This document shows positions 1 to 64,000 of a DNA stretch of 64,000 nt, in pieces. Source of the stretch: a virus. Taxonomy: Duplodnaviria > Heunggongvirae > Uroviricota > Caudoviricetes. How positions within the stretch are numbered: the first letter of the stretch is position 1; each line of letters starts with the position of its first letter. The stretch is taken from positions 17,261 through 81,260 of the IMG/VR virus record IMGVR_UViG_2932604667_000002; one strand, written 5' to 3'. The position numbers and the translations under genes are program-made. Below the pieces are notes generated by a model. That model worked only from the letters and a program-made list of their open reading frames with translations. It did not search any database and was not told the DNA's origin.

Positions 1-204
1 GGGGATGCCGGTCGCCCAGCAGATCCAGCGGGCGACGTCGCCGAGGGGGCGGCGCGTGGTGAGCACGTAGACGGCGTGCTTGGCCATCAGAGTCCGGAGC
101 GCCTCATCGGCGCCGGGGACGAGGGTCCCGTAGATCGTGCCGTCGTGCCAGCCGCGCTCGTAGCTGTGCAGGACTCGGTCGAAGTCGACAGCGATGGTCT
201 TCAT
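1..204 (-). CDS. HAD-superfamily hydrolase-like protein (N-terminus only; gene runs off window start)
   Basis: ATG at 204..202 gives MKTIAVDFDRVLHSYERGWHDGTIYGTLVPGADEALRTLMAKHAVYVLTTRR; DxD HAD motif I; ATGA overlap with stop of upstream gene. Confidence 0.5.
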   Translation of the reverse strand, partial: MKTIAVDFDRVLHSYERGWHDGTIYGTLVPGADEALRTLMAKHAVYVLTTRRPLGDVARWICWATGIP

Positions 205-479
205 GTGCGGTGCCTTCCTCGGGCCGCGCTGAGGAGGCGGCGCCAGGACGCCTGGGCCTGCCCGCCGGGCCAGTCAGGATGTGCTTCGTCGGCGACCTGG
301 CTCCAGACGAGGGCGTGGCAGAGGGTGCAGGTCTCGAACCAGGAGTCCGGGTGGCTGCACACGGTGTGGTAGCCGCGCGTCCAGCAGTAGGGGCGCAGCA
401 GGGCCAGGGCGGGCTCAGCGAGGCCGGCGCTGAGGTTGCGGAGCCAGTCCGGCAGCGTGCGCCAGGAAAGCGGGATCAT
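201..479 (-). CDS. hypothetical Cys-containing protein (92 aa)
   Basis: ORF in the dominant minus coding frame; stop overlaps next ATG; no clear SD. Confidence 0.4.
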   Translation of the reverse strand: MIPLSWRTLPDWLRNLSAGLAEPALALLRPYCWTRGYHTVCSHPDSWFETCTLCHALVWSQVADEAHPDWPGGQAQASWRRLLSAARGRHRT

Positions 480-505
480 GCGGTCACGGTGTCTCAGGTC
501 GGTGG

Positions 506-796
506 TTAGGGTCTCGGCTTGGAGGAGGCCATCTGCCGGCCGCGGTGAAGCTGGTCGAGGATCATGTCGGTGACCACGCCGACGGTCGTGATCTGGAGCT
601 GGTGGAGATATTCCACGGCCCTGCGTTCCGCGGGGCTGATGTCGGCTCGGAGGGCGGCGCTGGTGGCGGTCGATTCGAGCCAGCCGCGCAGGGTGTCGGC
701 GACGAGGCGGTGCGCGAGCGGCGTGCCGTGGACGTCGTGCTGTGCCGGGTCGGCGTGGTTCATGTCTGGGCTCAGTCGAGGAGGCGCTCCAGCCAT
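506..796 (-). CDS. hypothetical protein (96 aa; alt. ATG 763)
   Basis: minus-strand ORF, start uncertain. Confidence 0.4.
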   Translation of the reverse strand: MAGAPPRLSPDMNHADPAQHDVHGTPLAHRLVADTLRGWLESTATSAALRADISPAERRAVEYLHQLQITTVGVVTDMILDQLHRGRQMASSKPRP

Positions 797-1362
797 GCCC
801 GCTGGATCCGTGTGGCGTGGGCCTGGACGAGCTGCGTCAGCTCCGGCGGGGCGAGCTTGCGGAGCTTGGCGTCGATGCCGTCGGCGTCTCGGCGCCCCCA
901 GAACATCTCTGGCGCTTCGGCTCCGCGGGTGAGTACGGCCACGTAGACGCGGTCGTCGGCGTCCATGCAGATGATGACGCGCCGCTCCTGCCGTTCAGGG
1001 TGGGTGTCGAGCATCCTCGCCTCCGTCAGGCGCTCGGCCTCGGCGCGCTGCTCGGGCGTCGGGTCGTTGTAGGGCAGGTGCCAGAACTCCATGTCCATGG
1101 CGATGGCGTACACGTCGCGGGACTTTTCGAGCTCGCCGTCGATGAAGCGACGCACCGCATATTGGAAGGCGTCTTCCGGCACGGCGAGCATGCCTATGGC
1201 GATCGCGACCTTGTCGTCGTCGGGGTCGCGGTGGAACAGGATGACCCCGGGTGGGGTGTCCCAACCACCATCGTTGATCAGGTTGGTGATGGTGCGTTGG
1301 ATCTGCTCAGCGGCCGGATCCATCAGCGGTACAGCCTGTGCAGGTTCGCTCACGTGGCGCAT
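772..1362 (-). CDS. hypothetical protein (196 aa)
   Basis: clean ORF; degenerate promoter core GTACTGGTATCTAG (1363-1380) abuts the start, possible leaderless transcript. Confidence 0.5.
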   Translation of the reverse strand: MRHVSEPAQAVPLMDPAAEQIQRTITNLINDGGWDTPPGVILFHRDPDDDKVAIAIGMLAVPEDAFQYAVRRFIDGELEKSRDVYAIAMDMEFWHLPYNDPTPEQRAEAERLTEARMLDTHPERQERRVIICMDADDRVYVAVLTRGAEAPEMFWGRRDADGIDAKLRKLAPPELTQLVQAHATRIQRAWLERLLD

Positions 1363-1380
1363 AGTACTGGTATCTAGCTG
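1363..1380 (-). promoter_or_regulatory. degenerate promoter core without hairpin
   Basis: GTACTGGTATCTAGCTGG abutting ATG of 772..1362. Confidence 0.35.
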
Positions 1381-1411
1381 GGGTGGTCGTGGACTTCGCC
1401 CGGCGAGTCCG

Positions 1412-1588
1412 TCATGCGTTCACCTTGTCGTCGGCGCGTTTCTGGGCCATCAGCCACGCCTGTGACCGGAGCCGGGCTTCCCGTTCCCGCTGCTTGCCGT
1501 AGTGGGCCGCCAGCGTGAGCAGGACCAGCAGCGTCACTACGAGGCCCATCGGCAGCAGCACCATGTGCAGAGGTAGTTCGTCGCGCAT
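1412..1588 (-). CDS. small membrane protein (59 aa)
   Basis: ATG 1588 with AAGGAGA SD; single TM helix; downstream of cassette at 1783. Confidence 0.5.
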   Translation of the reverse strand: MRDELPLHMVLLPMGLVVTLLVLLTLAAHYGKQREREARLRSQAWLMAQKRADDKVNA

Positions 1589-1782
1589 CTTGGCTGTTCT
1601 CCTTGTCCGGGAATGAGTACGGCCCCCACCCGAATGCGGGTGAGGGCCGGTGTAGTCAGTCAATCGCGGCCGCGCGCTCATGTAGGACGATGAGCCACTG
1701 GCTGGGGTTGGTCACAGGAACTCCTTCGAGGGTGGTTGAGCCGCGGCAGCCTGGTGACTGCGTGCGGGTTTCCTCGTCCGGC

Positions 1783-1835
1783 GGGTTCGCTCTCCCAACA
1801 CCTCCGTCATAGCGCCGGTATTTAGCGTAGACAGG
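1783..1835 (-). promoter_or_regulatory. promoter/leader-hairpin cassette, variant (loop TTCGCTCT; core GCCGGTATTTAGCG)
   Basis: GGGTTCGCTCTCCCAACACC ... GCCGGTATTTAGCG. Confidence 0.5.
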
Positions 1836-1986
1836 AGGGTAGCGCGGAGGGCCGGGGATGGTCCTGAGCGACACGTTCCGAGGCCACCGACGAGGAAGGC
1901 CCCGCGCATGGCGGGGCCTTCGGACGGTCCGTGCTACGGGACGTGATCCACTTTACCGCGGGCGGTTATGCCTGCATATAGGTGGA

Positions 1987-2107
1987 TCAGTCCTCGTCGT
2001 CGCCCAGGTCGGTGTGCTCCGGGAGCGGGGTGGTCTCGACGCTGACGACGGTCTGGTGGACGACGGTGGTCTGCTGACCGACGGGGCCGTAGTTGTTGAC
2101 CTGCACG
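1987..2107 (-). CDS. small acidic protein (40 aa, GTG start)
   Basis: GTG preceded by AAGGAGAAG SD. Confidence 0.35.
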
Positions 2108-2168
2108 TGCTTCTCCTTCGTGTATGGGATGGGTCGGCCCGGCCTGGCGCCGGGTCGTGGGGGAGTGG

Positions 2169-2456
2169 TCAGAGCCGCTTGAGCGGCATGTACTGGGGAG
2201 AGGTCTCCAGGAACTTCAGGCACAGCGCCGCCGTCCACGGCGTGGAGCTGGTGGCCTCGCGGTCCTCCTCGGTGACGCCGAGGACCGTGGCCCACCAGCG
2301 TCCGGCCGGAGGGCAATCCGCGTGCTGCCCGGTGGTGTCGCAGTCGGCGTAGCCGGTCTCCATGACATGGACGTCCACGCCGTGCATCCGCAAGACGTCG
2401 TTGGTGTGGACGTCGGCGGGCGGGACGTGGGCGTACGCCTCGCTGGTGCTCATCAT
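2169..2456 (-). CDS. hypothetical protein (95 aa)
   Basis: ATG 2456, AGGAGA SD directly after leader hairpin of cassette 2474. Confidence 0.55.
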   Translation of the reverse strand: MMSTSEAYAHVPPADVHTNDVLRMHGVDVHVMETGYADCDTTGQHADCPPAGRWWATVLGVTEEDREATSSTPWTAALCLKFLETSPQYMPLKRL

Positions 2457-2473
2457 GGGTCTCCTGTTGTCGC

Positions 2474-2525
2474 GGGGTCGCTCTCCCCAACACCGTCGAA
2501 AGTACCGGTATCTAGTCGGCAAATC
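2474..2525 (-). promoter_or_regulatory. promoter/leader-hairpin cassette (stem GGGG/CCCC)
   Basis: GGGGTCGCTCTCCCCAACACC-N8-GTACCGGTATCTAG. Confidence 0.6.
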
Positions 2526-2806
2526 AAGGAGTCTGCCCTCGCCGCTGCAGGGGCATCCTGTCGGCCTCCGCGCGGGCCGTTCCGACCCCACCGCACGCCT
2601 GACAGAAGTCGCGCTCGCCGTTGCAGGTCTGGCACGGCTCCTCGTCGAGGTCGACGCGGATGAGTTCGACGTCGTCGTCCACCTCGAAGTAGGACGCCTG
2701 CGTGCTCCGGTCGACCTGGGCGGCGCGGGCCTTCTGCGCGGCCTCGATCGGGCTGTCGGCGGTGACGTCGATCTCCCAGACGACGCGGTATCCCCTGCTC
2801 ACCTGG
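2524..2806 (-). CDS. zinc-ribbon protein (94 aa)
   Basis: GTG with AGGAGG SD; CQTCNG...CQACGG. Confidence 0.5.
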
Positions 2807-3092
2807 GGTCCTCCTGTTCGTTGGTGGTTGCTGGCCATTCGGCGGCCAGGCGGGCGGCGTACTCCTGCATGCCGAGGATGGTGTCGGCGTGGCAGCAGTC
2901 CTCGCCGCAGCCGGGCATCTCGGCCTGCTCCGCGTCGGTCAGGGCCAGGTCACCGAGCAGGCGCCGGCGGATGTCGTCACGTACCCAGGCCGCGACCAGG
3001 GCAACGAGCTCGGGATCGGTCCCGGCCGGCAGGGCAGCCAGGAGACCGGCGGGGAGGTCCCCGCCGGTCAGCGCAGACGGCTGGACGGTCAC
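2799..3092 (-). CDS. hypothetical protein (97 aa)
   Basis: GTG in GTGA overlap with upstream stop (translational coupling). Confidence 0.45.
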   Translation of the reverse strand: MTVQPSALTGGDLPAGLLAALPAGTDPELVALVAAWVRDDIRRRLLGDLALTDAEQAEMPGCGEDCCHADTILGMQEYAARLAAEWPATTNEQEDPR

Positions 3093-3352
3093 GGCGCGTC
3101 CTGCCAGTCCACGACGGGGAGGCCCGCCGAGATCGGCGCCACGTAGACGTCGCCGCGGCAGTCCACGCGGGCGCATGACTCCTTGATGCGGACCGCGGGT
3201 CGCAGCACCTCCCGGACGAAGGTCACGCCGAGGGTGCCGGGGCCGCGCGGGACGGTCCACCTCTCCACGATGAGGTCGCCGGGCGTGATCTCGAAGATCG
3301 TGGCCAGGCGGTACCGCGGCTGCGGCGGCGCAGTGCAGATGGTGACGGGCAT
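3089..3352 (-). CDS. hypothetical protein (87 aa)
   Basis: ATG 3352 with GGGAGA SD. Confidence 0.5.
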   Translation of the reverse strand: MPVTICTAPPQPRYRLATIFEITPGDLIVERWTVPRGPGTLGVTFVREVLRPAVRIKESCARVDCRGDVYVAPISAGLPVVDWQDAP

Positions 3353-3366
3353 GGCGATCTCCCGTT

Positions 3367-3813
3367 TCAGTTGGTGAGGTCGACGATGACGTAGGCGTAC
3401 TGGTCCTCGGGTCCGTCGGGGCCTTCGGCGACCCAGATCTGCCAGGGCTCGGGCTCGCCGTAGGGGCCGCCGCGTTCGGCGCAGCGCAGGGTGACGGGCT
3501 CGACCTGGCCGTCGGCGATCCACCGCCACAGCTTCAGGCCCGCCGTACCACGGTCGCCTTTGACGTGGCGGCGCGTAACGGCGTGCAGGCCGGTCAGGTC
3601 GAGCACCTGGACGTCGTGGGGGTGGGTCCCGATGGCCATCAGGAAGCGGATGCCGGTCCCCTTGTCGCAGACGAACTCCGCCTTGGCCTCCTTGGGGCCG
3701 TCGTAGGTGGCCAGGCTCATGCAGTCGTGGCCCTCGCAGTAGCCGTACCACTGGCGGGGACCGCCGAGGGCTACGAACTCGCAGGGTTCGCTGCTGGTCG
3801 AGGTTGTGGTCAC
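3367..3813 (-). CDS. hypothetical protein (148 aa)
   Basis: GTG 3813 with GGAGGA SD. Confidence 0.55.
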   Translation of the reverse strand: MTTTSTSSEPCEFVALGGPRQWYGYCEGHDCMSLATYDGPKEAKAEFVCDKGTGIRFLMAIGTHPHDVQVLDLTGLHAVTRRHVKGDRGTAGLKLWRWIADGQVEPVTLRCAERGGPYGEPEPWQIWVAEGPDGPEDQYAYVIVDLTN

Positions 3814-3881
3814 GGGTCCTCCATAGGTGTCCGGTGTCGGGAACGGACCGGCCCGGCCGGTTGGCCGGGCCGGTGGGCGGG

Positions 3882-4475
3882 TCAGTCCTCGCCCGGGAAC
3901 TGAATCGTGATGACGGGCTCGAAGTTGTCGCCGGGGCCGATGACCATCTCAAGCGTGACCTGCTTGGCGGTGCGGGACCTGCCGTCGCGGGGGATGCGCG
4001 CCACGGTGAACCGGGACCGGTCGGTGTTCCCGGCGGTCAGGGCGGCTTTGCGGGCCATCCACAGGACGTCCCACAGACGGCCAGACTCGTCCTGGTAGGT
4101 GCGCTGGCAGGTGTCGTCGTCGTCGGTCCAGCGGACGGAGTCGCTCCAGACGGAGGCGGTCATGGCCATGGGGTGACGGAACCCGGCTTCGCGGGCGATG
4201 TTCTCGGGGACCTCCACCAGGGCGCCATCCTCGATCATCTGGGCGCGGGTGAAGACGTGGATGGGCTCGCCGTAGAGGGCGACAAGCTCGGCGGCGTGCT
4301 CCTCGGCGGTGAGGGTGTGCGTCTGGCCGCCGCCGATGTCGTTGCCGTCGGTGGTCCAGAACTCGCCGTCGTCCTCGGGGATGACGGTGCCGGGCGGCGC
4401 CCAGCGCATCATGTCTCCGGTGCCGGAGATGACGCCGTCGATCTGTTCGAGGATCTCGTTGGTGGACTTGGTCAC
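3882..4475 (-). CDS. hypothetical protein (197 aa)
   Basis: first gene after cassette 4492; GGAGG SD 6 nt after hairpin. Confidence 0.6.
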   Translation of the reverse strand: MTKSTNEILEQIDGVISGTGDMMRWAPPGTVIPEDDGEFWTTDGNDIGGGQTHTLTAEEHAAELVALYGEPIHVFTRAQMIEDGALVEVPENIAREAGFRHPMAMTASVWSDSVRWTDDDDTCQRTYQDESGRLWDVLWMARKAALTAGNTDRSRFTVARIPRDGRSRTAKQVTLEMVIGPGDNFEPVITIQFPGED

Positions 4476-4491
4476 GTGGGCCTCCTGTCTG

Positions 4492-4550
4492 GGTGTTGGG
4501 TCGCTCTCCCAACACCATTGAATGTACCGGTATTTAAGACCTGTGGCAAT
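4492..4550 (-). promoter_or_regulatory. promoter/leader-hairpin cassette (perfect 9-bp stem)
   Basis: GGTGTTGGG-TCGCTCT-CCCAACACC, GTACCGGTATTTAA, TGGCAA. Confidence 0.65.
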
Positions 4551-4617
4551 GTGGGTGAGCTGGCAGCCCAGCCGGAGAACAGCGCCCCCGTGTGGGTGGG
4601 GGCGCCGCCGGCAAGTG

Positions 4618-5763
4618 CTACTCGCCGCGTGCCTCGCGCTTCCGGCGGGCGATCAGCTCACGCGCCTGCCCGACCGTCAGCCCCTCCGCCAGCGCCTCCG
4701 CCCGGGAGATCCGGCCCTCCACCTTGTCGTACGGCACCGTGTCGGTGTGCATCTTCTCGTGGGCCAGCGCCTTGCACATTTCGACGGTCACGATCGGCCC
4801 GGCGTTGATCCAGTAGTGCGCCCACGGGATGGACACGCTCTTGGCGTTCGCCCGGACCACCTCGACTGCCTCCCCGAAGTAGATGACGAAGTCGCCCTTC
4901 TCGAAGTCGGCCTTGGACCACAGCTTGACGCCGCGCTGCTCGGCCTGGGCCAGGACCTCCCGCCAGTAGCCGAGTTCGTCGTCGATCTGGGCGAGGTCCG
5001 CCTCGCGGCTGGCCTTGTACCCCGGCGACGATGGCACCTTGCACCAGCGGTCGCCGTCGCCGTAGGTGTGGAGCACCCGCGCGCCCTCGGGCAACTCCTC
5101 ACCCGCGTGGACGGTGCGCTCCCAGCCGTCCTCCAGCACGCGGACGATGCGCCGCCGGTCGGCCTCCAGCTTCTCGATACGCCGGCGCGTGGTGCCCGGG
5201 TCCTCGCGGTGCCGCTGGTAGTTCTCGGCCGCCTGGGCACGGCCCGCCCAGTACTTGCCCTTCTTCGTCTCCTCGATGGCCTTGCCGTCCTGAGTGTGCG
5301 CCCAGTCGATCAGACGGCGGTGCCTGCGCTCGCTGTGGTGGCCGACGAGGATCGGCTGCCCCAGCGGAATGTGGCTCAGTCGCTCACGGGTGCGATCCCA
5401 GCGCGCGTTCCCGGCGGCGGTGTTGCGGTCGGCGCGCTCGCCGTACCGGTCGGCACGCTCCTCCGCCCGTTCGTTGCGGTCAGCCTCGGCCTCCGCGAAC
5501 GACCGGCCGAGGGTGACGTTGTCGATGTCGACCTCGACGGTGAATCCGGCGTCTCGGAGCGCCTGGGCGGCCCGGTCGATCGTCCACCGGTCAGCGGCCT
5601 TGTCGCGGGAGTTGCGGATGTAGAGGCCGACGTGGCGGGAGAATCGGAACCCGCGGGTGCGGACGATCTCCCACACTCCGTCCCCCTTCCGGCTGCCCTC
5701 GACGAGCGTGCCTTCCTCGCGGGTGTGGACGATCCGGATCGTCTGGCTGTTGGTGCTGGTCAC
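4618..5763 (-). CDS. hypothetical protein (381 aa), Arg/Glu-rich central region
   Basis: first gene after cassette 5780; long clean ORF. Confidence 0.6.
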   Translation of the reverse strand: MTSTNSQTIRIVHTREEGTLVEGSRKGDGVWEIVRTRGFRFSRHVGLYIRNSRDKAADRWTIDRAAQALRDAGFTVEVDIDNVTLGRSFAEAEADRNERAEERADRYGERADRNTAAGNARWDRTRERLSHIPLGQPILVGHHSERRHRRLIDWAHTQDGKAIEETKKGKYWAGRAQAAENYQRHREDPGTTRRRIEKLEADRRRIVRVLEDGWERTVHAGEELPEGARVLHTYGDGDRWCKVPSSPGYKASREADLAQIDDELGYWREVLAQAEQRGVKLWSKADFEKGDFVIYFGEAVEVVRANAKSVSIPWAHYWINAGPIVTVEMCKALAHEKMHTDTVPYDKVEGRISRAEALAEGLTVGQARELIARRKREARGE

Positions 5764-5779
5764 GTGGGTCTCCTGTCTG

Positions 5780-5840
5780 GGTGTTGGGTCGCTCTCCCAA
5801 CACCCCTCGAACGTTCCGGTATTTAAGAGCTATGGAAATG
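5780..5840 (-). promoter_or_regulatory. promoter/leader-hairpin cassette (perfect 9-bp stem)
   Basis: GGTGTTGGG-TCGCTCT-CCCAACACC, GTTCCGGTATTTAA. Confidence 0.65.
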
Positions 5841-5844
5841 GCGT

Positions 5845-6369
5845 CTAGCTGGCAGCCCAGCCGAAGAACAGCCAGCCCGTGTGCGTGGGGGCGCCGCCGG
5901 TCAGGGTGACGTACAGGGTGCCGGACAGGATCCGCTGCGGCTTCCTGACCCGGGCGTAGGGGGAGGAAGCGGGGGACAGCTCGTAGCTCCCGGCGGTGTA
6001 CTCCTTGACCTGCTCACCGTCCCGGAGCTGGCCGGCGACGGCGGCCTCGGCCGCCGCCTCGACGCTCTCGTAGCCGCCGGGGGTCTCCGGGATGGTGACG
6101 GTGACGGTGCGCTCGCTGGTGAGGACCGGGATCGCGCCGGCGCGGCCGCGGCGGGCGATCCGGGGGTCGTCCAGCAGGGTGTCAGCGAGCTGGTGGGCGT
6201 CGTCGAGGGGCATCGGGTCGCGCCGCATGACGATGTAGCCGTCGGTGGTGGAGATGGTGCCGTTGTAGGGGCTGGTGCCGTACTCGGCTTCGGCGTTGGC
6301 GACGGCTGCGCGGTAGGCGGTGGCGACGCGGGTTCCTTCGCCGATGGCGGAGAAGTTGTGTGCGCCCAT
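5845..6369 (-). CDS. hypothetical protein (174 aa)
   Basis: first gene after cassette 6388. Confidence 0.55.
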   Translation of the reverse strand: MGAHNFSAIGEGTRVATAYRAAVANAEAEYGTSPYNGTISTTDGYIVMRRDPMPLDDAHQLADTLLDDPRIARRGRAGAIPVLTSERTVTVTIPETPGGYESVEAAAEAAVAGQLRDGEQVKEYTAGSYELSPASSPYARVRKPQRILSGTLYVTLTGGAPTHTGWLFFGWAAS

Positions 6370-6387
6370 GCTGGTTCTCCTGTCTGG

Positions 6388-6445
6388 TGGGTCGCTCTCC
6401 CAACACCCCTAATAGTACCGGTATTTAACTCGCTTGGCGCTAGCT
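6388..6445 (-). promoter_or_regulatory. promoter/leader-hairpin cassette
   Basis: GGGTCGCTCTCCCAACACC, GTACCGGTATTTAA, TGGCGCTAGCTGG. Confidence 0.65.
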
Positions 6446-6922
6446 GGCGACCGCCAGGATGAAGTTCGCGACGTCCTTCAGCGCCTCCGCCGACCCGTAC
6501 GCGGTCACCTGGTAGTAGGTACGGCCCATGTCCTGCCCGGTCTCGGCGAGCGACACGACCGCGCCGGCCGATCTGGCGCGGTTCACCATCGCCCCGAGCT
6601 CCGACCGGTGGCGCCAGCCGCACAGCAGTGGCAGGTCGAACTCGCACCGAGCGGCCGGGTCGGTCCGGGCGAGGGTGACGATCTCTCTGAGCGCCTCGAA
6701 GATCTGATCATTGGTCATGGCTGGGTCTCCTTGGGATGGTTGTGAGTGCGCAGTGCAGGTCAGGTCGCCGACGGCGTCGGCTGCCCAGCCGCCGGCGACG
6801 GCCTGGTCCTCAGCGTCGTACTCGTCGGCAGGCGGGGCGGGGTGGGGGAAGGCGGTACCGCACCAGGCGCAGACGGCCTGGTGGGTGGATGCGCCTTTGA
6901 AGGTGTAGGAGACGACGCTCAC
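6440..6922 (-). CDS. hypothetical protein (160 aa; alternative ATG 6718 gives 92 aa)
   Basis: GTG 6922 in GTGA overlap with upstream stop; strong AAGGAGA SD before internal ATG 6718. Confidence 0.45.
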   Translation of the reverse strand: MSVVSYTFKGASTHQAVCAWCGTAFPHPAPPADEYDAEDQAVAGGWAADAVGDLTCTAHSQPSQGDPAMTNDQIFEALREIVTLARTDPAARCEFDLPLLCGWRHRSELGAMVNRARSAGAVVSLAETGQDMGRTYYQVTAYGSAEALKDVANFILAVAS

Positions 6923-7143
6923 GGCCGCATCTCGTGCAGGTCCTCGGCCTGCTCCTCGGCGTACAGGTAGGCCGCCAGGGCGCGGTCCGCGTCCTCGTCG
7001 GAGCCGCTGGTGCTCTCCCAGGCCAGTCGCCGGCGGGCGCGGTCGGCGTCCTCTTCGGCTTCCCGGCGGATCGCGTCGTAGTCGTACCGGCAGGGGCACT
7101 CGCTGGTCTCGTCGCAGGCGGAGTGGTCGGCGGTGACGTCCAT
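6919..7143 (-). CDS. small acidic Cys-containing protein (74 aa)
   Basis: first gene after cassette 7162. Confidence 0.5.
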   Translation of the reverse strand: MDVTADHSACDETSECPCRYDYDAIRREAEEDADRARRRLAWESTSGSDEDADRALAAYLYAEEQAEDLHEMRP

Positions 7144-7161
7144 GGTGGTCTCCTCGGTGGT

Positions 7162-7236
7162 GGTCGGGTCGCTCTCCCAACACCCCTAATGGTACCGGTA
7201 TCAAACTGGCCTGGCGCTAGCTGCGCCAGGCCAGTT
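7162..7236 (-). promoter_or_regulatory. promoter/leader-hairpin cassette; -35 region embedded in 29-bp palindrome
   Basis: core GTACCGGTATCAAA; CTGGCCTGGCGC-TAGCT-GCGCCAGGCCAG. Confidence 0.6.
7206..7234 (-). terminator. hairpin terminator overlapping cassette -35
   Basis: 29-bp perfect palindrome then TTTGATA on coding strand. Confidence 0.45.
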
Positions 7237-7247
7237 TTCGAGGTTCG

Positions 7248-7721
7248 TCAGGCCGCGGAGTATCCGAGGGCCGCCGCCCGGTGCTCGACCAGGTGGTCGA
7301 GGATGCGCGCGGTGGCCGCCCGCCGGTTGGGCGTCTGGGCCAGCATGTCCGCGTACAGCTCGACCGGGACGACGTCCGGGTCCGGGACGCTGAGAACCTC
7401 CGTGGCCGACCAGGGGCTCCCCTGGAGAGCGGAGGCCGCCGCCAGAACGGCCTGGGTCTCCCGTGCCGCCTTCGTCGGGGGGTTGTGTACCTCGGATAGG
7501 ACCCACTGCTCCGGGGAGGTGGCGGCCTCGACCTGGAGGAACGCGCCAGGCGACGCCCAGGCGCACCAGCCGCTCCCCACGACTGCGGGGAGGATCCTGC
7601 CGAGGGTCCGGAAGGTGTCGACCTTGACGACCCACCAGCCCCCGCCGGCCCGCTGCACGTAGTGGATCCCGACGGAGACGGTTCCCTTCCCGCTGGGGTT
7701 CGGGATGCTGAACGTCGTCAT
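7248..7721 (-). CDS. hypothetical protein (157 aa)
   Basis: ATG shares A with upstream TGA. Confidence 0.5.
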   Translation of the reverse strand: MTTFSIPNPSGKGTVSVGIHYVQRAGGGWWVVKVDTFRTLGRILPAVVGSGWCAWASPGAFLQVEAATSPEQWVLSEVHNPPTKAARETQAVLAAASALQGSPWSATEVLSVPDPDVVPVELYADMLAQTPNRRAATARILDHLVEHRAAALGYSAA

Positions 7722-7933
7722 CAGACCTCCTGCTGGGGCGGGGTGGCGGTGGCTGAGTCCTCAGCCTGGATGGTCTTCCAGGTGGCCGTGGCGAGGTTCA
7801 GCATCACCTGGACCTCTGGGGTGCTGGCCCATTCGGTGCCTTGCAGGCGGACGAGGTCGGCGCTGAACCCGGCGGCGAACCGGATCAGGGCTTCGGCTTG
7901 GGCCTCGGTGAGGCCGAAGGGCGGGTAGGTCAT
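7721..7933 (-). CDS. small protein, MTYPPFGLTE family (70 aa); paralog of 8583..8909
   Basis: GGAGG SD; N-terminal 25 aa near-identical to paralog. Confidence 0.55.
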   Translation of the reverse strand: MTYPPFGLTEAQAEALIRFAAGFSADLVRLQGTEWASTPEVQVMLNLATATWKTIQAEDSATATPPQQEV

Positions 7934-7994
7934 GGGGCCTCCGGTTGAGTTCGCGGGGTCTTGACGCGGTACTGCTCGCTGGGGCGGCTCGTCA

Positions 7995-8279
7995 TCAGAT
8001 CTCCTGTCGTGCGCAGGACTGGAGCATGGCCAGGGTGCCCTTCCAGGTGCCCAGCCGGTCCCCGCTCCTGTCGTAGTGGATGAAGCCGTGCGCGAACCGC
8101 AGATAGCCGCTGTCAGGGTTCGCCTTGAAGTGGACCTCGATGAGCTCGCCGTGTCCAGAGCAGTCGAGCATCACCGTGCCGTCGATGTCCGTGTGGTCGG
8201 CCTCGCGGACGGTGTAGCCCAGGTCTACGGCGGCCGTCGTGGCGGCCTCCAGGCTGGCCCGGGGATCCTTCGACGGCAC
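7995..8279 (-). CDS. hypothetical protein (94 aa, GTG)
   Basis: GTG 2 nt after upstream stop. Confidence 0.4.
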   Translation of the reverse strand: MPSKDPRASLEAATTAAVDLGYTVREADHTDIDGTVMLDCSGHGELIEVHFKANPDSGYLRFAHGFIHYDRSGDRLGTWKGTLAMLQSCARQEI

Positions 8280-8280
8280 G

Positions 8281-8586
8281 TCAGGCCATCTGCCGGTCGA
8301 CCCGCTCGGCGGGCCGGTCCGGGTGCGGGTAGAGCGGCGTCTCATTGATATCCCAGCCGTGCAGGGCCAGGACGACGCCGAGGACGATCCACACCTGGCG
8401 GCGGTCGCTGGCCGAGGTGCCGACGTAGTACTCGTAGAAGCCGTCGTGGAGACGGTGCTGGCCGGGCTGGACCGCGCCGACGCCCCAGTGGTTCGCCACC
8501 CAGCGCAGGGCGTTCTCCTTGGTGGGCTCGGCGCGGATGACGCCGTCGTCCATGTTGACGACGTACCAGGCGGCCATGTTCGTCAT
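8281..8586 (-). CDS. hypothetical protein (101 aa)
   Basis: ATGA overlap. Confidence 0.5.
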   Translation of the reverse strand: MTNMAAWYVVNMDDGVIRAEPTKENALRWVANHWGVGAVQPGQHRLHDGFYEYYVGTSASDRRQVWIVLGVVLALHGWDINETPLYPHPDRPAERVDRQMA

Positions 8587-8909
8587 CGGGCCGGACCTCT
8601 CTGTGCGGGGCGGCGGACCAGGTCGAGGGCGTCGGCCTCGGGGGTCCTGGTCCGCGCCTGCTGGGGCGGGGTGGCGGTGGCCGGTTCGCCGGTCTCGATG
8701 GTCTCGATGGTCTTCCAGGTGACTGCACCCAGCTTCAGCACCTCCATGCCGTCGGAGAACGACTCGATGGTCGCCCAGGCGGCATCGCTCAGTTCTCCGT
8801 TCCAGGATTCGGAGCGGCACGAGCTGAGTGCTTCGTCGCCGAACGCGGCGGCGAACCGGATCAGGGTTTCGGCCTCGGGCTCGGTGAGGCCGAAGGGTGG
8901 ATAGGTCAT
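8583..8909 (-). CDS. small protein, MTYPPFGLTE family (108 aa)
   Basis: first gene after cassette 8926; paralog of 7721..7933. Confidence 0.55.
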   Translation of the reverse strand: MTYPPFGLTEPEAETLIRFAAAFGDEALSSCRSESWNGELSDAAWATIESFSDGMEVLKLGAVTWKTIETIETGEPATATPPQQARTRTPEADALDLVRRPAQRGPAR

Positions 8910-8925
8910 GGGACCTCCTGTAGTA

Positions 8926-9000
8926 GGTCGGGTCGCTCTCCCAACGACACCGATGGTACCGGTATTGAGCTGGCCCTGGCGCTGGGTGCGCCAGGGCCAG
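8926..9000 (-). promoter_or_regulatory. promoter/leader-hairpin cassette; -35 region in 31-bp palindrome
   Basis: core GTACCGGTATTGAG; CTGGCCCTGGCGC-TGGGT-GCGCCAGGGCCAG. Confidence 0.6.
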
Positions 9001-9005
9001 GACTG

Positions 9006-9230
9006 TCACGGGGTTTTGATGCGGTACTGCTCACGGGGGCGGTGGAAGCGGAGTCGTCCGCGGCCGGTGACGACCGCGGAGAAGGTGTCGCCGTCGTCCC
9101 TCAAGAGCTGGGCGGTGCGGTGCATGACCCGGTCGTTCATCCACGAGTCCACGATGGTGACGCGGGTGCCATGGACGGCGCTGGTGTCATAGGGCTCGGG
9201 CGCGTCTCCGGGCGCCTGGGCGGCGGTCAT
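9006..9230 (-). CDS. hypothetical protein (74 aa)
   Basis: AGGAGA SD; ATGA overlap. Confidence 0.5.
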   Translation of the reverse strand: MTAAQAPGDAPEPYDTSAVHGTRVTIVDSWMNDRVMHRTAQLLRDDGDTFSAVVTGRGRLRFHRPREQYRIKTP

Positions 9231-9529
9231 GGGTTCTCCTGCCGGTAGAAGAAGACGCGGCCGGCGTACGTGACTTCGCTGCTGGTGTTGAGCTGGGCGC
9301 GGGCGGCGCCGTAGTCCTTGCACGGGCCGCACTGGTCCTGCTCGGCGACGTCGCGGGGCGGCTGCTTGTGCGGGAAGGCTCCGCAGGAGCAGATCCGCAG
9401 GGCGTGGTGGAAGCTCTCCAGTTCGCGAACGAGGAGCTGCACGCAGCGGTCGGGGTCGGCGGCTCGCAGCACCGGGTGGGGCTGCTGTCCGGGGCGATGT
9501 GAGCCCCAGCGCCATCCGCGGGCGGTCAC
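9227..9529 (-). CDS. Cys-containing protein (100 aa)
   Basis: GTGA-overlap start; CSCG...CGPC. Confidence 0.45.
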   Translation of the reverse strand: MTARGWRWGSHRPGQQPHPVLRAADPDRCVQLLVRELESFHHALRICSCGAFPHKQPPRDVAEQDQCGPCKDYGAARAQLNTSSEVTYAGRVFFYRQENP

Positions 9530-9978
9530 GGGATGTTCGGCCGGACGAAGGCGCGGCCGCGGTTGTAGTGCGGGATCGGGTCCCGCCCGGTCGGGACCAT
9601 GACGAGGTGGTCCGGCGAGACCTCGTTGCCGGTCGGGTCGTAGTACGTCGTCTCGTGCGGGCACGTCGGCGGCACGTGGACCACCTTGCCGCCGGACTCA
9701 GTGGAGTAGCAGTTGCAGAGGTCGACCTGATGGGTGTAGCCGGTCTGGGCGAGTTCCGCGGTGGTCAGGTTGCTGACCTCGCGCTCGGTGGCGGGCTCGA
9801 CGTTGTAGCACTCGGCCTGCTCGACGTGGTTGAAGGCGTCGTGGAGCTGGTTCAGGCAGGTGACGAAGCGGTTCTGCCACTCGTCGGGCATGGACTGGAG
9901 CAGGGTGCGGGGGAGTACCAGGTAGTTGGAGTAGGAGATGCCGAACCAGGCGTGGACGGCGTCGCGTTCGTGGGACAT
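9526..9978 (-). CDS. hypothetical protein (150 aa)
   Basis: ATG 9978 with AAGGAA SD. Confidence 0.55.
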   Translation of the reverse strand: MSHERDAVHAWFGISYSNYLVLPRTLLQSMPDEWQNRFVTCLNQLHDAFNHVEQAECYNVEPATEREVSNLTTAELAQTGYTHQVDLCNCYSTESGGKVVHVPPTCPHETTYYDPTGNEVSPDHLVMVPTGRDPIPHYNRGRAFVRPNIP

Positions 9979-10046
9979 CGTTTCGTTCCTTCCAGTGAGG
10001 TGATGCGCTGCCCTGTGTCGTGGGCTGGGCGCGGTGTAGAGGGGCG

Positions 10047-10081
10047 GGGCGTCCCGCCGCGCCGGGCAGGCGGGACGCCGA
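10047..10081 (-). terminator. GC-rich hairpin
   Basis: GGCGTCCCGCC...GGCGGGACGCC after 10099 gene stop. Confidence 0.45.
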
Positions 10082-10098
10082 AGGGTGGACGCCGCTGG

Positions 10099-10401
10099 TC
10101 AGTTCACGATGTCGTCGTCGCAGACGGCGTCGGCGACGATGCCCGCCAGCCCGTCCTCGTCGCCGGCCTGGGTGAACGCGTGCGCGATGATGCCGCGGAC
10201 GTCCTGCTCGGTGAATCCCTCGATGTTGCTGATGACGAGGTACTCGGCGATCGTGCGGGCGAGGAACCCGGGGACGATCGCGCGCAGCGGGTGTCCTTTC
10301 GGCCACTTCTGGTAGGCGGAGCGGATCCGGTCGGTCGTGGCTTCGAGGGCGACGGCGGTTTCGTCCGCCGTCGGGGTCGAGGAGCTGGGATAGGTGTACA
10401 T
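10099..10401 (-). CDS. hypothetical acidic protein (100 aa)
   Basis: ATG 10401 with GGAGAAG SD. Confidence 0.55.
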   Translation of the reverse strand: MYTYPSSSTPTADETAVALEATTDRIRSAYQKWPKGHPLRAIVPGFLARTIAEYLVISNIEGFTEQDVRGIIAHAFTQAGDEDGLAGIVADAVCDDDIVN

Positions 10402-10502
10402 ATCGGCTTCTCCGGTTGCTAGTGATGTTCCGCCTGCCGGAGGTCGGCGAGGCGGGGATGTGCGTCGTGGCACGTCCCAGGGGACGGCGTGGGCGGGCCA
10501 GG

Positions 10503-11012
10503 TCAGCGGGCGAGGCGGGCCATCCGGACGCGCAGAGTCGGATGGCCAGACAGCACCCAGCCGCCCCACCGGATCCAGCGCGGATCAGGTGGGGCGGCGG
10601 CGAGCGCCGCGATCGACAGGCCGGGGCCGTCCATGCCGGCAGCGTCCAGCGCGTCGGCAGCGACCTGGTCAGCGTCGAGTTCCTGTGCCCGGTGGATTGC
10701 CTGGCCAGTTAGGTACGCCGTAGCGGCACTGGCGGCCAGGAGGAGCCCGGCGAGCAGGCTGGCGGTGAAGGCGGCGACGACCGCCGCGCCGAGCGCCACC
10801 ATGGCCGCTTCCCGGAACCTGCTCGCGGTGTGGTCAGTAGTGTGGCCGAGCTCGTGATGGGCGAGCTCGTGCGCGACGACCGCGCGGCGTTCGCCAGGGT
10901 CACTCAGGTCGCCGCCGATGATGACGACAGGCATGCGCCCCTGGTGGCCGTGGTAGGTGTAGGCGTCCCTGCCGATCTCGGGGTCGGTGGCGAGAACGTG
11001 CGCCGTGTCCAT
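10503..11012 (-). CDS. putative membrane-associated Zn-metallopeptidase (HExxH)
   Basis: AVVAHELAHHELGH followed by hydrophobic segments; AGGAG SD. Confidence 0.45.
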   Translation of the reverse strand: MDTAHVLATDPEIGRDAYTYHGHQGRMPVVIIGGDLSDPGERRAVVAHELAHHELGHTTDHTASRFREAAMVALGAAVVAAFTASLLAGLLLAASAATAYLTGQAIHRAQELDADQVAADALDAAGMDGPGLSIAALAAAPPDPRWIRWGGWVLSGHPTLRVRMARLAR

Positions 11013-11062
11013 GGTGGCTCCTGTCTGAAGGGGCAGTGCCCCCGCCTGCGGTGGGGGTGTGG

Positions 11063-11374
11063 TCAGGCCGACGGGCGGGGAAGGAAGCTGCACCCGTTCG
11101 CGTGCGTCTGGGCCTCGTTCTTCGCCTCACGCTGGTCGCGGTAGCCCTTGCCGATGTAGTAGGACTCGTCGGCCTTACCGACCTCGTTGCAGCCGAGGCA
11201 GCGCCAGTTGAAGCCATCGACCTCGCGTCGCTCTCCTCCGAGCCACTTACCGTGAGCGTCGTACCCGGTCTTGAACGTGGTTTCGTACACGTCCACGGTC
11301 GTGGCGCCGGCAGTGATGCATCGGGCGACAACGCCCTCGGGCCAGGGTTCGGTCTCGTTCCTCTTGTTGAACAC
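11063..11374 (-). CDS. zinc-ribbon protein (103 aa, GTG)
   Basis: GGAGAC SD; CLGC plus further Cys. Confidence 0.45.
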   Translation of the reverse strand: MFNKRNETEPWPEGVVARCITAGATTVDVYETTFKTGYDAHGKWLGGERREVDGFNWRCLGCNEVGKADESYYIGKGYRDQREAKNEAQTHANGCSFLPRPSA

Positions 11375-11395
11375 GGTGGTCTCCGTTCGTGTGAG

Positions 11396-11429
11396 GTGTC
11401 CCGCCCGCAGGGAAGGGCGGGCGGGACAC
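11396..11429 (-). terminator. GC-rich hairpin
   Basis: GTGTCCCGCCCGC-AGGGAA-GGGCGGGCGGGACAC. Confidence 0.45.
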
Positions 11430-11508
11430 CGGGGTGGCGGGCCGGTCGGCCCCGGGGTGTTGGTCAGGTGGCGTTGGCCGTGGTGGGCCGGTCGCCGGCG
11501 CGGGTCGT

Positions 11509-11766
11509 TCAGCGGGTCGCGTACTTCGCGAGAACCTCGCGGCGGTACGTGCCGTACAGCGACTTCTCTTCGTCGGTCAGCGCGTCGAGTGCGGTGAACA
11601 GCTCCGTCTGAGCCCGCTTGGCGTTGTCGTGCATCTGCTGCTTCCGCCACAGCGGGACGCCGGCACCCTGGCAGGCGACCCCGGCCTTCTCCGACTTGGC
11701 GACGAACTCAAGGTCGAGCAGGTGCTCGAACGTCGTGATCTGGTCAGTGGTGGCCGTGGTCTGCAT
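11509..11766 (-). CDS. hypothetical protein (85 aa)
   Basis: first gene after cassette 11788; AAGGAGG SD. Confidence 0.6.
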   Translation of the reverse strand: MQTTATTDQITTFEHLLDLEFVAKSEKAGVACQGAGVPLWRKQQMHDNAKRAQTELFTALDALTDEEKSLYGTYRREVLAKYATR

Positions 11767-11787
11767 GGGTGCCTCCTTGGAGGTGGT

Positions 11788-11855
11788 GGTCGGGTCGCTC
11801 TCCCAACGCCTCTGATAGTACCGGTATTTAGCTGAGATGGCACCCCCTCCGATGA
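11788..11855 (-). promoter_or_regulatory. promoter/leader-hairpin cassette
   Basis: canonical hairpin; core GTACCGGTATTTAG. Confidence 0.6.
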
Positions 11856-11862
11856 TCGGCCA

Positions 11863-12273
11863 TCAGGACTTCCTTTCTCTGCTGGGGTCTGAGATGGAGG
11901 GGTCGGGGACGATCTCCCACCAGGCGTGCGGCGGGATGGCCATGGCGGTCCGGCCGAGGACGATCACGTCGCCGACTCGCGGGGCACGTAGCCCACGCGC
12001 GCGGTAGTCGAGGCCGATCGCGCGAGCGGGGTGGTCGTGGTCCCATCCGGCCGAGGTGTCGTAGCCGCCGGTCGGCGCCCGGAACTCGCGGCGGTCGGGG
12101 TTCTCGAGCAGCCGGTACAGGAAGGCGTGCCCCTGCGGGTCGCGGGCGGGCAGCTCAGCCTCGCCCTCGAATACCAGGGTCAGGCGGGTATAGCCGGGGA
12201 CGTAGCGGCCGGACGGGTTGTGCCAGACGGTGAAGCGACGGATGGTGCAGGGCCGGTCCAGGTCGCTGAGCAT
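11863..12273 (-). CDS. hypothetical protein (136 aa)
   Basis: ATG 5 nt after upstream stop. Confidence 0.45.
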   Translation of the reverse strand: MLSDLDRPCTIRRFTVWHNPSGRYVPGYTRLTLVFEGEAELPARDPQGHAFLYRLLENPDRREFRAPTGGYDTSAGWDHDHPARAIGLDYRARGLRAPRVGDVIVLGRTAMAIPPHAWWEIVPDPSISDPSRERKS

Positions 12274-12278
12274 GGGGA

Positions 12279-12527
12279 TCACACTGCTTTCGGGGTTGCG
12301 CCGGGGGCGACGTCGTAGGTGGAGCCGTCGTCGTAGTGCTCGACCCAGCCGTACGCCCCGTTGGCGTCGGGCAGGTGGCGGACTCGCCGGGTCAGGACGC
12401 GGCCGCACGTGGTGCAGCGGATGTGTGTCCTGGCGAACTGCTCCCAGGTGTCGGTGGCCGGGCAGAAGACCTCAGCGACCTTGATGGGTCGGCAACGGTT
12501 CTGATAGCGGGTTCGTCGGGCGGTCAT
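12279..12527 (-). CDS. zinc-ribbon protein (82 aa)
   Basis: first gene after cassette 12544; GAGGAG SD. Confidence 0.55.
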   Translation of the reverse strand: MTARRTRYQNRCRPIKVAEVFCPATDTWEQFARTHIRCTTCGRVLTRRVRHLPDANGAYGWVEHYDDGSTYDVAPGATPKAV

Positions 12528-12543
12528 CGTGACTCCTCGGGCT

Positions 12544-12600
12544 GGTCGGGTCGCTCTCCCAACACCTCTCAACGTACCGGTATCTAAGTCCTGTGGCAAC
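12544..12600 (-). promoter_or_regulatory. promoter/leader-hairpin cassette
   Basis: core GTACCGGTATCTAA; TGGCAAC. Confidence 0.65.
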
Positions 12601-12669
12601 GGCGACAGGCTGGGACGATGGAGGCCCACCAGGCATGACCTGGTGGGCCTCCGGTCCGCGTGCGCGCGG

Positions 12670-13092
12670 TCAGATGGTGATGGCGTCGGCGCCGTGCTGC
12701 TCGCCGTTGCAGGAGCACTCGCAGTTGGGGCCGGTCGCGCCGCGGCAGCGGCCGTCGCAGACCTTCTCCAGGTTGAACGTCGCCTGCAGGGTCTCCCACT
12801 TGAGCAGTCGTCGGTGGGTGGGGCAGCGGGGGCGGTCGTCGGGGGCGCCGGCGGGCCAGTCGATCTGGTCGAGCATGAACCAGTGCCAGTGCCACCATCC
12901 GGCGTCGGGGAACGCGGGGTGCTTGATGAGCGGACGCTGGTAGGTGCCGATGACGCTCTTACGGGCGTCGAGGATGTTCTCGGTGACGGCGGGGGCGTCG
13001 GTGACGTGGCGGTGGCGGCAGCCCTTGACGGGGCAGCGGCCGAAGATGCGGACGGTGGCCATGTCGTCGCGGATGCCGTAGCGGGGGTCCAT
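12670..13092 (-). CDS. Cys-rich protein (140 aa)
   Basis: CDGRCRG...CECSCNGEQHG cluster. Confidence 0.5.
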   Translation of the reverse strand: MDPRYGIRDDMATVRIFGRCPVKGCRHRHVTDAPAVTENILDARKSVIGTYQRPLIKHPAFPDAGWWHWHWFMLDQIDWPAGAPDDRPRCPTHRRLLKWETLQATFNLEKVCDGRCRGATGPNCECSCNGEQHGADAITI

Positions 13093-13097
13093 CGCGG

Positions 13098-13409
13098 TCA
13101 GATGCTTTCCAGGCGGGCGTGGGTGATGGCGGTGGGGTAGTGCGGGGGCCGGGCGGGGTAGGTCCACACGTCGGCGTCCTGGGCCTCGGCGGTCCATCCC
13201 TGCTGCATGTTCTCGTGGATGAACCAGCCGGTGACGTACTCGACGAACTCGGCGGCGGCCTCGGGGGTGCGGAAGACAGCGCCGGAGGCGGGGGCGCCGT
13301 AGGTGCCCTGGGTGGCCTCCTCGACGGTGTCGAAGACGCGGACGCCGTGGCGCGCGCCGAGCAGGGCGCCGTTGTGGAGCGGGACGTACAGGGTGGTCTT
13401 GGTGGCCAT
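13098..13409 (-). CDS. hypothetical protein (103 aa)
   Basis: first gene after cassette 13427; GAGGAGA SD. Confidence 0.55.
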   Translation of the reverse strand: MATKTTLYVPLHNGALLGARHGVRVFDTVEEATQGTYGAPASGAVFRTPEAAAEFVEYVTGWFIHENMQQGWTAEAQDADVWTYPARPPHYPTAITHARLESI

Positions 13410-13426
13410 CGTGTTTCTCCTCGGGT

Positions 13427-13484
13427 GGTCGGGTCGCTCTCCCAACACCTTCGAAGGTACCGGTATTTAAGTGGTGTGGCAATG
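13427..13484 (-). promoter_or_regulatory. promoter/leader-hairpin cassette
   Basis: core GTACCGGTATTTAA; TGGCAAT. Confidence 0.65.
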
Positions 13485-13513
13485 CGGCGCCCCGGGTGTC
13501 GAGACGATGAAAG

Positions 13514-13543
13514 GGGCGGCCAGGTGCTCGCCCTGGCCGCCCC
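13514..13543 (-). terminator. GC-rich hairpin (paralog of 13975)
   Basis: GGGGCGGCCAGG-N7-CCTGGCCGCCCC. Confidence 0.45.
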
Positions 13544-13557
13544 GCCGCTACTGCTGG

Positions 13558-13851
13558 TCAGGCGGGAGCGATCGGCGTGAACTCCAGGGTGCCGCCGTCG
13601 CGCTGGTAGGCATCCCACCGTTCCTGCCACTCGTTCACGAGGGGCTCGATGTCGGCGCCTGCGGCCTTGAGGATGCTCATCCTGTCCTGGAGGAGGCGCC
13701 GATCATCATGGCCCTGGTCGGGCAGGTTCTCGATGGTCCGCTGCCAGTGCCTCGCGATCATGCTCTTGGCCTGGCTGTGGATTCCGGTGATGGTCTGCAC
13801 GGCCCGCTGCGGGTCAATTGGCAGCGGGGGCGCGGGGATGGGGGTCGTCAA
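13558..13851 (-). CDS. hypothetical protein (97 aa, TTG start)
   Basis: TTG with AAGGAA SD; no cassette, lower-GC upstream region. Confidence 0.4.
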   Translation of the reverse strand: MTTPIPAPPLPIDPQRAVQTITGIHSQAKSMIARHWQRTIENLPDQGHDDRRLLQDRMSILKAAGADIEPLVNEWQERWDAYQRDGGTLEFTPIAPA

Positions 13852-13974
13852 TGCCGTGTTCCTTACTATCCGAACACGAGACCGATTTGATCTCTGTGTC
13901 CAGTGTGGGGCACACGCGCTCGCCGTTTATAACGCCCAGCTCAGTGGCCCTGATGCGTGGCCTGAGACGACGAC

Positions 13975-14004
13975 GGGGCGGCCAGGTGACAGCCTGGCCG
14001 CCCC
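13975..14004 (-). terminator. GC-rich hairpin (paralog of 13514)
   Basis: GGGGCGGCCAGG-TGACAG-CCTGGCCGCCCC. Confidence 0.45.
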
Positions 14005-14018
14005 GTCACTGCCGTTGG

Positions 14019-14180
14019 TCAGGCGGGCACGATCTGGAGGAAGATGTCCTCTCCGTTGTTGAGCTCGACGCCGATGACGACGTCGGTGGGGTGCTCTACG
14101 GCGCCGGCGGAGGCGACGCCGTCCATGTCCTGGACGACGTCCAGGAGCTTGTCACGGAACTCCTTGAGCTGGTCGTTCAC
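14019..14180 (-). CDS. small protein (53 aa, GTG)
   Basis: GGAGAC SD; C-terminus and downstream terminator paralogous to those of 13558 gene. Confidence 0.4.
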   Translation of the reverse strand: MNDQLKEFRDKLLDVVQDMDGVASAGAVEHPTDVVIGVELNNGEDIFLQIVPA

Positions 14181-14620
14181 TGTGCGGTCTCCGTTCTGTG
14201 TGGGTCGAGGTCGAGCGTGGGAGGGGTCTGGTTGTCGCGGCGGCCGCGGATGTAGGACATGACCTTGCTGCGCCGTCCGGTGCGGGTCACCTCGCCCAGC
14301 AGGCCCTGCACGGAAGGGTCGGCGCCGAGCACGGCAGTCTCCTCCACGACGAGACGCAGAGTCGACAGCTCCTCCCTCGGGATGCCGGCGTCGAGCAGCT
14401 TCTGGCGCTCCTCCATGAACCGAAGGGCGTCGCGGAGCATCTCCGCGATCCCCTCGGGCGTGGTAGCGGACCGGTCGACCTTCGCGAGCTCCGCCACAGG
14501 GGTGTTGCTGGTGGTCGCCCACCAGATGACATTGACGGGGCTGTGCTTGCCCGAGCTGGCCTCACCGACCTTCAGAGGGCCGGTGAGGACGAAGTGGGCG
14601 CCATGCGCCGGGGTGGTCAT
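14177..14620 (-). CDS. hypothetical protein (147 aa)
   Basis: AGGAGG SD. Confidence 0.5.
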   Translation of the reverse strand: MTTPAHGAHFVLTGPLKVGEASSGKHSPVNVIWWATTSNTPVAELAKVDRSATTPEGIAEMLRDALRFMEERQKLLDAGIPREELSTLRLVVEETAVLGADPSVQGLLGEVTRTGRRSKVMSYIRGRRDNQTPPTLDLDPHRTETAQ

Positions 14621-15153
14621 CTGACCTCCTGTCTCGGTCGGGGGAGTCGCAGAGCCGCGATCCGGGTGTAGTAGGCGTTCCTGTCGACGTCGAAGTAGCT
14701 GACGTCGTCGCTCCGGCCGGTGCTGCTGCACGCCGGGCATTCGACGAGGTTCCCCGCCATCGGCTGGCCGCCGTCACGCTCGGCCTGCTCGGGGACGAGG
14801 CCGGTTCCCTCGCAGTCCGGGCACGCGCCCGCCCTGTCGAGGTGGTCACGGGCGGCGAGGTCCTGTTCGGGGCGCCGGCCGCAACTGCAGATCAGCCGCG
14901 AGTCCGCGGGCCGGTCGGGGTTGACCAGGGACATGCGGTGCAGCACGCCGGGCCTGAACACGGCGAGGGTCTTCTCCGGCCGCGTGGGGCTATCCACGTC
15001 GACTTCGAGCAGGGTCGCTGTGCCGTCATTGCGGCTGATCATGCCAGCGAGTACCTCAGCGTCGCCCAGGAGCGCGAACGGCTGCCGGGTCTGGTCCTGG
15101 CCCGGGTACTGGTAGGCCACCCGGTACGGAAGGCGTGAGCCCTTCTTCGGCAT
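14617..15153 (-). CDS. zinc-binding protein (178 aa)
   Basis: CSCG, CPDCEG, CPACS pairs; ATGA overlap. Confidence 0.55.
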   Translation of the reverse strand: MPKKGSRLPYRVAYQYPGQDQTRQPFALLGDAEVLAGMISRNDGTATLLEVDVDSPTRPEKTLAVFRPGVLHRMSLVNPDRPADSRLICSCGRRPEQDLAARDHLDRAGACPDCEGTGLVPEQAERDGGQPMAGNLVECPACSSTGRSDDVSYFDVDRNAYYTRIAALRLPRPRQEVR

Positions 15154-15166
15154 GGCGTCCTCCCGT

Positions 15167-15589
15167 TCAGCCGGTGGTGTGGATGGCGCCGGCCTCGACG
15201 AGGCGGCGGTGGACCTCGCGGCCCTCGGCCTCGGTGTAGTCGCCGTCGGCGGGGGAGCCGATGGTGCGGCCCATCATCTGCGGCCACACCTTGACGGTCT
15301 TCGGGGACGCCTCCACGTCGATGAAGTAGACGCCGTACGGGTACCACTCGCGGGTGCCCGGGTGTCCGGCGTAGTCGATGGATTCGGTGGAGGTCGCCTG
15401 GATGGCCTTGACGGTCTCCTCGACGAGCCAGGCCGTGGCCTCGTCGCCGGTGAGGTCGGCGGGGACCTCCAGGACGACCTGACGCTCCTCCTGGCGCCAG
15501 CGGCCGTCGAAGAGGCCGTCGAGGACGTCGCCGATCTCGCCGCCTTCTCCCTCGGACCATTGCTCGGTGATGTGGATGATTCGCTTCAT
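15167..15589 (-). CDS. hypothetical protein (140 aa); same family as 16094..16453
   Basis: AGAGGAAG SD; shared C-terminal EAEGREVHRRL-type motif. Confidence 0.5.
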   Translation of the reverse strand: MKRIIHITEQWSEGEGGEIGDVLDGLFDGRWRQEERQVVLEVPADLTGDEATAWLVEETVKAIQATSTESIDYAGHPGTREWYPYGVYFIDVEASPKTVKVWPQMMGRTIGSPADGDYTEAEGREVHRRLVEAGAIHTTG

Positions 15590-15612
15590 GCGCTTCCTCT
15601 TTCTGGGGTGGG

Positions 15613-16071
15613 TCAGCCAGCGGTGCCGGCGTAGGGGCGCCGGACATACGAAGTGCGGGAACGGCCGAGGTGCACGGCCTTGTCCGCGAGCTGCGCGCAG
15701 GCCGGGTAGGTGGCCCGCAGGTGGCTGTAGGCGTCGGCCAGGGCGTCGGAGACCCCGTTGCCGACGTAGGTGGGGTCGCGGTGCGTGAACGCGTTGTGGT
15801 AGGCCCAGGCGCCGGCGCGGCAGTTGGGGCAGTGCTCGGGGATGACGGGCCGGGGCATGTCGTGGACGCAGGACCATAGGACGGTCTTGCCGCTGCAGCT
15901 GACGTCCAGGGACAAGATGATGGCGCCGTCGTCGGTGTACAGGCTCACCGTGGTGCCGCATCGGGAGCACTGGTCGTAGTGCTGGTAGCGGACGCCGACG
16001 AGGGACGCGGTGTGGTTGGTGAACAGGACGTCGGGGACGGGGGCGGTTGCGAAGTTGCCGAGGTCGGCCAC
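15613..16071 (-). CDS. Cys-rich protein (152 aa, GTG)
   Basis: CSRCG and further Cys. Confidence 0.45.
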   Translation of the reverse strand: MADLGNFATAPVPDVLFTNHTASLVGVRYQHYDQCSRCGTTVSLYTDDGAIILSLDVSCSGKTVLWSCVHDMPRPVIPEHCPNCRAGAWAYHNAFTHRDPTYVGNGVSDALADAYSHLRATYPACAQLADKAVHLGRSRTSYVRRPYAGTAG

Positions 16072-16093
16072 GGGGTGGGTCCCTTCATTCGGG

Positions 16094-16453
16094 TCAGCGG
16101 CGACCGAACAGGCGGCGGTGGATCTCGCGGCTCTCGGCCTCGCTGAACCCCTTCAGGTGGAGGGTCTTCTCCTCGCGGTCGCCGGAGTACGGGTTGGTGT
16201 AGGTCTCGGCGCTGTACCAGCCGTTGGGCTGCCAGTCCGGGTGGCTGGAGTACTCGTTGTCGCAGCCCGCGCGCTCGATCTGGTCGGCGGCGGCTTCGGC
16301 GACTTCCTTGACGGTGGCCGCGGGGCCGAGTTCGTCCAGCTCGATCTTGGTCTCCCACACGCTCTTGGTGGCGGGATTCCAGTCACCGTCCTCGGTGACC
16401 CGGCCGGACGTCGTGAAGATCTGCAGGGTGCGGCAGGTCGTGGACGTGGTCAC
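16094..16453 (-). CDS. hypothetical protein (119 aa, GTG)
   Basis: first gene after cassette 16473; AAGGAGG SD. Confidence 0.55.
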   Translation of the reverse strand: MTTSTTCRTLQIFTTSGRVTEDGDWNPATKSVWETKIELDELGPAATVKEVAEAAADQIERAGCDNEYSSHPDWQPNGWYSAETYTNPYSGDREEKTLHLKGFSEAESREIHRRLFGRR

Positions 16454-16472
16454 GATGAACCTCCTTCGGGGT

Positions 16473-16528
16473 GTCGGGTCGCTCTCCCAACACCTTCGAT
16501 AGTACGGGTATTTAACTACCGTGGCAAT
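16473..16528 (-). promoter_or_regulatory. promoter/leader-hairpin cassette
   Basis: core GTACGGGTATTTAA; TGGCAAT. Confidence 0.65.
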
Positions 16529-16796
16529 CAGCGTCGCCGCCTTCCAGCTCGGCCACGCGACGCGCCAGACGATCAGCCCGGACGATGTTGACCTGGGCAG
16601 ACGTCATGAGACCCCAGCAGATGGCCACCAGGCCGAACACGACCGCCTCCAGCTCTGCGCCGACCGCCCCGACACTGAGCACCACCAGGCCAACCAGAGT
16701 CAGCACCTGGGCCGCGAACTCCACACGCGCCATCGCCGGCGTACGGCCGCTCCGCGCCAGGAACGCCTCCCACCTGGCCCGCAGGTCACTCTCCAT
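16512..16796 (-). CDS. membrane protein (94 aa, 2 TM)
   Basis: GGGGAGA SD; stop codon lies inside the -35 of cassette 16473. Confidence 0.5.
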   Translation of the reverse strand: MESDLRARWEAFLARSGRTPAMARVEFAAQVLTLVGLVVLSVGAVGAELEAVVFGLVAICWGLMTSAQVNIVRADRLARRVAELEGGDADCHGS

Positions 16797-17352
16797 CGAC
16801 GATCTCCCCTTCCACGATGTTCTCCAGCGCGCCGCTCGCGCCCAGGTACTCGGCATGCAGTCTCGCGGCCAGGTCCGCGATCGTCGCGCCGTGCTCGACT
16901 TGGATCGGCCCGCCGCCGGGGCCGGACACCTCGATCGGCTGCCGGCGGCCCCACCGGTCGTGAAACCGCCTGGCGAGGAGTTCCAGGCCGACGCGCCCGT
17001 CCGCGGGTGCGATCTGTTCCTCGGTCTCTACGGTGCCGTCCGGCCTGGTCCGGGTAACCCGCTTGACGACGTAGCCGCCGATCGCTGCCTTCATCACCGA
17101 CCCGGCGACGACCCGCACCTCGACCTCGTCACGCGCGCGGTAGAGATCCTGGCGAAACTGGCGTTTCCATGCGGGGGCTCCGGAGGCTTCGGCTTCTCGG
17201 AGCCAGCGGTAGAGGGTGGATTCGTCGATACCAGCGGCTCCGGCGGCGCCTTCGAAGGTGGCGCCCGCTCGTACGGCCGCGACGATCCGTTCGTGGACGT
17301 CGGCCGTGAGCTTCGTGCGCCGTCCATGGCGCTGTGCCGGTGGGGCTGTCAT
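16786..17352 (-). CDS. helix-turn-helix DNA-binding protein (188 aa)
   Basis: HTH GATFEGAAGAAGIDESTLYRWL (transposase/terminase-small-subunit-like N-domain); no SD; CGCGACCTTAAC motif about 30 nt upstream. Confidence 0.45.
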   Translation of the reverse strand: MTAPPAQRHGRRTKLTADVHERIVAAVRAGATFEGAAGAAGIDESTLYRWLREAEASGAPAWKRQFRQDLYRARDEVEVRVVAGSVMKAAIGGYVVKRVTRTRPDGTVETEEQIAPADGRVGLELLARRFHDRWGRRQPIEVSGPGGGPIQVEHGATIADLAARLHAEYLGASGALENIVEGEIVDGE

Positions 17353-17379
17353 AGCCCGGTAAAGGTAGGTGGCCCGGAC

Positions 17380-17396
17380 CGTTAAGGTCGCGGGCC
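17380..17396 (-). promoter_or_regulatory. second motif class TTAAGGTCGCG (CGCGACCTTAA on coding strand)
   Basis: one of four copies (17380, 29383, 30972, 53205), upstream of SD-less genes. Confidence 0.35.
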
Positions 17397-17416
17397 ACCG
17401 TTGGAACTGGGAGGGC

Positions 17417-17755
17417 TCAGCCGATCGGGCGGAGGGCGGTCGGGTAGCGGTCACCGCCCTTGCAGGGGCCGGACGCGGCCGGGTGGACGGGGATCATCAT
17501 CTTCTCGTTGAGGGCCATGTCGTGGTTGCAGCCGCTGCAGGTGCCGTACCGGGCGAGGCGCTGCCAGGGCTCGTCGGGGCTGTAGCGGAAGACGACGTGC
17601 GCGTCTTTGGGGATGTCGCACCCTTCCTGCCAGGTGCGGCGGACGCCGGCCCAGTTGTCGACGGCCTGGGCGTTCGTCGGGTCAATCTTGTTGGGGTTGT
17701 AGTCGATCACGTCGCGAGCGGCCTCGTCGGTGAAGCGGACGGCGTACTCGGTCAT
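17417..17755 (-). CDS. hypothetical protein (112 aa)
   Basis: AAGGAGAG SD. Confidence 0.55.
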   Translation of the reverse strand: MTEYAVRFTDEAARDVIDYNPNKIDPTNAQAVDNWAGVRRTWQEGCDIPKDAHVVFRYSPDEPWQRLARYGTCSGCNHDMALNEKMMIPVHPAASGPCKGGDRYPTALRPIG

Positions 17756-17994
17756 TGGCTCTCCTTGTCGGTGGTGGGGGAGGGGGGAGTGGCGGCTGGG
17801 ATGTTGGCTTCCAGCAGTTTGTCGATCCGGTCTGGGATGTGGGCGGGGTCGATGTCCTTGCGCCGGTCGACCAGGCCGCCGGCGGCGTTGAGCAGGTCCA
17901 CGCGCCAGAGGTGGCCGTCCATTGGGTGCAGTTCGATTCGGTAGCCGAGCCGGGCGGCCCTGGCCATGAGGTTGCCGGTCGCCTGCTCAGCCAT
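17752..17994 (-). CDS. hypothetical protein (80 aa)
   Basis: AAGGAG SD. Confidence 0.5.
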   Translation of the reverse strand: MAEQATGNLMARAARLGYRIELHPMDGHLWRVDLLNAAGGLVDRRKDIDPAHIPDRIDKLLEANIPAATPPSPTTDKESQ

Positions 17995-18509
17995 CACCGG
18001 CTCCTTAAGGCGTCCTGGTGGCGGCGGTAGTGCGCCGGGTCGAGGCGCGGGGCGCCGGCGCGGTAGTCGCCGGTGCCGTCGCAGGACGGGCAGTTGATCC
18101 AGGTGTTGGTGTCGACGTTGCCTCGGATGACGGGGTGGACCGACTGGTCGCCCCGGCAGGCGAGGCACAGGCCCGCCGTGGCGATGTGGGCGTCGACCGC
18201 GTCGAGGTCGTAGCGGACTGCGCCGCAGGAGCAGGTGTGGCGGGCTCCCAGCGCGGTGGGGCGGGAGTCGGTGCCGATGGTGTGGGACTCGACCTCGTTG
18301 TAGCGGGCGTAGGTCGCGTTCAGGCCCTTCTCCGGGCCGAAGGCGATGACGTACTCGATGTGGACCCAGTCTCTCGGGTGTGCGTCGAGCGCGCGCCGGG
18401 CGGCCTGGTCCGCCTCCTCGCCGGTGCCGTGGGTCGTCATGGTCGGCGGCTCGCCGGTGCCGTAGTGGCAGACGTGGACTTTGAACTCAGTGGCGTCGAG
18501 GTACCTCAT
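17994..18509 (-). CDS. zinc-binding protein (171 aa)
   Basis: CSCGAVRYD, CLAC, CPSCDGTGD; strong SD. Confidence 0.55.
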   Translation of the reverse strand: MRYLDATEFKVHVCHYGTGEPPTMTTHGTGEEADQAARRALDAHPRDWVHIEYVIAFGPEKGLNATYARYNEVESHTIGTDSRPTALGARHTCSCGAVRYDLDAVDAHIATAGLCLACRGDQSVHPVIRGNVDTNTWINCPSCDGTGDYRAGAPRLDPAHYRRHQDALRSR

Positions 18510-18543
18510 GCCACCTTCTCCTCTCGTCGTAGGCGCTGGATGG

Positions 18544-19413
18544 TTACGCGGCTACCTGTCCGGCGGCCTGCCGGCAGGTCCGGTCCTTCGGGTACGGCTG
18601 GGCGGGCATGGCGATCGTCACGCGGCGGCGCTGGGCCTTGGTGCCGAGCCGGAAGAGGTAGCGGTGGTTGCCCGGGTGGTGGAGCGTCCGGACGTGGGCC
18701 TCGGCTCGGGCCTGGCGTAGCCAGTCGGCTCCGCTCTGGTCAGGGAGCCGGGGGGCGGCTCCGTGTGAGATGAGGAGCCGCTCGACGTACTCGTGGCCGC
18801 ACTCGCCCTTGGTGACCTTGGCGAGGGCGCGGTTCGACAGGGTGGTGCCGTCGGGGAGCAGGACGCGGGTCCCGGCCGTGCTGCGGCCGGCGTAGTCGGC
18901 GTTCGCTGCCTGGTAGATGGCGCCGCGGTGGCCGGTGAACACGGTGTGGCCGTCGATGGTGGTCCGGGGCAGGGGGTCGGCGAAGGAGACCAGGCCGCGG
19001 ACTCCCTGCTCGGCGGCCAGGCGGAACGCTTCGGCCAGGAAGAACGTCTCCCCGTTTCCGGGGACGTCGTCGGTCAGGACGAACCTGCCGAGTTCCAGGG
19101 ACTGGCTGTAGGCGTCCAGGTGGGGGAAGGCGTTGGTCAGGGTGCGCCGGTTGGTGGGGACGGACAGGACGGCGACGCCGACCAGGCGGGGGCTGGTCTT
19201 CACGTCCCACAGGCCGTAGCGGTGGACGGCGGCCGGGTAGGTGCCGCTGTAGTGGAGGCCGGTGACGAAGGTTTTCGCGTCGGCCTCGGGGAGCGGGGTG
19301 ACGCCGTAGCGGTCCCGGTCGAAGCCGCCTTCGTGGCGGTGTCGCCAGGAGTGGCGTCGGCCGGGGGACCAGCGCTGGCACCAGTCGGAGGCGGGGGACA
19401 GCTCGCGGGTCAT
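18544..19413 (-). CDS. hypothetical protein (289 aa) coupled to PAPS-reductase-like gene
   Basis: ATGA overlap with 19410..20324. Confidence 0.5.
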   Translation of the reverse strand: MTRELSPASDWCQRWSPGRRHSWRHRHEGGFDRDRYGVTPLPEADAKTFVTGLHYSGTYPAAVHRYGLWDVKTSPRLVGVAVLSVPTNRRTLTNAFPHLDAYSQSLELGRFVLTDDVPGNGETFFLAEAFRLAAEQGVRGLVSFADPLPRTTIDGHTVFTGHRGAIYQAANADYAGRSTAGTRVLLPDGTTLSNRALAKVTKGECGHEYVERLLISHGAAPRLPDQSGADWLRQARAEAHVRTLHHPGNHRYLFRLGTKAQRRRVTIAMPAQPYPKDRTCRQAAGQVAA

Positions 19414-20324
19414 GCTGTCACCTGTTCGGCGGCCTGGCGGGCGGCGGCGTCGATGTAGAACTTGATGGAGCGCTTGTGCTTGAACAGGTGGTTGATCCGC
19501 TGCTCCAGGTCGAGGTACTCCTGCGCGAGGTCGGGGCGGAGCAGGCAGGCGAGGGTGAGGTCGGCGACGGCGCCGAGGACGCAGATCGAGCAGGACAGGC
19601 GGGACATCCCGGCGTCGTAGGCCCAGTGCCATTCCAGGTCGTTCTCACGGTGGCAGTCCCAGACCTGCTCCAGCGTCCAGGAGTGGACGATGCGCCAGGT
19701 CCACACCGACCTCTTGGTCTTGTTGCTGGCCGGCCGGTTGAACTCGAACGCGGGCTTGCGCTTCCTCGCGGTCGACTCCTCGCCGCGCTCCCCGTTGACG
19801 TCGAGGATCCGGACCTTGCGGCCGAGGTTCGCGGCGCGGACGAGTTCGGTGAACAGCTTGTGCTTGGGGCCGCGCTTCTGCTCGCTCGTGCAGTGCCGGT
19901 TGTCCGCGTCGGGGAACTTCCCGTACTGCTCGATCTGCTGCAGCAGGTCACCCTGGGTGCGGCTGCGGACGAAGAACGGCAGCCCGTTGGCGGCGGCCTG
20001 CCGCTCGGCCACGCCCTTGGCGCTGGGGCGGTCGCCGAACCGTTCGACCAGGGTGGCGCCGAACACCGTGCGGTAGTGGTCGGCGTGGACGGCGTCGAGG
20101 TCGGCGGTGCCGGGCCATTCCACGCGGCCGAGGTCGTTGTGCAGGACGACGATGCGGTCCCGGACGCCGGCGGTGTCGGCCTCCTTCAGGAGCTCCTGCA
20201 GGGCGACGGTGGAGTCCTTACCGCCGCTGTGGTTGAGCACGATGATGTCGAAGTAGCCCAGGTTCGGCTGGTGCGGGCCGGTCTCGTCCAGGTGGATCGC
20301 GGTCCAGCGGGTCATCGTCTGCAT
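19410..20324 (-). CDS. PAPS-reductase-family PP-loop protein
   Basis: NHSGGKDSTV PP-loop, C-terminal CSIC. Confidence 0.6.
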   Translation of the reverse strand: MQTMTRWTAIHLDETGPHQPNLGYFDIIVLNHSGGKDSTVALQELLKEADTAGVRDRIVVLHNDLGRVEWPGTADLDAVHADHYRTVFGATLVERFGDRPSAKGVAERQAAANGLPFFVRSRTQGDLLQQIEQYGKFPDADNRHCTSEQKRGPKHKLFTELVRAANLGRKVRILDVNGERGEESTARKRKPAFEFNRPASNKTKRSVWTWRIVHSWTLEQVWDCHRENDLEWHWAYDAGMSRLSCSICVLGAVADLTLACLLRPDLAQEYLDLEQRINHLFKHKRSIKFYIDAAARQAAEQVTA

Positions 20325-20325
20325 G

Positions 20326-20637
20326 TCAGGCCGCCTTGTCGGTCAGCGGCTCGAAGCCGGAGTCATCGGCGGGCAGGTCGACGACGAAGGAGGCGCCCGG
20401 GTACGGCTGGCGCTCCACGGTGCAGTCGTAGGTGAAGAGCCACACCTGCAGGGCCTGCCAGCCGGTGAAGCGGAGCCACTCGGCGGGGGAGCCGGGCGCG
20501 TAGATGATGATCTCGCCGTCGGTGCGGCAGTAGCCGATGGTGTGGCCGCTGAAGTGGCGCGAGATGAGTTCCGCGGACCAGTCGGTGCCGGTCTCCTGTG
20601 ATGTTTCGTCGAGCCGGTAGTCGCCCCGGTAAAGCAT
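20326..20637 (-). CDS. hypothetical protein (103 aa)
   Basis: first gene after cassette 20652. Confidence 0.55.
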   Translation of the reverse strand: MLYRGDYRLDETSQETGTDWSAELISRHFSGHTIGYCRTDGEIIIYAPGSPAEWLRFTGWQALQVWLFTYDCTVERQPYPGASFVVDLPADDSGFEPLTDKAA

Positions 20638-20651
20638 GAGTCCTCCTGCGG

Positions 20652-20715
20652 TGGTCGGGTCGCTCTCCCAACACCTCTGATAGTACCGGTATTTAACCGT
20701 GTTGGCGCTAGCTGT
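20652..20715 (-). promoter_or_regulatory. promoter/leader-hairpin cassette
   Basis: core GTACCGGTATTTAA; TGGCGCTAGCTG. Confidence 0.65.
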
Positions 20716-21535
20716 GGAAGATCTCTGCCTGGACGTACTCCGGTCGCTGGGCGGCCCTCAGGACGCGCTCGTACCAGGCGAGGGCGAAGGTCATGCAGTT
20801 GGCTTCGTTCTTGTGGCTGGTCGAGCCGCACTGTGTGGGGGTGCGGCGGCCCTGGTAGCTCCAGGCCATGGAGTCGGCGGTGGTGAGCCACCGGCCGTAC
20901 CGCTCCAGGCCGTGAATCTTGACGCCGAAGCCGTGCAGGGGCAGGTCCCTGGCGGCGAGGGTGCGGAAGATCTCGCCGATCTCGGCGGAGTGCTGGCGGC
21001 GGCAGACGGAGCCGACACCGACGACGGGCCAGTCTTCGGCCAGGCGGACGCCGGCGGCCTCGTACAGGTCGACGCAGCGCAGGTAGTCGTCGATCGTCCA
21101 GCCCTGAATGACGGGCATGACGGGGCAGTCTCCGTATCCGTACTGCGGCCACAGCTCGACCAGGAGGACGAAGTTGTCGACGGTGCGCCGCTGGTGCTCG
21201 GCGACGGTGAGGCCGGTCCTGGCGAGCATGTCAGGCTCGCACATCCAGTCCTGCGGCGCTGCCCAGCCGATGTCGCCGATCTCGTCGTCGTAGCGCGCGA
21301 GCGCCTGGATGTACTGCTCGGGCGTTGTGGTGAACTCGCCGTACATGGACAGCTCGGTGAAGGCTCCGGAGTCGACCGCGTAGTGCCGGCCGGGCGGCGC
21401 CTTCGGGAGGGTCTTGCGGCCGGCGAGGATCCGGTGCGACACGAACAGGGACACCTCGATCGGAGCGATGGTCAGCCATCGCTCGCGGTGGGTTCCGAGG
21501 TAGAAGTTGAGCTCTGTCTCTTCGTCGCAGATCAC
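20708..21535 (-). CDS. dpdA: tRNA-guanine-transglycosylase-fold protein, DpdA-like (paralog 1)
   Basis: DSGAF (cf. TGT DSGGFQ), VMPVIQG (cf. GIVQGG); clearly homologous to 29387..30289. Confidence 0.5.
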   Translation of the reverse strand: MICDEETELNFYLGTHRERWLTIAPIEVSLFVSHRILAGRKTLPKAPPGRHYAVDSGAFTELSMYGEFTTTPEQYIQALARYDDEIGDIGWAAPQDWMCEPDMLARTGLTVAEHQRRTVDNFVLLVELWPQYGYGDCPVMPVIQGWTIDDYLRCVDLYEAAGVRLAEDWPVVGVGSVCRRQHSAEIGEIFRTLAARDLPLHGFGVKIHGLERYGRWLTTADSMAWSYQGRRTPTQCGSTSHKNEANCMTFALAWYERVLRAAQRPEYVQAEIFHS

Positions 21536-21571
21536 GGCGAGTCGGCCTTTCGCGGGGTCTCTGGTCGGGGG

Positions 21572-22678
21572 TCAGGCGGCGAACAGGGGAGCCTGGACCC
21601 AGTCCTGTTCGCCGGCGGGGTAGATGGTGGCGAGGTAGTCGCGGACGAGGGGCTCCCAGTCCATGGCGAGGGCTGTGCCGAGGACCGCGGCGGCGACCGG
21701 CGGGGCGACGACGTCGGCGATCTGCAGGAACGCCTTGCTGTTCGAGCCCTGCCACGGGTAGTCCGGCGGGAAGCCGTTTAACACTCCGGCCTCGGCTGGG
21801 GTGAGGCGGCGGCCGTCGGCGTCGCGTTCCCAGGAGCGGGCGCTGCCGGTGAGGCACCAGCACGGCCCGTCGGCGGAGAACAGGTTGCCGCCGCCGCCCT
21901 GCATGTTGCCTCGGGTCCGGACCTTGTGGCCGGGTTCCCAGTTGAGGGCTTGGGCCATGGTGGGGCCGGTGAACAGTGGCGGGGTGGGCTCTAAGTCCCG
22001 GGGAGGGGCTCCGAAGCGGCTGCAGATGAGCCCGGAGCGGAACGGAAGGTTGCCGAGGCGGGGGATGTAGTCCCTGGTGGCGATGAAGAACGTGCGTGAG
22101 CGTCGGGCGACGAGGCCGAGGTCTTCGGCGTGGATGGTGAGAACGTAGGCGATTTCAAAGCGGGCGTTGGTGACCATCTCGAAGGCCATCTCGACCCAGT
22201 AGTCGTGCGCGTTGGGGACCTGCTCGGCGATGAGGCAGACCAGGTTCGGCAGGCGCATCCCGAAGCGAATGTTCTCCAGCAGCAGGGCGGTGCGGGGGTC
22301 GGTGACCCGGTCGAACGCTTCGGTGTAGGCGGGGCACGGGTCTTCGCCGGGGTAGGACAGGGCGGCGATCCCGTCCATGATGACCGCGCGGTCGTGAGCC
22401 TTGGTGCCGGTAAGTAATCCGCTCCGGCTGAGGGTCGGGCACGGGGAGGAGATGAGCGCCAAGGTCACGTCTGGGAAGTCCTCGGGGTCGAGCGTGCGCA
22501 CGTCGGCCTGCGTGCGGAGGAACCCGGCGGCGCGGGCGGTCGCGCATGCGTCGCGGTCGATTTCGTAGCCGTGGATCGGGTCGCGCATCTTGAGGATGCG
22601 GCCGCCCTGATCCCAGCCAGCGGGGCCGGCGAACAGATCGATGTTCGTGATGCGCTCACGAGTGTCGTGTGCCGCCAT
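21572..22678 (-). CDS. DNA (cytosine-5) methyltransferase
   Basis: motif I DLFAGPAG, PC motif SSPCP, ENI motif. Confidence 0.65.
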   Translation of the reverse strand: MAAHDTRERITNIDLFAGPAGWDQGGRILKMRDPIHGYEIDRDACATARAAGFLRTQADVRTLDPEDFPDVTLALISSPCPTLSRSGLLTGTKAHDRAVIMDGIAALSYPGEDPCPAYTEAFDRVTDPRTALLLENIRFGMRLPNLVCLIAEQVPNAHDYWVEMAFEMVTNARFEIAYVLTIHAEDLGLVARRSRTFFIATRDYIPRLGNLPFRSGLICSRFGAPPRDLEPTPPLFTGPTMAQALNWEPGHKVRTRGNMQGGGGNLFSADGPCWCLTGSARSWERDADGRRLTPAEAGVLNGFPPDYPWQGSNSKAFLQIADVVAPPVAAAVLGTALAMDWEPLVRDYLATIYPAGEQDWVQAPLFAA

Positions 22679-22683
22679 GGGGA

Positions 22684-22986
22684 TCAGGCGGCGGTGCTGC
22701 GCGACGCGGCGGCCAGGCGGGCGGCGCCGACGATCGCGGCCACAGCGGACTTGGCGGCGGCGCCGTCCACGGCGGCGACGGCCCAGGCGGTGAACGCGGC
22801 GTCGACCTCGGGGTGGCGGTGCTCAAGCACGTCGATGATGGCGGCCCGTGCGGCGTTCTCCTGGGCGGTGCGCTCGGTGTTGGTGTCGAGCTCCTCCAGG
22901 GTGTCGCACAGGGCGTCGGTGGGCTGGGCGTCGGCGAGGGCTCGCAGCTCGGGGTCGATCTCGGGGAAGCTGTCGCGGCTGATCAT
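22684..22986 (-). CDS. hypothetical protein (100 aa)
   Basis: AAGGAA SD. Confidence 0.5.
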   Translation of the reverse strand: MISRDSFPEIDPELRALADAQPTDALCDTLEELDTNTERTAQENAARAAIIDVLEHRHPEVDAAFTAWAVAAVDGAAAKSAVAAIVGAARLAAASRSTAA

Positions 22987-23014
22987 CGGGGTGGTTCCTT
23001 CCAGGGGGAGGGGG

Positions 23015-23362
23015 TCAGCGGGGAAGGTGGCAGGCGAGGACGAGACCTTCCTCGGTGTAGACGGCGCTGAAGAACCGGCGGTCACCGCGGTGGGACTCGA
23101 CGATCTCGTGCAGCTTGTTCGCGAGGGCCTTGACGGGCTCGGAGGCGACCTTGCGCGGCCCCCAGGTCCCGTCGCCGGTCTCGAAATAGGTCCACTCGTC
23201 CGGGGCACCCTTGATGTAGACGTTGACGGAGGATCCCTGCGAGTAGGTCTCCATGCGGACGGAGAACGTGATGCCGGCGGGGTGCTCGGGGAGGGTTCCG
23301 GCCTTGGCGGCGGCGCGGATGTCGGCGCGGACGCGGGCGGTGACGTTCTTCAGGGGTTCCAT
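23015..23362 (-). CDS. hypothetical protein (115 aa)
   Basis: first gene after cassette 23386; AAGGAGG SD. Confidence 0.55.
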   Translation of the reverse strand: MEPLKNVTARVRADIRAAAKAGTLPEHPAGITFSVRMETYSQGSSVNVYIKGAPDEWTYFETGDGTWGPRKVASEPVKALANKLHEIVESHRGDRRFFSAVYTEEGLVLACHLPR

Positions 23363-23385
23363 GGGGTGCCTCCTTGGTGCGGGGT

Positions 23386-23452
23386 GTCGGGTCGCTCTCC
23401 CAACACCTCTGAATGTACCGGTATTTAGGAGCTGTGGCAACGGCGGTGGGGC
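23386..23452 (-). promoter_or_regulatory. promoter/leader-hairpin cassette
   Basis: core GTACCGGTATTTAG; TGGCAAC. Confidence 0.65.
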
Positions 23453-23456
23453 GGGG

Positions 23457-23771
23457 TTACCAGGGCGTGGCGGGAAGGGTTCGGATGGTGTCGCGCGTGG
23501 TGGGGCGGGCGATCAGGTACGGGGTGACGTGGCTTCCGCGGTTGAACTTCAGGGGGAGGGCCTCCTGGCAGTGGCTGCAGCGGCGGGCCACCAGGACGCA
23601 GCCGACGAACACGGCGCGGGTGTGGTGGTCGGTCGGGTGGTGGAAGTGGGGGGCCAGGGCGATGTTCAGGTCGAAGCACGCCTCGCAGTCGCGGAAGTAG
23701 CTGTCGCCGTCGGCGGTGGCGTCGTTGGTGTGGCAGGTCGCGCACTTGGGGGCGGTGGCGGTTCCGTTCAT
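23457..23771 (-). CDS. zinc-finger protein (104 aa)
   Basis: first gene after cassette 23791; CATCH...CEAC...CSHC. Confidence 0.55.
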   Translation of the reverse strand: MNGTATAPKCATCHTNDATADGDSYFRDCEACFDLNIALAPHFHHPTDHHTRAVFVGCVLVARRCSHCQEALPLKFNRGSHVTPYLIARPTTRDTIRTLPATPW

Positions 23772-23790
23772 GGTGGTCCTCCTGGTGGGG

Positions 23791-23848
23791 CCGGGTCGCT
23801 CTCCCGGACACACCTCGAACGTACCCGTATCTAACTGGTCTGGCAACG
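23791..23848 (-). promoter_or_regulatory. promoter/leader-hairpin cassette (stem CCGGG/CCCGG)
   Basis: CCGGG-TCGCTCT-CCCGG; core GTACCCGTATCTAA; TGGCAAC. Confidence 0.6.
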
Positions 23849-23921
23849 CGAAAACGGCCCGCCACCTGCGAAGATGGCGGGCCGTCCGCGCAACGTCAGC
23901 TCTGCCGCAGTCCTCGTGGTC

Positions 23922-24107
23922 TTACGACCATTTGCCGATGACCATGGTCTTGGCCCATGGGTACCGCTTCCGCCGGTCGATGACGATGTCGTGGTTATCC
24001 ATGAGCACGACCTCGTCGGGGGTGAGGTTGTCGCTCGCGAACTGCTCGCAAACCTTCTCCCGGATCTCCTGCTTCTTGGCTTCTCGCTCGCGCTCGGACT
24101 GGGCCAT
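23922..24107 (-). CDS. small protein (61 aa)
   Basis: GAGGAG SD. Confidence 0.45.
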   Translation of the reverse strand: MAQSEREREAKKQEIREKVCEQFASDNLTPDEVVLMDNHDIVIDRRKRYPWAKTMVIGKWS

Positions 24108-24205
24108 CTTGGGCTCCTCTCGGGGATAGATGGGTGGGGCGGCCGCCGCGGGCGCCTCACCCCGACACAAGGCTGGGAGAGTGCCCGCAGCGGCGGCGCC
24201 GGGGG

Positions 24206-24457
24206 TCAGACGGTGAGGAGCGGGCGCTCCGAAACGACGTGCACGGCGGTGGCGCCCCTCATCACCTCGCGCCAGGTCATCGGCTCCGACCAGCCGCCGT
24301 CGGGGGCGTGCTCCCACCAGTGGGCGCCGGTGGGGGCGTCGTCCTTGGCGGCCTGCTCGTCGTCGCGCCAGATCGCCAGCAGGGCGTCGGTCTTGGTGAC
24401 GAGGACGAGGCGGCTCTTGTTGTCGGGCTCGGGGATGACGTCGGCGAGGGTGGACAT
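24206..24457 (-). CDS. hypothetical protein (83 aa)
   Basis: AAGGAGAAG SD. Confidence 0.5.
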   Translation of the reverse strand: MSTLADVIPEPDNKSRLVLVTKTDALLAIWRDDEQAAKDDAPTGAHWWEHAPDGGWSEPMTWREVMRGATAVHVVSERPLLTV

Positions 24458-24522
24458 GGTCTTCTCCTTCTCTCGGGGGAGTGCGTGGTGTGTTGGATGT
24501 GCTGGTCGGGAGGTCGGGTTGG

Positions 24523-24771
24523 TCAGGTGCGGCGCAGGGCGAGCGGCTGGCCGACGGGGTAGATGGCCCAGGCGTCCTTGATGGCGACCGCCCATTCGAC
24601 GGGGTCGGCCTCGTAGTCGCCACCGGGGAACCAGCGCGCCTCGAAGTTCTCCGAGCCGCCCATGTTGGCGGCGATGTCGTTGCGGGCGATGACGGTCATC
24701 TGGGTGCCGACGTGGATGACGAGGCGGGTCGTGTCCGGCGGCTCGGGCAGGAGGATGTCGGAGGGGTTCAC
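24523..24771 (-). CDS. hypothetical protein (82 aa, GTG)
   Basis: GTGA overlap. Confidence 0.45.
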   Translation of the reverse strand: MNPSDILLPEPPDTTRLVIHVGTQMTVIARNDIAANMGGSENFEARWFPGGDYEADPVEWAVAIKDAWAIYPVGQPLALRRT

Positions 24772-25196
24772 GCGATCAGTCCCCTGTTCTGGGCGTGCTC
24801 GCGGAGCGCGTCCAGGGCGTGGCCTCCGCTCAGCCACCACTCTCGGCAGGCAGTGACGCCCAGGCCGGTGTGCGCGGAGAGGCGGTTGATCAGAGTAAGG
24901 GTGTCGGTGTGGTGCGCGTTGGTGTGGGAGAACAGGCGGCCGATCTGCTCGGGCGTCCAGCCGCGCGGCGCTGCGGCGGGCGCGCTGAGCGCGTTGTGAG
25001 TCAGGGCGAGCACGGTCCGCAGGATGTGCAGCACCTCGTCGGGCGTGGTCGGCGTCTGCAGGAGGCGGCGCCACTCGTCGGCGAGCTCGGTGGCGGCCTC
25101 GTGCTCGGCGTCGCCGCTGGAGCTCTGGGCCGCGGTGTCGAAGGCGTTGACGGCGTCGGCGACGTCCTTCAGGTACTTCGGCGCGCTGGTGATCAT
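24768..25196 (-). CDS. hypothetical protein (142 aa)
   Basis: ATGA overlap. Confidence 0.5.
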   Translation of the reverse strand: MITSAPKYLKDVADAVNAFDTAAQSSSGDAEHEAATELADEWRRLLQTPTTPDEVLHILRTVLALTHNALSAPAAAPRGWTPEQIGRLFSHTNAHHTDTLTLINRLSAHTGLGVTACREWWLSGGHALDALREHAQNRGLIA

Positions 25197-25417
25197 TCGT
25201 CGTCGTCCTCGTTGTCCTCGTTGTCCTCGCAGTACTGCTCGTAGGCGGCTGCCTCGGCGCCGTCTGGGCTGTCGGCCTCCACGGTGGTGGCGTAGCGCTG
25301 GAAGTCGCCGCTGTCGGACTCGCTGTCGACGCAGTTGTGGTCGCCTTCGATCACGCCGGCGACAAGGAATTCGTCCGCGTCGGGGTCGACGAGGGCGAAC
25401 ACGGTGTAGATGGTCAT
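25193..25417 (-). CDS. acidic protein (74 aa)
   Basis: AAGGAG SD; C-terminal DNEDNEDDDE. Confidence 0.5.
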   Translation of the reverse strand: MTIYTVFALVDPDADEFLVAGVIEGDHNCVDSESDSGDFQRYATTVEADSPDGAEAAAYEQYCEDNEDNEDDDE

Positions 25418-25647
25418 CGGATGGGCTCCTTTGCGGTTGAGTCGGCGAACATGCGCTCGCCCCAGGGGCCGAGCTTTCGGCACTCGGGGGAGCACCACAG
25501 GCGGCCGGTGCTCGGCTCGTAGATCCAGCCGTCGGCGACGGCGAGGTCGCGGATGTCGTCGGCGCTCACGCCGTCCTCGGCGGGGTCGTAGGACTCCATG
25601 CAGCCGTCGCACTCGGCGATGGGGACCGTTCGGCGTTCGATGGCCAC
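25414..25647 (-). CDS. Cys-containing protein (77 aa, GTG)
   Basis: GGGAG SD. Confidence 0.45.
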   Translation of the reverse strand: MAIERRTVPIAECDGCMESYDPAEDGVSADDIRDLAVADGWIYEPSTGRLWCSPECRKLGPWGERMFADSTAKEPIR

Positions 25648-25650
25648 GCT

Positions 25651-26025
25651 CTACTCCCAGTCCTCGGGCCGGAAGATCGGGACGTCGAGGTTGTCCCAGT
25701 TGGTGACGTGGTGCTCGCAGGTGACCGGTCCCCAGGTGCGGGCGATGGTGGAGCGGACGCGGTCCTGGTCCCGCAGGTGGGTGAGGGTGGGGTCGAAGGT
25801 GGTCTCGGCGACGAGCTGGCCGCCCTCGTAGAACGGGGGCTCGCCGCGCCAGTTGGCTCCGGTCTCGCCGTTGTCGATGTAGCGGACGCCCTCGTAGTAA
25901 AGGATGCGGCCGCCTGGGTTCTTGCGGGGCCGCCAGACGGCGGTGCGGGTGGTGCCGTCGGGGTGCGGCTCGATGCGGTAGACGTACAGGTGGCCCTCGA
26001 TGGGCCGGGAGTCCAGGTCGTTCAT
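25651..26025 (-). CDS. hypothetical protein (124 aa)
   Basis: ATGA overlap. Confidence 0.5.
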   Translation of the reverse strand: MNDLDSRPIEGHLYVYRIEPHPDGTTRTAVWRPRKNPGGRILYYEGVRYIDNGETGANWRGEPPFYEGGQLVAETTFDPTLTHLRDQDRVRSTIARTWGPVTCEHHVTNWDNLDVPIFRPEDWE

Positions 26026-26255
26026 CGGGGCTCTCCTTCGGCGGTCAGGGTGCGCAGCAGGTCCCGGGGGTCGGTCATGACCTCGTCGGGGCCGGTGCGC
26101 GCGGTCGCCAGGTCGCCCGTGGGGGAGTAGCTGGCGTGGATGGTCTGGTCGTCGCGGGTGTAGGTGACGGTGTGGTCGTCGCCCGCATTGGGCCGAGCGA
26201 TGGCCCATCTGTTTCGGCGGGCCACCGCGTTCAGCGCGGTGATTTCGCTGCCCAT
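26022..26255 (-). CDS. hypothetical protein (77 aa)
   Basis: first gene after cassette 26273. Confidence 0.5.
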   Translation of the reverse strand: MGSEITALNAVARRNRWAIARPNAGDDHTVTYTRDDQTIHASYSPTGDLATARTGPDEVMTDPRDLLRTLTAEGEPR

Positions 26256-26272
26256 GCAGCCTCCAGTCCGGG

Positions 26273-26320
26273 TGTCGGGTCGCTCTCCCAACACGGCTGA
26301 TTGTACCGGTATCTAGACGG
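26273..26320 (-). promoter_or_regulatory. promoter/leader-hairpin cassette (no TGGCAA box)
   Basis: core GTACCGGTATCTAG. Confidence 0.55.
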
Positions 26321-26684
26321 ATGCGGGCGGCTCGTCCAGCATCTGGAGGCGGGTCCAGGTGAGCAGGAGTTCGAGGGCCACGTACACGCCCTCGTCGCCG
26401 TCCCTCTGCTGCATGGTGGCGAGGGCGGGGGCCATATGGTCCAGGTGCTGGGTGTAGCAGCGGCCGCCGGGCAGGATCGCGCAGTCGTGCTGGACGAGGT
26501 CGCCGGTGGGGTTCAGACGGTGGACGCTGATCAGGCGTTCGCTCACGGTCGCGCCGAAACCCGCGGCCTGGAACAGGGGGAACGTCGTGTGGGTGGCGGC
26601 GTTCTCTCCGTCGGTGACGGTGTACGTCTTCTCGCCGGTCGCATCGTTGGCGTCCAGCTTCCGGGTCGGGGTGTTGGTGTCCAT
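26313..26684 (-). CDS. hypothetical protein (123 aa)
   Basis: first gene after cassette 26703. Confidence 0.55.
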   Translation of the reverse strand: MDTNTPTRKLDANDATGEKTYTVTDGENAATHTTFPLFQAAGFGATVSERLISVHRLNPTGDLVQHDCAILPGGRCYTQHLDHMAPALATMQQRDGDEGVYVALELLLTWTRLQMLDEPPASV

Positions 26685-26702
26685 CGTGGACCTCCTTGTT
26701 GT

Positions 26703-26760
26703 GGTCGGGTCGCTCTCCCAACACCCCTGATGGTACCGGTATTTAGTCAGGCTGGCGCCC
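26703..26760 (-). promoter_or_regulatory. promoter/leader-hairpin cassette
   Basis: core GTACCGGTATTTAG; TGGCGCC. Confidence 0.65.
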
Positions 26761-27400
26761 CTGTGCTGTCGAGGAGTTGGAAGAACTCGGCGCGTACGGC
26801 GGGGTCCTCGCGGAAGACGCCGGCGAGGTGAGAGGTGACCATGGCCGCGCCGGTCGCCCGAGCTCCACGCAGCGTCATGCAGGAGTGGACGGAGCGGATC
26901 ACGCAGGCCGCTCCGAGGATGTCGAGGTTGTCGGCGATGGCGGCCACGATCTGGTCGCCGAGTTTCTCCTGCATCTGTGGCCGGGCGGCGTACTCCTGGG
27001 TGATGCGGGCGAACTTCGACAGGCCCAGGACCTTTGCGCCTGGGGATGGGATGTAGCTGATGGAGGCCGTGCCGGTGAAGGGCAGGAGGTGGTGCTCGCA
27101 GATGGACACGAACGGAATCCCTGGCACCAGGATCATGCCGGGGTCGGGGCTCGGTGGCGGGAACGTCCGGGCGAGGTGGCGTGCCGGGTCCAGGGTCATG
27201 CCGCTGGTCAGCTCGGCCAGGGCGCGCACGAACCGTCCTGGGGTGTCGGCGGTGGACTCCTCGTCACACGGGATGCCGAGCGCGTCGAACATGTGCCGGG
27301 CGTGCCACTCCGCGCGGTTGTGCGGCGTGTCTTCGGTGAGCGCGTCGACGTAGTCGACGGCTTCGAGGATGGAGTAGACGTGGGTCTCGGGTGCGCCCAT
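26747..27400 (-). CDS. folE: GTP cyclohydrolase I
   Basis: FVSICEHHLLPF, GLSKFARI, QMQEKL motifs. Confidence 0.75.
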   Translation of the reverse strand: MGAPETHVYSILEAVDYVDALTEDTPHNRAEWHARHMFDALGIPCDEESTADTPGRFVRALAELTSGMTLDPARHLARTFPPPSPDPGMILVPGIPFVSICEHHLLPFTGTASISYIPSPGAKVLGLSKFARITQEYAARPQMQEKLGDQIVAAIADNLDILGAACVIRSVHSCMTLRGARATGAAMVTSHLAGVFREDPAVRAEFFQLLDSTGAPA

Positions 27401-28137
27401 CAGTGTCCTCTCTCGTCGCCCCAGAGGTGGATGTGGAGCCTCGGGGTGAAGTTGAACCGGTAGTGCAGCGCCCGGTCGATGATGCGGCGGGACACGTCGG
27501 CGAGCACGGACGCGCTCCGCCCCTCCGGCATGATCCACACGAGGCGGGAGGGGATGTCGTGGTCGACGGTCAGGCTGGCGACCTCGTCCACGTCGTCGGC
27601 GGTACGGCAGACGACCTTGAAGACGGCCTTGCCGCTGGCGTTGAACTCCCGCAGGGCCAGCGGGTTGATCCGCTTGGCCTCGAAGAGGTGGGAGTGCCCC
27701 AGCTTCGGGGACACGTTGAAGGCGTCGACCATGAGCACGCTCCGGCGGGTCGGCCGGACGGTGCCGTTGGTTTCGACCTCGATGCGGCGGCCCATGGCGG
27801 CCAGCCCGTCGAGGAGGAGGTCCCAGCCGTGCTGCTTCTGGTGGAGCAGCGGCTCGCCGCCGGTGATGACGACCATGCCGGCGCGGTGGCTCTCGACGGT
27901 CGTGAGGATCTCGGCGACGGGGACCCGCTGCAGTTCCTGGCGTAGGTCGAACCGGTCGGCGTCCCAGGTGTAGGCGGCATCGCACCAGGCACAGGCCAGA
28001 TTACAGCCGCTGAGCCGTACGAAGGAGGCTACGACGCCGAGCGATGGACCCTCGCCCTGGACGGTCGGGCCGAAGACTTCGGAGACGACGAGGGTCGTGT
28101 CTGTGGCGTGGGTGTCGGCGGTCGGTGTGGTGGTCAT
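27400..28137 (-). CDS. queE: 7-carboxy-7-deazaguanine synthase (radical SAM)
   Basis: CNLACAWCD, ITGGEPLL. Confidence 0.75.
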   Translation of the reverse strand: MTTTPTADTHATDTTLVVSEVFGPTVQGEGPSLGVVASFVRLSGCNLACAWCDAAYTWDADRFDLRQELQRVPVAEILTTVESHRAGMVVITGGEPLLHQKQHGWDLLLDGLAAMGRRIEVETNGTVRPTRRSVLMVDAFNVSPKLGHSHLFEAKRINPLALREFNASGKAVFKVVCRTADDVDEVASLTVDHDIPSRLVWIMPEGRSASVLADVSRRIIDRALHYRFNFTPRLHIHLWGDERGH

Positions 28138-28658
28138 GCGGGTGGGGCGCCTTCCTGTAGGAGGTGACGCAGCTCGTCCTGGGCCTGCGGTGGCAGGCCG
28201 GTCGGCTCGTCTTGGGCGGCCCATTCGGCGGCGTTGACGTGCGTCTCGCTGATGCGGACACGGGAGATGTGCGCGCCGGCGGCCAGCCCTGGGATCCCGT
28301 GGATCCAGGTGGCGGCCTGGGTGGCGATCAGGTGGGCGACCGCTTCGACCGTGGGCCAGGCGGCGCCTGGCCAGTCCTCTCCGAACACGAACACCTTCGA
28401 ATGGGCGGATCGGAGTGCGGAGACGAGGGGGTCTCGGTGGCCGAGCATAGCCCCGTGATCAAGGTGGGCGTCGATCCATCCGCGCATCGCTGCTTTGAAG
28501 AGGCCGAACTCGGCGACGGTGTAGTCCTCGGACAGGCCGGGGGCCAAGATGGTTACCTCTGCCCACCAGGAGTGGCCGTGCAGGCTCTGGCACTTGCCGC
28601 CGAGGTGGGGCAGGCGGTGGGCGGTCTCGAAGTTGTGCCGGCAGGTGACGGACGTCAT
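28134..28658 (-). CDS. queD: 6-carboxy-5,6,7,8-tetrahydropterin synthase
   Basis: CQSLHGHSW (CxxxHGH). Confidence 0.7.
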   Translation of the reverse strand: MTSVTCRHNFETAHRLPHLGGKCQSLHGHSWWAEVTILAPGLSEDYTVAEFGLFKAAMRGWIDAHLDHGAMLGHRDPLVSALRSAHSKVFVFGEDWPGAAWPTVEAVAHLIATQAATWIHGIPGLAAGAHISRVRISETHVNAAEWAAQDEPTGLPPQAQDELRHLLQEGAPPA

Positions 28659-29368
28659 GGCACCGCCGGGGCCTGGTAGGTGGTGGCGGCGTCGGCGTAG
28701 CCGGTGGGGTCGCCGACGCACGCTTCGGCGAACGCCTGGCGTCGTTCCTGGCAGGTGCCGCAGGTGCCGCAGTGGAGGTCACCGCCCTTGTAGCAGGACC
28801 AGGACAGGTACAGCGGCGCGTCGAGGTTGTGGCCGAGGTGGACGATGGCGGTCTTCGTCCAGCCGATGAACGGTGTTTCGACGGTGAAGCCGGGCCGGGC
28901 GAATCCTTCGTTGCCCAGGGCGACGGTGTCGCGGAACGCTTCGATGAAGGCGGGCCGGCAGTCCGGGTAGATGAAGTGGTCGCCGGCGTGGACGGCGGTG
29001 GCGATGCGGTCGCAGCCGCGGGCTACGGCGACGGCGGCCGCGGCGGAGAGCAGGACCATGTTGCGGTTCGGGACGACGGTGACCTTCATGGACGCTTCGG
29101 CGTAGTGGCCGTCGGGGACGGACACCGCGGTGTCGGTCAGCGCGGAGCCGGACAGGAGTTGGCCGAAGGCGCGCAGGTCGAGGGTGTCGTGGCGGATGCC
29201 GTAGTGGTCGGCGACGGCTCGCGCGGAGTCGAGCTCCCGGATGTGACGCTGGCCGTAGTCGACGGACAGGGCGTGCAGGTCGTCGCCGTTCTCGTAGTAG
29301 TGGGCCGCCAGGACGGTGGAGTCCAGTCCGCCGGACAGCAGGATGAGCGTCGTGGTCATGGCGGGCAT
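28655..29368 (-). CDS. queC: 7-cyano-7-deazaguanine synthase
   Basis: LLSGGLDST PP-loop, C-terminal 4-Cys site; alt. ATG 29359; no SD, CGCGACCTTAACC motif 15 nt upstream. Confidence 0.75.
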   Translation of the reverse strand: MPAMTTTLILLSGGLDSTVLAAHYYENGDDLHALSVDYGQRHIRELDSARAVADHYGIRHDTLDLRAFGQLLSGSALTDTAVSVPDGHYAEASMKVTVVPNRNMVLLSAAAAVAVARGCDRIATAVHAGDHFIYPDCRPAFIEAFRDTVALGNEGFARPGFTVETPFIGWTKTAIVHLGHNLDAPLYLSWSCYKGGDLHCGTCGTCQERRQAFAEACVGDPTGYADAATTYQAPAVP

Positions 29369-29382
29369 GCTCGCGATCGGGG

Positions 29383-29402
29383 GTGGTTAAGGTCGCGCCC
29401 TG
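29383..29402 (-). promoter_or_regulatory. second motif class GGTTAAGGTCGCGCCCTG upstream of queC
   Basis: 18/19 identical to copy at 30972. Confidence 0.4.
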
Positions 29403-30289
29403 GCATCGGCCGGGGTGGCGTCGGCGAGGTGTGCGTGGACGCCGGAGGCGCCGGCGGCGAGGTCATCGACGTTGGTGTCTGCGAGGTAGATGTGCGGGCC
29501 GGGCTGGTCCTCGGTGTGGCCGGGGATGGCGACGGGTCCGTGCCGGGCGCGGAGCCAGGTTTCGGCGCGGTGGAAGGCGGTGGCGGCCATGCGGCTCACC
29601 TCGTTGCGGGTGTAGGTCTTGCGGTCGGCCAGTCGTGCGGGGTCGCCGCCGTGGGCGCGGATGAGGTGGGTGTAGCGCCACACGTCCCGGCCTCCGATCT
29701 TGACGTTGATCCATCGGCTGCGGTGGTCGTCCCATAGCGCGACGGCGCCGAAGCGGTGGGCCTTGCTCCAGGAGGTGGAGTCGACGGAGTAGTACGGCAG
29801 GGCGGCGAGGTCTGTCCAGCGGGTCAGGCCCAGGCCGTGGAAGACGGCGCGGCCGCGGGCCTCGCGGAAGCAGCGGATCGCCCAGGGCATGACGGCTTTG
29901 TGGTGGCGTCCGACCAGGCCGCCGAGGCAGATGTAGGTGTATCCGGCGTCGAGGTAGCGGCGGAGTTCGGTGAAGTCGGATCCGGCGTGGAAGACAGGGA
30001 TGGGGCGGAGCCCTTCGGCTTCGAGCGCGCGCTGGTTACGCCAGGTCGCGGCCGGGTCTCCGATGACGTCGAGGTTGATGTAGTGCGTGATGTAGGGCTT
30101 CCACCTGTGGAGCCAGTCGGCGTACTCGTCGATATTGATCGCGGCGCCCTGGGTGTGAGCGGAGAACGCGCCGGAGTCGGCAAGGAAACGGTGCCCGGGG
30201 CCGAGCCTGCGGGTGAAGGCGGCGATGTCGACACTGCGGAAGTAGTGGAAGGACCCCAGCGCTTTGAAGCCCTCGCGCGGGGTGCTCAT
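29387..30289 (-). CDS. dpdA: DpdA-like transglycosylase (paralog 2)
   Basis: DSGAF, PVFHAG; ATGA overlap with ParB-like gene; adjacent to queC. Confidence 0.55.
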   Translation of the reverse strand: MSTPREGFKALGSFHYFRSVDIAAFTRRLGPGHRFLADSGAFSAHTQGAAINIDEYADWLHRWKPYITHYINLDVIGDPAATWRNQRALEAEGLRPIPVFHAGSDFTELRRYLDAGYTYICLGGLVGRHHKAVMPWAIRCFREARGRAVFHGLGLTRWTDLAALPYYSVDSTSWSKAHRFGAVALWDDHRSRWINVKIGGRDVWRYTHLIRAHGGDPARLADRKTYTRNEVSRMAATAFHRAETWLRARHGPVAIPGHTEDQPGPHIYLADTNVDDLAAGASGVHAHLADATPADARARP

Positions 30290-30954
30290 TCCTGCAGGGA
30301 CCTCATCTTGTTGAGCAGGGCGATGAAGCGCTCGGAGTCGTCGAACGCGCCGAACGGGTCGGTCAGGGTGTAGAAGTCGTCCTTGATGTTCGGCGGGACC
30401 TTGAAGCGCAGCGTCGGCCACATGTCGGCGTCGTCGGGCTCGCCGTACTCCTTCTCAAGGTCTTCCAGGGTGGGCGGGGCGCCCATGGTGGCGACCAGGT
30501 CTGCCAGGTCGTTGTGGCTGTAGCCGGTGAGGGGAAGCAGGTCGGGGTTGTCGTCGGCGATCTCGTCGAGGACTTCGGCGAGCAGCCGGTTGTCCCAGCC
30601 GCCGGTCTCTGAGAGCCGGTTGTCGGCGACCAGGTATGCCTCTGCTTCGGCGTCGGAGCGGGAGGACCAGCCGCGGACGATGGGGACGGCCCAGTCGTCG
30701 CCGTCGAGGTGGACGCCTTCGGGCGGTGTGGCGCCGGCGTCGCGCATCTCGGTGAGCGTATCCAGGCGGCCGTGCCCGGCGACGAGGCGGCCGGTGCGTT
30801 CGTCGAGCATGCCGGCGACCAGGCAGCCGAACTTCTCGATGGAGGCTCGGATGGCGGCGCTGTTGTGCGCTTTGGGGTTGCGGTTGGCCCGGGGGATGTC
30901 GTCGAGGCGGAGGTAGTCGACGTAGCGGCCCTTGGCCGGTGAGGTGGCGTTCAC
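30286..30954 (-). CDS. ParB-like nuclease-domain protein (DpdB-like)
   Basis: LVAGHGRL ParB/Srx motif; GTG start. Confidence 0.55.
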   Translation of the reverse strand: MNATSPAKGRYVDYLRLDDIPRANRNPKAHNSAAIRASIEKFGCLVAGMLDERTGRLVAGHGRLDTLTEMRDAGATPPEGVHLDGDDWAVPIVRGWSSRSDAEAEAYLVADNRLSETGGWDNRLLAEVLDEIADDNPDLLPLTGYSHNDLADLVATMGAPPTLEDLEKEYGEPDDADMWPTLRFKVPPNIKDDFYTLTDPFGAFDDSERFIALLNKMRSLQE

Positions 30955-30971
30955 AGGCCCGGACGGTAGGG

Positions 30972-30991
30972 CGCGGAGCTGGTTTAGGTCG
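30972..30991 (-). promoter_or_regulatory. second motif class GGTTTAGGTCGCGCCCTG upstream of ParB-like gene
   Basis: direct repeat of 29383 copy. Confidence 0.4.
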
Positions 30992-31008
30992 CGCCCTGCA
31001 GGCGCGGG

Positions 31009-31293
31009 TCAGCGGGTGTCGGTGTTGGGGTCCCCTGATGGGAGTTCGATCACCCGCGGAGGCCTGATGGGTTTGGTTTGAATAGGCGGGTGATCACAGA
31101 CGGGGCACTGGCAGCGGACGTAGCGCTCGCCGCGGCGGAGCTTGGGCAGCGCTACTCGGCCGTCGCATTTTTCGTGGCTTGCGTCGACCTGTTCGGGGTC
31201 GCCCATCTGGCAGGGAATCGACACGTGTGGCGGCAGTTTTGCGGATGCCGACTCTTGGTCGGGCGTCTGCCTGTGACGGCTTCTCCTGGGCAC
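31009..31293 (-). CDS. small zinc-ribbon protein (start uncertain)
   Basis: CQCPVCDH; in a lower-GC island; 23-bp palindrome upstream. Confidence 0.35.
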   Translation of the reverse strand: MPRRSRHRQTPDQESASAKLPPHVSIPCQMGDPEQVDASHEKCDGRVALPKLRRGERYVRCQCPVCDHPPIQTKPIRPPRVIELPSGDPNTDTR

Positions 31294-31305
31294 AGTCTCA
31301 CCTTG

Positions 31306-31328
31306 CCACGTTTCGCACTCATAGTGCG
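31306..31328. promoter_or_regulatory. 23-bp perfect palindrome (candidate operator)
   Basis: GTTTCGCACT-CAT-AGTGCGAAAC upstream of 31009..31293. Confidence 0.4.
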
Positions 31329-31466
31329 AAACATTGGCGGGTCGTGGACGACCTTGCGGAGCGTCCGGGGAAGTGATTCATGAGCTTTGTACCACCTGCC
31401 CCTTTCGAGTAGTAGAACGGGCCACCCCCAATGCGGGGATGGCCCGTTTTTCGTACGGTTCGGCTG

Positions 31467-32357
31467 CTACTTGGTCGGGGAGGTCATCTGGATGGATCCG
31501 CCCGAGGGCAGCGGCACGAACGGCGGGTGATCGCTGCTCTGGTAGATCTTGTAGAGGACGGCCCACTGTGCGCCGAGCACGCCCTCCAGTTGCCGCAGGG
31601 ATTTCATCTCGGTGTTGGTCCTGGCGTTGACTTGTTCCTGGACGGCCTTCTGGACCTTGGCGACCTGCTCGGCGGCGAGCGCCTCCTCCATCTCCTGCGG
31701 CGGGGAGGGCTTCTGCAGGACCAGCGTCGGCGAGCCGCAGTCCCCGGTCCCCTGGAAGGTCGGGGCGCAGAAGTAGTCGTCGCCGGCGAGCTCTCGGGTG
31801 TATTTGCTGGCGAGCTGGCCGACCTTGGTCGACCAGGCCGTGTAGGTCCTGGCGTCGTTGTAGAGGGCGCGCATGTTGTAGCCGGACGCGGCCTCCTTCA
31901 TGGCTCGCGCGAGCGGCTGGCCGAGGTAGGTGTTGACCAGCTTGTCCCACCCGTGCGGGTTGTTGTCGTCGGCGAAGTCGACCCCGTACCCCTTGGCGAT
32001 CCGCTCGTGGAAGGCGCGCAGCTTGTCGCAGGCCGTGTTGAGCGCGAAGTTGGCCGCCCCGGGCACGGTCATCTTGACGTTGTCGCGGGACACGATCTCG
32101 ATCGGGCCGGCCTGCGCGCCGTCCTCGCTGTCGAAGCGGTAGGCGAGCTGGCCGCGCCGGTAGACGTAGGCGGAGTCGTCCCAGCCCAGGGGCTGGACCT
32201 TGTTCGGCGGGATGCAGCGTAGGAAGGAAACGCCCTCGATCGGGCCGCCGGAGTAGTTGAGGGCGATCTCGTTGGCGTCGGTCTGGGCGCACGCCGCGGC
32301 GAGCAGGGCAGCGGCGGCCAGGGCCAGGGCGAGGCGCCCCGCCGTGGTGGTGGTCAT
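31467..32357 (-). CDS. lipoprotein (296 aa)
   Basis: signal peptide with LAAC lipobox. Confidence 0.65.
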   Translation of the reverse strand: MTTTTAGRLALALAAAALLAAACAQTDANEIALNYSGGPIEGVSFLRCIPPNKVQPLGWDDSAYVYRRGQLAYRFDSEDGAQAGPIEIVSRDNVKMTVPGAANFALNTACDKLRAFHERIAKGYGVDFADDNNPHGWDKLVNTYLGQPLARAMKEAASGYNMRALYNDARTYTAWSTKVGQLASKYTRELAGDDYFCAPTFQGTGDCGSPTLVLQKPSPPQEMEEALAAEQVAKVQKAVQEQVNARTNTEMKSLRQLEGVLGAQWAVLYKIYQSSDHPPFVPLPSGGSIQMTSPTK

Positions 32358-32516
32358 GTGGTTGGTTCCCCCGGATGGTGCAGCCCCGGGCAGGGCTGGA
32401 AAGGGCCAGGGCGCCGCTCCGGGGTGAGGTCCGGATGCGGCGCCCTGGTGATCGGTGGTGGCCGGGGGGCGATCGGATTCTGTGGTTCCGCGCTGGTGGG
32501 GCGTCCTCGCGGCGCG

Positions 32517-32535
32517 GGAAAGTGCCCGTATTTAG
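32517..32535 (-). promoter_or_regulatory. degenerate promoter core without hairpin, upstream of lipoprotein gene
   Basis: GTGCCCGTATTTAGCGG. Confidence 0.35.
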
Positions 32536-32546
32536 CGGAGGCTTGG

Positions 32547-32762
32547 TCAGACGTAGAAGTGGCGTTCGGCGTAGCTGTAGACCATGTCGTTGGCCTCGGC
32601 CCGGGTCTCGCAGTGGTCGCTGAGCACGACCGTGCCGTTCCAGTCGAGTGCGCGCCACATCAGGCTGCCGAGGTCGTCCTCGTACTCCTCGATGTAGCCG
32701 ATGACGTCGCCGTGCGGGTCGGTGATGGCCTCGGGCTCGGGGGCGGTCCTGGGTGTGGTCAC
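32547..32762 (-). CDS. hypothetical protein (71 aa, GTG)
   Basis: GTGA overlap. Confidence 0.4.
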   Translation of the reverse strand: MTTPRTAPEPEAITDPHGDVIGYIEEYEDDLGSLMWRALDWNGTVVLSDHCETRAEANDMVYSYAERHFYV

Positions 32763-33085
32763 TGGGGGTCTCCTTCGGCGGCCTTGCGCCAGGCCCGGAT
32801 GAGTATGGCGGTTGCTTCGGCGCGGGTGCCGGGCTGGCAGCGGTGCAGGGGCTCGGGGCTGGTGAACTCGGCCCGCAGGCGCCAGCCGTTGCGGTACCAC
32901 TTCCCGAAGCCGCGGGAGTCGGTGGCAGCTTCGACGACTCCGATCTTGCGGTCGTTCACGTACAGGTCGTACTCGTAGCGTTCGTTGTAGGTGTCTCGGC
33001 GGGGGCCGTACTCGACGGTGAGTTCCGCGGGCCACTGGCTGTTGCTGTAGCGGCCGGGCCGGGCTGTGGTGCGTCTGGCGGGCAT
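32759..33085 (-). CDS. hypothetical protein (108 aa)
   Basis: ATG 33085, AAAGGA SD. Confidence 0.5.
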   Translation of the reverse strand: MPARRTTARPGRYSNSQWPAELTVEYGPRRDTYNERYEYDLYVNDRKIGVVEAATDSRGFGKWYRNGWRLRAEFTSPEPLHRCQPGTRAEATAILIRAWRKAAEGDPQ

Positions 33086-33101
33086 CGGTGTCCTTTCGGG
33101 G

Positions 33102-33428
33102 TTATCGGCGGGTGGCCTGGAAGACGAGGCGGGTGATCGCGGCCTGGCGGGCGCCGTACTGGCGGGGGGTCATGGTGGAGTCTTCGGCGTAGTACTCGTC
33201 GTCCAGGGCGGTGCTGGCGGCGACGTGGTAGGCGGCGAGGGCCTGGCCGATCGTGGGAGTCTGTCCGTCGCGCACCGCCCGCTGGAAGCCGCCGAAGTGC
33301 TCCTCAAGGTCGTCGGAGTTCCGGATCAGCCGGGTCATTCCGGAGGCCTTGAGGCTGTTGACGGCCTCGGCCAGGGTCCAGGAGCCCAGGGAGTGCGGGA
33401 CCTGCATGTCCAGGGTGATTGCGATCAT
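33102..33428 (-). CDS. hypothetical protein (108 aa)
   Basis: first gene after cassette 33452; GGAGG SD. Confidence 0.55.
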   Translation of the reverse strand: MIAITLDMQVPHSLGSWTLAEAVNSLKASGMTRLIRNSDDLEEHFGGFQRAVRDGQTPTIGQALAAYHVAASTALDDEYYAEDSTMTPRQYGARQAAITRLVFQATRR

Positions 33429-33451
33429 GGCGGTGCCTCCGGTTCGGGGGT

Positions 33452-33507
33452 GTCGGGTCGCTCTCCCAACACCCTCAAAGGTACCGGTATTTAACTGGCC
33501 TGGCAAT
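33452..33507 (-). promoter_or_regulatory. promoter/leader-hairpin cassette
   Basis: core GTACCGGTATTTAA; TGGCAAT. Confidence 0.65.
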
Positions 33508-33838
33508 CGGCGCGGGCCTGCTGGCGGGCGGCTCGGGCTGCTCGCGCGCCGACGTAGCGGCCGTTCTTGTAGGCATTCATGTTCCCCAGCGGCGGCCCGG
33601 CCTTGCGCAGGCCGGCGGACAGGAACCAGGCCAGGGCGGTGTTGAGATCCCACAGCCGCGGCCTGCCCTTGCCGGGCGCGTGCACGCCGGGGATCGGCTC
33701 GGGGAAGCCTGTGGTGGCGCGGCGGTCGTACCAGGTGCGGACGTGCTTGGGCGTGATGGTGCGCGCGCCGAGTTCGGTCATGGCGCTGAAGGTCGTGAAG
33801 ACCTCAGCGAGGTCCTTGGCGGTCACCCGTCCGGACAT
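33491..33838 (-). CDS. HTH_17/excisionase-family DNA-binding protein (115 aa)
   Basis: AKDLAEVFTTFSAMTELGARTITPKHVRTWYDRRATTGFPEP; stop is the TAA inside TTAAATA of cassette 33452. Confidence 0.5.
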   Translation of the reverse strand: MSGRVTAKDLAEVFTTFSAMTELGARTITPKHVRTWYDRRATTGFPEPIPGVHAPGKGRPRLWDLNTALAWFLSAGLRKAGPPLGNMNAYKNGRYVGARAARAARQQARADCQAS

Positions 33839-33851
33839 CCCCGCCGGCAGA

Positions 33852-34331
33852 TCAGCGTGGGCGGGTGGGGCCGTAGGCGTGCCAGGTTCGATGGTTGATC
33901 CGGTTCCGGCGGGTGTGCTCAATGGTCTTCGTCGTTCCGCTCGAATCGTTCCAGCAGAACGCGAGAACCAGATGGACGCCGGCGACGACCTCGGGGTTGC
34001 GCCGGTGCCCAGCGGACGGGCACCAGGTGGTGCCGTCGTCTCGCGTCCGCCGATGGTCGGGTTTACAGGTAGGGGCACAGGTGTCCCAGTCCGCCGGCAC
34101 CGGATCCTCGAGCACGGTGACGTCCGGACGGGACGGATTGGCTTTCTGGTGCCTGACCCATTGGTGGGCGATGTGGTCGGCGCCGCGTTTCGCGGCGCCG
34201 TGCCTGACCAGCAGGGTAGCGCCGGGCCGGGTCTTGGTCAGTTGCTCGTCCAGCGCGTCGGTGACGATGTAAGCGAGTTCTTGGGGCCAGTCTTGGGATC
34301 CGGTGACGGCGACCAGGCGGGCGTTCATCAT
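33852..34331 (-). CDS. SLOG/DUF2493-like protein (159 aa)
   Basis: VAVTGSQDW motif. Confidence 0.4.
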   Translation of the reverse strand: MMNARLVAVTGSQDWPQELAYIVTDALDEQLTKTRPGATLLVRHGAAKRGADHIAHQWVRHQKANPSRPDVTVLEDPVPADWDTCAPTCKPDHRRTRDDGTTWCPSAGHRRNPEVVAGVHLVLAFCWNDSSGTTKTIEHTRRNRINHRTWHAYGPTRPR

Positions 34332-34338
34332 GGCGAGG

Positions 34339-34575
34339 TTACGACTCGGGAGGGGTCTGCTTCTCGTCGAGCTCGGCGACCTCCTTGCGGGTGCGCTGCA
34401 GCTCGTCGTCGACCCAGAGAAGCTGGGCGATGACCGCCAGGACGGAGCCGGTGATCAGGCCGACGGCGGCGAGGTCCTTCGGGTCGCCGACGATCCCCAT
34501 GCGCAGCAGGCCGACGGTGACGCCGGCGGTGGCGGTGGCGACCGAGGTGTAGGTCATTTTCCTTGAGCGGGACAT
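34339..34575 (-). CDS. small membrane protein (78 aa)
   Basis: AAGGAAG SD. Confidence 0.5.
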   Translation of the reverse strand: MSRSRKMTYTSVATATAGVTVGLLRMGIVGDPKDLAAVGLITGSVLAVIAQLLWVDDELQRTRKEVAELDEKQTPPES

Positions 34576-34643
34576 GCGGGGCACTTCCTTCGATAAGAGA
34601 GAGGCCCCGGCCGGGTGGCCGAGGCTGTTGGGGGATGGCGGGG

Positions 34644-34754
34644 TCAGGAGTAGAACCGGCGCAGCAGGTTCCTCACCAGACGCAGCCTGTGGGCTCGGGT
34701 CTGGCAGTTGCGGGTCTGACACCAGCACATCGCCGAGTCGTTGGGCATTCCCAT
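34644..34754 (-). CDS. small basic Cys-containing peptide (36 aa)
   Basis: strong AAGGAGA SD; MGMPNDSAMCWCQTRNCQTRAHRLRLVRNLLRRFYS; below ORF-track size cutoff. Confidence 0.35.
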   Translation of the reverse strand: MGMPNDSAMCWCQTRNCQTRAHRLRLVRNLLRRFYS

Positions 34755-34810
34755 GAGGGTCTCCTTTGGTGGGGGTCGTGCGGGGGTTAGGGGAAGGGTT
34801 CGGTGGGCTT

Positions 34811-35185
34811 CTACGGGAGGCTGTCCACGCGGTCGGGGCAGTGGCGCGCGACGACGTACACGGCGAGGTGGCCTGCCTCGCCGCCGGAGAGGCCCTCATC
34901 CGCGACGACTTTGATCATGCGTAGCCAGCCGTCCCGCATGGCCAGGACTTCGCAGGCGGCCTTGCCGATCGTGTCCAGGTCCGCATCCGGCCGGTTCGCC
35001 AACGAGGGCACGTGCTCTCGGACGAGTCGGTAGTAGTCCTCAGCCGAGAGCGGGCCAGCCACGGCGAGCTGGTCACGCAGGTGGGCGTTCTGCGGGGGCG
35101 GATCAGGTGAGCATGCGGCCAGGGCGAGCGCGGCGGCCGCGAAGGCGAGGACGCGACGCACTGCGCGGATGGTGGCCTGGTTCAT
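34811..35185 (-). CDS. lipoprotein (124 aa)
   Basis: signal peptide with LAAC lipobox; AGGAGA SD; hairpin-only element 35209 upstream. Confidence 0.6.
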   Translation of the reverse strand: MNQATIRAVRRVLAFAAAALALAACSPDPPPQNAHLRDQLAVAGPLSAEDYYRLVREHVPSLANRPDADLDTIGKAACEVLAMRDGWLRMIKVVADEGLSGGEAGHLAVYVVARHCPDRVDSLP

Positions 35186-35208
35186 GGTGTCTCCTGTTCG
35201 GCGAGGGT

Positions 35209-35229
35209 GTCGGGTCGCTCTCCCAACAC
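35209..35229 (-). promoter_or_regulatory. leader hairpin only (promoter core replaced by terminator hairpin)
   Basis: GGGTCGCTCTCCCAACAC immediately followed by GTCCCGCC...GGCGGGAC stem. Confidence 0.5.
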
Positions 35230-35235
35230 GTGCGG

Positions 35236-35272
35236 GGGAGGTGTCCCGCCCTCCGTGCGGCGGGCGGGACCG
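35236..35272 (-). terminator. GC-rich hairpin abutting leader hairpin 35209
   Basis: GTCCCGCC...GGCGGGAC. Confidence 0.4.
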
Positions 35273-35277
35273 GTGGT

Positions 35278-35472
35278 TCAGCTCTGGATGATGCGCTGCA
35301 TCTCGTCGAGGATCCGGCGGGCGTTGGCGAGGCCGTCGTCGACCAGGGCGAGCAGGCCCTCGGCCTGGTGGAGCCGCTGCCGTTCGGTGTCGAGCGCCTG
35401 GCGCTCGATCGTCAGCAGCTCGCTCTCCAGGTCGACGACCGCTGTCGTCGCCGGGTCGTTGGGCAGGTCCAT
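35278..35472 (-). CDS. small coiled-coil protein (64 aa)
   Basis: GAAGGAGA SD. Confidence 0.5.
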   Translation of the reverse strand: MDLPNDPATTAVVDLESELLTIERQALDTERQRLHQAEGLLALVDDGLANARRILDEMQRIIQS

Positions 35473-35503
35473 GGGTCTCCTTCGGAGGGGGATCGTGCGG
35501 GGG

Positions 35504-36076
35504 TTAGGCGTTGCGGAACAGGTCGGTGATCCGGGCGGCCTTGGTGGTGTAGGTGATGTGGGCCAGGTGGTCGGGGGACTCGGCCTTGCGCTGAGCCAGG
35601 GCGGTCAGGGCCGCCTCGACGCAGGAGCGGACGTAGGTGGCGACCTGGTTGCCGTGCTCGGCCATCCGGGCGGCGTAGTCGGCCATCTCCTTGGCCTTGC
35701 GCTCCGGCGTGTAGACGCTGGCGAACCGGCGGTAGGTCGAGCAGGTGCCGTCGGCCATCTCCGCGTAGAACTTCCAGTTGCGGCGGGCCTGACGTTCGGC
35801 GCTGGCGGCGGTGTCGGCCTCGCTGGTGCCGCGGATGATGGCGTGGATCTTGGCGGACTCTTCGATGGCGGATGCGGTGGTGTAGCGCACCTCGGCCCGG
35901 GTCGGGGTGACCTTGACGACGACGCCGCGGCGGTACTGGCCTCGGGAGTAGATCCAGACGATGTCGCCCTCGGCGGCGGTGGTCATCGGTTCCATGCCCC
36001 GCTCGCCGGGGCCGACGCCCTTGGGCAGGGCAGCGACGACGGCGCGGGCGGTGGCTTCGATGGTGGCCTGGTCCAT
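35504..36076 (-). CDS. hypothetical protein (190 aa)
   Basis: first gene after cassette 36101; N-terminus MDQAT(I/V)EA shared with 36246 gene. Confidence 0.55.
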   Translation of the reverse strand: MDQATIEATARAVVAALPKGVGPGERGMEPMTTAAEGDIVWIYSRGQYRRGVVVKVTPTRAEVRYTTASAIEESAKIHAIIRGTSEADTAASAERQARRNWKFYAEMADGTCSTYRRFASVYTPERKAKEMADYAARMAEHGNQVATYVRSCVEAALTALAQRKAESPDHLAHITYTTKAARITDLFRNA

Positions 36077-36160
36077 GGCGTCTCCTGTTCGACTGGGGTG
36101 TCGGGTCGCTCTCCCAACACCTCTGAATGTACCGGTATTTAAGTCGACTGGCAACCTTCT
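36040..36160 (-). repeat. near-identical ~115-bp repeat (copy 1) spanning cassette and first 5 codons
   Basis: GGTGGCCTGGTCCATGGCGTCTCCTGTTCGACTG...GGTCGCTCTCCCAACACC; second copy 36495-36610. Confidence 0.5.
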
Positions 36161-36166
36161 CGGGCC
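36101..36166 (-). promoter_or_regulatory. promoter/leader-hairpin cassette
   Basis: core GTACCGGTATTTAA; TGGCAAC. Confidence 0.65.
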
Positions 36167-36198
36167 TGCCGGCGAGTTCCTTGGAGGTCTCGATTCAA

Positions 36199-36230
36199 GG
36201 GAAGCCCCGGCGTCCGGGCCGGGGCTTCCT
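36199..36230 (-). terminator. GC-rich hairpin
   Basis: GAAGCCCCGGC-GTCCG-GGCCGGGGCTTC. Confidence 0.5.
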
Positions 36231-36245
36231 GGGCAGGGTCCGGGG

Positions 36246-36527
36246 TCAGAACCCCCGGGAGTAGTGGTCTGGCCCCATGCACAGGGCTTCCCGGAGGCCG
36301 TGATCGCACGTCGGGTCCAGGGTCTCCCAGAGCCGCGCGTACTGGTCGTCGATCGGGAACTCCGGGAGTGTGTGGAAGGCGTGGGTTGCGCTCTTGCGCT
36401 CGATGAACGCTATGGCCTGGTCCTCCGTGGCGAACGTGGCCAGGTAGCTCCGGCGCTGGTCGCAGATGTGGATCTCAAGGGTGATCGCCCCCTCCTGCCC
36501 GGGGGCTTCGACGGTGGCCTGGTCCAT
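36246..36527 (-). CDS. hypothetical protein (93 aa)
   Basis: first gene after cassette 36552. Confidence 0.5.
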   Translation of the reverse strand: MDQATVEAPGQEGAITLEIHICDQRRSYLATFATEDQAIAFIERKSATHAFHTLPEFPIDDQYARLWETLDPTCDHGLREALCMGPDHYSRGF

Positions 36528-36610
36528 GGCGTCTCCTGTTCGACTGCGGTGGTCGGGTCGCTCTCCCAACACCCATGAACGTACCGGTATTTAACTCTCC
36601 TGGCAATCGG
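36495..36610 (-). repeat. near-identical ~115-bp repeat (copy 2)
   Basis: see 36040-36160. Confidence 0.5.
36552..36607 (-). promoter_or_regulatory. promoter/leader-hairpin cassette
   Basis: core GTACCGGTATTTAA; TGGCAAT. Confidence 0.65.
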
Positions 36611-36611
36611 C

Positions 36612-36855
36612 TCGGGCCAGACGGCGGGCCTTCATCCGGGCCAGGCGCTGCTCGTCGGTCGGGGCGGTCCACAGGTGGTAGCCCTCGCCGAGGGCCTCAT
36701 GCCGTGCGGTCGACCAGCAACTGAAGTGGCCGCGTTCCTCCAGCCCGCACCATGCGCACCCGTTGGGGTCTGGGATCCGGGGCTCTATCGGCCACCTCCT
36801 GAAGGCGGAGGGGCCGGGCTCGGCGCCCAGCCCCTCGAAGCGGGATCGGCGGCGT
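36612..36855 (-). pseudogene. 3' remnant of a paralog of the 33491..33838 HTH gene (no start codon)
   Basis: open frame ...GYHLWTAPTDEQRLARMKARRLARADCQES* ends on the cassette TAA exactly like 33491 gene (...ARAARQQARADCQAS*) but has no ATG/GTG/TTG upstream. Confidence 0.4.
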
Positions 36856-37692
36856 TCAGGCCGCCATCGCCTCGCGGACCAGGGCGAGCCTGGTCAGCAG
36901 GTCGTCACGCTCGCGCCGGAGCTCGCTCACCTGCGCCCGGAGCTCCTCGACTTCTCTGGTGTCGGCCTGGCTCGTTTTGAGGTCCCTGTACTCCCTGAAG
37001 ATTCGCGTGATCGCGGGGAGCAGGTCGGCTGGCTCCAGGGATTCGGGGGCCGGCGACGGGCGGTGCGTGATGCGGAAGCGCTCAGGCACTGAGTCGGGGT
37101 GTTCGGTGTTGAGGTGCGCAACCCATTCGGCGTGAGCGGGAAGCCAGATGAGGCAGGTATGACACATGAAGCCGCTGTAGTCGTGCCGGGTGGCCAGGTG
37201 TCGCTGGTAGCCGTCTGCGGTTGAGCGTACGGCTGGGCAGTGCGGGCAGGGGTATTCGCCCTGCGGGTGGGGCGTGTCCTTCAGCCGGGCGGCGTGCATG
37301 GATACGGCCTGTTTCCGCGGGTCGGCGAACCGGCACTGGCCACACTGGTGGATCTTCATGGTGGGTTCCTCGGCCTCCTGTTCGCCGGTGCTGGTGCTAT
37401 CGGACGCTGCATCTTCGGGTTCGGGGTCCGCCGGCGCGTCGGGCACTGGTTCGGTCGCGGGGTCCGGCTGCTCGGCGGCCTGGTCCTCAGTGAGGGCATC
37501 GGGGATGTCGACGCCGATCCGCTGCAGGTCCTTGACGGCCTCGTCGAGCGCCGGGCCTGCGAGGTCGCGACGGAAGATCAGCCATTCGCCAGTTCGCGGG
37601 TTCGTCACTTTGATCCGGCTCTTGCGGGCCTTCCACGTGCATCCCTGATGTGTGACGGCGCGTTTGAGCGTCGAGAGGTTTCGCGCGGTCAT
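36856..37692 (-). CDS. C2H2 zinc-finger protein (278 aa)
   Basis: two canonical Cx2Cx12Hx4H fingers (CPHC...HLATRH; CHTC...HLNTEH) plus one degenerate; AAGGAGG SD. Confidence 0.55.
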   Translation of the reverse strand: MTARNLSTLKRAVTHQGCTWKARKSRIKVTNPRTGEWLIFRRDLAGPALDEAVKDLQRIGVDIPDALTEDQAAEQPDPATEPVPDAPADPEPEDAASDSTSTGEQEAEEPTMKIHQCGQCRFADPRKQAVSMHAARLKDTPHPQGEYPCPHCPAVRSTADGYQRHLATRHDYSGFMCHTCLIWLPAHAEWVAHLNTEHPDSVPERFRITHRPSPAPESLEPADLLPAITRIFREYRDLKTSQADTREVEELRAQVSELRRERDDLLTRLALVREAMAA

Positions 37693-37817
37693 GGGCCTCC
37701 TTGGGGTGTGCGGCTGTGGTTTGAGCAGCGCCCGGAGGAGGCCAGGAGGAGGCTGGGTGCCACCGTAGCGGGCGGTTGTGCAATGGGAGGCAAAGGCCGC
37801 TACCTGCGAAAACAGCG

Positions 37818-37843
37818 ACGCCCCGGCGTGGGGCCGGGGCGTC
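37818..37843 (-). terminator. GC-rich hairpin
   Basis: GACGCCCCGGC-GTGG-GGCCGGGGCGTC. Confidence 0.5.
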
Positions 37844-37857
37844 ACTGGTCGGGGGTG

Positions 37858-38196
37858 TCAGCCGGTGGCGGCGAGGTGCAGGTTGTCGAAGGCGAGGGAG
37901 AAGAACGCGGTCTTGGCCGCGGCCTCGCCGAGGACGTGGGAGCCGTACACGTCGGTGTCGGTGACGTAGAGGATCCGGTAGCGGTCGCCGTGGCGCTTGA
38001 GGAGATACACCGGCAGGCGGATCGGGTCGTCGCTGTCGGGCAGCGGGTAAACGTCCTCGGATGTGACCTCGACGGGGCCGCCGTCGGAGTCGTGCTCGTA
38101 GAGCCAGAAGGCGCGCTCCTCGTCGGTGAGGCGGCGGGTGATGGTCTGGTCGTGGACGGACATGGTGGTCTGGTCGGTGGCGGGCTGGGTGGTCAT
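37858..38196 (-). CDS. hypothetical acidic protein (112 aa)
   Basis: strong SD; terminator downstream. Confidence 0.55.
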   Translation of the reverse strand: MTTQPATDQTTMSVHDQTITRRLTDEERAFWLYEHDSDGGPVEVTSEDVYPLPDSDDPIRLPVYLLKRHGDRYRILYVTDTDVYGSHVLGEAAAKTAFFSLAFDNLHLAATG

Positions 38197-38253
38197 GGGT
38201 CTCCTGGGTCGGATCGAGGGGCCGGGGCGGCGCCCCGGGGTGGATGGGGCGGG

Positions 38254-38832
38254 TCAGGCGGCGGGCTTGCCCTTGATGGACTGGCACTCGTGGTAGGCGG
38301 TCCAGTCGACGATGTCGCCGGCGACGCCCTCGAACTCGGCGTAGGCGCCGCGCAGGTCCTTGCGCGGGCGCTGGACGTTCGCGGCCGCCACGGTCAGCGG
38401 CAGGGACTGCCAGTCCTTCTGCTTGACGAGGTGGGAGTAGAACTTGCGGGCGGAGATGGTCGGGTCCAGGCGCTCGGACAGCGGTCCCCAGCCGGAGACG
38501 CCGCGCTGCTGGAAGATGCCGTGGGCGGTGCCCTTGTCGCCGACGACTCCGGTGTGGAGCCAGGACTCCCGGAGGGTGGTGGCGATGGCGATGACGGCGG
38601 CGCGCTCGGGCAGGTGGCGCCGGGCGGCCTCGTTGACGACGGCGGTGGCGTTGGTGCGCTGCTCGGTGTTCAGGGGCTTCTTGGGTGAGCCGATCTTCGG
38701 CTTGGCCGGCGCGGCGACGGGCGCGTAGTCGCAGATGCCCTTGACGGGTCCGGCGGGCTCGCAGGAGGCCGCGGTGGCGGCCAGCACCGCGGCGGGTACC
38801 GCGACGGCGACGGCGAGTTTGGTCTTCAGCAT
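38254..38832 (-). CDS. secreted lysozyme-like / lytic-transglycosylase-like protein (192 aa)
   Basis: signal peptide; RES...GIFQQRG resembles SLT catalytic region; AAGGAGA SD. Confidence 0.35.
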   Translation of the reverse strand: MLKTKLAVAVAVPAAVLAATAASCEPAGPVKGICDYAPVAAPAKPKIGSPKKPLNTEQRTNATAVVNEAARRHLPERAAVIAIATTLRESWLHTGVVGDKGTAHGIFQQRGVSGWGPLSERLDPTISARKFYSHLVKQKDWQSLPLTVAAANVQRPRKDLRGAYAEFEGVAGDIVDWTAYHECQSIKGKPAA

Positions 38833-38854
38833 GGGATCTCCTTGGGTGGGGGTC

Positions 38855-38871
38855 GCCGGTCGCTCTCCGGC
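38855..38871 (-). promoter_or_regulatory. leader hairpin variant (stem GCCGG/CCGGC, same loop), no recognisable core
   Basis: GCCGG-TCGCTCT-CCGGC just upstream of SD of 38254..38832. Confidence 0.45.
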
Positions 38872-38947
38872 GAGGGGGTGGCCGATCGGCCTGGGGAGGT
38901 TCGCCACGTATGGCGGTGTCCGGGACGGGGGTCCCGGGCGGGGTGGG

Positions 38948-39478
38948 TCAGGTGGTGATGGTCCAGAAGCCGCGCTCGCCCCACTTGTCGGCGAAGTACG
39001 GGTTTCCGGTGCTGGGGGTGTACCTGACGTGGACGCGGGTGGCGTCCAGGGGCTCGGCCTTCCAGGAGCCCCACTGGCGGCCGGTGGACTCGGCGTAGAG
39101 GTCCTGGGCCGTGGTGATGGCCTTGCTGCCCTGCTCGCGGTAGGAGTCCAGGGCGATCCACTTCGCGTCGCGGGCCGTGGTGTCGTCGAGGGGCAGGATC
39201 ATGCCGAGGTCGACGACCGGGAACCGGGTCTGCTGCTCGGTGCCGTTGGACACCGTGGTGGCGATCAGGACCTCTCCGCAGGCGTAGCTGCCGCTGAAAG
39301 AGGTGGACTTCAGGACGGCGTCGAGGAGGGTCGTGCCGGTGCCGCGGGCCACGGTGACCGCGACGCGGGCGCCGTCGAGGGCCTTGATGACGTGATGGAG
39401 CTTGCCGACGCTCCAGCGGTCGCGCAGGGGGTCGGTCGTGTCGGAGCAGAAGTCACGGGCGTTGATCACGCAGGTCAC
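38948..39478 (-). CDS. hypothetical protein (176 aa, GTG)
   Basis: first gene after cassette 39497; GAGGAGG SD. Confidence 0.5.
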   Translation of the reverse strand: MTCVINARDFCSDTTDPLRDRWSVGKLHHVIKALDGARVAVTVARGTGTTLLDAVLKSTSFSGSYACGEVLIATTVSNGTEQQTRFPVVDLGMILPLDDTTARDAKWIALDSYREQGSKAITTAQDLYAESTGRQWGSWKAEPLDATRVHVRYTPSTGNPYFADKWGERGFWTITT

Positions 39479-39496
39479 GGGGTGCCTCCTCGGGTG

Positions 39497-39552
39497 GTCG
39501 GGTCGCTCTCCCAACACCCATGAATGTACCGGTATTTAATCAGAGTGGCAAC
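39497..39552 (-). promoter_or_regulatory. promoter/leader-hairpin cassette
   Basis: core GTACCGGTATTTAA; TGGCAAC. Confidence 0.65.
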
Positions 39553-39591
39553 TAGTTCGGACGGGTTAGTTTGTGCTGGTCCGAACAAAAG

Positions 39592-39624
39592 GGGGGACCC
39601 CAGGACGCCGGTCCTGGGGACCCA
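39592..39624 (-). terminator. hairpin (paralog of 40020)
   Basis: GGGGACCCCAGGAC-GCC-GGTCCTGGGGACCC. Confidence 0.5.
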
Positions 39625-39629
39625 TCTGG

Positions 39630-39911
39630 TCAGACGTTGACGTCCTTCGACTCGCGCGCGGCGCGGTACGCCGTCACCCGCTGGAAGGTGGCGCGCTGAG
39701 CCGCTGCCTCGGCCCGCAGGCAGATGACGATCAGGGCGGGGGTCAGCATTGCGATCGCAGTCAGGACGCCGACGGCGACGGTGGCCACAGCGGAGTCGCC
39801 GAACCCGAACAGGCCCGGGATCAGTCGGGCGGCAGCCCAGGTGATGCCGGTGGCGGTGACGGTGTAGATGGCGGCGACGGTCCGGGGCCGGTTGAGCTTC
39901 CGGAGTGTCAT
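39630..39911 (-). CDS. small 2-TM membrane protein (93 aa), tandem paralog A
   Basis: first gene after cassette 39934; AGGAGG SD. Confidence 0.55.
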   Translation of the reverse strand: MTLRKLNRPRTVAAIYTVTATGITWAAARLIPGLFGFGDSAVATVAVGVLTAIAMLTPALIVICLRAEAAAQRATFQRVTAYRAARESKDVNV

Positions 39912-39933
39912 GCAAGCCTCCTGGTGAAGTGGG

Positions 39934-39992
39934 GTGTCGGGTCGCTCTCCCAACATCGGCTGACGGTACCGGTATTTAACCGACGGGGCAAC
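39934..39992 (-). promoter_or_regulatory. promoter/leader-hairpin cassette
   Basis: loop-proximal CCCAACATC; core GTACCGGTATTTAA; GGGCAAC. Confidence 0.6.
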
Positions 39993-40019
39993 CAGTTCGA
40001 GCCGGTTGGTCCACATACA

Positions 40020-40055
40020 GAGGAGACCCCAGGACGCCGGTCCTGGGGTCTCCTC
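40020..40055 (-). terminator. hairpin with 16-bp stem
   Basis: GAGGAGACCCCAGGAC-GCC-GGTCCTGGGGTCTCCTC. Confidence 0.5.
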
Positions 40056-40059
40056 TTGG

Positions 40060-40347
40060 TCAGGCGGCGACCTTCGACTCCTGCGCGGCGCGGTACGCCT
40101 TCGCGGCCTGGAAGGTGGCGCGCTTGGCCGCGGCCTCGGCCCGCAGGAGGATGACGATCAGGGCGGGAACCAGCACGGTGACCGCGGCCAGGACGCCGAC
40201 GGCGGCGCCGACCGCCGGGGAGTCGCCGAACCCGTACAGGGCCGGGATGAATCGGCCGGCGGCCCAGACGATGCCGATGGCGACGATGGCGGCGGCGGTG
40301 TGGGCGACGACGACGGTCCGCATCTGGCTGGGCTTCCGAGTGGTCAT
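40060..40347 (-). CDS. small 2-TM membrane protein (95 aa), tandem paralog B
   Basis: first gene after cassette 40368. Confidence 0.55.
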   Translation of the reverse strand: MTTRKPSQMRTVVVAHTAAAIVAIGIVWAAGRFIPALYGFGDSPAVGAAVGVLAAVTVLVPALIVILLRAEAAAKRATFQAAKAYRAAQESKVAA

Positions 40348-40367
40348 GCGAGCCTCCTGGTGAAGTG

Positions 40368-40428
40368 GGTGTTGGGTCGCTCTCCCAACACCTCTGACTG
40401 TACCGGTATTTAACTCGCCTGGCAACGC
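40368..40428 (-). promoter_or_regulatory. promoter/leader-hairpin cassette (perfect 9-bp stem)
   Basis: GGTGTTGGG-TCGCTCT-CCCAACACC; core GTACCGGTATTTAA; TGGCAAC. Confidence 0.65.
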
Positions 40429-40439
40429 GCTTGCGAGGC

Positions 40440-40660
40440 TGTTTCCGCAGGTCGCCTCAAACCTGTAGGGGTTCCTGTCGGGTCACAGGTAGAAGCCCTG
40501 GTAGGTGGTTCGAATGGACTTCCCGTCGTGGCTGCAGAAGGTGATCCGGTAGTCGATCCGGCCGTCGATCCCCTCGGGGACCCATAGGGAGTCCAGTCGC
40601 GGATCCGGAGGCGTTCCTGTCGCCGGACCTGTAGGAGGACCGTCCTGTAGGACGAAAGGG
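40440..40660. repeat. CCTGTAGG / GTTCCTGTCG repeat cluster upstream of parA
   Basis: 4 copies of CCTGTAGG (one inverted as CACAGGTAG), 2 of GGTTCCTGTCG; at strand-switch point. Confidence 0.5.
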
Positions 40661-40702
40661 CTGACGGTCGTCCAGTGGGCGGGAAGTCAGAGCGGGAGCC
40701 CG

Positions 40703-40720
40703 TGTCCGCCACCACGCGAG
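40703..40720 (+). promoter_or_regulatory. promoter core in + orientation at strand switch (candidate par-operon promoter)
   Basis: CTTAAATACCGGTCGCGAC on + strand. Confidence 0.35.
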
Positions 40721-40899
40721 GACTTAAATACCGGTCGCGACACGCCGACCCCGGAGCGGGCACCCGAGACGTGATCCTGGTAGGAAAGTGCCGCAATACC
40801 AAGAACATCAGGAGTCACGTCAACAGGAAGCTGATCCCTCCTCTCCGCGACGCGACCCCCTGACCATCCCCTCCCCCTGTCACACCGCGAGGAGACGAA

Positions 40900-41916
40900 G
40901 TGCGCACCACCCCAGCCAACGGGTTGACGACGCAGCAAATCCTGCAGATGATCCGGCCGCGACTCAGGCGAGTCATCATCGTCCTGAACAACAAGGGCGG
41001 TGCGGGAAAGACGACCACCGTCGCGAATTTTGCCTGCACGGTGGCAGCAGCGCTGAAGAAGAGCGGCTCGAAGAAACGAATCCTGGCTATGGACCTTGAC
41101 CCGCAGGGCAACCTGGGGCTCGACCTCGGCTACCAGGGAAGCGAGGGTGACGACAAGGGGGCGTCGATCCTCCAGGTCATCGACGGCGTCGGGAATCTGA
41201 ACGTGATCCGGGACGTACGGCCCAACCTCGACGTGATCCCTGGTGGCCGGTTGCTCAAGCCCATCGCCATTCGGATGTATGCGGCCGCGCAGGCCGACCC
41301 GCGTCGTGAGGTACGGCTGGCGCTCGCGCAGGCCATCGCTGAGATCGCCGGCGACTACGAGTGGATCATCATCGACTGCCCGCCCAACGTCGCGGAGCTT
41401 CAGGACCTGGCCGCGATCATCGGCCGCTACGTCCTGATCCCGGTCACCTTCGACGAGGGTTCGATTCAGGGCATGCAGGGTGTCGGCGAGGTCTTCGATA
41501 AGGCGGCCGACCTCAACGACGAGCTCATTCCGCTGGCGGCCCTGCTGTTCGGCTTCGACCGGCAGAACAACTTCCGGAAAATTCGGGACGAAAGCGGAGA
41601 AGTCGTCGGGGTCAGGGAGATCGGACTCCTGGCCAGCACCCGCGCCGAGGTTCAGTCGCTGCTCGCCGACCTCGAAATTCCAGTCCTGGAGACGGTGGTG
41701 ACGCGCGCGGTCAACGTCGCCAAGCACTGCCGCAAGCGCGGGCTGAGCTATGCCGAGCTCGCTGACGCCACGGCGTCGGAGAACTGGCGCGAGGTGGCCA
41801 AGCAGAGCGGCATCGCGAACATCTCCGCGGACTCCGCCGAGGTGTCGGCCTATGAGATGGAGCAGGTCGCGGCAGAGGTGATCCGGCTCGTCATGAAGCA
41901 GGAGGCAGCGGCATGA
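40900..41916 (+). CDS. parA: ParA/Soj-family partition ATPase (GTG start)
   Basis: deviant Walker A NNKGGAGKTT; GAGGAGACGAA SD. Confidence 0.85.
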   Translation: MRTTPANGLTTQQILQMIRPRLRRVIIVLNNKGGAGKTTTVANFACTVAAALKKSGSKKRILAMDLDPQGNLGLDLGYQGSEGDDKGASILQVIDGVGNLNVIRDVRPNLDVIPGGRLLKPIAIRMYAAAQADPRREVRLALAQAIAEIAGDYEWIIIDCPPNVAELQDLAAIIGRYVLIPVTFDEGSIQGMQGVGEVFDKAADLNDELIPLAALLFGFDRQNNFRKIRDESGEVVGVREIGLLASTRAEVQSLLADLEIPVLETVVTRAVNVAKHCRKRGLSYAELADATASENWREVAKQSGIANISADSAEVSAYEMEQVAAEVIRLVMKQEAAA

Positions 41917-42749
41917 CGAACCTTCTCGGGCACGAGGCACCGAAGCCGAATCTGGGCGGGTTGGGGCGTCGGCGTCGTACGGGTGCGCTGGACAACCTCG
42001 TCGGGGACACCACCACCGAGACACCGGAGGCACCCGCAGAGGTTCCCGCCGCCACCGTGGATGCGCCCGCTGTGCCTGTAGAGCCGCCCGCGCCTGCCAC
42101 TCTGGAGGGCCAGGAGGAGCCGCCGACGGAGTCGGAGGCATCCCCGGCCGATCAGGCCCCTACAGCGCCCCTGGAGCCCGCTGAGGCCCCTGTAGCCGTT
42201 GAGAGCCAGGAGGAGCCGGAGGAGCAGGAGACGGCCGCGCAGGCGGCCCCTGAAGCGCCTCAGGACGCGGAGCAGCCGCCCACGTCGAAGAAGCCGGAGC
42301 GGGAGAAGCCGAAGAAGGCGGCCACCGCGCGCAAGCCCGCCCCCCGGCAGGCCAGGCCCGCGCCGGTCGCGGCCGCGCTGCCCACCAAGGGTCGGCAGAT
42401 CAACGTCTACATCACGCCCGAGGCGTACGCCCTGGCCGAGCGTGACGGCCGCCTGTACGCCGAGATCGCGATGGATGCCATCGAATGGGCGCTGGATGAG
42501 GGGATCCTGGGCCACCTTGTCGAGGAGCGGACCAGCCGCACGCGGCCGGCGGGAGGACGCTTCCCGGGGCGCCGACTGGCGCGGTCCCGGCCAGAGGAGG
42601 GCACGTCGCGGGTGCCGTGGCCGACACAGTTCAGCCCGGACCAGCGCGCCGTGCTGGAGGAGATCAAAACCGAGGTCGGTGTCCGGCACCTGTCGGCGCT
42701 CATCGGCGCCGCGGTCGAGGGATACCTCACTGCCGAGGACGACGAGTGA
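41913..42749 (+). CDS. ParA partner / putative centromere-binding protein with long acidic Pro-rich linker
   Basis: ATGA overlap with parA; N-terminal Arg cluster; C-terminal INVYITPEAYALAE possible RHH-like domain; not a classical ParB. Confidence 0.4.
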   Translation: MTNLLGHEAPKPNLGGLGRRRRTGALDNLVGDTTTETPEAPAEVPAATVDAPAVPVEPPAPATLEGQEEPPTESEASPADQAPTAPLEPAEAPVAVESQEEPEEQETAAQAAPEAPQDAEQPPTSKKPEREKPKKAATARKPAPRQARPAPVAAALPTKGRQINVYITPEAYALAERDGRLYAEIAMDAIEWALDEGILGHLVEERTSRTRPAGGRFPGRRLARSRPEEGTSRVPWPTQFSPDQRAVLEEIKTEVGVRHLSALIGAAVEGYLTAEDDE

Positions 42750-42832
42750 TCCAACTGGGCGGCTTTACAGCGTAATTGAAACATGCGATCGAGTCAGCGA
42801 AGGGGCGCCCCGATGGGGCGCCCCTTCGCTGT

Positions 42833-43609
42833 TCACGCCTCGATGCTCACTATGTGTCCCGGGCCGCCGGCGATGATGCTGTGGCGGACCTCGACGCAGC
42901 GGCCTTCCCCGGTGTAGCTGCGCGCGACGATCTCCGTCACCGGGGTCGCCGGCAGGAGCTGCAACCGCTCGGACTCGGCAGGCCGGGGCATCCGGGAGCT
43001 GATTTCCAGGTCCTGGTGGACGCAGGCGTTCCCGGCATCGGCCAACACCGGGTAGGCGTCCACGTGGGTGACCGACGAGCTCCGGAGCACGGTGCCGTCC
43101 ACGACATCCTCGGGGTAGTAGGCGCGTGTCCACTCGACCGGCGCCCCGTCCGAGCGGCTGCGCAGACACTCGCGGACGAGGATGTGCCCGTCTCCCACGC
43201 CGAGCAGGTTGCCGACGGTGTCGCTCCGGATCGGGGTGTCACCCGGGGGGAGTCCGACGCTGACGTCCTCTGGCCAGGTCGCCCCTGAGTCGGCCATGGC
43301 GGCGATCCATGGATCAGCCAGCGGCACGGCGGGGCGTTTGCGGCCACGCCGGATCAGGCGCCAGGTCATCGCGGCGTAGCGCCGCACCCAGGACCCGACG
43401 CGCGGTTCGGATGCGATGAGCCCTTCGCCAGCCAGTTGGGCGTAGGCCCGGCCGACGGTGATGCGGGTTGTGCCGCGGTCTGCGGCCATCTGCACCTCGC
43501 TGGGCAACGGGTCTCCTGGCGCGAGCTCACCACTGGCGATGGCCGCGCGGAGCTCGGCGGCCAGGGCGCGGTAGGACACGCCGCCTGTGCGCTCAGCGCT
43601 CACGAACAC
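42833..43609 (-). CDS. GntR/HutC-family transcriptional regulator (KorA-like)
   Basis: GntR HTH plus UTRA-type C-domain; GTG with AAGGAGG SD; divergent from transfer operon. Confidence 0.8.
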   Translation of the reverse strand: MFVSAERTGGVSYRALAAELRAAIASGELAPGDPLPSEVQMAADRGTTRITVGRAYAQLAGEGLIASEPRVGSWVRRYAAMTWRLIRRGRKRPAVPLADPWIAAMADSGATWPEDVSVGLPPGDTPIRSDTVGNLLGVGDGHILVRECLRSRSDGAPVEWTRAYYPEDVVDGTVLRSSSVTHVDAYPVLADAGNACVHQDLEISSRMPRPAESERLQLLPATPVTEIVARSYTGEGRCVEVRHSIIAGGPGHIVSIEA

Positions 43610-43648
43610 CTCCTTTGAAGATCAGCAAAAACCAAGTGTGGCAACGGC

Positions 43649-43681
43649 TTGACATTGCGGCAAGCATAGGCTGCATAATCT
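43649..43681 (+). promoter_or_regulatory. sigma70-like promoter of transfer operon
   Basis: TTGACA-17-TGCATAAT in AT-richer divergent region. Confidence 0.45.
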
Positions 43682-43682
43682 G

Positions 43683-43690
43683 GTGTACAC
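43683..43690. promoter_or_regulatory. candidate HutC/GntR operator GTGTACAC
   Basis: perfect 8-bp palindrome matching GT-N-TA-N-AC HutC consensus, between korA-like gene and tra promoter. Confidence 0.45.
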
Positions 43691-43734
43691 AAGGTATGGT
43701 AGTGAGTATGTTCGAAACCAGGAAGCACGAGACG

Positions 43735-43967
43735 TGAGCTCGGCAGCGCAGCGCCGAAAGGAGAAGGCCCAGGCCAAGAAGGCCTGGCACCAGAACCGGA
43801 TCGACGAGGCGCCCGACCGGCGAACGCGACTCATGCGGGCGACCGACCAGCTCGCCTCAGCGCTGAAGCGGCTTCCGGACCAGGAAGCCGATCGGCTCGC
43901 CGACGAGGTCATCGCCTACCTGGCCCGAAAGAGCGATTCGGCCAACAGAAGGAGACACGCTCGATGA
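43735..43967 (+). CDS. small basic protein (77 aa, GTG)
   Basis: AGGAAG SD; ATGA overlap with next gene. Confidence 0.45.
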
Positions 43968-44419
43968 CTGACGACACCTCGGTGGTCGACCCGACCACCG
44001 ACCTGCCGGGGGAGCAGCCCCCGCCGCAGGACACCCCGGAGCAGGAGGACGCCCCCCAGGCTCCTCCCGCCAAGACGACGAGTAACCCGCTGCGCCTGTG
44101 GTGGGACCTCGCCGTCGAGAACTGGCGGAACCGCGCGACCAAGGACCTCGGGTTCTGGGGCGTGCAGCCGCCGTCCCTCGGCAGCCTGGTCCGCTACTAC
44201 ACCTCCGACGTGTGGGTGCCGAAGACGGCGTTCCCGATCGTCGATGGGATCTTCCGCTGGGGCGGCCGCCTGTACGGCTTCACGTTCGGCCTGCTCGGCA
44301 CCCTGGCGGCGCGGGCTCTGGAGTGGACGACCAACCGGCCGACTCACTTCTTCGCCGCCCTGGCGGTCTTCTTGATCGTCAAGGCGAACCTCACGACCTT
44401 CTTCGGTCAGGCGGGCTAG
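43964..44419 (+). CDS. membrane protein (151 aa), Spd-like
   Basis: acidic N-terminus, C-terminal TM helices. Confidence 0.5.
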   Translation: MTDDTSVVDPTTDLPGEQPPPQDTPEQEDAPQAPPAKTTSNPLRLWWDLAVENWRNRATKDLGFWGVQPPSLGSLVRYYTSDVWVPKTAFPIVDGIFRWGGRLYGFTFGLLGTLAARALEWTTNRPTHFFAALAVFLIVKANLTTFFGQAG

Positions 44420-44421
44420 CC

Positions 44422-44568
44422 ATGAGGAAGCGCGCCCTGACCAGCATCACCGCGATCATCCTCGCCCTGGCGGCCTTCGCCACGCGGGGCCACACGATCT
44501 CCATCTTCCTCTGCGCGGCCGCGATCTTCGTGGTCGTCCACCACACCTTCTTCGGAAAGGAGGGTTAA
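44422..44568 (+). CDS. small TM protein (48 aa)
   Basis: ATG right after upstream stop; hydrophobic. Confidence 0.4.
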   Translation: MRKRALTSITAIILALAAFATRGHTISIFLCAAAIFVVVHHTFFGKEG

Positions 44569-44570
44569 CC

Positions 44571-44987
44571 ATGACGCCATTCACCGCAGGCTGCCTCGCC
44601 ATTGGGCTGGCCGCCGTCCTGATGTGGCAGGGGCAGCGGATCCGCAAGCTGCCCGCCGACAAGCGGCAGGTCATCCAGCTCATCCTGATGCTGATCGGTG
44701 GCGCCGGCCTGGTCGGCACGATCTTCACCAACTGGGTCACCCGGATGAACTTCAAGTTCGGTGACCTCAACTCGCACACTGTCCAGCTCGTCACCGCCGG
44801 AGTGCTCCTCCTGCTGCTGATCATCGACTTCTGCGACGGTCACGGGATCAAGAAGCGGAGCTACGTCTTCGCGATCCTGACCCCGGCCCTGCTCGCCGGC
44901 GGCACCGGCGCGGTGGGCAGCCAGATCGTCGAGCTGCTCAACGCCGCCAACGGCGCGTTCGGCTCCGTCGCCAGCACGGTCCTGTAA
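44571..44987 (+). CDS. integral membrane protein (138 aa)
   Basis: AAGGAGGG SD; 4 TM. Confidence 0.55.
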   Translation: MTPFTAGCLAIGLAAVLMWQGQRIRKLPADKRQVIQLILMLIGGAGLVGTIFTNWVTRMNFKFGDLNSHTVQLVTAGVLLLLLIIDFCDGHGIKKRSYVFAILTPALLAGGTGAVGSQIVELLNAANGAFGSVASTVL

Positions 44988-45000
44988 GGGGTGACTACAG

Positions 45001-46218
45001 ATGCTCCTCCTGGCACTGGCCACCGCCTGGCTCATCATGCGGACCCTGCGCGAGATGGGCTACACCTTCGACGACGTGGCCAGCATCCCCAAGCGGATCA
45101 AGGGGGAGGACGTCGACCCGGGTGAGCCCAAGCTCACCTGGGAGACGGTCAAGGAGCGGCGCCACAGCGGCCAGTGGGACTGGCCGCTGTGGCTCGGTTC
45201 CTGGCTGATCGCCGGTCCCACCCGAGCAGGACACGCCCGCTACAAGGCGCGCAAGGCGGCACGGGAGGCCAAGGCCGCCGAGGAGGCCGCTGGCGCCGAG
45301 CAGGCCCAGCCCACCTCCGAGCAGACCGAGAAGCCCCCGACCGCCGCCGACGCCCCGAAGCAGCCGGAAGACGAGACCGGAGCCGACGGCAAGCAGCGGC
45401 GCTGGTGGAAGAAGGAGACCCCCGAGGCCGACCGGCCGGCGGGGGAGTCGTCTCCTGAGCCGCCGCTCGCTGGTGTCGGCGAGTGGGAGGTGGCCCGCGA
45501 GGGCTGGACCCCTGGCCCTGACGTCCCGGCCCACAACCCTGACGACGACATCGTCGACGCCGAAATCGTGCCTCCCCGCGCGATCACTGAAGGAGAAGAC
45601 CCTATGGCCAACGACCTTGCTGCCCCGCAGACTCCGGCTCCGCCCGTACCTGGCCCGCCTCCCGGTCCGGCTCCTGCTCCGCTGCCTGGCCCGGCTCCGA
45701 CCCCGCTGCCGACGCCCGTGACCGCGGCCAGCCCGATCCAGCCGGGCCTGCCCGCGGGCACCGTCGTGTTCGGCATTTGTGATGACTCCGGCAAGGAGAT
45801 CGGGGTTGTCACCAACGACGGCCAGGTCAAGTACCACAACCCGGCCGACGAGCCCGGCGCTGGGCAGGTCCCCTCGACCACTCCCCAGGCTGCCGTGGCC
45901 GCCAGTGTGCCCGCTCAGCGCAGGGGAGGTGAGCTTGCTTTGGACTCCGTCCGCGCGATCGACGACCGCCTCGTACAGGTCCTGTCGGCCTGTGATGCAG
46001 CGGTCATGAACCTGATCGAGCAGCTCCACGGTGAGGGCATCACCGGGTCGATCTCCACCAGCTACATGGCGGTCCTGGAGGGCCTCTCCGCCACGCTCGG
46101 GCTGCGGCAGGGGGCTCGCCAGGAGCTGGAGCGGCACAGCAATCCGATCCAGGAGGCCGTCACCTCCGCGACGCCGAGCAACGTCGCGAACAACACCAGC
46201 TTCTACCAGCACCAGTAA
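45001..46218 (+). CDS. membrane-anchored proline-rich protein (405 aa), Spd-like
   Basis: N-terminal TM, PAPxP repeats. Confidence 0.5.
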   Translation: MLLLALATAWLIMRTLREMGYTFDDVASIPKRIKGEDVDPGEPKLTWETVKERRHSGQWDWPLWLGSWLIAGPTRAGHARYKARKAAREAKAAEEAAGAEQAQPTSEQTEKPPTAADAPKQPEDETGADGKQRRWWKKETPEADRPAGESSPEPPLAGVGEWEVAREGWTPGPDVPAHNPDDDIVDAEIVPPRAITEGEDPMANDLAAPQTPAPPVPGPPPGPAPAPLPGPAPTPLPTPVTAASPIQPGLPAGTVVFGICDDSGKEIGVVTNDGQVKYHNPADEPGAGQVPSTTPQAAVAASVPAQRRGGELALDSVRAIDDRLVQVLSACDAAVMNLIEQLHGEGITGSISTSYMAVLEGLSATLGLRQGARQELERHSNPIQEAVTSATPSNVANNTSFYQHQ

Positions 46219-46236
46219 CTCCGGAAGGAGGAGGTC

Positions 46237-48357
46237 ATGAGCACGAACCGCTCCACCCCCCGGCCGCCCGTGGCCTCCACGGCGCCGCAGACCGGCGCAC
46301 GTCTTGGGGCTCCAACCGCACCGCCGGCGAACCTGCCGGCGGTGCCGCCCGGCCACACCCTGGTTCCCAAGGAGCCAGCCGGGCCGACGGTCGGCGGCGA
46401 GCTCCAGCGTGCGGCCAAGAAGGTCGGCTACCGGATTCGTTACGGTGCCGCCCCTCTCATGACGATGGGCGGCCTGTGGGGCGCCACCGCCTGGGCGACC
46501 ACGCAGGCCGGTATGGGGCCGGTCACGGTCGGCGCGGGCACGGTCGCCCTGGCCGCCGCGCCGCTCATCAAGAAGAAGCTCCGCCTGGCCGTCCGCAAGG
46601 CGCTGTGCACGATGCGGCGCAAGGTCTGGGCAGGTGGCGCGCTGACTGCGGCCACCACCTGGACGATGGCGGCCGCGGAGGTCGGCGTCGGGTTCGACAC
46701 GCTGATGCCGGCGGCGCTGGTCGTCGGCGGGTCGGTGATCTCGATCCCGTTCTGGTGGAGGTACCGCAACCAGATCCCCGCGGCTCCGCTCAAGGCCGTC
46801 GAACCTCCGCCGGCGCAGCCCGCGCTGCCTGCTCCCGAGCCGCCGCGTGAGCTGCCGCCTGCGCCGCATGAGGACCAGATCGAGTGGGACGAGTTCGTCG
46901 GCTGCTCTGGCGGCGCCCTCCCCGGGACGTGCCTGCTGGACCGTGAGGAGCTGTTCGACCTGGACGGCAACCCCAACGGGTCCGCCTGGACGATCAAGCT
47001 GGTGCGGGGCAAGCAGACCACGATGTCGGCCATCGCGCAGAGCGAGAACATCCAGTCGGCCTACGACACGACGGGCGGCCTGCTGTACGTCGAGCGGCAC
47101 CCGTCGGGCAAGCAGTCGCTGGCTCGGCTGGTCAAGATGACGCGCAACCCGCTGTCGACCGAGTCGATCATCTACAAGGGTCCGCGGCTCGACCTCAAGA
47201 CCGGCATCGCGCCGATCTCGCTGTACCCCGACGGGTCCGGATACGCCTACTACCGGTTCTGGGAGCCCAAGTCTGGAAGCTGCCACACCCTGGTGTCGGG
47301 CACCACCGGCGCCGGCAAGTCCGGCGTGCTGACGTGGATCATCACGGAGGCCGCCGAGTCCGGTGTGGTCGCGACCTGGCTGCTGGACCCGCAGCACGGC
47401 ATCTCGGTGCCCGCGTGGGTCAAGCACGTCGACCGGGCCGCCCTGGAGATGGAGGAGATCAAGGCGTACCTGTACGCGGCGGCCGCCGTTCTGGAGGCGC
47501 GCGGGCGCTACCAGAAGACGCTGCGCTGGTACGACGCGGAGATCGACGAGTGGTGCGAGGGCAAGGGCTTCTTCGAGCCCACGCCGGAGTACCCGCTGCT
47601 CATGGTCGTCATCGACGAGGCCCACAAGGTCCTCCTCGACCAGGAGTGCGTGAACCTGGTGGCCTACCTCGCCAAGGAAGGCCGCAAGGTCGGCATCAAG
47701 ATCGTGCTTGCGACGCAGGTGCCGTCGGTGACCGAGCTCGGTGGCAACGTCGTCATCCGCGACCAGGTCGCCAGCGGAAACATCATCGTCCTTCGGACCG
47801 CCAACAGGTTGTCCGGACAGATGGCGTACTCCGGCTCGCTGCCGATCGACCCGGGCGCGATCCCGAAGGTGTTCGAGGGGACCACCATCCCCACCAAGGG
47901 ACTGGGGTATGTCCTGTCCGCGACCGAGCGGCCGGTGCCCTCGCGGGTGCTGTACGTGCGGGACGCGGTCAAGCGGGCCAGGGCGGTGGACGTCAAGCGG
48001 CTGGACGCGATGAGCGAGCAGGCCGCCGCGGCGATCCTCGAGCAGATGCTGGGCGCTCCGCGGGCCGCTGGTGCTGCCCCTGGCCAGCCCGTGGCGCCGG
48101 TGGTGCCGCTGCATGTGGTGCCGGTCCAGGGTGGCGACGACACCCGGGCCACTGCCAAGCACGCGGTCCTGGACTACATGCGACGGGTCGGCAGGCCCGT
48201 GCCGGCCGGTGAGTTCAACGACAACCTCGAATACAGCCCGGCGCAGATCCACAAGGCCCTGAACGCACTGAAGGACACGAAGCAGATCCGGCAGGGCGGA
48301 TGGGGTCAGCCGTACGAACTCGCCGACTCCGTGGCCGGGGTCGGCGCCGCCCAGTGA
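46237..48357 (+). CDS. traB: FtsK/SpoIIIE-family DNA translocase (TraB-like)
   Basis: TM N-domain; Walker A GTTGAGKSGV; Walker B LMVVIDEAHK. Confidence 0.8.
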   Translation: MSTNRSTPRPPVASTAPQTGARLGAPTAPPANLPAVPPGHTLVPKEPAGPTVGGELQRAAKKVGYRIRYGAAPLMTMGGLWGATAWATTQAGMGPVTVGAGTVALAAAPLIKKKLRLAVRKALCTMRRKVWAGGALTAATTWTMAAAEVGVGFDTLMPAALVVGGSVISIPFWWRYRNQIPAAPLKAVEPPPAQPALPAPEPPRELPPAPHEDQIEWDEFVGCSGGALPGTCLLDREELFDLDGNPNGSAWTIKLVRGKQTTMSAIAQSENIQSAYDTTGGLLYVERHPSGKQSLARLVKMTRNPLSTESIIYKGPRLDLKTGIAPISLYPDGSGYAYYRFWEPKSGSCHTLVSGTTGAGKSGVLTWIITEAAESGVVATWLLDPQHGISVPAWVKHVDRAALEMEEIKAYLYAAAAVLEARGRYQKTLRWYDAEIDEWCEGKGFFEPTPEYPLLMVVIDEAHKVLLDQECVNLVAYLAKEGRKVGIKIVLATQVPSVTELGGNVVIRDQVASGNIIVLRTANRLSGQMAYSGSLPIDPGAIPKVFEGTTIPTKGLGYVLSATERPVPSRVLYVRDAVKRARAVDVKRLDAMSEQAAAAILEQMLGAPRAAGAAPGQPVAPVVPLHVVPVQGGDDTRATAKHAVLDYMRRVGRPVPAGEFNDNLEYSPAQIHKALNALKDTKQIRQGGWGQPYELADSVAGVGAAQ

Positions 48358-48537
48358 TTACGGGCCGTGGTCAATCTCTCGCGAGATATCTCCACGGCCC
48401 CCACTCCCTCCACTTGGAGTCTCAGGCGGTCGTACGCGCGGGCGCGACGCGCACGCGCGCGCGAAGTTAGCACAAGAGATCGAGACATTGAGACATTCAC
48501 GACCACTACAGCGAGTAACGGAAGGACTGTGATCGAA

Positions 48538-49620
48538 ATGGCTAGGAAGCAGAGCAAAAGGACCGCGGTGATCCTGCTTGTCGGAGCAGGTATCGGCACG
48601 ATCACCTTGAACGTCTGGCACGCCGTGGAGAAGCTGACTGCCCTGCACAAGGCGGGCGAGACACTGGAGGCCAAGGACTACCTGGGCATTGCCGCGTTGG
48701 CGCTGATCGCTGGCGTTTTGCCGGTCTTCCTGGCCGGATTCATGTCGGAGCTGGCCGACTCGCACCCGAAGGGGCGAGGCAAGGCCGTGTGGCTCGTCAT
48801 GGGCATGGCGATGGCCCTGTCCATCCAGGCCCAGGCCGAGATGCTTGAGCCAATCTTCGGGGAGTTGGTGGAGGGCAAGCCACTGCTCAGCCTGCGGTGG
48901 CTCTTCCCACTCATGTGCGACATCGCCGTGATGAAGTCTCTTCAGGTGCTCCTGGCTCCCGACGACGACACGGCGGAGAACGCCGCCAGCGGGGTCACCA
49001 CCCCGGCTCTGGTGACGTACGTCAACCGCCCCGACGGCCTCACCGGGGGGACCGCTCCTGCCGCCGGGGGAGCCTCACTCACCCCTCACCCGGGCGGCTT
49101 ACCCGGCTCACCGGGGACCCTCACCGGGCAGGGATCCGCCCCTCACCGGAACCTCACCGACCCTCACCCGGTGAGCCCTTCCAGTGAGGCACCGCAGAAC
49201 CCCGCCGCCCCCTCACCGAACACCCCTCACCCGCCCCTCACTGGGGAGGGAAACCAGGGCGGCGGTGAGGCCCCGACCGGCCCCGCACCCAAGCCCCAGG
49301 CGGAAGTTCCGGCCCCCCGGCAGCCGAAGAAGCCCGCGACCAGAAAGCCCCAGAGCAAGAAGGTCCGGAGCGCCACGGAGACGGACCCCGACCGGATCGA
49401 CATCATGGCCCTGCACGGCCCTGACCTGGTCCGACAGATCAACGCCGACCTGGCCACGGGCAAGCTGGAGCGCCTCTCCGGAGCGCAGATCCGCATGCGT
49501 TACGGCCCCCTCGGCAGCGACAACGCCTCAATCGTCTTGGCCCGATACAACGAGGCGAACGAGCGCCTGGCCGCCCCCAGTGAGGACGTCACCGGCGACC
49601 TCACCGAGCGGGTCGGGTGA
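48538..49620 (+). CDS. membrane protein with Pro/His-rich repetitive C-terminal half (Spd-like)
   Basis: GGAAGGA SD; C-terminal half is encoded by the CCTCACCG repeat array. Confidence 0.45.
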   Translation: MARKQSKRTAVILLVGAGIGTITLNVWHAVEKLTALHKAGETLEAKDYLGIAALALIAGVLPVFLAGFMSELADSHPKGRGKAVWLVMGMAMALSIQAQAEMLEPIFGELVEGKPLLSLRWLFPLMCDIAVMKSLQVLLAPDDDTAENAASGVTTPALVTYVNRPDGLTGGTAPAAGGASLTPHPGGLPGSPGTLTGQGSAPHRNLTDPHPVSPSSEAPQNPAAPSPNTPHPPLTGEGNQGGGEAPTGPAPKPQAEVPAPRQPKKPATRKPQSKKVRSATETDPDRIDIMALHGPDLVRQINADLATGKLERLSGAQIRMRYGPLGSDNASIVLARYNEANERLAAPSEDVTGDLTERVG

Positions 49621-49930
49621 CCCTCACCCACCCCCTCACCGAACCTCACCGGTGACCCTCACCCGAGCCTCACCGGTGAGGTGCCCAGTGAGCCTCTACC
49701 ACCCTCACCGGTGAGGCTCGCCGGGTGCCTCACCGAGACACCGCCCCAAGACCAAACGCCCTCACCGAGCAGCATCAGCGGACCTCACCCAGCGCCTGCC
49801 GGGACCACCCCCGCGAGCCGCTCCAGTGAGCACCCTCGCCCCTCACCGAGTGACGGCCCGACGGCGGCCGCCCTCACCGCGAAACCTCACCGACTCGACA
49901 TCACCGGAGGAGACCCCAGTGACTCTCACC
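49060..49930. repeat. array of >20 direct and inverted CCTCACCG octamers (clt-like)
   Basis: CCTCACCG / CGGTGAGG repeated through 3' half of 48538 gene, intergenic region and start of next gene; directly downstream of traB. Confidence 0.55.
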
Positions 49931-50623
49931 ACCACGCCCACCCCGCTCACCGCCGCGGCGCTCGGCGCGCTCAGCGGCGACGGCAACATCCTCGTCGCCG
50001 GGCCGCCCCAGTCGGGCAAGACCTCGCTCCTGGCGGCGCTGGTCGAGTCCTACCGCCAGGAGGCGCGCGTGTACGTGCTCGGCGCCTTCAAGGGGTTCGA
50101 CACCTACCGCGCCGCGGTCGACGGCCGCCGCGTGGGCCTCGGCGGTTTCGACGACAAGAACCTCTCGCAGTGGCTCGACGACCCCACGGAGGCGCTGGGT
50201 CCCTACGACGGCATCGGCGAGGTCATCAAGAGCCGGATGCTCTACGTCCACCTCTGCCACGAGCCCATCGTCGTCGTCTGGGACAACCTCAACGTGTTCC
50301 ACCACGGTGGCGACCTCGACAAGCTGGTCGCCCTGTCGCGCCGGATCAACGTCAAGGTGATCGCCGCCATCACCACGCCGATCTCGCCGATGGCGATCTA
50401 CAACACCACGACGGCGCAGATGGCCACCCGGGTCCTCCTCGCGCCGCACCGAGAGAAGGAGCACCGGACGGCCGACCTGTTCCCCTGGTACGAGCTCACG
50501 CACCAGCCGTGCCCGCGGTCGTGGGAGATGCCGCGCACCCCGGGGACGGCGCTCATCACGCCCGACGCCACCGGCGAGGCCCCGCTCCTGTACACCCTCG
50601 CTGGCCCGAAGGGCGCCCACTGA
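49919..50623 (+). CDS. P-loop NTPase (234 aa, GTG)
   Basis: GPPQSGKTS Walker A, VVVWDNL Walker B; GGAGGAG SD. Confidence 0.5.
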   Translation: MTLTTTPTPLTAAALGALSGDGNILVAGPPQSGKTSLLAALVESYRQEARVYVLGAFKGFDTYRAAVDGRRVGLGGFDDKNLSQWLDDPTEALGPYDGIGEVIKSRMLYVHLCHEPIVVVWDNLNVFHHGGDLDKLVALSRRINVKVIAAITTPISPMAIYNTTTAQMATRVLLAPHREKEHRTADLFPWYELTHQPCPRSWEMPRTPGTALITPDATGEAPLLYTLAGPKGAH

Positions 50624-50691
50624 CCCCCGGCCAACCGTCCAGGACCGACCCCGGCGCACGCCGGAACCCCCGTAGAAGGGACAACACCCCG

Positions 50692-50922
50692 ATGTCCGAT
50701 GTCCGAGTGGCGATCGTCTTCGACCCCGACGACGGCCCCGAGCAGACCCTGTACGCCTACCTGCCCCCGAAGGACTTGGACGCGCTGGCGGCCGAGGTCG
50801 GCAAGCCGGAGAGGGCTGAGGAGGTCCTGGTGATCGACGCCGCTCTCCAGCCCAGCGGGCCGTACCTGCAGCGTGTCTTCCGCTGGGGCCGGATCAAGAG
50901 CATCAAGCGCGCCACCTCTTGA
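50692..50922 (+). CDS. hypothetical protein (76 aa)
   Basis: AAGGGA SD. Confidence 0.5.
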   Translation: MSDVRVAIVFDPDDGPEQTLYAYLPPKDLDALAAEVGKPERAEEVLVIDAALQPSGPYLQRVFRWGRIKSIKRATS

Positions 50923-50984
50923 CCCTCCAGTCGCCGGCCGCCGGGACTCACGTCCTGGCGGCCGGCCCCCACCAAGGAGAACCG

Positions 50985-51215
50985 ATGTCCAGCGAGAGCA
51001 ACAGCAACGACGTCCCCATCCACCGCCGGTCCTGGAAGTCCTACACCGAGGGCTATGACATCTACTGCGCCAGCTCGTGGGTGCAGGTCGGCAACCTCGG
51101 CCAGTGGGTCTGCGGCAACTGCCAGAAAACCACCACGGACCCGCTGTCTCCGCACCAGCCCGACACGCTCGCCGACTGCAGGGAGTGCGGCCGGACCAAC
51201 CGCATCTCCCTCTGA
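50985..51215 (+). CDS. zinc-ribbon protein (76 aa)
   Basis: CGNC...CRECG; AAGGAGA SD. Confidence 0.5.
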   Translation: MSSESNSNDVPIHRRSWKSYTEGYDIYCASSWVQVGNLGQWVCGNCQKTTTDPLSPHQPDTLADCRECGRTNRISL

Positions 51216-51236
51216 CCCGCCCCGAGGAGGAACCCC

Positions 51237-51359
51237 GTGGATGTCACCTGCCCGTGCGGCAACAGCACGCAGTGGAAGAACGTCCGCCTTGAAGACAGCA
51301 CCGCAAGCGTCACCTGCGCCGTCTGCGACACCGTCCATGTCACCGAGGTCGAGTGGTAG
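51237..51359 (+). CDS. mini zinc-ribbon protein (40 aa, GTG)
   Basis: CPCG...CAVC; GAGGAGG SD. Confidence 0.4.
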   Translation: MDVTCPCGNSTQWKNVRLEDSTASVTCAVCDTVHVTEVEW

Positions 51360-51409
51360 CAGGCGAGCCTACATAAGGCCCATCAATCCCCGAAGGAGAT
51401 CACCACCAG

Positions 51410-51690
51410 TGAGCATCGCGAACACAACCACGCCCCGCCCGTCCGTCTCCGTCCCCGCCTGCAACGTCGGCGCCCTCCGCAACGCCCTCGCCGGGCTTCC
51501 CGACGACATGCGGATCGTCCTCATGACCACCGACGCCGACGAGGGGACCAGCTACGCCGACCTGTACATGGCTGAGGTCGCCACCTACGTGGAGGAGCCG
51601 GACGACAAGGGCGCGCGGTACATCCCCGAGGTCCGCGACCTCGGGGACGAGGACGACGCCGAGACGGTGCTCTTCCTGATCCCGTGCTGA
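51410..51690 (+). CDS. hypothetical acidic protein (93 aa, GTG)
   Basis: GAAGGAGA SD. Confidence 0.45.
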
Positions 51691-51817
51691 CCACCAGTCC
51701 GACCGGCAGCCACGACTGACAGGCCAGCCATAACGCCCCACTTCCTCAACCTCCTCGGGGGTCTCACCGGACGCCGGCGAGACCCCCGATCCACGACCTG
51801 CCCACCCCGGAGGAACC

Positions 51818-52462
51818 ATGCTCACGATCGACGCCACGCCCACGCCGTACCAGATCCCGGCCACCGTGCCGCTCAACACGCTGATCGCCGACCAGTGCGG
51901 CTGCCGCGCCGGCCGCCTCCTGGCGGCCTACCTCGACGTCCTGGCCGCCCAGGGCTGCCAGGTCCAGGTCCTGACCCCGTCAGAGTCGTCCGCAATGAAG
52001 GAGCACGCCCCCAAGGGGACCTTCGTGGCCGTGGGCGACCCGAAAGAGGACCTGAAGGACCTTCTCGCCGACGTCTTCCCCGAGCGCCGCGCACACGAGC
52101 CGTCCGCGCCGCTGGTGGTGCTGTGGGAGGACGCTCACGTCTACCCGAACAAGCTGCTCCTGGCTCTCGTGGCCCGCCAAGCGGCAGCGTCCAAGGTGAG
52201 CCTGATCGTGTCCATGGCGAACATGCTCGACACGAACGTCATCGACAACGAGACACGGGACTTCTTCAGGGGACGGATCCTGTTCGAGCCGTGGAACCTC
52301 GACCGGTCCAGGCTCTGCGGAGTCGTGCCGCGTTTCTGGAACATGCCGGAGGAGGAGATCCCACACCCAGCTTCCCTGTGGTCCGGCGACGACCAGGCGG
52401 CGCTGATGGTGCAGCCGTACAACGACACCCCGCGGATGGTCACCTTCCCCCAGATCGGCTGA
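51818..52462 (+). CDS. hypothetical protein (214 aa)
   Basis: GGAGGAA SD; followed by terminator 52478-52514. Confidence 0.55.
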   Translation: MLTIDATPTPYQIPATVPLNTLIADQCGCRAGRLLAAYLDVLAAQGCQVQVLTPSESSAMKEHAPKGTFVAVGDPKEDLKDLLADVFPERRAHEPSAPLVVLWEDAHVYPNKLLLALVARQAAASKVSLIVSMANMLDTNVIDNETRDFFRGRILFEPWNLDRSRLCGVVPRFWNMPEEEIPHPASLWSGDDQAALMVQPYNDTPRMVTFPQIG

Positions 52463-52477
52463 CCTCCTGGACGTGCA

Positions 52478-52514
52478 GAGAGGCCCTCGCCCATCTCTCG
52501 GGCGGGGGCCTCTC
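52478..52514 (+). terminator. hairpin after 51818..52462
   Basis: GAGAGGCCC...GGGCCTCTC. Confidence 0.45.
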
Positions 52515-52519
52515 TCATG

Positions 52520-52575
52520 CTCGCGAAGGATAGATAGATGAAATGAAAAGATAGATAGAGAGATAGATTCTCGAT
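52520..52575. repeat. AT-rich (GATA)n-like microsatellite island
   Basis: GGATAGATAGATG...AAGATAGATAGAGAGATAGATT between convergent genes. Confidence 0.45.
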
Positions 52576-52576
52576 C

Positions 52577-53143
52577 TCACACCGCGTACGGCAGCCCGTC
52601 GAGCGGGGCGAGGTAACAGGGGTTGACCGGGTCCAGCCGTACCCGTCGGCCCGAGGCCAGGACCAGGGGGACCTGGGTCGGGTCTGTGGCCGCCGTCAGC
52701 TTCCCGGGGACGCCCTGGGGGACGAGGAGCCCGCGCGTGACGGCCTGGCCGCCCTGGGGGTCGTTGTAGCCGTGATGCTCAATCCAGCCATGACAGCCGC
52801 GGGTTCCATGGCCGCAGGAGATGACCAGGTTGGCCAGAGAGTTGATCGCCGGGTTCGTAGTGCCGCCCATCCGCCGGCCGGAGCGGTGGTGCAGCGACAC
52901 CAGGTCGCGGGGGAGTACCGCGAGCAGACCGCCGGGGGTGAGGCAGTCGGGGGAGCGGACCTCGCACAGGCCGCCGGAACGGGTGAGCAGGAGCAGCATC
53001 AGGAGGTCCCACTCTTCCCGCGACAGCTCGGCGCGGGGGAACGGGGCGAGCACGCGCCAGGGCTGGCCACAGGCGCAGATGTTGTCATCGCCCGGGTGGG
53101 ACAGGTAGGCCAGGCCGCAGGCCGGGCACAGGCTTCGAGCCAT
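52577..53143 (-). CDS. HNH endonuclease (188 aa)
   Basis: LHHRSGRRMGG..N..N..C..CH; N-terminal CxxC...CxC; GGAGAC SD; hairpin variant 53168 upstream. Confidence 0.6.
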   Translation of the reverse strand: MARSLCPACGLAYLSHPGDDNICACGQPWRVLAPFPRAELSREEWDLLMLLLLTRSGGLCEVRSPDCLTPGGLLAVLPRDLVSLHHRSGRRMGGTTNPAINSLANLVISCGHGTRGCHGWIEHHGYNDPQGGQAVTRGLLVPQGVPGKLTAATDPTQVPLVLASGRRVRLDPVNPCYLAPLDGLPYAV

Positions 53144-53167
53144 CGTCGTCTCCAAAAAAGAGGTAGG

Positions 53168-53216
53168 CCCCAGGTCGCTCTCCCGGGGCCTACCGGTCTG
53201 TGGGGTCTTAGGTCGC
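53168..53216 (-). promoter_or_regulatory. leader hairpin variant (stem CCCCAGG/CCCGGGG) plus TAGGTCGCG box
   Basis: CCCCAGG-TCGCTCT-CCCGGGG then CTACCGGTCT and TTAGGTCGCG; upstream of HNH gene. Confidence 0.45.
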
Positions 53217-53420
53217 GGGGCGGCGCCCGCGAGCCTGGCTCCTCAGCTTGATCACGAGGTCATGCACTGCCCGTTCAAGGGCGTAGACATCCGGGTGCCG
53301 GTCTTCGCCGACCCACTCGGGGAGCTGCAGGAAGTTCGCCATCGCGTCCTCGTTGGACTGGGCCTCAACCAGCCGCGCCACGTACAGGTATGCCGCGCGC
53401 TTGGCCTGCTGCTGGTTCAC
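53208..53420 (-). CDS. hypothetical protein (70 aa, GTG)
   Basis: AAGGAAG SD; GTGA overlap. Confidence 0.5.
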   Translation of the reverse strand: MNQQQAKRAAYLYVARLVEAQSNEDAMANFLQLPEWVGEDRHPDVYALERAVHDLVIKLRSQARGRRPAT

Positions 53421-54304
53421 CCCGCGTCTTCCTTCTGAAGGTTGGCGGGGATCCGCTCGTGCCGGGTGGCGTACGCCGGGCCGCCGGCAGCGGCGGATCC
53501 GGCGTCGAGCACGGGCGCTGTCCTGGCTCCTGCCTTCGCGAGCCGGGCGGAGGCCGACCGGGTCACGAGCGGCGCCTTGGCGAACACCACTCCGCCGGGG
53601 GCGCGCTTGAAGTACTGGCCAGGGTGCTCGAGGTCATGGATGTCGACCTTCTCGGCGTCCGCGCCGAGGACCATGGTGGCAGTCAACTGGGACCGGGTGC
53701 GGAGCAGGTAGCGCGCGGTGAACTTCTCCCCGGTTGCGCCCCACGTGCGGGGGATGGCGACGGTCCCGTAGCGGGTGGCGAAGACGAGCGACACCGCGGC
53801 CTCCTGTCCGCGGTGGACGACTGAGCCGAGGTGGGCCGCGAGCTCGGCGCGGTCGGAGTGGACGGCGAGCGCGGCGGCCTCCGGCAGGACGTAGACGATC
53901 GCGGGCCTGTCGCAGGACGGGGTGAGCTTGTCCCGGCGGGCGAGGGTGTTGAGTCGGTGCTCGATGATATTGGTCAGTGCGGCCACCTGCCGGGCGGCCT
54001 CGTCGATGGTCGTTGCCGCCCAGTCGAGGCGGGGCATCCACGGCTGGAGGTGCCAGCCGTGGTGCAGCGGGTCGGCGCCCCAGATCATGGTGTCGGCGCA
54101 CCGGTGCAGGTTGGCGAGGGCGACGTAGACCATGTTGGTCAGGCCGCCGCCGCTTTCGGCGTCCATGAACCAGTGCTGGTGTAGCAGCGGCTGCTCATCG
54201 CGGGTGCCATCGTTGCGGGTGCCCGTGAGGAGCGGCTGGGTGATGCTGTGCGGCAGGTGCTGCTCGATGTCGCCGCCGAACAGGATCGCGCCGGTCGGGT
54301 TCAC
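53417..54304 (-). CDS. hypothetical protein (295 aa)
   Basis: GTGA overlap; replication-module context. Confidence 0.5.
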   Translation of the reverse strand: MNPTGAILFGGDIEQHLPHSITQPLLTGTRNDGTRDEQPLLHQHWFMDAESGGGLTNMVYVALANLHRCADTMIWGADPLHHGWHLQPWMPRLDWAATTIDEAARQVAALTNIIEHRLNTLARRDKLTPSCDRPAIVYVLPEAAALAVHSDRAELAAHLGSVVHRGQEAAVSLVFATRYGTVAIPRTWGATGEKFTARYLLRTRSQLTATMVLGADAEKVDIHDLEHPGQYFKRAPGGVVFAKAPLVTRSASARLAKAGARTAPVLDAGSAAAGGPAYATRHERIPANLQKEDAG

Positions 54305-54660
54305 TTCGCGTCCTCCTCCGACTCGGTGGCGTCCTCGATCTCCGCCAAGACCTTGCGGCCGCAGTCGAAGCGGGTTGCGTCCACCAGGGTGGCGCCGGGG
54401 ATGGAAGCCAGGGCCACCCAGCCCTCGGCCAGGGTGCGAAGCCGGGCGAGAGCGGCCTCGGCGAAGGCCAGGCGCTCATCGCGGGTCGGCTGGAGCGGGG
54501 CGACGGTCTCGCCCATCTCGACCCGGTGCGCGCGGTGGGCGGTCCGCTGCTTCCGGATGGTCTGGGTGCGGTCGGCCTTCCACTTCCCGCACATGCAGAC
54601 CAGACCGGAGCCGTCGCGCCCGTAGAAGCGGCGGGCGAGGTGCTGGCGCGTATTGGTCAT
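54301..54660 (-). CDS. hypothetical protein (119 aa)
   Basis: CMCGKW; ORF in operon. Confidence 0.5.
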   Translation of the reverse strand: MTNTRQHLARRFYGRDGSGLVCMCGKWKADRTQTIRKQRTAHRAHRVEMGETVAPLQPTRDERLAFAEAALARLRTLAEGWVALASIPGATLVDATRFDCGRKVLAEIEDATESEEDAK

Positions 54661-54680
54661 CTGGGATGTCTCCTTGGTGG

Positions 54681-54839
54681 TCAGCGTGAGGAGTCCGCGA
54701 TGGCGCCGCGTCGGGCGTCCCCGCGGCTGCGGCGCCGGCGGGGTCGGGAGTCGTGCCGTCCGGCGGCGTTGCTGCGGCGCAGCTCGGCGAGCCGGGTACC
54801 GGTCGTCTCACGGTGTGCCTGGGTGGTGCGGCGGGCCAT
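54681..54839 (-). CDS. small arginine-rich basic protein (52 aa; ARM-like)
   Basis: first gene after cassette 54858; AGGAGG SD; MARRTTQAHRETTGTRLAELRR...RPRRRRSRGDARRG. Confidence 0.45.
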   Translation of the reverse strand: MARRTTQAHRETTGTRLAELRRSNAAGRHDSRPRRRRSRGDARRGAIADSSR

Positions 54840-54857
54840 GGTGGTCCTCCTGCGATG

Positions 54858-54912
54858 GTCGGGTCGCTCTCCCAACGAACCTGATAGTACCGGTATTTAG
54901 GGCCGGTGGCGC
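54858..54912 (-). promoter_or_regulatory. promoter/leader-hairpin cassette
   Basis: core GTACCGGTATTTAG; upstream of ARM-like gene. Confidence 0.6.
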
Positions 54913-54974
54913 CCCCTGGCGGGGGTTCTTGTCGTTGAGGTTTTCCGGTGGGCAGGGGCAGGCCCTGGCCGCGG

Positions 54975-55742
54975 TCACCAGCCCGCGCGGGTCCGCCGGT
55001 CCGGGCCGGTGATTTGCACGACGGTGATCTGCTGGCTGATCCGGGAGATGATCCGCTCGTCGTACAGCCGCTCGAGTTCGGCCGGGCCGAGGTTCGTCGT
55101 GATGATCAGCCGCTTGCCCCGTCCGAGCCGGGGGGAGAACAGGTCGCAGAGCTCGCGCTGGACGAACTCGGTGGCGGCTCCGCGCTCAAGGTCGCGGTTG
55201 GCGCCCAGGTCGTCTACGAGCAGGTCCTGGACTCGCGCCGCGCCGTCGCGGACCTTCCACGCCGGTTCTGGTCCGCCGTCGGGCAGGAGCGCGTCCAGGT
55301 AGGACTTCTCCTTCCACGCCTTCACGGTGCGGCCCTGCTCGGCGAAGTGCCTGAGCAGGGCGAACGCCACGTGCGTCTTGCCGACGCCCGTGGCTCCGGA
55401 CAGCAGCAGCGTGCGGCCGTTCGGGTCCTCGGCCCACGCCCGGATCCGGGCGACGTGCTGGTGGCGCGGGTCGAGGGCATCCAGCGACGCCGTGGAGTAG
55501 TCCTCGTACGGCCAGGACGCCAGCAGCTTCTCCCAGCCCTGCGACGACGTCCGCGCCTGGAGCGCTGACACCTCGGCCCGTACCTGCTCGCGGTCCGGCT
55601 CGTCGTCGACCGCGTGCAGGTGCCCGCCACGTTCCCGGGTGATCCGGTCGCTCATCTCGCGTATCCGGGCCAGGCCCGAGGTCGTGCGCCCCTCGGCGCC
55701 CGGCTGCTCCCCGAGGACGTCACCGATGGTCATGTCACTCAC
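54975..55742 (-). CDS. DnaC/IstB-like AAA+ helicase loader (GTG)
   Basis: LLLSGATGVGKTHVAFAL Walker A, LLVDDLG Walker B; GTGA overlap with initiator gene. Confidence 0.7.
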   Translation of the reverse strand: MSDMTIGDVLGEQPGAEGRTTSGLARIREMSDRITRERGGHLHAVDDEPDREQVRAEVSALQARTSSQGWEKLLASWPYEDYSTASLDALDPRHQHVARIRAWAEDPNGRTLLLSGATGVGKTHVAFALLRHFAEQGRTVKAWKEKSYLDALLPDGGPEPAWKVRDGAARVQDLLVDDLGANRDLERGAATEFVQRELCDLFSPRLGRGKRLIITTNLGPAELERLYDERIISRISQQITVVQITGPDRRTRAGW

Positions 55743-57415
55743 TGCGCATCTCCTGCAACGCTGGGCCAGTCAGCCCACAGGTCGTCGTTCTCGGTTTCGT
55801 CGGAGGGTCCGCCCCAGTCGGGCGCGGACCCCTGGGAGCTGCCGGCGTGCTTGGCCGCCCACGCGGCCCAGTCGCCGCCCGAGCTCTGCTTCGCCGACCC
55901 GGCGGTGTCGGCCTCGCCAGGTGCATCGGCGCCGCGCTCGGCCGCCCACGCATCCCACGCCGCCGACGTCGACCCGTCGTGCCAGCCCTGGTTCGTGTAG
56001 GCCGTGCGCTGGGTCTGGGCCTGCCCGCCCAGCGCGCCGTGCAGCGCCCGCATGAGCAGCCACTGCGGCGGGACCAGCTCGGCCCGCCCGGCTGCGGCGA
56101 TGCTCTGGAGCGCCTCCCGCACCGACACCGGGGTGGCCGGGTTCTCGGCGGCCATCATCGGCGCCAGCAGGCCCTCGACCAGGGTGTCGTGGGTGCTGGT
56201 GCGGTCCGGGATCGGGCCGACCTTCGCGCACATGTCCAGCCACCAGGTCGCCAGCCGCTCAGCGGCGACGAGGGTCTCCTGCGGGGCCGCGTCAGCGAGC
56301 CGGGCCGGGCGTCGGCCGGCGTAGCGCTCGGCCTTGGTCTGCTCGCTCAGCATCCAGTTTTCCCAGGTCTGGCCCCACAGGGACTTCTTGCCGTCCTTCG
56401 TGTCGGCCTTGTCCCACCAGAAATTGCAGAACCGCATGTGCTCACGGTCGAGGTTCAGCGCCGGGGCGTGCTCGGCAGCCCAGGCCCGCATCTCGTCCAG
56501 GAGCGGGAAGTTCTCCGGCAGCGGGATGCGCGGCCGCCGCTGGCGGGACTTCCGGGAGGACTTCCCGCCCTCCCCGCCGCCGGTTGGCGCTTTGGCATCG
56601 CCAACAGCGTCCGCGTCCCGGTCCGCTTGGTCGTCGTCGATGTCGCGATGCCCAGACTCCAACCCGGGGACGAGGGTCAGGTGGGGCTGGCCGGGCTCCT
56701 CGTGTGCGCGCGCATGCGCGCCCACTACACCCCGAAGGGGTGTAGTGGGGGTACCGAAGTGAGAGGTACTGAAGGGGTCTTGTGGAGTGGACCCTTCCGC
56801 GTCCTCCAGTGGACCCTTTCCTTCGGATGGGTCTGCTGCGCTGGACCCTTCGGGCGAGATTGGGTCTGCTGAGTTGGACCCATCTTCCTGTGATGGGTCT
56901 GCTTGGCTGGACCCTTCCTGATGGGTCTGCTTGGCTGGACCCTTCTCGGATGGGTCTGCTGTAGTGGACTCTTCCGAGGTCTTGCCGTCGACCCCGTCGA
57001 TGTAGTTTTTGACGTCCTCGGCCGTCGGGATCGCGGGCACGCCGGCGAACCACTCGGCCCCCGGGCAGATGTCGCGGATGCCCTTGGCGATCTTCTGGGG
57101 GTCGGGGGCGTACAGGGTGGCGTCCCCGGCGGCCGGGAACGCCTTGTAGACCGTGCGGTGGCCGCGGTAGGCCCGTTCGGTCACCAGGACGTAGCCCATG
57201 GACTGCAGGTCGGTGAGGATGGCGGCGGCGCGGGCCTTCTTGACTCCGGCCCAGGCGCGGATGGCGGCCTGGCCCGGGAGCCCGAGTCGGGTCTCGTGGT
57301 CCGCGCTGTCGCAGATCTTCATGAGGGCGAGCTTGTGGGCGGGCGTGAAGTTGATTCCGCTCGGGTGCGGGCCGATGGGCAGGTACCCGGCGACGATCAT
57401 CAGGTGGGCGCTCAT
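55739..57415 (-). CDS. replication initiator (558 aa) with internal iterons
   Basis: N-terminal wHTH-like domain; central acidic repeat region encoded by tandem DNA repeats 56760-56990; followed by DnaC-like loader (lambda O/P-like layout). Confidence 0.55.
   Translation of the reverse strand: MSAHLMIVAGYLPIGPHPSGINFTPAHKLALMKICDSADHETRLGLPGQAAIRAWAGVKKARAAAILTDLQSMGYVLVTERAYRGHRTVYKAFPAAGDATLYAPDPQKIAKGIRDICPGAEWFAGVPAIPTAEDVKNYIDGVDGKTSEESTTADPSEKGPAKQTHQEGSSQADPSQEDGSNSADPISPEGSSAADPSEGKGPLEDAEGSTPQDPFSTSHFGTPTTPLRGVVGAHARAHEEPGQPHLTLVPGLESGHRDIDDDQADRDADAVGDAKAPTGGGEGGKSSRKSRQRRPRIPLPENFPLLDEMRAWAAEHAPALNLDREHMRFCNFWWDKADTKDGKKSLWGQTWENWMLSEQTKAERYAGRRPARLADAAPQETLVAAERLATWWLDMCAKVGPIPDRTSTHDTLVEGLLAPMMAAENPATPVSVREALQSIAAAGRAELVPPQWLLMRALHGALGGQAQTQRTAYTNQGWHDGSTSAAWDAWAAERGADAPGEADTAGSAKQSSGGDWAAWAAKHAGSSQGSAPDWGGPSDETENDDLWADWPSVAGDAQ
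56760..56990. repeat. about 7 tandem ~27-30-bp iterons inside initiator gene
   Basis: unit TGGACCCTTC-N-GATGGGTCTGCTG; each unit has GGACCC/GGGTCT dyad symmetry. Confidence 0.6.
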
Positions 57416-57827
57416 GAGGCCACCGCCAGCGCGCTGTGTGCACGGCCGGTCACGGCGCGGTGAGATCGGGGGGCGACGAGGAACTGTCGCGACGACACAT
57501 CGGTACCGGTTTGCGTGTCGCGGGTTGCGACCCAGCGCGCAACAGGTACCCTGAAGCCAAGCTTCATCGGGTTACTCGCTTTCCTAGCGATGGAGCGGCT
57601 CGAGAAGGGACCGCTAATCCCCTCGGGCCAGACACGGCGGCTGTTCGCCTTCGCCCGGTTCGCACCCGGGCGCGGACGAGCCGCCGTCGTCGTTTCTATG
57701 GACTTTTCATGGTGCTGCCTCTTCCGAGGCGTGAGGGAACCGTACCGCGCCTGTGGGGACTTTGTATCCCGACACACCGACCTTGGGGGCGTAGATCCGG
57801 TCGCAGTGGGTACCTCGTGACGTCGCA
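57416..57827. other. ~410-bp non-coding, lower-GC region upstream of initiator gene
   Basis: no credible ORF; contains GGTACCGGT, GTTGCG...CGCAAC palindromes and AGCAGGTATTTAGCC core-like box. Confidence 0.35.
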
Positions 57828-58232
57828 TCACACCTCACCGCCGTGCGTCGTGTGGGCTATGAGCAGGTATTTAGCCAAGTTCAGGCGGGCGAGCAGGTCC
57901 TCTTCGCCGGGGCCGGCAAGCGCCAGCGCCTTGTTGACGGCGATCTCGATGTCGGTCGGGTGCTGGCGTAGGTGCCGCCAGCCGTCGCCGTCGCAGTAGC
58001 GGGGGAAGCGGGACACCTCCGCGAGCCACTGCGCCGCCTGGTCCAGCTCCTCCGGCGTCGGCTGCCGGGAGGGGTCGTTGACGTAACCCGCGCTGGTCAG
58101 GGCCTTCAAGAACGCCCACAGGGCCGTGTCGAGGCGCTCCATGACCGGGACCGCCTCCAGGGTGCCGTCCATGAACGCGGTGTGCGCGGCAGCGAACGCC
58201 TCGTCCAGGGCGGGAGTGTGTGCGTCGGTCAT
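57828..58232 (-). CDS. hypothetical protein (134 aa)
   Basis: ATG overlapping exonuclease stop; C-terminal part of the spurious 411-aa ORF in the track. Confidence 0.5.
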   Translation of the reverse strand: MTDAHTPALDEAFAAAHTAFMDGTLEAVPVMERLDTALWAFLKALTSAGYVNDPSRQPTPEELDQAAQWLAEVSRFPRYCDGDGWRHLRQHPTDIEIAVNKALALAGPGEEDLLARLNLAKYLLIAHTTHGGEV

Positions 58233-59572
58233 GCGGCGGCCTCCATGGCGGTCTGCTTGGCGACGCGGACCGGCCGGACTTCGGTCCACACGTCGACTCG
58301 GAAGGGAAGCTCGATCTTGTCGAGCCAGGTCTGGAACTCCCCGCGGAGCGCGGGTGGCGAGGTCTCCCATTGCTGTCGCGCCTTGGCGACGGCGAGGAAG
58401 TAGGCCTTGTGGTCGGGCATCCTGCGGCGCCGCTCGGTGATGACCCACTTGCCGTAGGTGCCGTCGGGCAGTCCGGCGACGAGCGGGGCGGTGGCTTCGT
58501 ACTCGCGGACGGCTTCCTTGCGGTTTTCCTTCCACTCCCAGGTCAACGACGCCGCCCACTCGATCTTGGCGGCGTCGGGGTCTGGGCCGAGGATGGTGTA
58601 GCCCTGGGGGGAGCGGCCGGCGGCCTTGGCGGCGGGGATGTTCCAGCAGTGCGAGCGGAACGGGCACCGGTCGCAGATCGGGTCCCTGTCGGGGCCGCGG
58701 CCGTCGCGGGGCAGGTCGACGCCGAGTTCGATCGCGGCGGACAGCGCCTGGAGCTCGCCGAGGGCGGAGCGGGCGAAGTCCTCGTCGTAGGGCTCGGTGA
58801 AGACCTCGTTGTCGCCGTCCACGCGCGAGATGTAGTCGATCTCGATCCAGTCGACCGGTCGGCCTGTCGCGCGCATCCCGTAGCCGTAGACGGCCGCCTG
58901 CTTCCAGTGCTCGATCCGAGGTCCGTAGATGCCGATGTGCTCCCAGGCGTAGGCGCCGGCGGATTTGCGGTCGCCGACGATGGCGAGGATCTGGTCGTAG
59001 CGGTCGATGTGGCCGATGGCGTCCAGGCCGGGGATCGCAACCGGCAGCTCGTGCTGGACCCACTTGTAGAAGTGGGCGTCAGCGAGACGGCCCAGGTGGT
59101 GGAAGGCGGTGCCGAGGTCGGCGGCGGAGGTGTCGACCGGGTCCCGGACCAGGTCAAGCGGCGGATTGAGCCGGTATTGAACAGCGCGACGGCAGCGGCC
59201 GGAGTCGGAGGGGCGGACGCCCGTGCCGCTGGTCGCCTGCTCGCGCCGGTTGATCTCGTCCAAGTAGCGCTTGACGTCGTCACGGAACCGAGGCCGCGCG
59301 GCGAGCACCTGCTCGGCGAGCTTGTAGGCCGGGTGGGGCGCGTAGCGCTTGCAGCCGGTGTCCTTGTTGCCGCCGCCGCCCTTGGCGCCGGCGTGTTCGG
59401 TCAGGGGAGCCCCGCACATGCAGGGCGTGCCGCCGGGGGTCGGCTGGTACCCGGATTCGATGACGGTTCGGGCCGCGTTGATCGGAAGGCTCATGGGGCC
59501 TCCCACAGACTTTCGGGCATGCGTGTCTCCTGCTCGGCTGCCACCGGATCGCTCGGCCGGTGGTGTCGACAT
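58229..59572 (-). CDS. Cas4/RecB-family (PD-D/ExK) exonuclease (447 aa)
   Basis: C-terminal CDRCPFRSHCW Cys cluster typical of Cas4/RecB nucleases; recT nearby. Confidence 0.55.
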   Translation of the reverse strand: MSTPPAERSGGSRAGDTHARKSVGGPMSLPINAARTVIESGYQPTPGGTPCMCGAPLTEHAGAKGGGGNKDTGCKRYAPHPAYKLAEQVLAARPRFRDDVKRYLDEINRREQATSGTGVRPSDSGRCRRAVQYRLNPPLDLVRDPVDTSAADLGTAFHHLGRLADAHFYKWVQHELPVAIPGLDAIGHIDRYDQILAIVGDRKSAGAYAWEHIGIYGPRIEHWKQAAVYGYGMRATGRPVDWIEIDYISRVDGDNEVFTEPYDEDFARSALGELQALSAAIELGVDLPRDGRGPDRDPICDRCPFRSHCWNIPAAKAAGRSPQGYTILGPDPDAAKIEWAASLTWEWKENRKEAVREYEATAPLVAGLPDGTYGKWVITERRRRMPDHKAYFLAVAKARQQWETSPPALRGEFQTWLDKIELPFRVDVWTEVRPVRVAKQTAMEAAA

Positions 59573-60022
59573 GGGGTGGTGCTCATGGCCCGGACGCTAG
59601 ACCGGACCTGCGGTTACTGTCTGCGCTCACTCGTGTGCGCGCAGGTAGTTACCACGTTGAATCATGGTATCGCCATGACCCGGGCGGGTGGCAAGGCGTA
59701 CCCACGCAGGGAACGGACCTCTGCCTCAAGTGGACAGGGATCGAACATCTCGTAGCCGCGGGCGTAGTCAACCAGTTACCGTTCTTTGCGGAACTCGACA
59801 ACCGTCCAGGGGACTGGGGGGAGGGGGCGGCCAGCATGCTGAGCGTGAACGTCCCACTCCTGCTCACGACGCCCTTTTGGGAGATAGACCTCCGGTTGGC
59901 TGCCCATCGCGCACTCACCTCTGTCTGGGACTTCGCGGCGGACGCCTGGGACACGCTGCGAGGGCGATGCAGAGACCCTCTACGGGGGCACTTATCCCTG
60001 ACCAGCAAATGGCGGCACACCA

Positions 60023-60510
60023 TGACCGGTGACCAACGGGGCACAACCACCCCGCCAGAACAGGATCTCTCGCTGGCACAACGAACTACCCTGGCCCGGC
60101 GACTCGCGGCTCGGGACATCAGCGCTCACATGGCCTACGTGGCCGCACAGGACGCCGATGGTCTCGCCGAGTCGCTGGATCCATGCAAAACGCTGGACGT
60201 CCTCGCCCAGCGGTACCGGACCCTGGCAGTGCTCCACGCGCGGATCGTGAACGGCGCGAGCTGGGCACAGGTCGCCGGACGCCTCGGTATCGAGGCATCG
60301 ACCGCGCGGGCGCTGTATGAGGAACCCGAGAAGCGGTGGCGGCAAGGGGACCCGCGGCCGTGGGCGGTGCAGGCCGCTCGGCTCGCCCTGGCTGCCGCAC
60401 GCGCGGACCTGCCGCCGGCGGACCTGGACATCAACCCCGGCAACGCCGCAGACCTCGCGGCCGAACTCGAAAGGTTCGTGGCCGTCTACCCGTTCGAGGC
60501 GCCCGAGTAG
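60023..60510 (+). CDS. putative HTH regulator (sigma-70 region-4-like), 162 aa
   Basis: LAQRYRTLAVLHARIVNGASWAQVAGRLGIEASTARALYEE; atypical codon usage; longer ORF 59560..60510 possible; sits between exo and recT. Confidence 0.4.
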
Positions 60511-60553
60511 GCGCGCGGCCGACCCCGCCAGGTGGGCCAGCCGCGCGCACGGT

Positions 60554-62003
60554 TCAGGACACGTGTGTGGCGTCCTCAGCGGGGCGACCACACCCCGGAG
60601 CGGCACACTCGGCGCCGTCCTCGCCCTCCACGAACAGGTGCAGCGGTGACCCCTCCGCCTCCGCCTCCGCCTCCGCCGCGACGCGGCCCAGCAGCACCGG
60701 CACCGGAGCGATCAGCATCCGACCGGCCTCCCGGTACGCCTGCGCCTCCTCCGCTCTGCCGGACTTGGCGAGCAGGTCGGCGACTGCGTCCCGCATCGGC
60801 CCGACGATCGCGACCATCTCGGCGGCAGTCGCGTCGTCGAGGTTCTTTCTGAGCTGCCGGACGACGATGTTGCCGTACGGCTTGCCGATCGCCTCAGAGA
60901 TCATGGCGATCTCGTCGCGCATCCACTGGGCCAGCTCATCGGCGGTCGGCGTCTGCTCGCTGGCACCATCCGGCGTCGCGTCCTGCCCGGCCTCCTGGAC
61001 GTCGTCGGGGGCGACCTCCACCGTGACCTCCGCCGTGGTCTCCGTCGTGGTGTCCGGTGCGGGACTCGTGCGGGTCCGCATGCTGGGGACCTGGACGGCC
61101 GTCACCGCCGACCGGTACTTGTCCTGGCGGGCACGGACCCCATCGGCGATCTGCTCGCGGGCGGCCGTCGCGTCGGCCTGCATCATCTCCTCGTTGGTGT
61201 AGATCCCCGACAGCCGCTCCGGGCACGCCTTGCGCAGGACGAGCGCTTCGGCGCACTTCCCGGGCATCAGGGCCTGCCCCTTCTCCCACATCTCCGACAG
61301 CTCCATGGCGATGCTGCCGTCAGGGTTGTAGACCTTCTCCCGGTACCACTTGTCGTTCTTGGTCTGCTTCCACTCGCCCTTGGCGGGGAAGTACGGCGCG
61401 TACATCTTCCAGTTCGCGATTGCAGTGGTGACGGCGTCGTTACCGTAGGGGTCGTAGTGCTCGAGGACGGCCTTGGCCGCGCCCGGGTGGTCGCGGATGT
61501 CGGGCCACTGCTCCCACCAGATGCGCCGCATGACCAGCTCGCCGGTGCGGGGGTCCTCCACGGCCCGCCAGGAGGAGTCGTCGTCGTCGTCCCCGGTCCA
61601 GTAGATCGTTGCGCCGCCCTTGATGCGGCCGGTGTCGTTGGCGAGGATCCGGAAGCCGTCGATGCCGGTCTGAATCGTGAAACTCGCGTTGTCTCCGTCG
61701 CCGCGCTTGATCAGGTAGATCTGCCGCAGGAACGGGTTGAGACCCCTGGACGTGCATGCCTCAATGAACACCTCCATGTGAGGCCACGCCTGGCGGTCCA
61801 TCGGGTCGAAGTTGACGATGCCCTTGAACGCCTCCAGTTGGCGGGCGGTCATGTCGCCTATCCCCTGGTCGCGGCGAAACACCAAGACGCCACCGGAGGC
61901 GGGGGTGAAGGCGACCGCGCTCTCGGTGCGTTCGATGCCTTCGTCGTCGGGGATGGGGGCGTTCGGCTCGCGGGTCTGGACGGGCGATGCGTGATCGGCT
62001 GTC
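60554..62003 (-). CDS. recT: RecT-family single-strand annealing protein
   Basis: EVFIEACTSRGLNPFLRQIYLI...FTIQTGIDGFRILA matches the RecT core; AAAAAGGAGA SD directly after hairpin 62043; track start 62011 is a GTG. Confidence 0.7.
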
Positions 62004-62042
62004 ATGCACACTCTCCTTTTTAGGCCCGGTCGCTCTCCGGGC

Positions 62043-62063
62043 CTATCGTTGCTGGCAGGCGGC
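62043..62063 (-). promoter_or_regulatory. leader hairpin variant (stem GGCCCGG/CCGGGCC) upstream of recT
   Basis: GGCCCGG-TCGCTCT-CCGGGCC 12 nt before recT SD. Confidence 0.5.
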
Positions 62064-62089
62064 CTTTTGGTCGCCTCCCGCTCACCTCC

Positions 62090-62108
62090 AGGGTACTAAA
62101 TACCCGTA
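62090..62108 (+). promoter_or_regulatory. promoter core in + orientation upstream of 62232 gene
   Basis: GGGTACTAAATACCCGTAC on + strand. Confidence 0.35.
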
Positions 62109-62231
62109 CTTTTGGCAGCAGTCGGGGATGCATGGCAGGGCACGAACGGCTTACGCTTGGGCGCGTGAGGACGAGCGATCCTCACGCTTGCGCGGGCATC
62201 CCGGCCCGCCATCACACAGGAGCCCATCACC

Positions 62232-63251
62232 ATGACTGTCCATACGCCCAGTTCAGACGCGCCTGCCGGACGTCCGAAGAGGCGCCCCCGCTTCCCCACG
62301 ATCGAGCCGGTGACCAGCCCCACGGCCGAGGACCTCGCCACGATTGACGCGCTGCTCGCGCTGAACGAGCAGGAGTACGCCGATCGAGTGTGGGACTACG
62401 TGTTCAACCCCGACCGCGCCGGCAACCGCGTGTTCGGCGCCCCGGCGCTCGCGCAGCACACCCTCATCGCGCTCGCCCAGTTGATCGACCGGGAGAACCA
62501 GGCGATCAACACCGCCCGGGGCAAGCCGGCGACCGACCGGCACTACCGGTGCCGTACCCGGCTGAGGGGATACCGCAAGCAGCTCCAGTCCCGGCTGATC
62601 ACCTCCACCAGCCGCCGCCGCGCCGAGCGCATCCTCGGCCACATCATGTACGAGGACGTCGCCGCGGTGGAGCACGCCCTGCGCGCCGGCGAGAGCGACC
62701 AGGCCGCCGAACTCGCCGTCTGCTGCCGCCTCGCCCGGCCGGTCCCCGCCCCGCCGGTGCCAGCCGACGCTGGCCAGCCCGATGCCGAGGAGTTGACGGC
62801 TGCCGATGCGCGGGAGATCGACGTCCTGGTCGAGATGGACGACGAGGAGTTCACCAGCGTCCTGACCGGCTGGGTGTTCGCGCCAGACCGGTCCGGCAAC
62901 CGCGTGTTCACCTCGCCCGCACTGGTGAACCGCACCTACACCACCCTCATGCACCTGATCAAGGTCGAGAATCACGCCATCGCGTCATCCCGCAGCCTCA
63001 AGTCGAGGGAGCGGCACGAGCGGCGCCGTACCCGTCTGGCCGCCTACCTCAAGCAGGTCCAGGCCGCGCTGCCGGCCGAGCTCACCGTGCGCCGGCGTGC
63101 CGAGCAGATCATCGCGCGGGTCATGGCCGACACTCTGGCGGAGCTCATCCAGGATCTGGAGGCGGGGAAGACGGCGGCTCAGGCCGAACGGGCGGCACGT
63201 CAGCGGCTCGGGCTGCCCTTCAAGCCCGCGCCGAAGCGGGGCCGGAAATGA
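62232..63251 (+). CDS. protein with internal ~150-aa duplication (339 aa)
   Basis: repeat 1 WDYVFNPDRAGNRVFGAPALAQHTLIALAQLIDRENQAIN / repeat 2 WVFAPDRSGNRVFTSPALVNRTYTTLMHLIKVENHAIA; AGGAG SD. Confidence 0.55.
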   Translation: MTVHTPSSDAPAGRPKRRPRFPTIEPVTSPTAEDLATIDALLALNEQEYADRVWDYVFNPDRAGNRVFGAPALAQHTLIALAQLIDRENQAINTARGKPATDRHYRCRTRLRGYRKQLQSRLITSTSRRRAERILGHIMYEDVAAVEHALRAGESDQAAELAVCCRLARPVPAPPVPADAGQPDAEELTAADAREIDVLVEMDDEEFTSVLTGWVFAPDRSGNRVFTSPALVNRTYTTLMHLIKVENHAIASSRSLKSRERHERRRTRLAAYLKQVQAALPAELTVRRRAEQIIARVMADTLAELIQDLEAGKTAAQAERAARQRLGLPFKPAPKRGRK

Positions 63252-63465
63252 AGAACCACCCCTAACCGGCCTGTTCGGGACTATCGCTAGTCCAGGCCGA
63301 TGTGCTCTGGCAGCAGGTCGGCCAGGGTCATCGCAGAGAGCGAATCCGCCTTAGCCTCGCCGTTGATAGCGACCCGCCCAGGAGACCCGGCGAGCCCGCC
63401 TCTCGAACCCACTGCGAGGGGGTGGTTGCGGCACCCATGCTAGACCATGGTTGGGGAGCCGCAAA

Positions 63466-63675
63466 TCACCCATCTCGCGGGGTGTGTTTGGCCAGCCAGC
63501 CCGCGACGAACGCGCACACCGGCGGCGTCACCACCGTCACCAGCATCTGGAGCGGCTCTGGTACGGCGCCATGGAGCACGTACTCCTGCAACAGCCACAC
63601 GATCACCCCGGCAACTGCGGCAGCGCTGGTCGAGGCTTTGACCTTCACCTCGACCGGCTGCTTCCGATCGTTCAC
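63466..63675 (-). CDS. small membrane protein (69 aa)
   Basis: two hydrophobic segments. Confidence 0.45.
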   Translation of the reverse strand: MNDRKQPVEVKVKASTSAAAVAGVIVWLLQEYVLHGAVPEPLQMLVTVVTPPVCAFVAGWLAKHTPRDG

Positions 63676-63678
63676 GGT

Positions 63679-64000
63679 CTACCGTCCCTCCCCCGCCTGC
63701 GGAGTGATCCCGGCCGAGATGAGCTGCCGTCGCAGCGTGCCGACCGTCCGCTCCAGCGTCGAGATCTGCCCCTGCAACGCCCGCACCTGATCACGCATCG
63801 TGTTGGAGGCGTCCTGCTCTTGGGCCAACTGGGCGGACAATCTGTCAGCCTGGGCCTGGACCCGATCCAATTGCTTCTCTAGCTGGGCCAGGGCGTCCTC
63901 GTAGATCTGCCGCGCCCTCGCGAACGCCTCGGCGTCGACCTTCGTCCGCTCCAACTCGGCCTGCCGCTCGGCCGCCGTGACCGCGGTTTCCTGCGTCCGC
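63679..64000 (-). CDS. coiled-coil protein (3' part; likely extends beyond window end)
   Basis: heptad-like LAQLEKQLDRVQAQADRLSAQLAQEQ; listed start is TTG, frame stays open to 64000. Confidence 0.4.
   Translation of the reverse strand, partial: RTQETAVTAAERQAELERTKVDAEAFARARQIYEDALAQLEKQLDRVQAQADRLSAQLAQEQDASNTMRDQVRALQGQISTLERTVGTLRRQLISAGITPQAGEGR

Follow-up and report, generated by a model that had tools for sequence, protein, structure and literature searches.

What a single short module is doing before gene after gene of one mobile element is the question raised by the window studied here, namely the whole stretch of 64,000 nucleotides analysed (positions 17,261 to 81,260 of IMG/VR record IMGVR_UViG_2932604667_000002). 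The replicon is an undescribed temperate phage-plasmid of about 152 kb from the actinomycete Microtetraspora fusca (Streptosporangiaceae). Its phage component is seen in a tail module, a lysin and a TerS-like gene; it also has plasmid or replication-recombination genes (ParA, Rep-like, DnaC-like, RecT, exonuclease) and a DNA-hypermodification island of DpdA with the preQ0 pathway, Mom-like, C5-methyltransferase and PAPS-reductase-like genes. A preliminary description reported a reiterated cassette of promoter and leader hairpin and likened it to the early promoter/operator sets of temperate Streptomyces phages. The likeness is apt in respect of the tail, lysin and TerS-like genes and of the restriction to non-structural genes noted below, but the host is Microtetraspora fusca and the element is a composite of phage and plasmid.

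Extent of the repeated cassette

The repeat is real: with at most two mismatches allowed, the core TTAAATACCGGTAC has 24 matches, 22 of them on the minus strand and two on the plus strand, where shuffles predict 0.01, and exact copies of the hairpin core GGGAGAGCGACCC on the minus strand number 22-24. When box and hairpin are combined, 24 units are obtained on the minus strand, 22 canonical (2454-40425, plus one at 54837-54912) and two degenerate (1713-1837 and 53141-53215). Each is a discrete module of 75-85 bp, about 80 bp as a rule, and homology between copies covers only 60-95 bp, from the -35 through the start codon. The order is a -35 (TTGCCA or GCGCCA), a 17-bp spacer, a -10 (TACNNT), about 5 nt, the hairpin, 7-17 nt, the SD and the start codon.

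The array is headed by a cassette at 40345-40425 (TTGCCA-17-TACAGT, hairpin 40368-40392) before a gene for a 95-aa membrane protein, and the next, at 39909-39991 (TTGCCC-17-TACCGT, hairpin 39935-39955), precedes that of a 93-aa paralogue. With TTGCCA and a 17-bp spacer there are further cassettes at 39476-39551 (-10 TACATT, hairpin 39497-39515), 36525-36606 (TACGTT, 36552-36570), 36074-36154 (TACATT, 36097-36121), 33426-33506 (TACCTT, 33448-33474), 23360-23440 (TACATT, 23383-23407), 16451-16527 (TACTAT, box TTAAATACCCG, 16470-16494), 13407-13482 (TACCTT, 13428-13446), 12525-12599 (TACGTT, 12545-12563) and, before a DUF6573 gene, 4473-4549 (TACATT, 4492-4516). Those with GCGCCA and the same spacer lie at 54837-54912 (TACTAT, box CTAAATACCGG, hairpin 54858-54876; isolated in the replication region), 26682-26758 (TACCAT, 26704-26722), 20635-20708 (TACTAT, 20654-20672), 7141-7217 (TACCAT, box TTTGATACCGG, 7163-7181) and 6367-6440 (TACTAT, 6388-6402, with the 3' stem arm shortened), while the one at 11764-11843 reads GTGCCA-17-TACTAT (hairpin 11789-11807). 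Variation is found at 26253-26328 (weak -35 GCCCGC, box CTAGATACCGG, -10 TACAAT, hairpin 26272-26294), 23769-23846 (variant box TTAGATACGGG, variant stem (T)CCGGG/CCCGG with the same loop, hairpin 23791-23807), 8907-8982 (GCGCCA-18-TACCAT, box CTCAATACCGG, hairpin 8927-8945), 5761-5838 (TTTCCA-17-AACGTT, hairpin 5779-5805, before a DUF3560 gene) and 2454-2527 (TTGATT-17-TACTTT, box CTAGATACCGG, hairpin 2473-2489). The degenerate unit at 1713-1837, the last of the array, keeps box CTAAATACCGG with CGCTAT in place of the -10 and a broken 3' hairpin arm; the other, at 53141-53215, has CCACAGACCGG-TAGGCC and a hairpin at 53162-53194. This last hairpin is terminator-like, with a 13-bp stem, an AGAGCGA loop, a folding energy of about -27 to -29 kcal/mol and a following T-run, and it directly precedes an HNH gene start at 53143.

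Cores lacking the loop hairpin were recovered where they had been described, as degenerate boxes on the minus strand at 1364-1377 (CTAGATACCAGTAC-TAT) and 32522-32535 (CTAAATACGGGCAC-TTT), and the two plus-strand cores indeed fall at the strand-switch points, 40724-40737 and 62096-62109. Two more cassette-like copies lie within 6.8 kb left of the window, and wherever genes had been called independently, nine of nine cassette-proximal start codons are called gene starts. No cassette is present in the tail genes that occupy 9.25 kb to the right of the window, so the earlier statement that almost every operon is headed by a cassette is correct for non-structural genes, to which the cassettes are restricted, and not for tail genes. 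Being repeated before the non-structural genes, the cassette suggests that these genes are probably one co-controlled set.

Promoter geometry and the spacer box

The proposed sigma70-type geometry is exact. A search for -35 and -10 elements separated by 16-18 bp gives 19 matches against a chance expectation of 0.66, all but one of them cassettes. Conservation is moderate from -35 to -30, free from -29 to -24 and again at -9/-8, and invariant in 19 of 19 copies from -22 to -10, and among the -10 positions T-12, A-11 and T-7 are invariant. This profile fits -10 recognition by sigma-70 region 2 together with an extra constrained block. The hairpin begins where a transcript from the -10 is predicted to begin, in agreement with the suggested start at or just before its first G, and thus lies at the predicted 5' end of leaders of 36-45 nt; from this geometry we infer promoter activity and the transcription start site.

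The extra block occupies -23 to -13 and is a box of 11 bp, YTARATACCGG, that is invariant. It is noteworthy because RNA polymerase does not read this region base-specifically and a spacer is normally unconstrained, and its invariance there supports the earlier suggestion that the palindrome TACCGGTA, formed by the box and the TAC of the -10, may be a protein site. Within one genome, such invariance may equally be a product of gene conversion or of recent duplication instead of selection, and as the cassette type is known from one genome, the two origins are not fully separable. That the palindrome is only 8 bp, the whole box being asymmetric, also counts against an operator, the explanation we prefer.

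Further support for an operator comes from an immunity-like locus, where one physical box lies, inverted, between two mutually exclusive back-to-back predicted promoters. On the minus strand, the predicted recT promoter and leader (62009-62118) comprise a -35 CTGCCA at 62113-62118, a 17-bp spacer at 62096-62112 that holds the box inverted, a -10 TACCCT at 62090-62095, a variant hairpin TAGGCCCGG-AGAGCGA-CCGGGCCTA at 62021-62045, an SD and the ATG at 62011. On the plus strand, a cassette at 62096-62234 uses the same box (CTAAATACCCG, 62096-62106) with a -10 TACTTT at 62107-62112, a weak -35, a variant hairpin GCGTGAGGA-CGAGCGA-TCCTCACGC at 62163-62187, an SD and an ATG at 62232. The latter starts a divergent ORFan gene (62232-63251, plus strand) for a 339-aa protein in which an uncharacterised helical domain of about 150 aa is repeated twice. 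Its position makes the protein a candidate for a role in immunity or regulation; the helical domain is confidently modelled and showed no match to any DNA-binding fold. Also in favour of an operator is a box-only copy on the plus strand, TTAAATACCGGTCG at 40724-40737, which has neither -10 nor hairpin and lies upstream of parA, in the divergent region.

The leader hairpin as an RNA element

The hairpin described in the leader is a true RNA structure. Double-sided changes occur in nine of the nine stem pairs, a score reached by none of 500 shuffles, and RNAalifold recovers the structure independently. U.G is the most frequent pair at one stem position, and the sense RNA folds at -14.2 kcal/mol against -10.8 for the antisense. 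Hairpins with an xGAGCGA loop number 27 against 0.73 expected and comprise at least seven different covarying stems of 5-13 bp, across which the loop (A/C)GAGCGA is retained. They are always sense-oriented before an SD, on whichever strand the gene lies; in the cassette leaders, a C/A-rich linker of 7-17 nt separates hairpin and SD.

The hairpin had been placed within the promoter cassette, which is true of the cassettes, but it also occurs on other stems or without a promoter. Besides the hairpins at 53162-53194 and 62021-62045 (minus strand) and 62163-62187 (plus strand), CCGAA-AGAGCGA-TTCGG lies at 43925-43941 on the plus strand, about 20 nt before a gene start at 43964. Promoterless loop hairpins are found between cistrons at four sites, among them TCGCCGG-AGAGCGA-CCGGCGA at 38853-38873 (minus strand), 13 nt before the SD of the gene at 38254-38832, and a standard stem at 35207-35229 (minus strand) preceding the gene at 34811-35185. 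The hairpin is hence a separate RNA-level module tied to translation starts and not simply a promoter part. It is possible that it acts purely in cis as a 5' stabiliser; with promoters about every 1.6 kb, a trans factor may be unnecessary.

Proposed control of an early-type gene set

All testable elements of the initial interpretation survived in silico, and on balance, with some confidence, we regard the cassette as a common regulatory module of non-structural, early-type genes, made of host-sigma promoters, a spacer operator and a loop-specific RNA element. Among about 75 window proteins scanned against Pfam or PHROGs, in an analysis that covered all but some 68 kb of the replicon, no repressor was found, the sole HTH being that of the TerS-like protein, and the search identified no cognate factor for box or loop. 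A 52-aa arginine-rich ORF (54681-54839, minus strand) that has a cassette of its own, the isolated one at 54837-54912, is, by inference, a candidate for an ARM-like factor that binds the loop.

In related elements these gene arrays recur with different, element-specific cassettes and no hairpin, loop hairpins being at chance level there (one in 200 kb); such differing cassettes are as expected for co-evolving regulator/site pairs. The closest precedents for the cassette are PeSLs (PMC2839356), P1 C1 operators and stoperators, and repressor-controlled establishment regulons are also on record (PMC6294495). The arrangement is thus of a known kind, and its RNA component is unusual.

In the mechanism we propose, the promoter would serve host RNA polymerase with the primary sigma factor (HrdB/sigma-70-type), and an element-encoded repressor at the box would occlude the polymerase at all copies simultaneously. 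In the mRNA, the hairpin may cap and protect the 5' end and may free the ribosome-binding site from upstream pairing, and an element-specific factor reading the loop could tune stability, translation or read-through of each early message. The whole set would thus be silent under the repressor in the resident state, as prophage or plasmid, and would fire together upon entry into a naive cell or induction.

Occurrence, anatomy and promoter signature of the cassette

The box conserved in the promoter spacer of the cassette gives the most direct view of its reiteration. As the 14-mer TTAAATACCGGTAC, the box has 24 matches in the window at two or fewer mismatches versus 0.01 expected, of which 22 lie on the minus strand between 2502 and 54900 and the other two (40724 and 62096, plus strand) fall precisely on the two strand switches. 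The hairpin core GGGAGAGCGACCC is found in every full copy of the cassette, and the coordinate table holds 24 box-plus-hairpin units on the minus strand, namely 22 canonical and two degenerate ones; degenerate copies with the box only are located at 1364 and 32522. The preliminary description, which had proposed a reiterated promoter and hairpin cassette with plus-strand cores at the two strand switches and some degenerate cores without hairpin, is borne out by these counts and positions.

On the coding strand, the -35 box is TTGCCA in 12 copies, GCGCCA in six and a near variant in the others. The spacer is exactly 17 bp (18 bp in one copy) and ends with the 11 bp YTARATACCGG, and the -10 box is TACNNT. 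The hairpin, typically GGTGTTGGG-AGAGCGA-CCCRACACC, starts about 5-7 nt further on, a position consistent with a predicted start of primary-sigma transcription, and is separated by 7-17 C- and A-rich nucleotides from an SD sequence, GGAGG or shorter, which the start codon follows 4-9 nt later. In the stretch with independent gene calls, the cassette-proximal start codons are the called gene starts in 9/9 cases. Pairwise BLAST of the copies delimits their shared homology as a discrete module of 60-95 bp, from the -35 box through the start codon, and longer homology is confined to four neighbouring pairs, which represent local gene duplications.

The pattern ([TCG][TG]GCCA or GCGCCA)-N16-18-TACNNT has 19 matches on both strands of the window versus 0.66 in randomised sequence, comprising 18 cassettes and the recT promoter, and a generic promoter scanner likewise calls two of the cassette promoters. 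Anchored on the -10 box, conservation is moderate from -35 to -30, absent from -29 to -24, complete from -22 to -10 (19/19 copies), absent again at -9 and -8, and complete at T-7. Recognition by sigma region 2 predicts fixed T-12, A-11 and T-7 with free middle positions. The cassettes follow this primary-sigma pattern, with T-12, A-11 and T-7 invariant in 19/19 copies, and their C-10, which is invariant too, exceeds what the sigma consensus requires. The sigma70-type -35/-10 geometry suggested earlier is thus upheld both by the excess of pattern matches and by the sigma-like conservation of the -10 box; a likeness to the T7 promoter was dropped because the -35/17/-10 geometry fits sigma-70.

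RNA polymerase does not account for the invariant block from -22 to -13. The box is present at -23 to -13 in all cassettes, so to speak one site reiterated within many promoters, and it also stands alone upstream of parA. We conclude that the cassette is real, highly non-random and well defined as a regulatory unit, in support of the earlier interpretation. Selection and recent homogenisation are only partly separable because a single genome carries this type of cassette, and the main argument for selection comes from copies in which the hairpin stem differs.

The carrier element and its relatives

The window belongs to contig JBIAXI010000024.1 (151,757 bp) of Microtetraspora fusca (GCA_042896545.1). 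Short gene fragments apart, Megablast against phages and plasmids yielded nothing related to it, and no close relative exists among deposited phages or plasmids. Window position 1 maps to contig position 134299 of 151,757 and ParA (window 40900) is on the same contig; therefore the window appears to cross the contig ends, at about window 17459, which suggests a circular replicon opened inside the gene at 17417-17755.

For partition and replication the window encodes ParA, an HTH_36 Rep-like protein and a DnaC/IstB-like loader, and for recombination and DNA cleavage RecT, a PD-(D/E)XK exonuclease and an HNH nuclease; in addition there are DUF3560, DUF6573, a TerS-like HTH protein and dozens of small ORFans, and most of the scanned proteins of the array, the minus-strand run of cassette-headed genes, are without family match. 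Immediately right of the window lie genes for tape-measure, Dit and minor tail proteins with relatives in temperate Streptomyces siphophages, and left of it those for endolysin, SSB and DnaB helicase. Since tail and lysis genes stand beside plasmid-type genes, the element is a phage-plasmid composite. Its reading as a TraB-type conjugative plasmid was withdrawn once the tail, Dit, tape-measure, lysin and TerS-like genes had been found. The two genes for FtsK/SpoIIIE-like ATPases, of 706 aa (46237-48357, plus strand) and 295 aa (53417-54304, minus strand), are not enough to establish conjugation; if either were a TraB-type conjugative translocase, the element would be both phage-like and conjugative.

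The array carries cassettes from 40.4 kb to 1.8 kb, another heads one operon of the replication region at 54.9 kb, and variant cassettes head recT, a divergent gene of 339 aa and two genes left of the window near SSB/DnaB. In 9.25 kb of tail genes there is none. This distribution is as expected for an early, non-structural class of promoters.

Three local features of the window deserve a description of their own. Wholly inside the cassette regulon there is a DNA-hypermodification island (18544-30421, minus strand), with genes for a Mom-like protein (18544-19632), a PAPS-reductase-like protein (19410-20324), DpdA (20708-21535), a C5-methyltransferase (21572-22678), FolE (within 26747-27985), a QueE-like radical SAM protein (27400-28224), QueC (28655-29368) and a second TGT-like protein (29387-30421), all on the minus strand. 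Tandem paralogues stand behind neighbouring cassettes at 39630-40347 and 34811-36527 on the same strand, comprising a pair of small membrane proteins (93 and 95 aa) and three further proteins alike only at the N-terminus M(D/N)QATI(E/R)A; their homology begins in the cassette and stops after the first codons, and this abrupt end may be a footprint of cassette-mediated recombination. Between the array head and parA (40440-40700, plus strand), about 260 bp of non-coding DNA of lower G+C contain several copies of the motifs CCTGTAGG and TTCCTGTCG(G), which may be a centromere (parS) or iterons; CCTGTAC is also the upstream half of the 'type B' cassette of related elements.

Similar co-directional arrays surround homologues of the DUF3560 protein (58-73% identity) in Planobispora, Planomonospora, Planotetraspora, Microtetraspora malaysiensis, a metagenome contig and a complete 358-kb Streptosporangium plasmid. 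The genes of these related arrays include DUF4192, DUF6349, DpdA, PAPS reductase and ParB-like genes as well as MoxR/vWA, NADAR, WGR and SSB. Three of the arrays (L156, L158 and L159) have in common the type B cassette, CCTGTAC...CTATGATGAAGATATAAGAAA, strongly AT-rich in DNA of 70% G+C; a fourth (L157) has a kindred cassette, TTGATATCA-N-TATATGAT-N-GATATA; and two others (L155 and L160) hold the G+C-rich repeat CGCGGCCGCCCRAGACGGCTCAGCCG instead, with L160 also encoding a sigma-70-family protein within its array. What this group has in common is that each array has one element-specific cassette; the sequence of the cassette differs, an exchange that would be the outcome expected of co-evolving pairs of regulator and site. 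Hairpins with the loop of our cassette occur once in 200 kb of relatives, which is the chance level.

Searches elsewhere were negative within their scope. The relatives of ParA (about 60% identity) have neither array nor cassette beside parA. The 15-mer TTGGGAGAGCGACCC, too short a pattern for the 596 Gb of genome contigs scanned, gave single chance matches in unrelated taxa, none of them with the box, and both the composite box-plus-hairpin pattern and a 21-mer of the hairpin had no match in viral or metagenome collections. No cassette motif was found in the published literature.

The leader hairpin, the spacer box and their possible readers

On the minus strand there are 29 occurrences of the heptamer AGAGCGA, 27 of them as the loop of a hairpin with a stem of at least 4 bp, and on the plus strand there are four. 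Hairpins with xGAGCGA as loop and stems of at least 5 bp number 27 versus 0.73 expected, the maximum in 200 randomisations being 3. Seven unrelated stems carry this loop: on the minus strand the standard stem of the cassette hairpins, (T)CCGGG/CCCGG at 23802, TCGCCGG/CCGGCGA at 38866, TAGGCCCGG/CCGGGCCTA before recT at 62036 and, at 53181, a 13-bp stem with a T-run after it, and on the plus strand CCGAA/TTCGG at 43930 and GCGTGAGGA/TCCTCACGC at 62172, the last two each ahead of a gene on the plus strand. When 28 copies are aligned, the stem pairs are changed on both sides in 9/9 cases, a covariation reached by 0/500 shuffles and abolished as pairing when the partner columns are slid, and RNAalifold predicts the identical helix unguided. 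It is the sequence of the loop, not that of the stem, on which selection acts.

The strand and position of the hairpin are also informative. The commonest pair at one stem position is U.G (17 copies), which corresponds to a C.A mismatch on the opposite strand, and the folding energy is -14.2 kcal/mol for the sense RNA versus -10.8 kcal/mol for the antisense. Four promoterless hairpins stand between cistrons; each comes after a stop codon and lies 7-20 nt ahead of the SD sequence that follows, therefore the hairpin tracks translation starts in the mRNA. Cassette hairpins lie downstream of the -10 box, and the U-tract is missing in 23/24 copies. About a quarter of the copies have strong terminator-like hairpins upstream of the -35 box, not above the control rate, hence a terminator insulating each cassette from upstream is not a general feature.

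One hairpin, at 53162-53203 on the minus strand, combines the loop AGAGCGA with a 13-bp stem (about -27 to -29 kcal/mol) and a following TCTTTTTT, and thereby has the textbook form of an intrinsic terminator, yet it stands directly before the SD sequence of the HNH gene. As to known RNA families, Rfam gave no match at gathering thresholds and at E<=1 only three chance matches, to unrelated GC-rich hairpins on the opposite strand, so that a preQ1-type or other Rfam element is unsupported; a likeness of GTTGGGAGAGCG to the tRNA D-arm was dropped, the stem-variant copies retaining the loop only.

The arrangement of the box is most telling between recT and the divergent 339-aa gene. The only promoter-pattern match of the window outside the cassettes is the recT promoter on the minus strand, with CTGCCA (62118-62113) as -35 box, AAAGTACGGGTATTTAG as spacer, in which the box is inverted, and TACCCT (62095-62090) as -10 box; a variant hairpin and then recT follow about 50 nt past the -10 box. 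On the plus strand, the promoter of the 339-aa gene consists of the box at 62096-62106, the -10 box TACTTT and a poor -35 box, and its leader has a CGAGCGA hairpin. One physical box is therefore shared by both predicted promoters; they stand back to back and their -35 and start regions interpenetrate, so the two should be mutually exclusive. The locus lies between tail/lysis genes on one side and early recombination/replication genes on the other, which is where temperate siphophages place their immunity genes. This is the strongest argument for the box as an operator, still an indirect one. The product of the 339-aa gene (62232-63251, plus strand), which has the box in its own promoter, is an ORFan in which an uncharacterised all-helical domain of about 150 aa (motif PDxxGxRVFxSPxL...RxRAExILG...DLExG) occurs twice; remote relatives are single-domain proteins of about 160 aa, two of them with an N-terminal HTH. 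The confident structure model of the 339-aa protein (pLDDT 88.9) has no significant fold match and none to a DNA-binding fold, and the protein was set aside as a recognisable repressor.

Scans of about 75 proteins against Pfam or PHROGs detected no classical repressor, sigma factor or RNA-binding domain; the same databases revealed no sigma factor or RNA polymerase gene in the roughly 83 kb examined, and no N-family antiterminator appeared in any protein scan. Three proteins are leads, and none of them is more than a lead. The first is a 52-aa ORF (54681-54839, minus strand) with 15 arginines (29%), MARRTTQAHRETTGTRLAELRRSNAAGRHDSRPRRRRSRGDARRGAIADSSR, which has its own canonical cassette and SD sequence and is also predicted by a second gene caller in an independent assembly; it has no Pfam match at E<=0.05 and a marginal match to an unannotated PHROG. 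The second is a C2H2-like protein of 329 aa (36856-37845, minus strand), whose three tandem zinc-finger motifs (HQCGQC...H, CPHC...H...H and CHTC...H...H) and C-terminal coiled coil suggest a nucleic-acid binder, unusual for a bacterial mobile element. The third is the small-terminase-like HTH protein (16786-17352, minus strand; phrog_4102, E 7e-18), the gene of which belongs to the early array and is distant from the tail genes, no large terminase being encoded close by in the sequence covered.

In the mechanism that we favour, the cassette promoters are quite probably early promoters of the host primary sigma factor, and there is still less doubt that a 5'-terminal or pre-SD RNA hairpin would act in the mRNA. 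Opinion is evenly balanced on whether the spacer box is the operator of a putative repressor encoded by the element, through which the genes would be silenced together and expressed in a burst on entry or induction. More tentatively, the hairpin might protect and insulate the message while its loop is read by an element-specific factor. A further step, possible though rather doubtful, would make the (A/C)GAGCGA hairpin a regulon-wide RNA operator at about 29 leaders and inter-cistron sites, atop the DNA operator; its reader could be the 52-aa arginine-rich peptide, then autoregulated, or the three-finger C2H2-like protein. If true, the whole early proteome would be switched by the RNA operator at the level of translation, stability or termination-resistance. 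To our knowledge, such a two-layer global switch in a single cassette has not been described for phages or plasmids.

The same hairpin could be a nut/boxB-like site, bound on the nascent RNA by the product of the 52-aa ORF for antitermination, or a regulon-wide translational operator. To this the invariant loop over covarying stems would be suited, as would a hairpin predicted to open every early transcript and recurring between cistrons, one copy of which is terminator-like with its 13-bp stem and T-run, and the ORF is arginine-rich, independently called and headed by a canonical cassette. The loop hairpins are absent from the relatives, so any reader of the loop should be specific to this element, and a general host factor is unlikely in that role. 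Against all this, the ORF matches no Pfam family, N-type antiterminators included, and has only its marginal PHROG match; promoters are so dense that antitermination seems hardly needed; and the link between peptide and loop is pure inference. We regard this reading as unlikely.

Similarly unlikely, in our estimate, is a cassette without dedicated trans factors, that is a strong unregulated promoter with a passive 5' stabiliser, where the box only tunes promoter strength or melting as an AT-rich spacer in DNA of 69% G+C and the hairpin does no more than block 5'-end-dependent RNases. Bacterial mRNAs are known to be protected by stable 5'-terminal stem-loops, as in the ompA and ermC leaders. 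The hairpin is 0-3 nt from the predicted 5' end, the protein scans found no regulator, and the related cassettes too are AT-rich near the -10 box, all in keeping with passivity. What would be left unexplained is an invariant 7-nt loop on stems replaced wholesale, a G+C-rich CCGG as invariant as the AT-rich part of the box, the box-only copy upstream of parA and the inverted, shared box at divergent promoters.

The 13 contiguous invariant positions, exceeding the needs of a host sigma-70, could instead make the box a specificity determinant, in promoters meant for a sigma factor or RNA polymerase of the element itself, with -22 to -7 as one extended recognition element like that of T7-type or phage-sigma promoters. 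The relatives lend this some colour, as they have their own cassette sequences, the 358-kb Streptosporangium plasmid has a sigma-70-family gene within its equivalent array, and ECF-type sigma genes lie near parA in two of them. Here, however, Pfam and PHROGs disclose no sigma factor or RNA polymerase gene in about 83 kb, and tblastn with the sigma factor of the related plasmid gave noise only and thus no homologue in this element. Free -9/-8, fixed T-12/A-11/T-7, the 17-bp spacer and a TTGACA-like -35 box indicate the primary sigma, and early genes need to be transcribed before any protein of the element is made. Such a dedicated polymerase or sigma factor is very unlikely.

Following a proposal made for PeSLs, the primary role of the cassettes might be recombinational, as portable patches of homology for the swapping of ORFans, on which RecT and the exonuclease perhaps act and whose uniformity would stem from gene conversion. 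The element encodes RecT and a PD-(D/E)XK exonuclease; the homology of 60-95 bp is sharply bounded amid unrelated genes, in an array rich in ORFans and local paralogues; the relatives share array genes in different order; and PeSLs do recombine and form mini-circles (PMC2839356). But recombination needs no correctly spaced promoter, SD sequence and start codon, and stem variants that keep the loop favour functional selection over homogenisation, which makes a primary role in recombination highly improbable; most likely, recombination is a by-product and not an alternative. A mobile or recombination site at the DNA level (attC-like, REP/RAYT, MITE or a single-strand promoter of Frpo type), which a short inverted repeat between small co-oriented genes superficially recalls, is disfavoured to the point of being hardly credible, given that the scanned proteins include no integrase or HUH/RAYT, that U.G pairs are C.A mismatches on the other strand, that a conserved loop on a variable stem is the reverse of REP and attC, that the -35 and -10 boxes lie outside the hairpin, unlike Frpo, and that the hairpin has a fixed position relative to the SD sequence.

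Likeness to known systems and biological meaning

In architecture, the closest counterparts of the cassette are the PeSLs of the T4-type phages RB49 and phi1 (PMC2839356). Both join a sigma-70-type early promoter and a stable stem-loop in one short composite, occur in tens of copies in ORFan-rich variable regions and not in conserved structural modules, and have inter-copy homology restricted to the cassette. The stem-loops of PeSLs are polyG/polyC terminators upstream of, inside or just past the promoter and are not loop-specific (PMC2839356), whereas the hairpin here is 3' of the -10 box, as the predicted 5' end of the transcribed leader, and has a U-tract in one copy only (23/24 are without it), which does not agree with a terminator or attenuator. 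The invariant loop, the covarying stems and the promoterless copies are further differences, PeSLs have nothing corresponding to the spacer box, no sequence homology links the two, and the host here is a high-G+C actinomycete.

In regulatory logic, the closest are the C1 operators of P1, the stoperators of Cluster A mycobacteriophages, the Reg576/EGeRS regulons of Bacillus plasmids and the CUP repeats of pKM101. P1 is a plasmid prophage with ParA-type partition and dispersed C1 operators, where one repressor silences the whole set. With the C1 operators and stoperators the box has in common more than 14 to 30 copies of an asymmetric site of 13-17 bp, in the non-structural genome and in fixed orientation relative to transcription. 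Stoperators are mostly within or between genes and block elongation (PMC9283540, PMC6550527); the box in contrast has a fixed place inside the promoter. No repressor homologue was found among the proteins scanned here, and neither system pairs its site with a conserved leader hairpin. As to plasmids, the closest type of precedent is the establishment regulon of conjugative plasmids (p576 Reg576, pLS20 EGeRS1 and pKM101 CUP), in which a repressor acts at strong sigmaA promoters and a transient burst occurs on entry (PMC6294495, PMC8708921). There too several operons of small, variable, anti-defence-type genes stand behind the same sequence, and related plasmids pair similar gene sets with different regulatory sequences. 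The copies, however, number 4-7 there versus at least 24 here, the operators there are heptamer pairs flanking the -35 box or structured regions of 400-600 bp, and our element has phage tail and lysis genes.

The closest oddity among actinophages is the SAS/ESAS of Cluster K mycobacteriophages, an asymmetric motif without known function, present in 11-19 copies and one orientation, restricted to the non-structural half and closely tied to start codons; to it the ESAS adds an inverted repeat just upstream, the arms of which do not covary, and the authors favour DNA binding (PMC3203893). The SAS is the 13-bp GGGATAGGAGCCC, which overlaps the SD sequence 3-7 bp from the start codon, while the repeat here differs in sequence, ends 7-17 nt before the SD sequence, covaries as RNA and is fused to a promoter. 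In lambda, N acts on boxB, a short leader hairpin with a GNRA-like pentaloop whose sequence matters, at 2 nut sites. Our element is similar in having a leader hairpin with a sequence-specific loop and a small arginine-rich protein as a conceivable reader, and different in having about 29 hairpins, a 7-nt loop and no homology to N. Integron attC, REP and Frpo are set apart by the conserved loop, the variable stem and the external -35/-10 boxes. The element is a member of none of these systems and combines features of them with a loop-specific leader hairpin.

The reiterated early promoter/operator is a familiar idea. Not familiar are a regulon-wide RNA hairpin whose loop is invariant on stems that can be replaced, and the swapping of entire cassette types among related arrays. 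Should the model be right, a single small DNA site together with one small RNA loop would govern more than 60 genes, including a full 7-deazaguanine DNA-modification pathway, the Mom-like, methyltransferase, recombination and replication genes, and dozens of ORFans likely serving host takeover or anti-defence; membership of the cassette would then define the regulon and mark unknown genes as co-expressed early functions. On the same condition, the cassette offers a compact and apparently strong promoter/5'-UTR/RBS part for high-G+C actinomycetes, where parts are scarce, possibly with an orthogonal pair of repressor and RNA-binding protein. No other feature is as unexpected as the loop-conserved, stem-variable hairpin, which is also the likeliest route to a new RNA-protein pair. 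Among the relatives, the gene array is kept and the cassette exchanged, which points to a co-evolution of regulator and site, that is to immunity specificity, and if the model holds, the ideas of the 'establishment regulon' and of the PeSL would extend to the phage-plasmids of actinomycetes.

Follow-up and report, generated by a model that had tools for sequence, protein, structure and literature searches.

Adjacent gene sets predicted to modify guanine, cytosine and adenine in the DNA of a phage-like element from Microtetraspora fusca

The window we analyzed is a stretch of 64,000 nucleotides (positions 17,261 to 81,260 of IMG/VR record IMGVR_UViG_2932604667_000002) from a phage-like element of about 151.7 kb in the actinomycete Microtetraspora fusca. 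The same contig also encodes tail, lysis and replication genes (Dit, a tape measure protein of 1554 amino acids, an endolysin and an SSB), and we read the element as a circular or circularly permuted siphovirus-like phage or phage-plasmid. The eleven genes described here are situated in its early, non-structural region. All of them are on the minus strand, their start codons were picked by the jump in third-position GC, and their coordinates agree with the initial annotation. Three copies of one promoter motif delimit the units into which the genes fall:

33452..33511, minus strand: promoter-like / 5'-UTR hairpin motif in front of the unit in which the que operon comes last; the next copy occurs only at 26763
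23386..23445, minus strand: promoter-like / 5'-UTR hairpin motif heading the dcm and dpdA-b unit; sigma-70-like scan TTGCCA-17-TACATT
20654..20713, minus strand: promoter-like / 5'-UTR hairpin motif in front of the unit of the 103-aa, PAPS-like and Mom-like genes; its hairpin (GGUGUUGGG/CCCGACC) folds as expected

A preQ0 pathway coupled to a Rosebush-type DpdA

The first unit contains six genes of interest:

30286..30954, minus strand: ParB N-terminal-domain protein, 222 aa (phrog_620, 1.4e-25); overlaps dpdA-a by ATGA
29387..30289, minus strand: DpdA-a, DNA-guanine transglycosylase of the Rosebush / phage-DpdA1 kind, 300 aa (phrog_887, 1.5e-47; phrog_7068, 3e-43)
28655..29368, minus strand: QueC, preQ0 synthase, PP-loop (Pfam QueC, 1.8e-62; SGGLDS motif and C-terminal Cys cluster in the translation)
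28134..28658, minus strand: QueD, CPH4 synthase (Pfam PTPS, 3.2e-21; phrog_2389, 1.5e-28; TIGR03367, 1e-14; C-x3-HGH)
27400..28137, minus strand: QueE, radical-SAM CDG synthase (phrog_2076, 7.3e-59; best NCBIfam match TIGR03365 QueE, 7.7e-29)
26747..27400, minus strand: FolE, GTP cyclohydrolase I (Pfam, 1.1e-51; NCBIfam NF006826, 179 bits against a cut-off of 162; CEHH motif)

This module (30954-26747) encodes a full GTP-to-preQ0 pathway together with a transglycosylase. The family matches and the intact signature motifs, including the C-x3-C-x2-C cluster motif of QueE (CNLACAWC), bear out the earlier proposal that folE-queE-queD-queC form a complete pathway. Coupling by ATGA overlaps, which had also been proposed, is found at the parB/dpdA-a, queC/queD and queD/queE junctions and between the PAPS-like and 289-aa genes discussed below, but the queE/folE junction is TGATG with a 1-nt overlap. 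The motifs DSGAF, PVFHAG and GHGRL are all present as quoted in the initial annotation. DpdA-a is 41% identical to Cracklewink gp3 and 34% identical to Rosebush gp2, a member of the same subfamily. A profile alignment with the bacterial DpdA (7UI4) equates D38, F42 and D170 with D95, F99 and D256; D38, D74 and D170 are invariant. Loss of the catalytic aspartate had been named beforehand as evidence against a deazaguanine system, and both DpdAs of the locus keep their catalytic aspartates.

Mycobacterium phage Rosebush carries the same six genes (ParB-like, DpdA, QueC, QueD, QueE, FolE) in the same order and orientation and with overlapping reading frames. Its gp1-gp6 cassette belongs to group 2 of Hutinet et al. 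2019, and its DNA contains dPreQ0 at 28% of G (PMC6884629). Cracklewink, S. anulatus, Actinocrispum and S. halobius have the Rosebush order except that QueC is missing. The two cassettes nevertheless differ: the proteins share just 29-51% identity, and the Rosebush cassette adjoins the terminase at the genome end, whereas the cassette in the window is non-structural and lies behind an SPFH-protein gene on a 152-kb element. No Orion-type DpdA occurs within the 49 kb of Rosebush that were checked, and tblastn of Rosebush with the Dcm, Mom-like and PAPS-like proteins of the window gave no match. None of the tailoring enzymes QueF, Gat, ArcS, DpdC and DpdL/M/N was found, and the Pfam matches of the intervening small genes revealed no further candidate. 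Because an amidotransferase and QueF are absent, dPreQ0 is the expected product, by likeness to Rosebush; and because no tailoring enzyme was found, nothing supports the second deazaguanine derivative that had been suggested. In the mechanism we propose for the first unit (33.5-26.7 kb), FolE, QueD, QueE and QueC would turn GTP into preQ0, and DpdA-a would swap guanine for preQ0 in double-stranded phage DNA after replication, leaving dPreQ0 as in Rosebush. FolE, QueD, QueE and QueC are also the trunk common to the queuosine, archaeosine and deazapurine antibiotic pathways, and one could assume that they serve tRNA queuosine or a deazapurine nucleoside instead of DNA. However, this explanation is very improbable, as the que operon is translationally coupled to DpdA, the same cassette accompanies dPreQ0 in Rosebush DNA, the element is a phage, and the genes called in the neighborhood include no recognizable QueF, QueA, QueG or bacterial-type Tgt.

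The gene upstream of dpdA-a had been taken for a DpdB-like ParB protein, and the pair for a bacterial dpdA-dpdB arrangement. The bacterial Dpd system of Salmonella Montevideo (PDB 7UI4; PMC10164549) does contain a TGT-fold DNA transglycosylase with the same catalytic Asp pair and a ParB-fold protein encoded directly upstream, as in the window. The profile of the ParB-like family matches the ParB domain of Spo0J (6SDK, E 0.0014), and its relatives include ParB-methyltransferase fusions. However, we reject the assignment to DpdB: DpdB is larger, carries the NTPase motif DGQQR and has an SspE-like domain at its C-terminus, whereas the 222-aa protein has an AGHGRL motif, lacks both of these features, and gives no Dpd match in Pfam, NCBIfam or PADLOC. 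The conserved pairing is instead that of actinophages such as Rosebush, since a ParB-like gene precedes the DpdA-a-type gene in seven of seven actinobacterial contexts examined (among them Rosebush, Cracklewink, L056, L057, L144 and L145). The resemblance to dpdA-dpdB might also suggest a bacterial restriction-modification defense island and not phage self-protection. We consider this exceedingly improbable, given that the ParB-like protein is not DpdB, that DpdC-K, part of the bacterial system, were not detected among the proteins tested, and that the locus sits in a phage context, on a 152-kb phage-like replicon that also encodes tail, lysis and replication functions. The ParB-like protein is probably a DNA-loading accessory that helps to load or target DpdA-a, to which it is translationally coupled. 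Its role may be functionally analogous to that of DpdB, with homology limited to the ParB fold; the arginine of its GxxR is not kept in the Rosebush-type homologues. Phage DpdA2 enzymes function alone in E. coli, and the ParB-like partner of DpdA-a may therefore be dispensable.

A C5-methyltransferase and an Orion-type DpdA

The second unit pairs a methyltransferase with another transglycosylase:

21572..22678, minus strand: C5-cytosine DNA methyltransferase of the Dcm type (Pfam DNA_methylase, 1e-14; phrog_116, 9.5e-32; PADLOC MTase_II, 2e-16)
20708..21535, minus strand: DpdA-b, Orion-type TGT-fold transglycosylase of the 'singleton' clade (PF23859/DUF7221), 275 aa (Pfam DpdA PF23859, 6.1e-94)

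The motifs of the methyltransferase align to M.HaeIII, and its position 36 nt upstream of dpdA-b, along with the family matches, confirms the C5-cytosine methyltransferase that had been placed beside a second DpdA; the same gene order recurs in a Planobispora element (L055). The second DpdA is likewise real. DpdA-b is 52% identical to Orion gp20 over its full length (E 5e-85), and its AF2 model (pLDDT 91.6) has the 7UI4 DpdA as top PDB match, followed by TGTs. It shares the short TGT-core architecture of the clade (~260-290 aa) and the residues D55, F59, D96, Q144 and D221, which are invariant across 28 diverse relatives. However, DpdA-b is not the diverged copy of DpdA-a that the initial annotation supposed: BLASTP finds no similarity between the two, and hhalign links the families with a probability of 95.6%.

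Whether DpdA-b also inserts a deazaguanine is less straightforward. The clade comprises at least 7,792 proteins, and que genes were found within 10 kb of its members at none of 112 loci (0/32 in IMG/VR, 0/80 in GTDB), nor near the relatives in phiLM21, Peanam and Thyatira. This distribution suggests that the clade may act in a way unrelated to preQ0. The DNA of Orion, the only tested member, contains no deazaguanine, and the mycobacterial hosts lack the preQ0 pathway (PMC6884629). In the window, 5.2 kb lie between dpdA-b and folE, and dpdA-b belongs to another transcription unit, where its partner is dcm and not a que gene. It is thus conceivable, although we rate it as unlikely, that DpdA-b has a preQ0-independent function (such as replacing or removing a different base, or anti-defense), that its co-occurrence with the que genes is a mosaic coincidence, and that DpdA-a alone modifies guanine. 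Against this explanation, all residues with which TGT and the bacterial DpdA bind or exchange guanine or 7-deazaguanine are invariant in the clade, the nearest structure is that of a preQ0 insertase (7UI4), and swapping guanine for guanine would be futile. Furthermore, many hosts of the clade, such as Sinorhizobium, could make their own preQ0 (a general statement on hosts in PMC6884629), and dpdA-b and the que unit are under one promoter class. Most likely, DpdA-b is an active base-exchange enzyme that places preQ0 in another sequence context than DpdA-a does; unlike its relatives, it would have phage-made preQ0 available, as the same genome supplies both preQ0 and a second DpdA from another subfamily. 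We found no second case of a complete preQ0 pathway and an 'orphan' Orion-type DpdA in one genome among the loci and genomes searched. Every component is of a known kind, and it is the combination that is unusual; the island is of moderate interest as a natural setting in which to test what the orphan clade does.

A third unit and the mosaic island

Three genes follow the third copy of the promoter motif:

20326..20637, minus strand: 103-aa protein, first gene of the unit (high GC3, GGAGG ribosome-binding site, promoter motif upstream)
19410..20324, minus strand: PAPS-reductase-fold PP-loop protein, BrxP/DndC-like, 304 aa (Pfam PAPS_reduct, 4.4e-7; phrog_424, 7.9e-23)
18544..19413, minus strand: Mom-family GNAT, 289 aa, predicted adenine-N6 DNA hypermodification enzyme (Pfam Mom PF25680, 1.3e-23; phrog_1384, 2.9e-33)

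The 103-aa protein has no family match (NCBIfam and PADLOC included). The PAPS-like protein has PADLOC BrxP as its best match (4e-14; DndC, 2.5e-4) and shares the PP-loop SGGxDS motif and the APS/PAPS-reductase fold with phrog_424, BrxP and DndC. Its AF2 model (pLDDT 91.9) is closest to APS/PAPS reductases in the PDB, and its SGGKDS is invariant. It is a standalone protein, and scans of ten proteins of the region with NCBIfam and PADLOC matched no Dnd or BREX partner model. The gene that overlaps it by ATGA, left as a 289-aa unknown in the initial annotation, encodes a Mom-type adenine modifier (84 bits against the Pfam cut-off of 27). It keeps the GNAT core of phage Mu Mom (PDB 8BV8; PMC13219725) and the essential arginine (R110, Mu R111). 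The Mu motif NSES is NGET here, with N120 and E122 conserved and Mu S124 replaced by threonine (T123). Identity to Mu Mom is ~26%, and the protein contains two additional insertions, of which one includes an ankyrin-like stretch. Unlike in Mu, translation of its gene is coupled to that of a PAPS-reductase-fold gene.

This coupling, the PP-loop chemistry of QueC itself, and the PAPS-like (L134, L065, L081, L086) or Mom-like (L136, L047) genes that now and then adjoin DpdA-b relatives would fit the initial proposal that the two proteins modify the deazaguanine further once it is in place, or supply the second DpdA with a second derivative, so that the 12-kb region forms one hypermodification pathway. 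We consider this improbable, with a slight chance of being correct. The 289-aa protein belongs to a family that targets adenine, the PAPS-like protein is nearest to BrxP/DndC and APS reductases and not to QueC, and the adjacency to DpdA-b (~5 of 112 loci) is probably the background rate for anti-restriction islands. The pairing is also not conserved: relatives of the PAPS-like protein (64-70% identity) are found in unrelated contexts with neither Mom nor que genes nearby, and the Mom relatives adjoin ArdC, a C5-methyltransferase or a divergent PAPS_reduct protein, with no close PAPS-like neighbor in five of six loci. Neither protein is tied to deazaguanine or que genes elsewhere.

We favor, with moderate confidence, the interpretation that the locus is a mosaic anti-restriction island for DNA modification, in which three units each have their own promoter and do not form one integrated pathway. 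The gene sets are predicted to change guanine (to 7-deazaguanine), cytosine (by methylation) and adenine (Mom-type) in the element's DNA, which would allow it to escape host restriction. The analysis establishes gene content, fold, catalytic residues, synteny and distribution, whereas all chemical products, the part played by the ParB-like protein and the substrate of DpdA-b are predictions. The earlier idea of a multilayer anti-restriction system is thus a reasonable one; its preQ0 module, second TGT-fold DpdA, C5-methyltransferase and PP-loop protein stand, whereas DpdB, the paralogy, the PP-loop pair and the second derivative do not. In the third unit, the Mom-type enzyme would carry out a glycyl-tRNA-dependent N6 modification of adenine, the Mom mechanism being described in PMC13219725. 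The PAPS-reductase-fold protein may act independently, as a BrxP/DndC-like factor in anti-defense or DNA modification: one PAPS reductase encoded by a phage reportedly counteracts Dnd (Piel 2022, as cited in PMC13551039), and phage PAPS-reductase-like versions sit in variable anti-defense regions (PMC13551039).

The preQ0 cassette and its ParB-like partner

Start codons were set by the jump in third-position GC, and the eleven genes proposed in the initial annotation all lie on the minus strand, at or a few codons off the positions it had given them. The coupling that it described takes the form of ATGA overlaps between parB-like and dpdA-a, queC and queD, queD and queE, and the PAPS-like and Mom-like genes, whereas queE and folE are joined by TGATG.

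Genes of the modification locus (window coordinates and strand)
18544-19413 (-), Mom-like gene, 289 aa
19410-20324 (-), PAPS reductase-like gene (PAPS-like), 304 aa
20708-21535 (-), second, Orion-type DpdA (DpdA-b), 275 aa
21572-22678 (-), C5-cytosine methyltransferase (dcm)
23015-23365 (-), first gene of the dcm/dpdA-b unit
26747-30954 (-), que cassette: ParB-like, DpdA-a, QueC, QueD, QueE, FolE
29387-30289 (-), DpdA-a, within the cassette
31467-32357 (-), SPFH/Band-7 family protein

The cassette encodes FolE, QueD, QueE and QueC, and thus the full preQ0 pathway (Pfam, PHROGs and NCBIfam; group 2 criterion of Hutinet 2019). The motifs C-x3-HGH of QueD, C-x3-C-x2-C of QueE, SGGLDS of QueC and CEHH of FolE are legible in the translations, and family assignments are strong for these four proteins as well as for DpdA-b and the C5-methyltransferase. 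DpdA-a and the ParB-like protein are invisible to Pfam; PHROGs matches both (phrog_887, 1.5e-47; phrog_620, 1.4e-25), and the PADLOC DpdA model picks up DpdA-a, which shares 41% identity with gp3 of Mycobacterium phage Cracklewink and 34% with gp2 of Mycobacterium phage Rosebush. A single-sequence phmmer search gave no PDB match for either DpdA, and no close relatives of DpdA-a appeared in the IMG/VR scan. When a profile of its relatives is aligned with the bacterial DpdA structure 7UI4, numbered after correction for a 20-residue tag, D38, F42 and D170 of DpdA-a fall on D95, F99 and D256, which mutagenesis identified as the acid/base, the gate residue and the nucleophile, respectively (PMC10164549). 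D38, D74 and D170 are invariant across 23 relatives of DpdA-a.

Scans of the locus proteins with Pfam, PHROGs and NCBIfam found no QueF, Gat, ArcS or DpdC-type enzyme, the 12 small genes that separate the modules have no recorded Pfam match, and QueC is a standalone protein of 237 aa and not a Gat-QueC fusion. With neither an amidotransferase nor QueF found, the pathway would therefore stop at preQ0 and its predicted product is dPreQ0, a product that, like every other chemical product of the locus, we infer. Rosebush carries the same six genes in the same order, and about 28% of the G in its virion DNA is dPreQ0; dPreQ0 in virion DNA has been shown for Rosebush only (PMC6884629). The locus is real, and the cassette at its core adds one more member to the Rosebush-type dPreQ0 cassettes already known; the initial model, which integrated two DpdA paralogs, a DpdB and a PP-loop pair, holds only in part.

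Cassettes that lack QueC are found in S. anulatus (L056), Actinocrispum (L144), S. halobius (L145) and Cracklewink, where the position of QueC is filled by an unannotated gene of 130-167 aa. This suggests a QueC-independent variant, perhaps with a CDG-type product; the QueC-less type was already noted in phage Bipper (PMC6884629). In the window, the SPFH/Band-7 family protein (Pfam 2.5e-7) is encoded upstream of ParB-like and belongs to the promoter unit of the que cassette.

The ParB-like protein was initially described as DpdB-like. Bacterial DpdB shares with it a ParB/Srx N-terminal fold and the place next to dpdA, and is defined by a DGQQR NTPase motif together with an SspE-like alpha-helical C-terminal domain (PMC10164549). 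The window's protein, 222 aa long, has neither: AGHGRL stands at the site of DGQQR, and GNHTL in the Rosebush-type homologues. Scans with NCBIfam and PADLOC gave no Dpd or Ssp match, the only match being to the ParB-type N-terminus of the MTase_II model, and together with the motif inspection they rule out membership in the DpdB family. The family profile does match the N-terminal (CTPase-fold) domain of Spo0J ParB (6SDK, E 0.0014), with AGHGRL aligned on the GERR box; the arginine of the GxxR pattern is not kept in the homologues from Rosebush, Cracklewink and S. anulatus (GNHTL). Outside the cassette, the protein is most closely related to the N-terminal domain of a fusion of ParB with a methyltransferase (L055; 57%, tblastn). 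The gene overlaps the start of dpdA-a by ATGA, and in each of the seven actinobacterial contexts compared a DpdA-a-type gene is overlapped at its start by a ParB-domain gene (the window, L057/58, S. anulatus L056, Actinocrispum L144, S. halobius L145, Rosebush and Cracklewink). We infer that the ParB-like protein would act as a DNA-targeting or loading accessory, a functional analogue of DpdB rather than a member of its family. Phage DpdA2 enzymes are active alone in E. coli, and therefore the partner may not be essential.

An Orion-type DpdA on a replicon with a preQ0 supply

The second DpdA that the initial annotation reported does exist and has a TGT fold; it is no close paralog of DpdA-a, as it belongs to another subfamily and shares no BLASTP similarity with DpdA-a beyond the DSGAF motif. 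DpdA-b matches PF23859 (DUF7221) with 314.7 bits (cut-off 27) and is 52% identical to gp20 of phage Orion (E 5e-85), which places it in the mycobacteriophage "singleton" clade. The gene for the Orion DpdA lies at 15866-16642 of that genome, outside the first 12 kb and the last 50 kb. Profile-profile comparison relates the two DpdA families at 95.6% probability, and pairs the Asp of DSGAF, the PV(I/F)(Q/H)G strand, the HGxG motif and the nucleophile Asp. The DpdA-b family profile did not match any PDB entry either, and since the sequence and profile searches of the PDB were both empty, a structure model was used; this AF2 model (pLDDT 91.6) has 7UI4 as its top PDB match, followed by four bacterial TGTs. 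On alignment both enzymes keep the catalytic aspartates, whose absence would have counted against the initial reading (D38 and D170 in DpdA-a; D55, D96 and D221 in DpdA-b), and 28 diverse relatives of DpdA-b all share D55, F59, D96, Q144 and D221. On the modelled fold and these residues, DpdA-b therefore looks like an active guanine-type base-exchange enzyme.

The Orion-type clade comprises at least 7,792 proteins at E <= 1e-10 in the database searched. The mycobacteriophage "singleton" DpdAs were set apart in 2019, and Orion is the only member tested: que genes are absent from the "singleton" phages and the pathway from their hosts, and none of the deazaguanines assayed was present in the DNA of Orion (Hutinet et al., PMC6884629). 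The relatives of DpdA-b that we compared follow this pattern. QueC, QueD, QueE or DpdA-a was found within 10 kb in none of 32 IMG/VR loci and in none of 80 loci from GTDB genomes, one of which (L065) has a lone divergent FolE; the phages Peanam and Thyatira and the Sinorhizobium phage phiLM21 have the same orphan DpdA-b. Unlike the DpdA-b relatives in all 112 of these loci, the window's DpdA-b breaks the "singleton" property: its replicon also carries DpdA-a and a complete que operon, at a distance of 5-8 kb. A DpdA-b is absent from the 49 kb of Rosebush that were checked. When the lengths of the longest contigs are compared between all 109 relatives of DpdA-a and the 120 closest relatives of DpdA-b, only the Microtetraspora fusca contig that carries the window's proteins is on both lists, and in these searches no other element had an Orion-type DpdA on one replicon with a canonical phage DpdA and the whole preQ0 pathway.

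A second DpdA gene is no singular case, since S. anulatus has two tandem DpdA-a-type genes (L056 10001-11865); the unusual part is the presence of two different DpdA subfamilies together with the preQ0 pathway. The sole unusual feature of the locus is an Orion-type orphan DpdA on a replicon with a preQ0 supply. The literature searched contains no account of a phage with two DpdA subfamilies, or of a function for the Orion clade, which does not prove that there is none. One tentative and rather unlikely reading is that DpdA-b is an active second transglycosylase working on phage-made preQ0, either in another guanine context than DpdA-a or with a different 7-deazaguanine; provided that the que cassette and DpdA-a are active, the use of preQ0 by DpdA-b stands at about an even chance. 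If this reading were true, the at least 7,800 proteins of the orphan clade would gain a first function, and the element, through its Mom-type and Dcm-type enzymes as well and perhaps a PAPS-like enzyme directed at the backbone, would modify three of the four DNA bases. If instead DpdA-b does not act on preQ0, what remains is an ordinary Rosebush-like cassette near unrelated anti-restriction genes. With both DpdA types and one que operon, the element offers a natural and simple experiment on the "singleton" clade.

Methyltransferase, PAPS-like and Mom-like genes

The C5-cytosine methyltransferase was identified correctly from the start. Its motifs align to those of M.HaeIII (DLFAGPAGW, I; SPCP and DPCP, IV; AEQV, VI; RRSRTFF, VIII; GFPPDY, X), and Pfam matches it at 1e-14. 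Two consecutive motif-IV-like segments, at residues ~77-84 and ~113-135 (SSPCPTLSRSG; EDPCPAYTEA...DPRTALL), can each be aligned with the PCQ catalytic loop of that enzyme, and motif VI reads AEQV, with Q for the N of ENV. In the window the gene lies upstream of dpdA-b; element L055 of Planobispora siamensis and L084 also combine a C5-methyltransferase with a DpdA-b-type gene, and the closest relatives of DpdA-b do not have this partner. The first gene of the dcm/dpdA-b unit (23015-23365) shows weak similarity to LPD29 (Pfam E 8.6e-4, under the cut-off), a domain of polyvalent proteins predicted to act in anti-defence.

The PAPS-like gene and the adjoining 289-aa protein, which had been listed as unknown, were initially taken as a PP-loop enzyme pair that, with the two DpdAs, suggested two deazaguanine derivatives or two sequence contexts. 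The 289-aa protein turned out to belong to the Mom family (PF25680, 84.2 bits, cut-off 27.1; phrog_1384, 2.9e-33). Mom of phage Mu works as one enzyme, which takes glycine from Gly-tRNA(Gly) and attaches it to the adenine N6 in dsDNA, yielding 6-NcmdA; R111 and S124 are essential (PMC13219725). The former corresponds to the invariant R110 of the Mom-like protein and the latter to T123 (NSES to NGET), a Thr also present in HGTV-1 and the closest relatives. The window's Mom subclade has two extra insertions. Where Mu Mom has an HTH-like insertion that its activity needs, the Mom-like protein has a longer one (~residues 178-240). Residues ~203-240 of it resemble a single ankyrin repeat, the best PDB sequence matches being designed ankyrin proteins (E 1e-5).

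The SGGKDS PP-loop of the PAPS-like protein is invariant, and its model (pLDDT 91.9) has the APS/PAPS reductases 2GOY and 2OQ2 as top Foldseek matches (probability 1.0). Among the defence-system models in PADLOC it is nearest to BrxP and then DndC; all its scores to DndC and BrxP family models are far under the curated cut-offs, and Dnd or BREX partner models matched none of the ten locus proteins scanned. The IMG/VR scan returned no close relatives; relatives at 64-70% identity adjoin a DNA polymerase, an integrase or a HIT protein. The closest Mom relatives adjoin an ArdC-type anti-restriction protein, a C5-methylase or, in L016, a divergent PAPS_reduct gene 2.2 kb off, and isolated phages with Mom-like genes have no PAPS-like neighbour. 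On these neighbourhoods, a conserved two-enzyme system was rejected. According to the account in PMC13551039, a phage PAPS reductase counteracts a Dnd system (Piel 2022), and we therefore treat the PAPS-like and Mom-like genes as independent anti-restriction modules and not as deazaguanine-tailoring enzymes.

In actinobacterial prophages and IMG/VR contigs, DpdA-b-type, PAPS-like, Mom-like, C5-methyltransferase and ArdC-like genes adjoin in shuffled combinations (L134 9126-10714, L136 5694-7387, L065, L081, L086 and L047; L014, L016 and L017 around 10001); a PAPS-like gene lies directly upstream of DpdA-b in L134, and a Mom-like gene directly downstream in L136. Such shuffled adjacency is the behaviour of an anti-restriction island; its frequency, about 5 of 112 loci, may not exceed background. 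The overall reading that can best be defended is that of a mosaic anti-restriction island whose predicted targets are G, C and A.

A shared promoter-like motif and the replicon

A motif of ~55-60 nt occurs in 18 minus-strand copies at <=3 mismatches in the window, where none is expected by chance. It consists of TTGCCA-N17-TAC..T, a hairpin GGTGTTGGG-AGAGCGA-CCCGACACC, a GGAGG site and the start codon; the promoter part is sigma-70-like (TTGCCA-17-TACATT) and the palindrome has a 9-bp stem. The copies head most gene blocks, lying in intergenic positions just before the ribosome-binding site and start codon. The motif matches no Rfam family, and is either a promoter with a 5'-UTR structure or an operator for a phage regulator.

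Copies of the promoter-like motif in the window
4495-4554 (-)
6386-6445 (-)
7163-7222 (-)
8927-8986 (-)
11789-11848 (-)
12545-12604 (-)
13428-13487 (-)
16473-16532 (-)
20654-20713 (-), heads the PAPS/Mom pair
23386-23445 (-), heads the dcm/dpdA-b unit
26274-26333 (-)
26704-26763 (-)
33452-33511 (-), heads the que cassette unit
36100-36159 (-)
36552-36611 (-)
39497-39556 (-)
40371-40430 (-)
54858-54917 (-)

The copies at 33452, 23386 and 20654 define three separate units with the same class of promoter. The element illustrates how actinophage-like replicons stack modules for the modification of G, C and A under a single class of promoter, which is of use in predicting restriction resistance and in handling such DNA in cloning and sequencing.

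The window's proteins match exactly those of contig JBIAXI010000024.1 (151,757 bp) in the assembly GCA_042896545.1 of M. fusca (Streptosporangiales); window position 20708 corresponds to contig position 3344 and 4618 to 138916. Both ends of the contig are joined inside the window, near 17270-17365, with an overlap of ~95 bp, and the replicon is therefore circular or circularly permuted, at ~151.7 kb. GC is 66-72% across the entire window. The contig encodes a distal tail protein, a 1554-aa tape-measure-like protein, an amidase endolysin and SSB, together with the recombination genes RecT and an exonuclease, and the window contains plasmid-type genes:

40900-41916, ParA-like ATPase
46237-48357, FtsK/SpoIIIE-like ATPase
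53417-54304, FtsK/SpoIIIE-like ATPase

Because tail, lysis and recombination genes share the contig with ParA- and FtsK-like genes, the element is a large siphovirus-like phage or phage-plasmid, and the combination makes it a candidate for the latter. A conjugative plasmid, suggested by ParA and the FtsK-like genes, was dropped as sole description in view of the tail, lysis and SSB genes on the same contig. Megablast of the region and of 40-64 kb against 50,697 INPHARED phage genomes matched only short dpdA and queD fragments, and thus no close nucleotide relative is among them. Rfam and tRNA scans of the window were empty.

Local duplications of 89-222 nt with 77-88% identity (39641-39862/40068-40289, 7857-7945/8833-8921 and 4515-4633/5804-5922) indicate that small early genes were tandemly duplicated. 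Five tandem repeats of 27-33 nt, TGATGGGTCTGCTTGGCTGGACCCTTC, each with an internal inverted repeat, form an array at 56825-56974, within or beside an ORF (55739-57415) that adjoins a DnaA/IstB-like AAA+ gene (54975-55742). They resemble iterons, and a replication origin may be located there.
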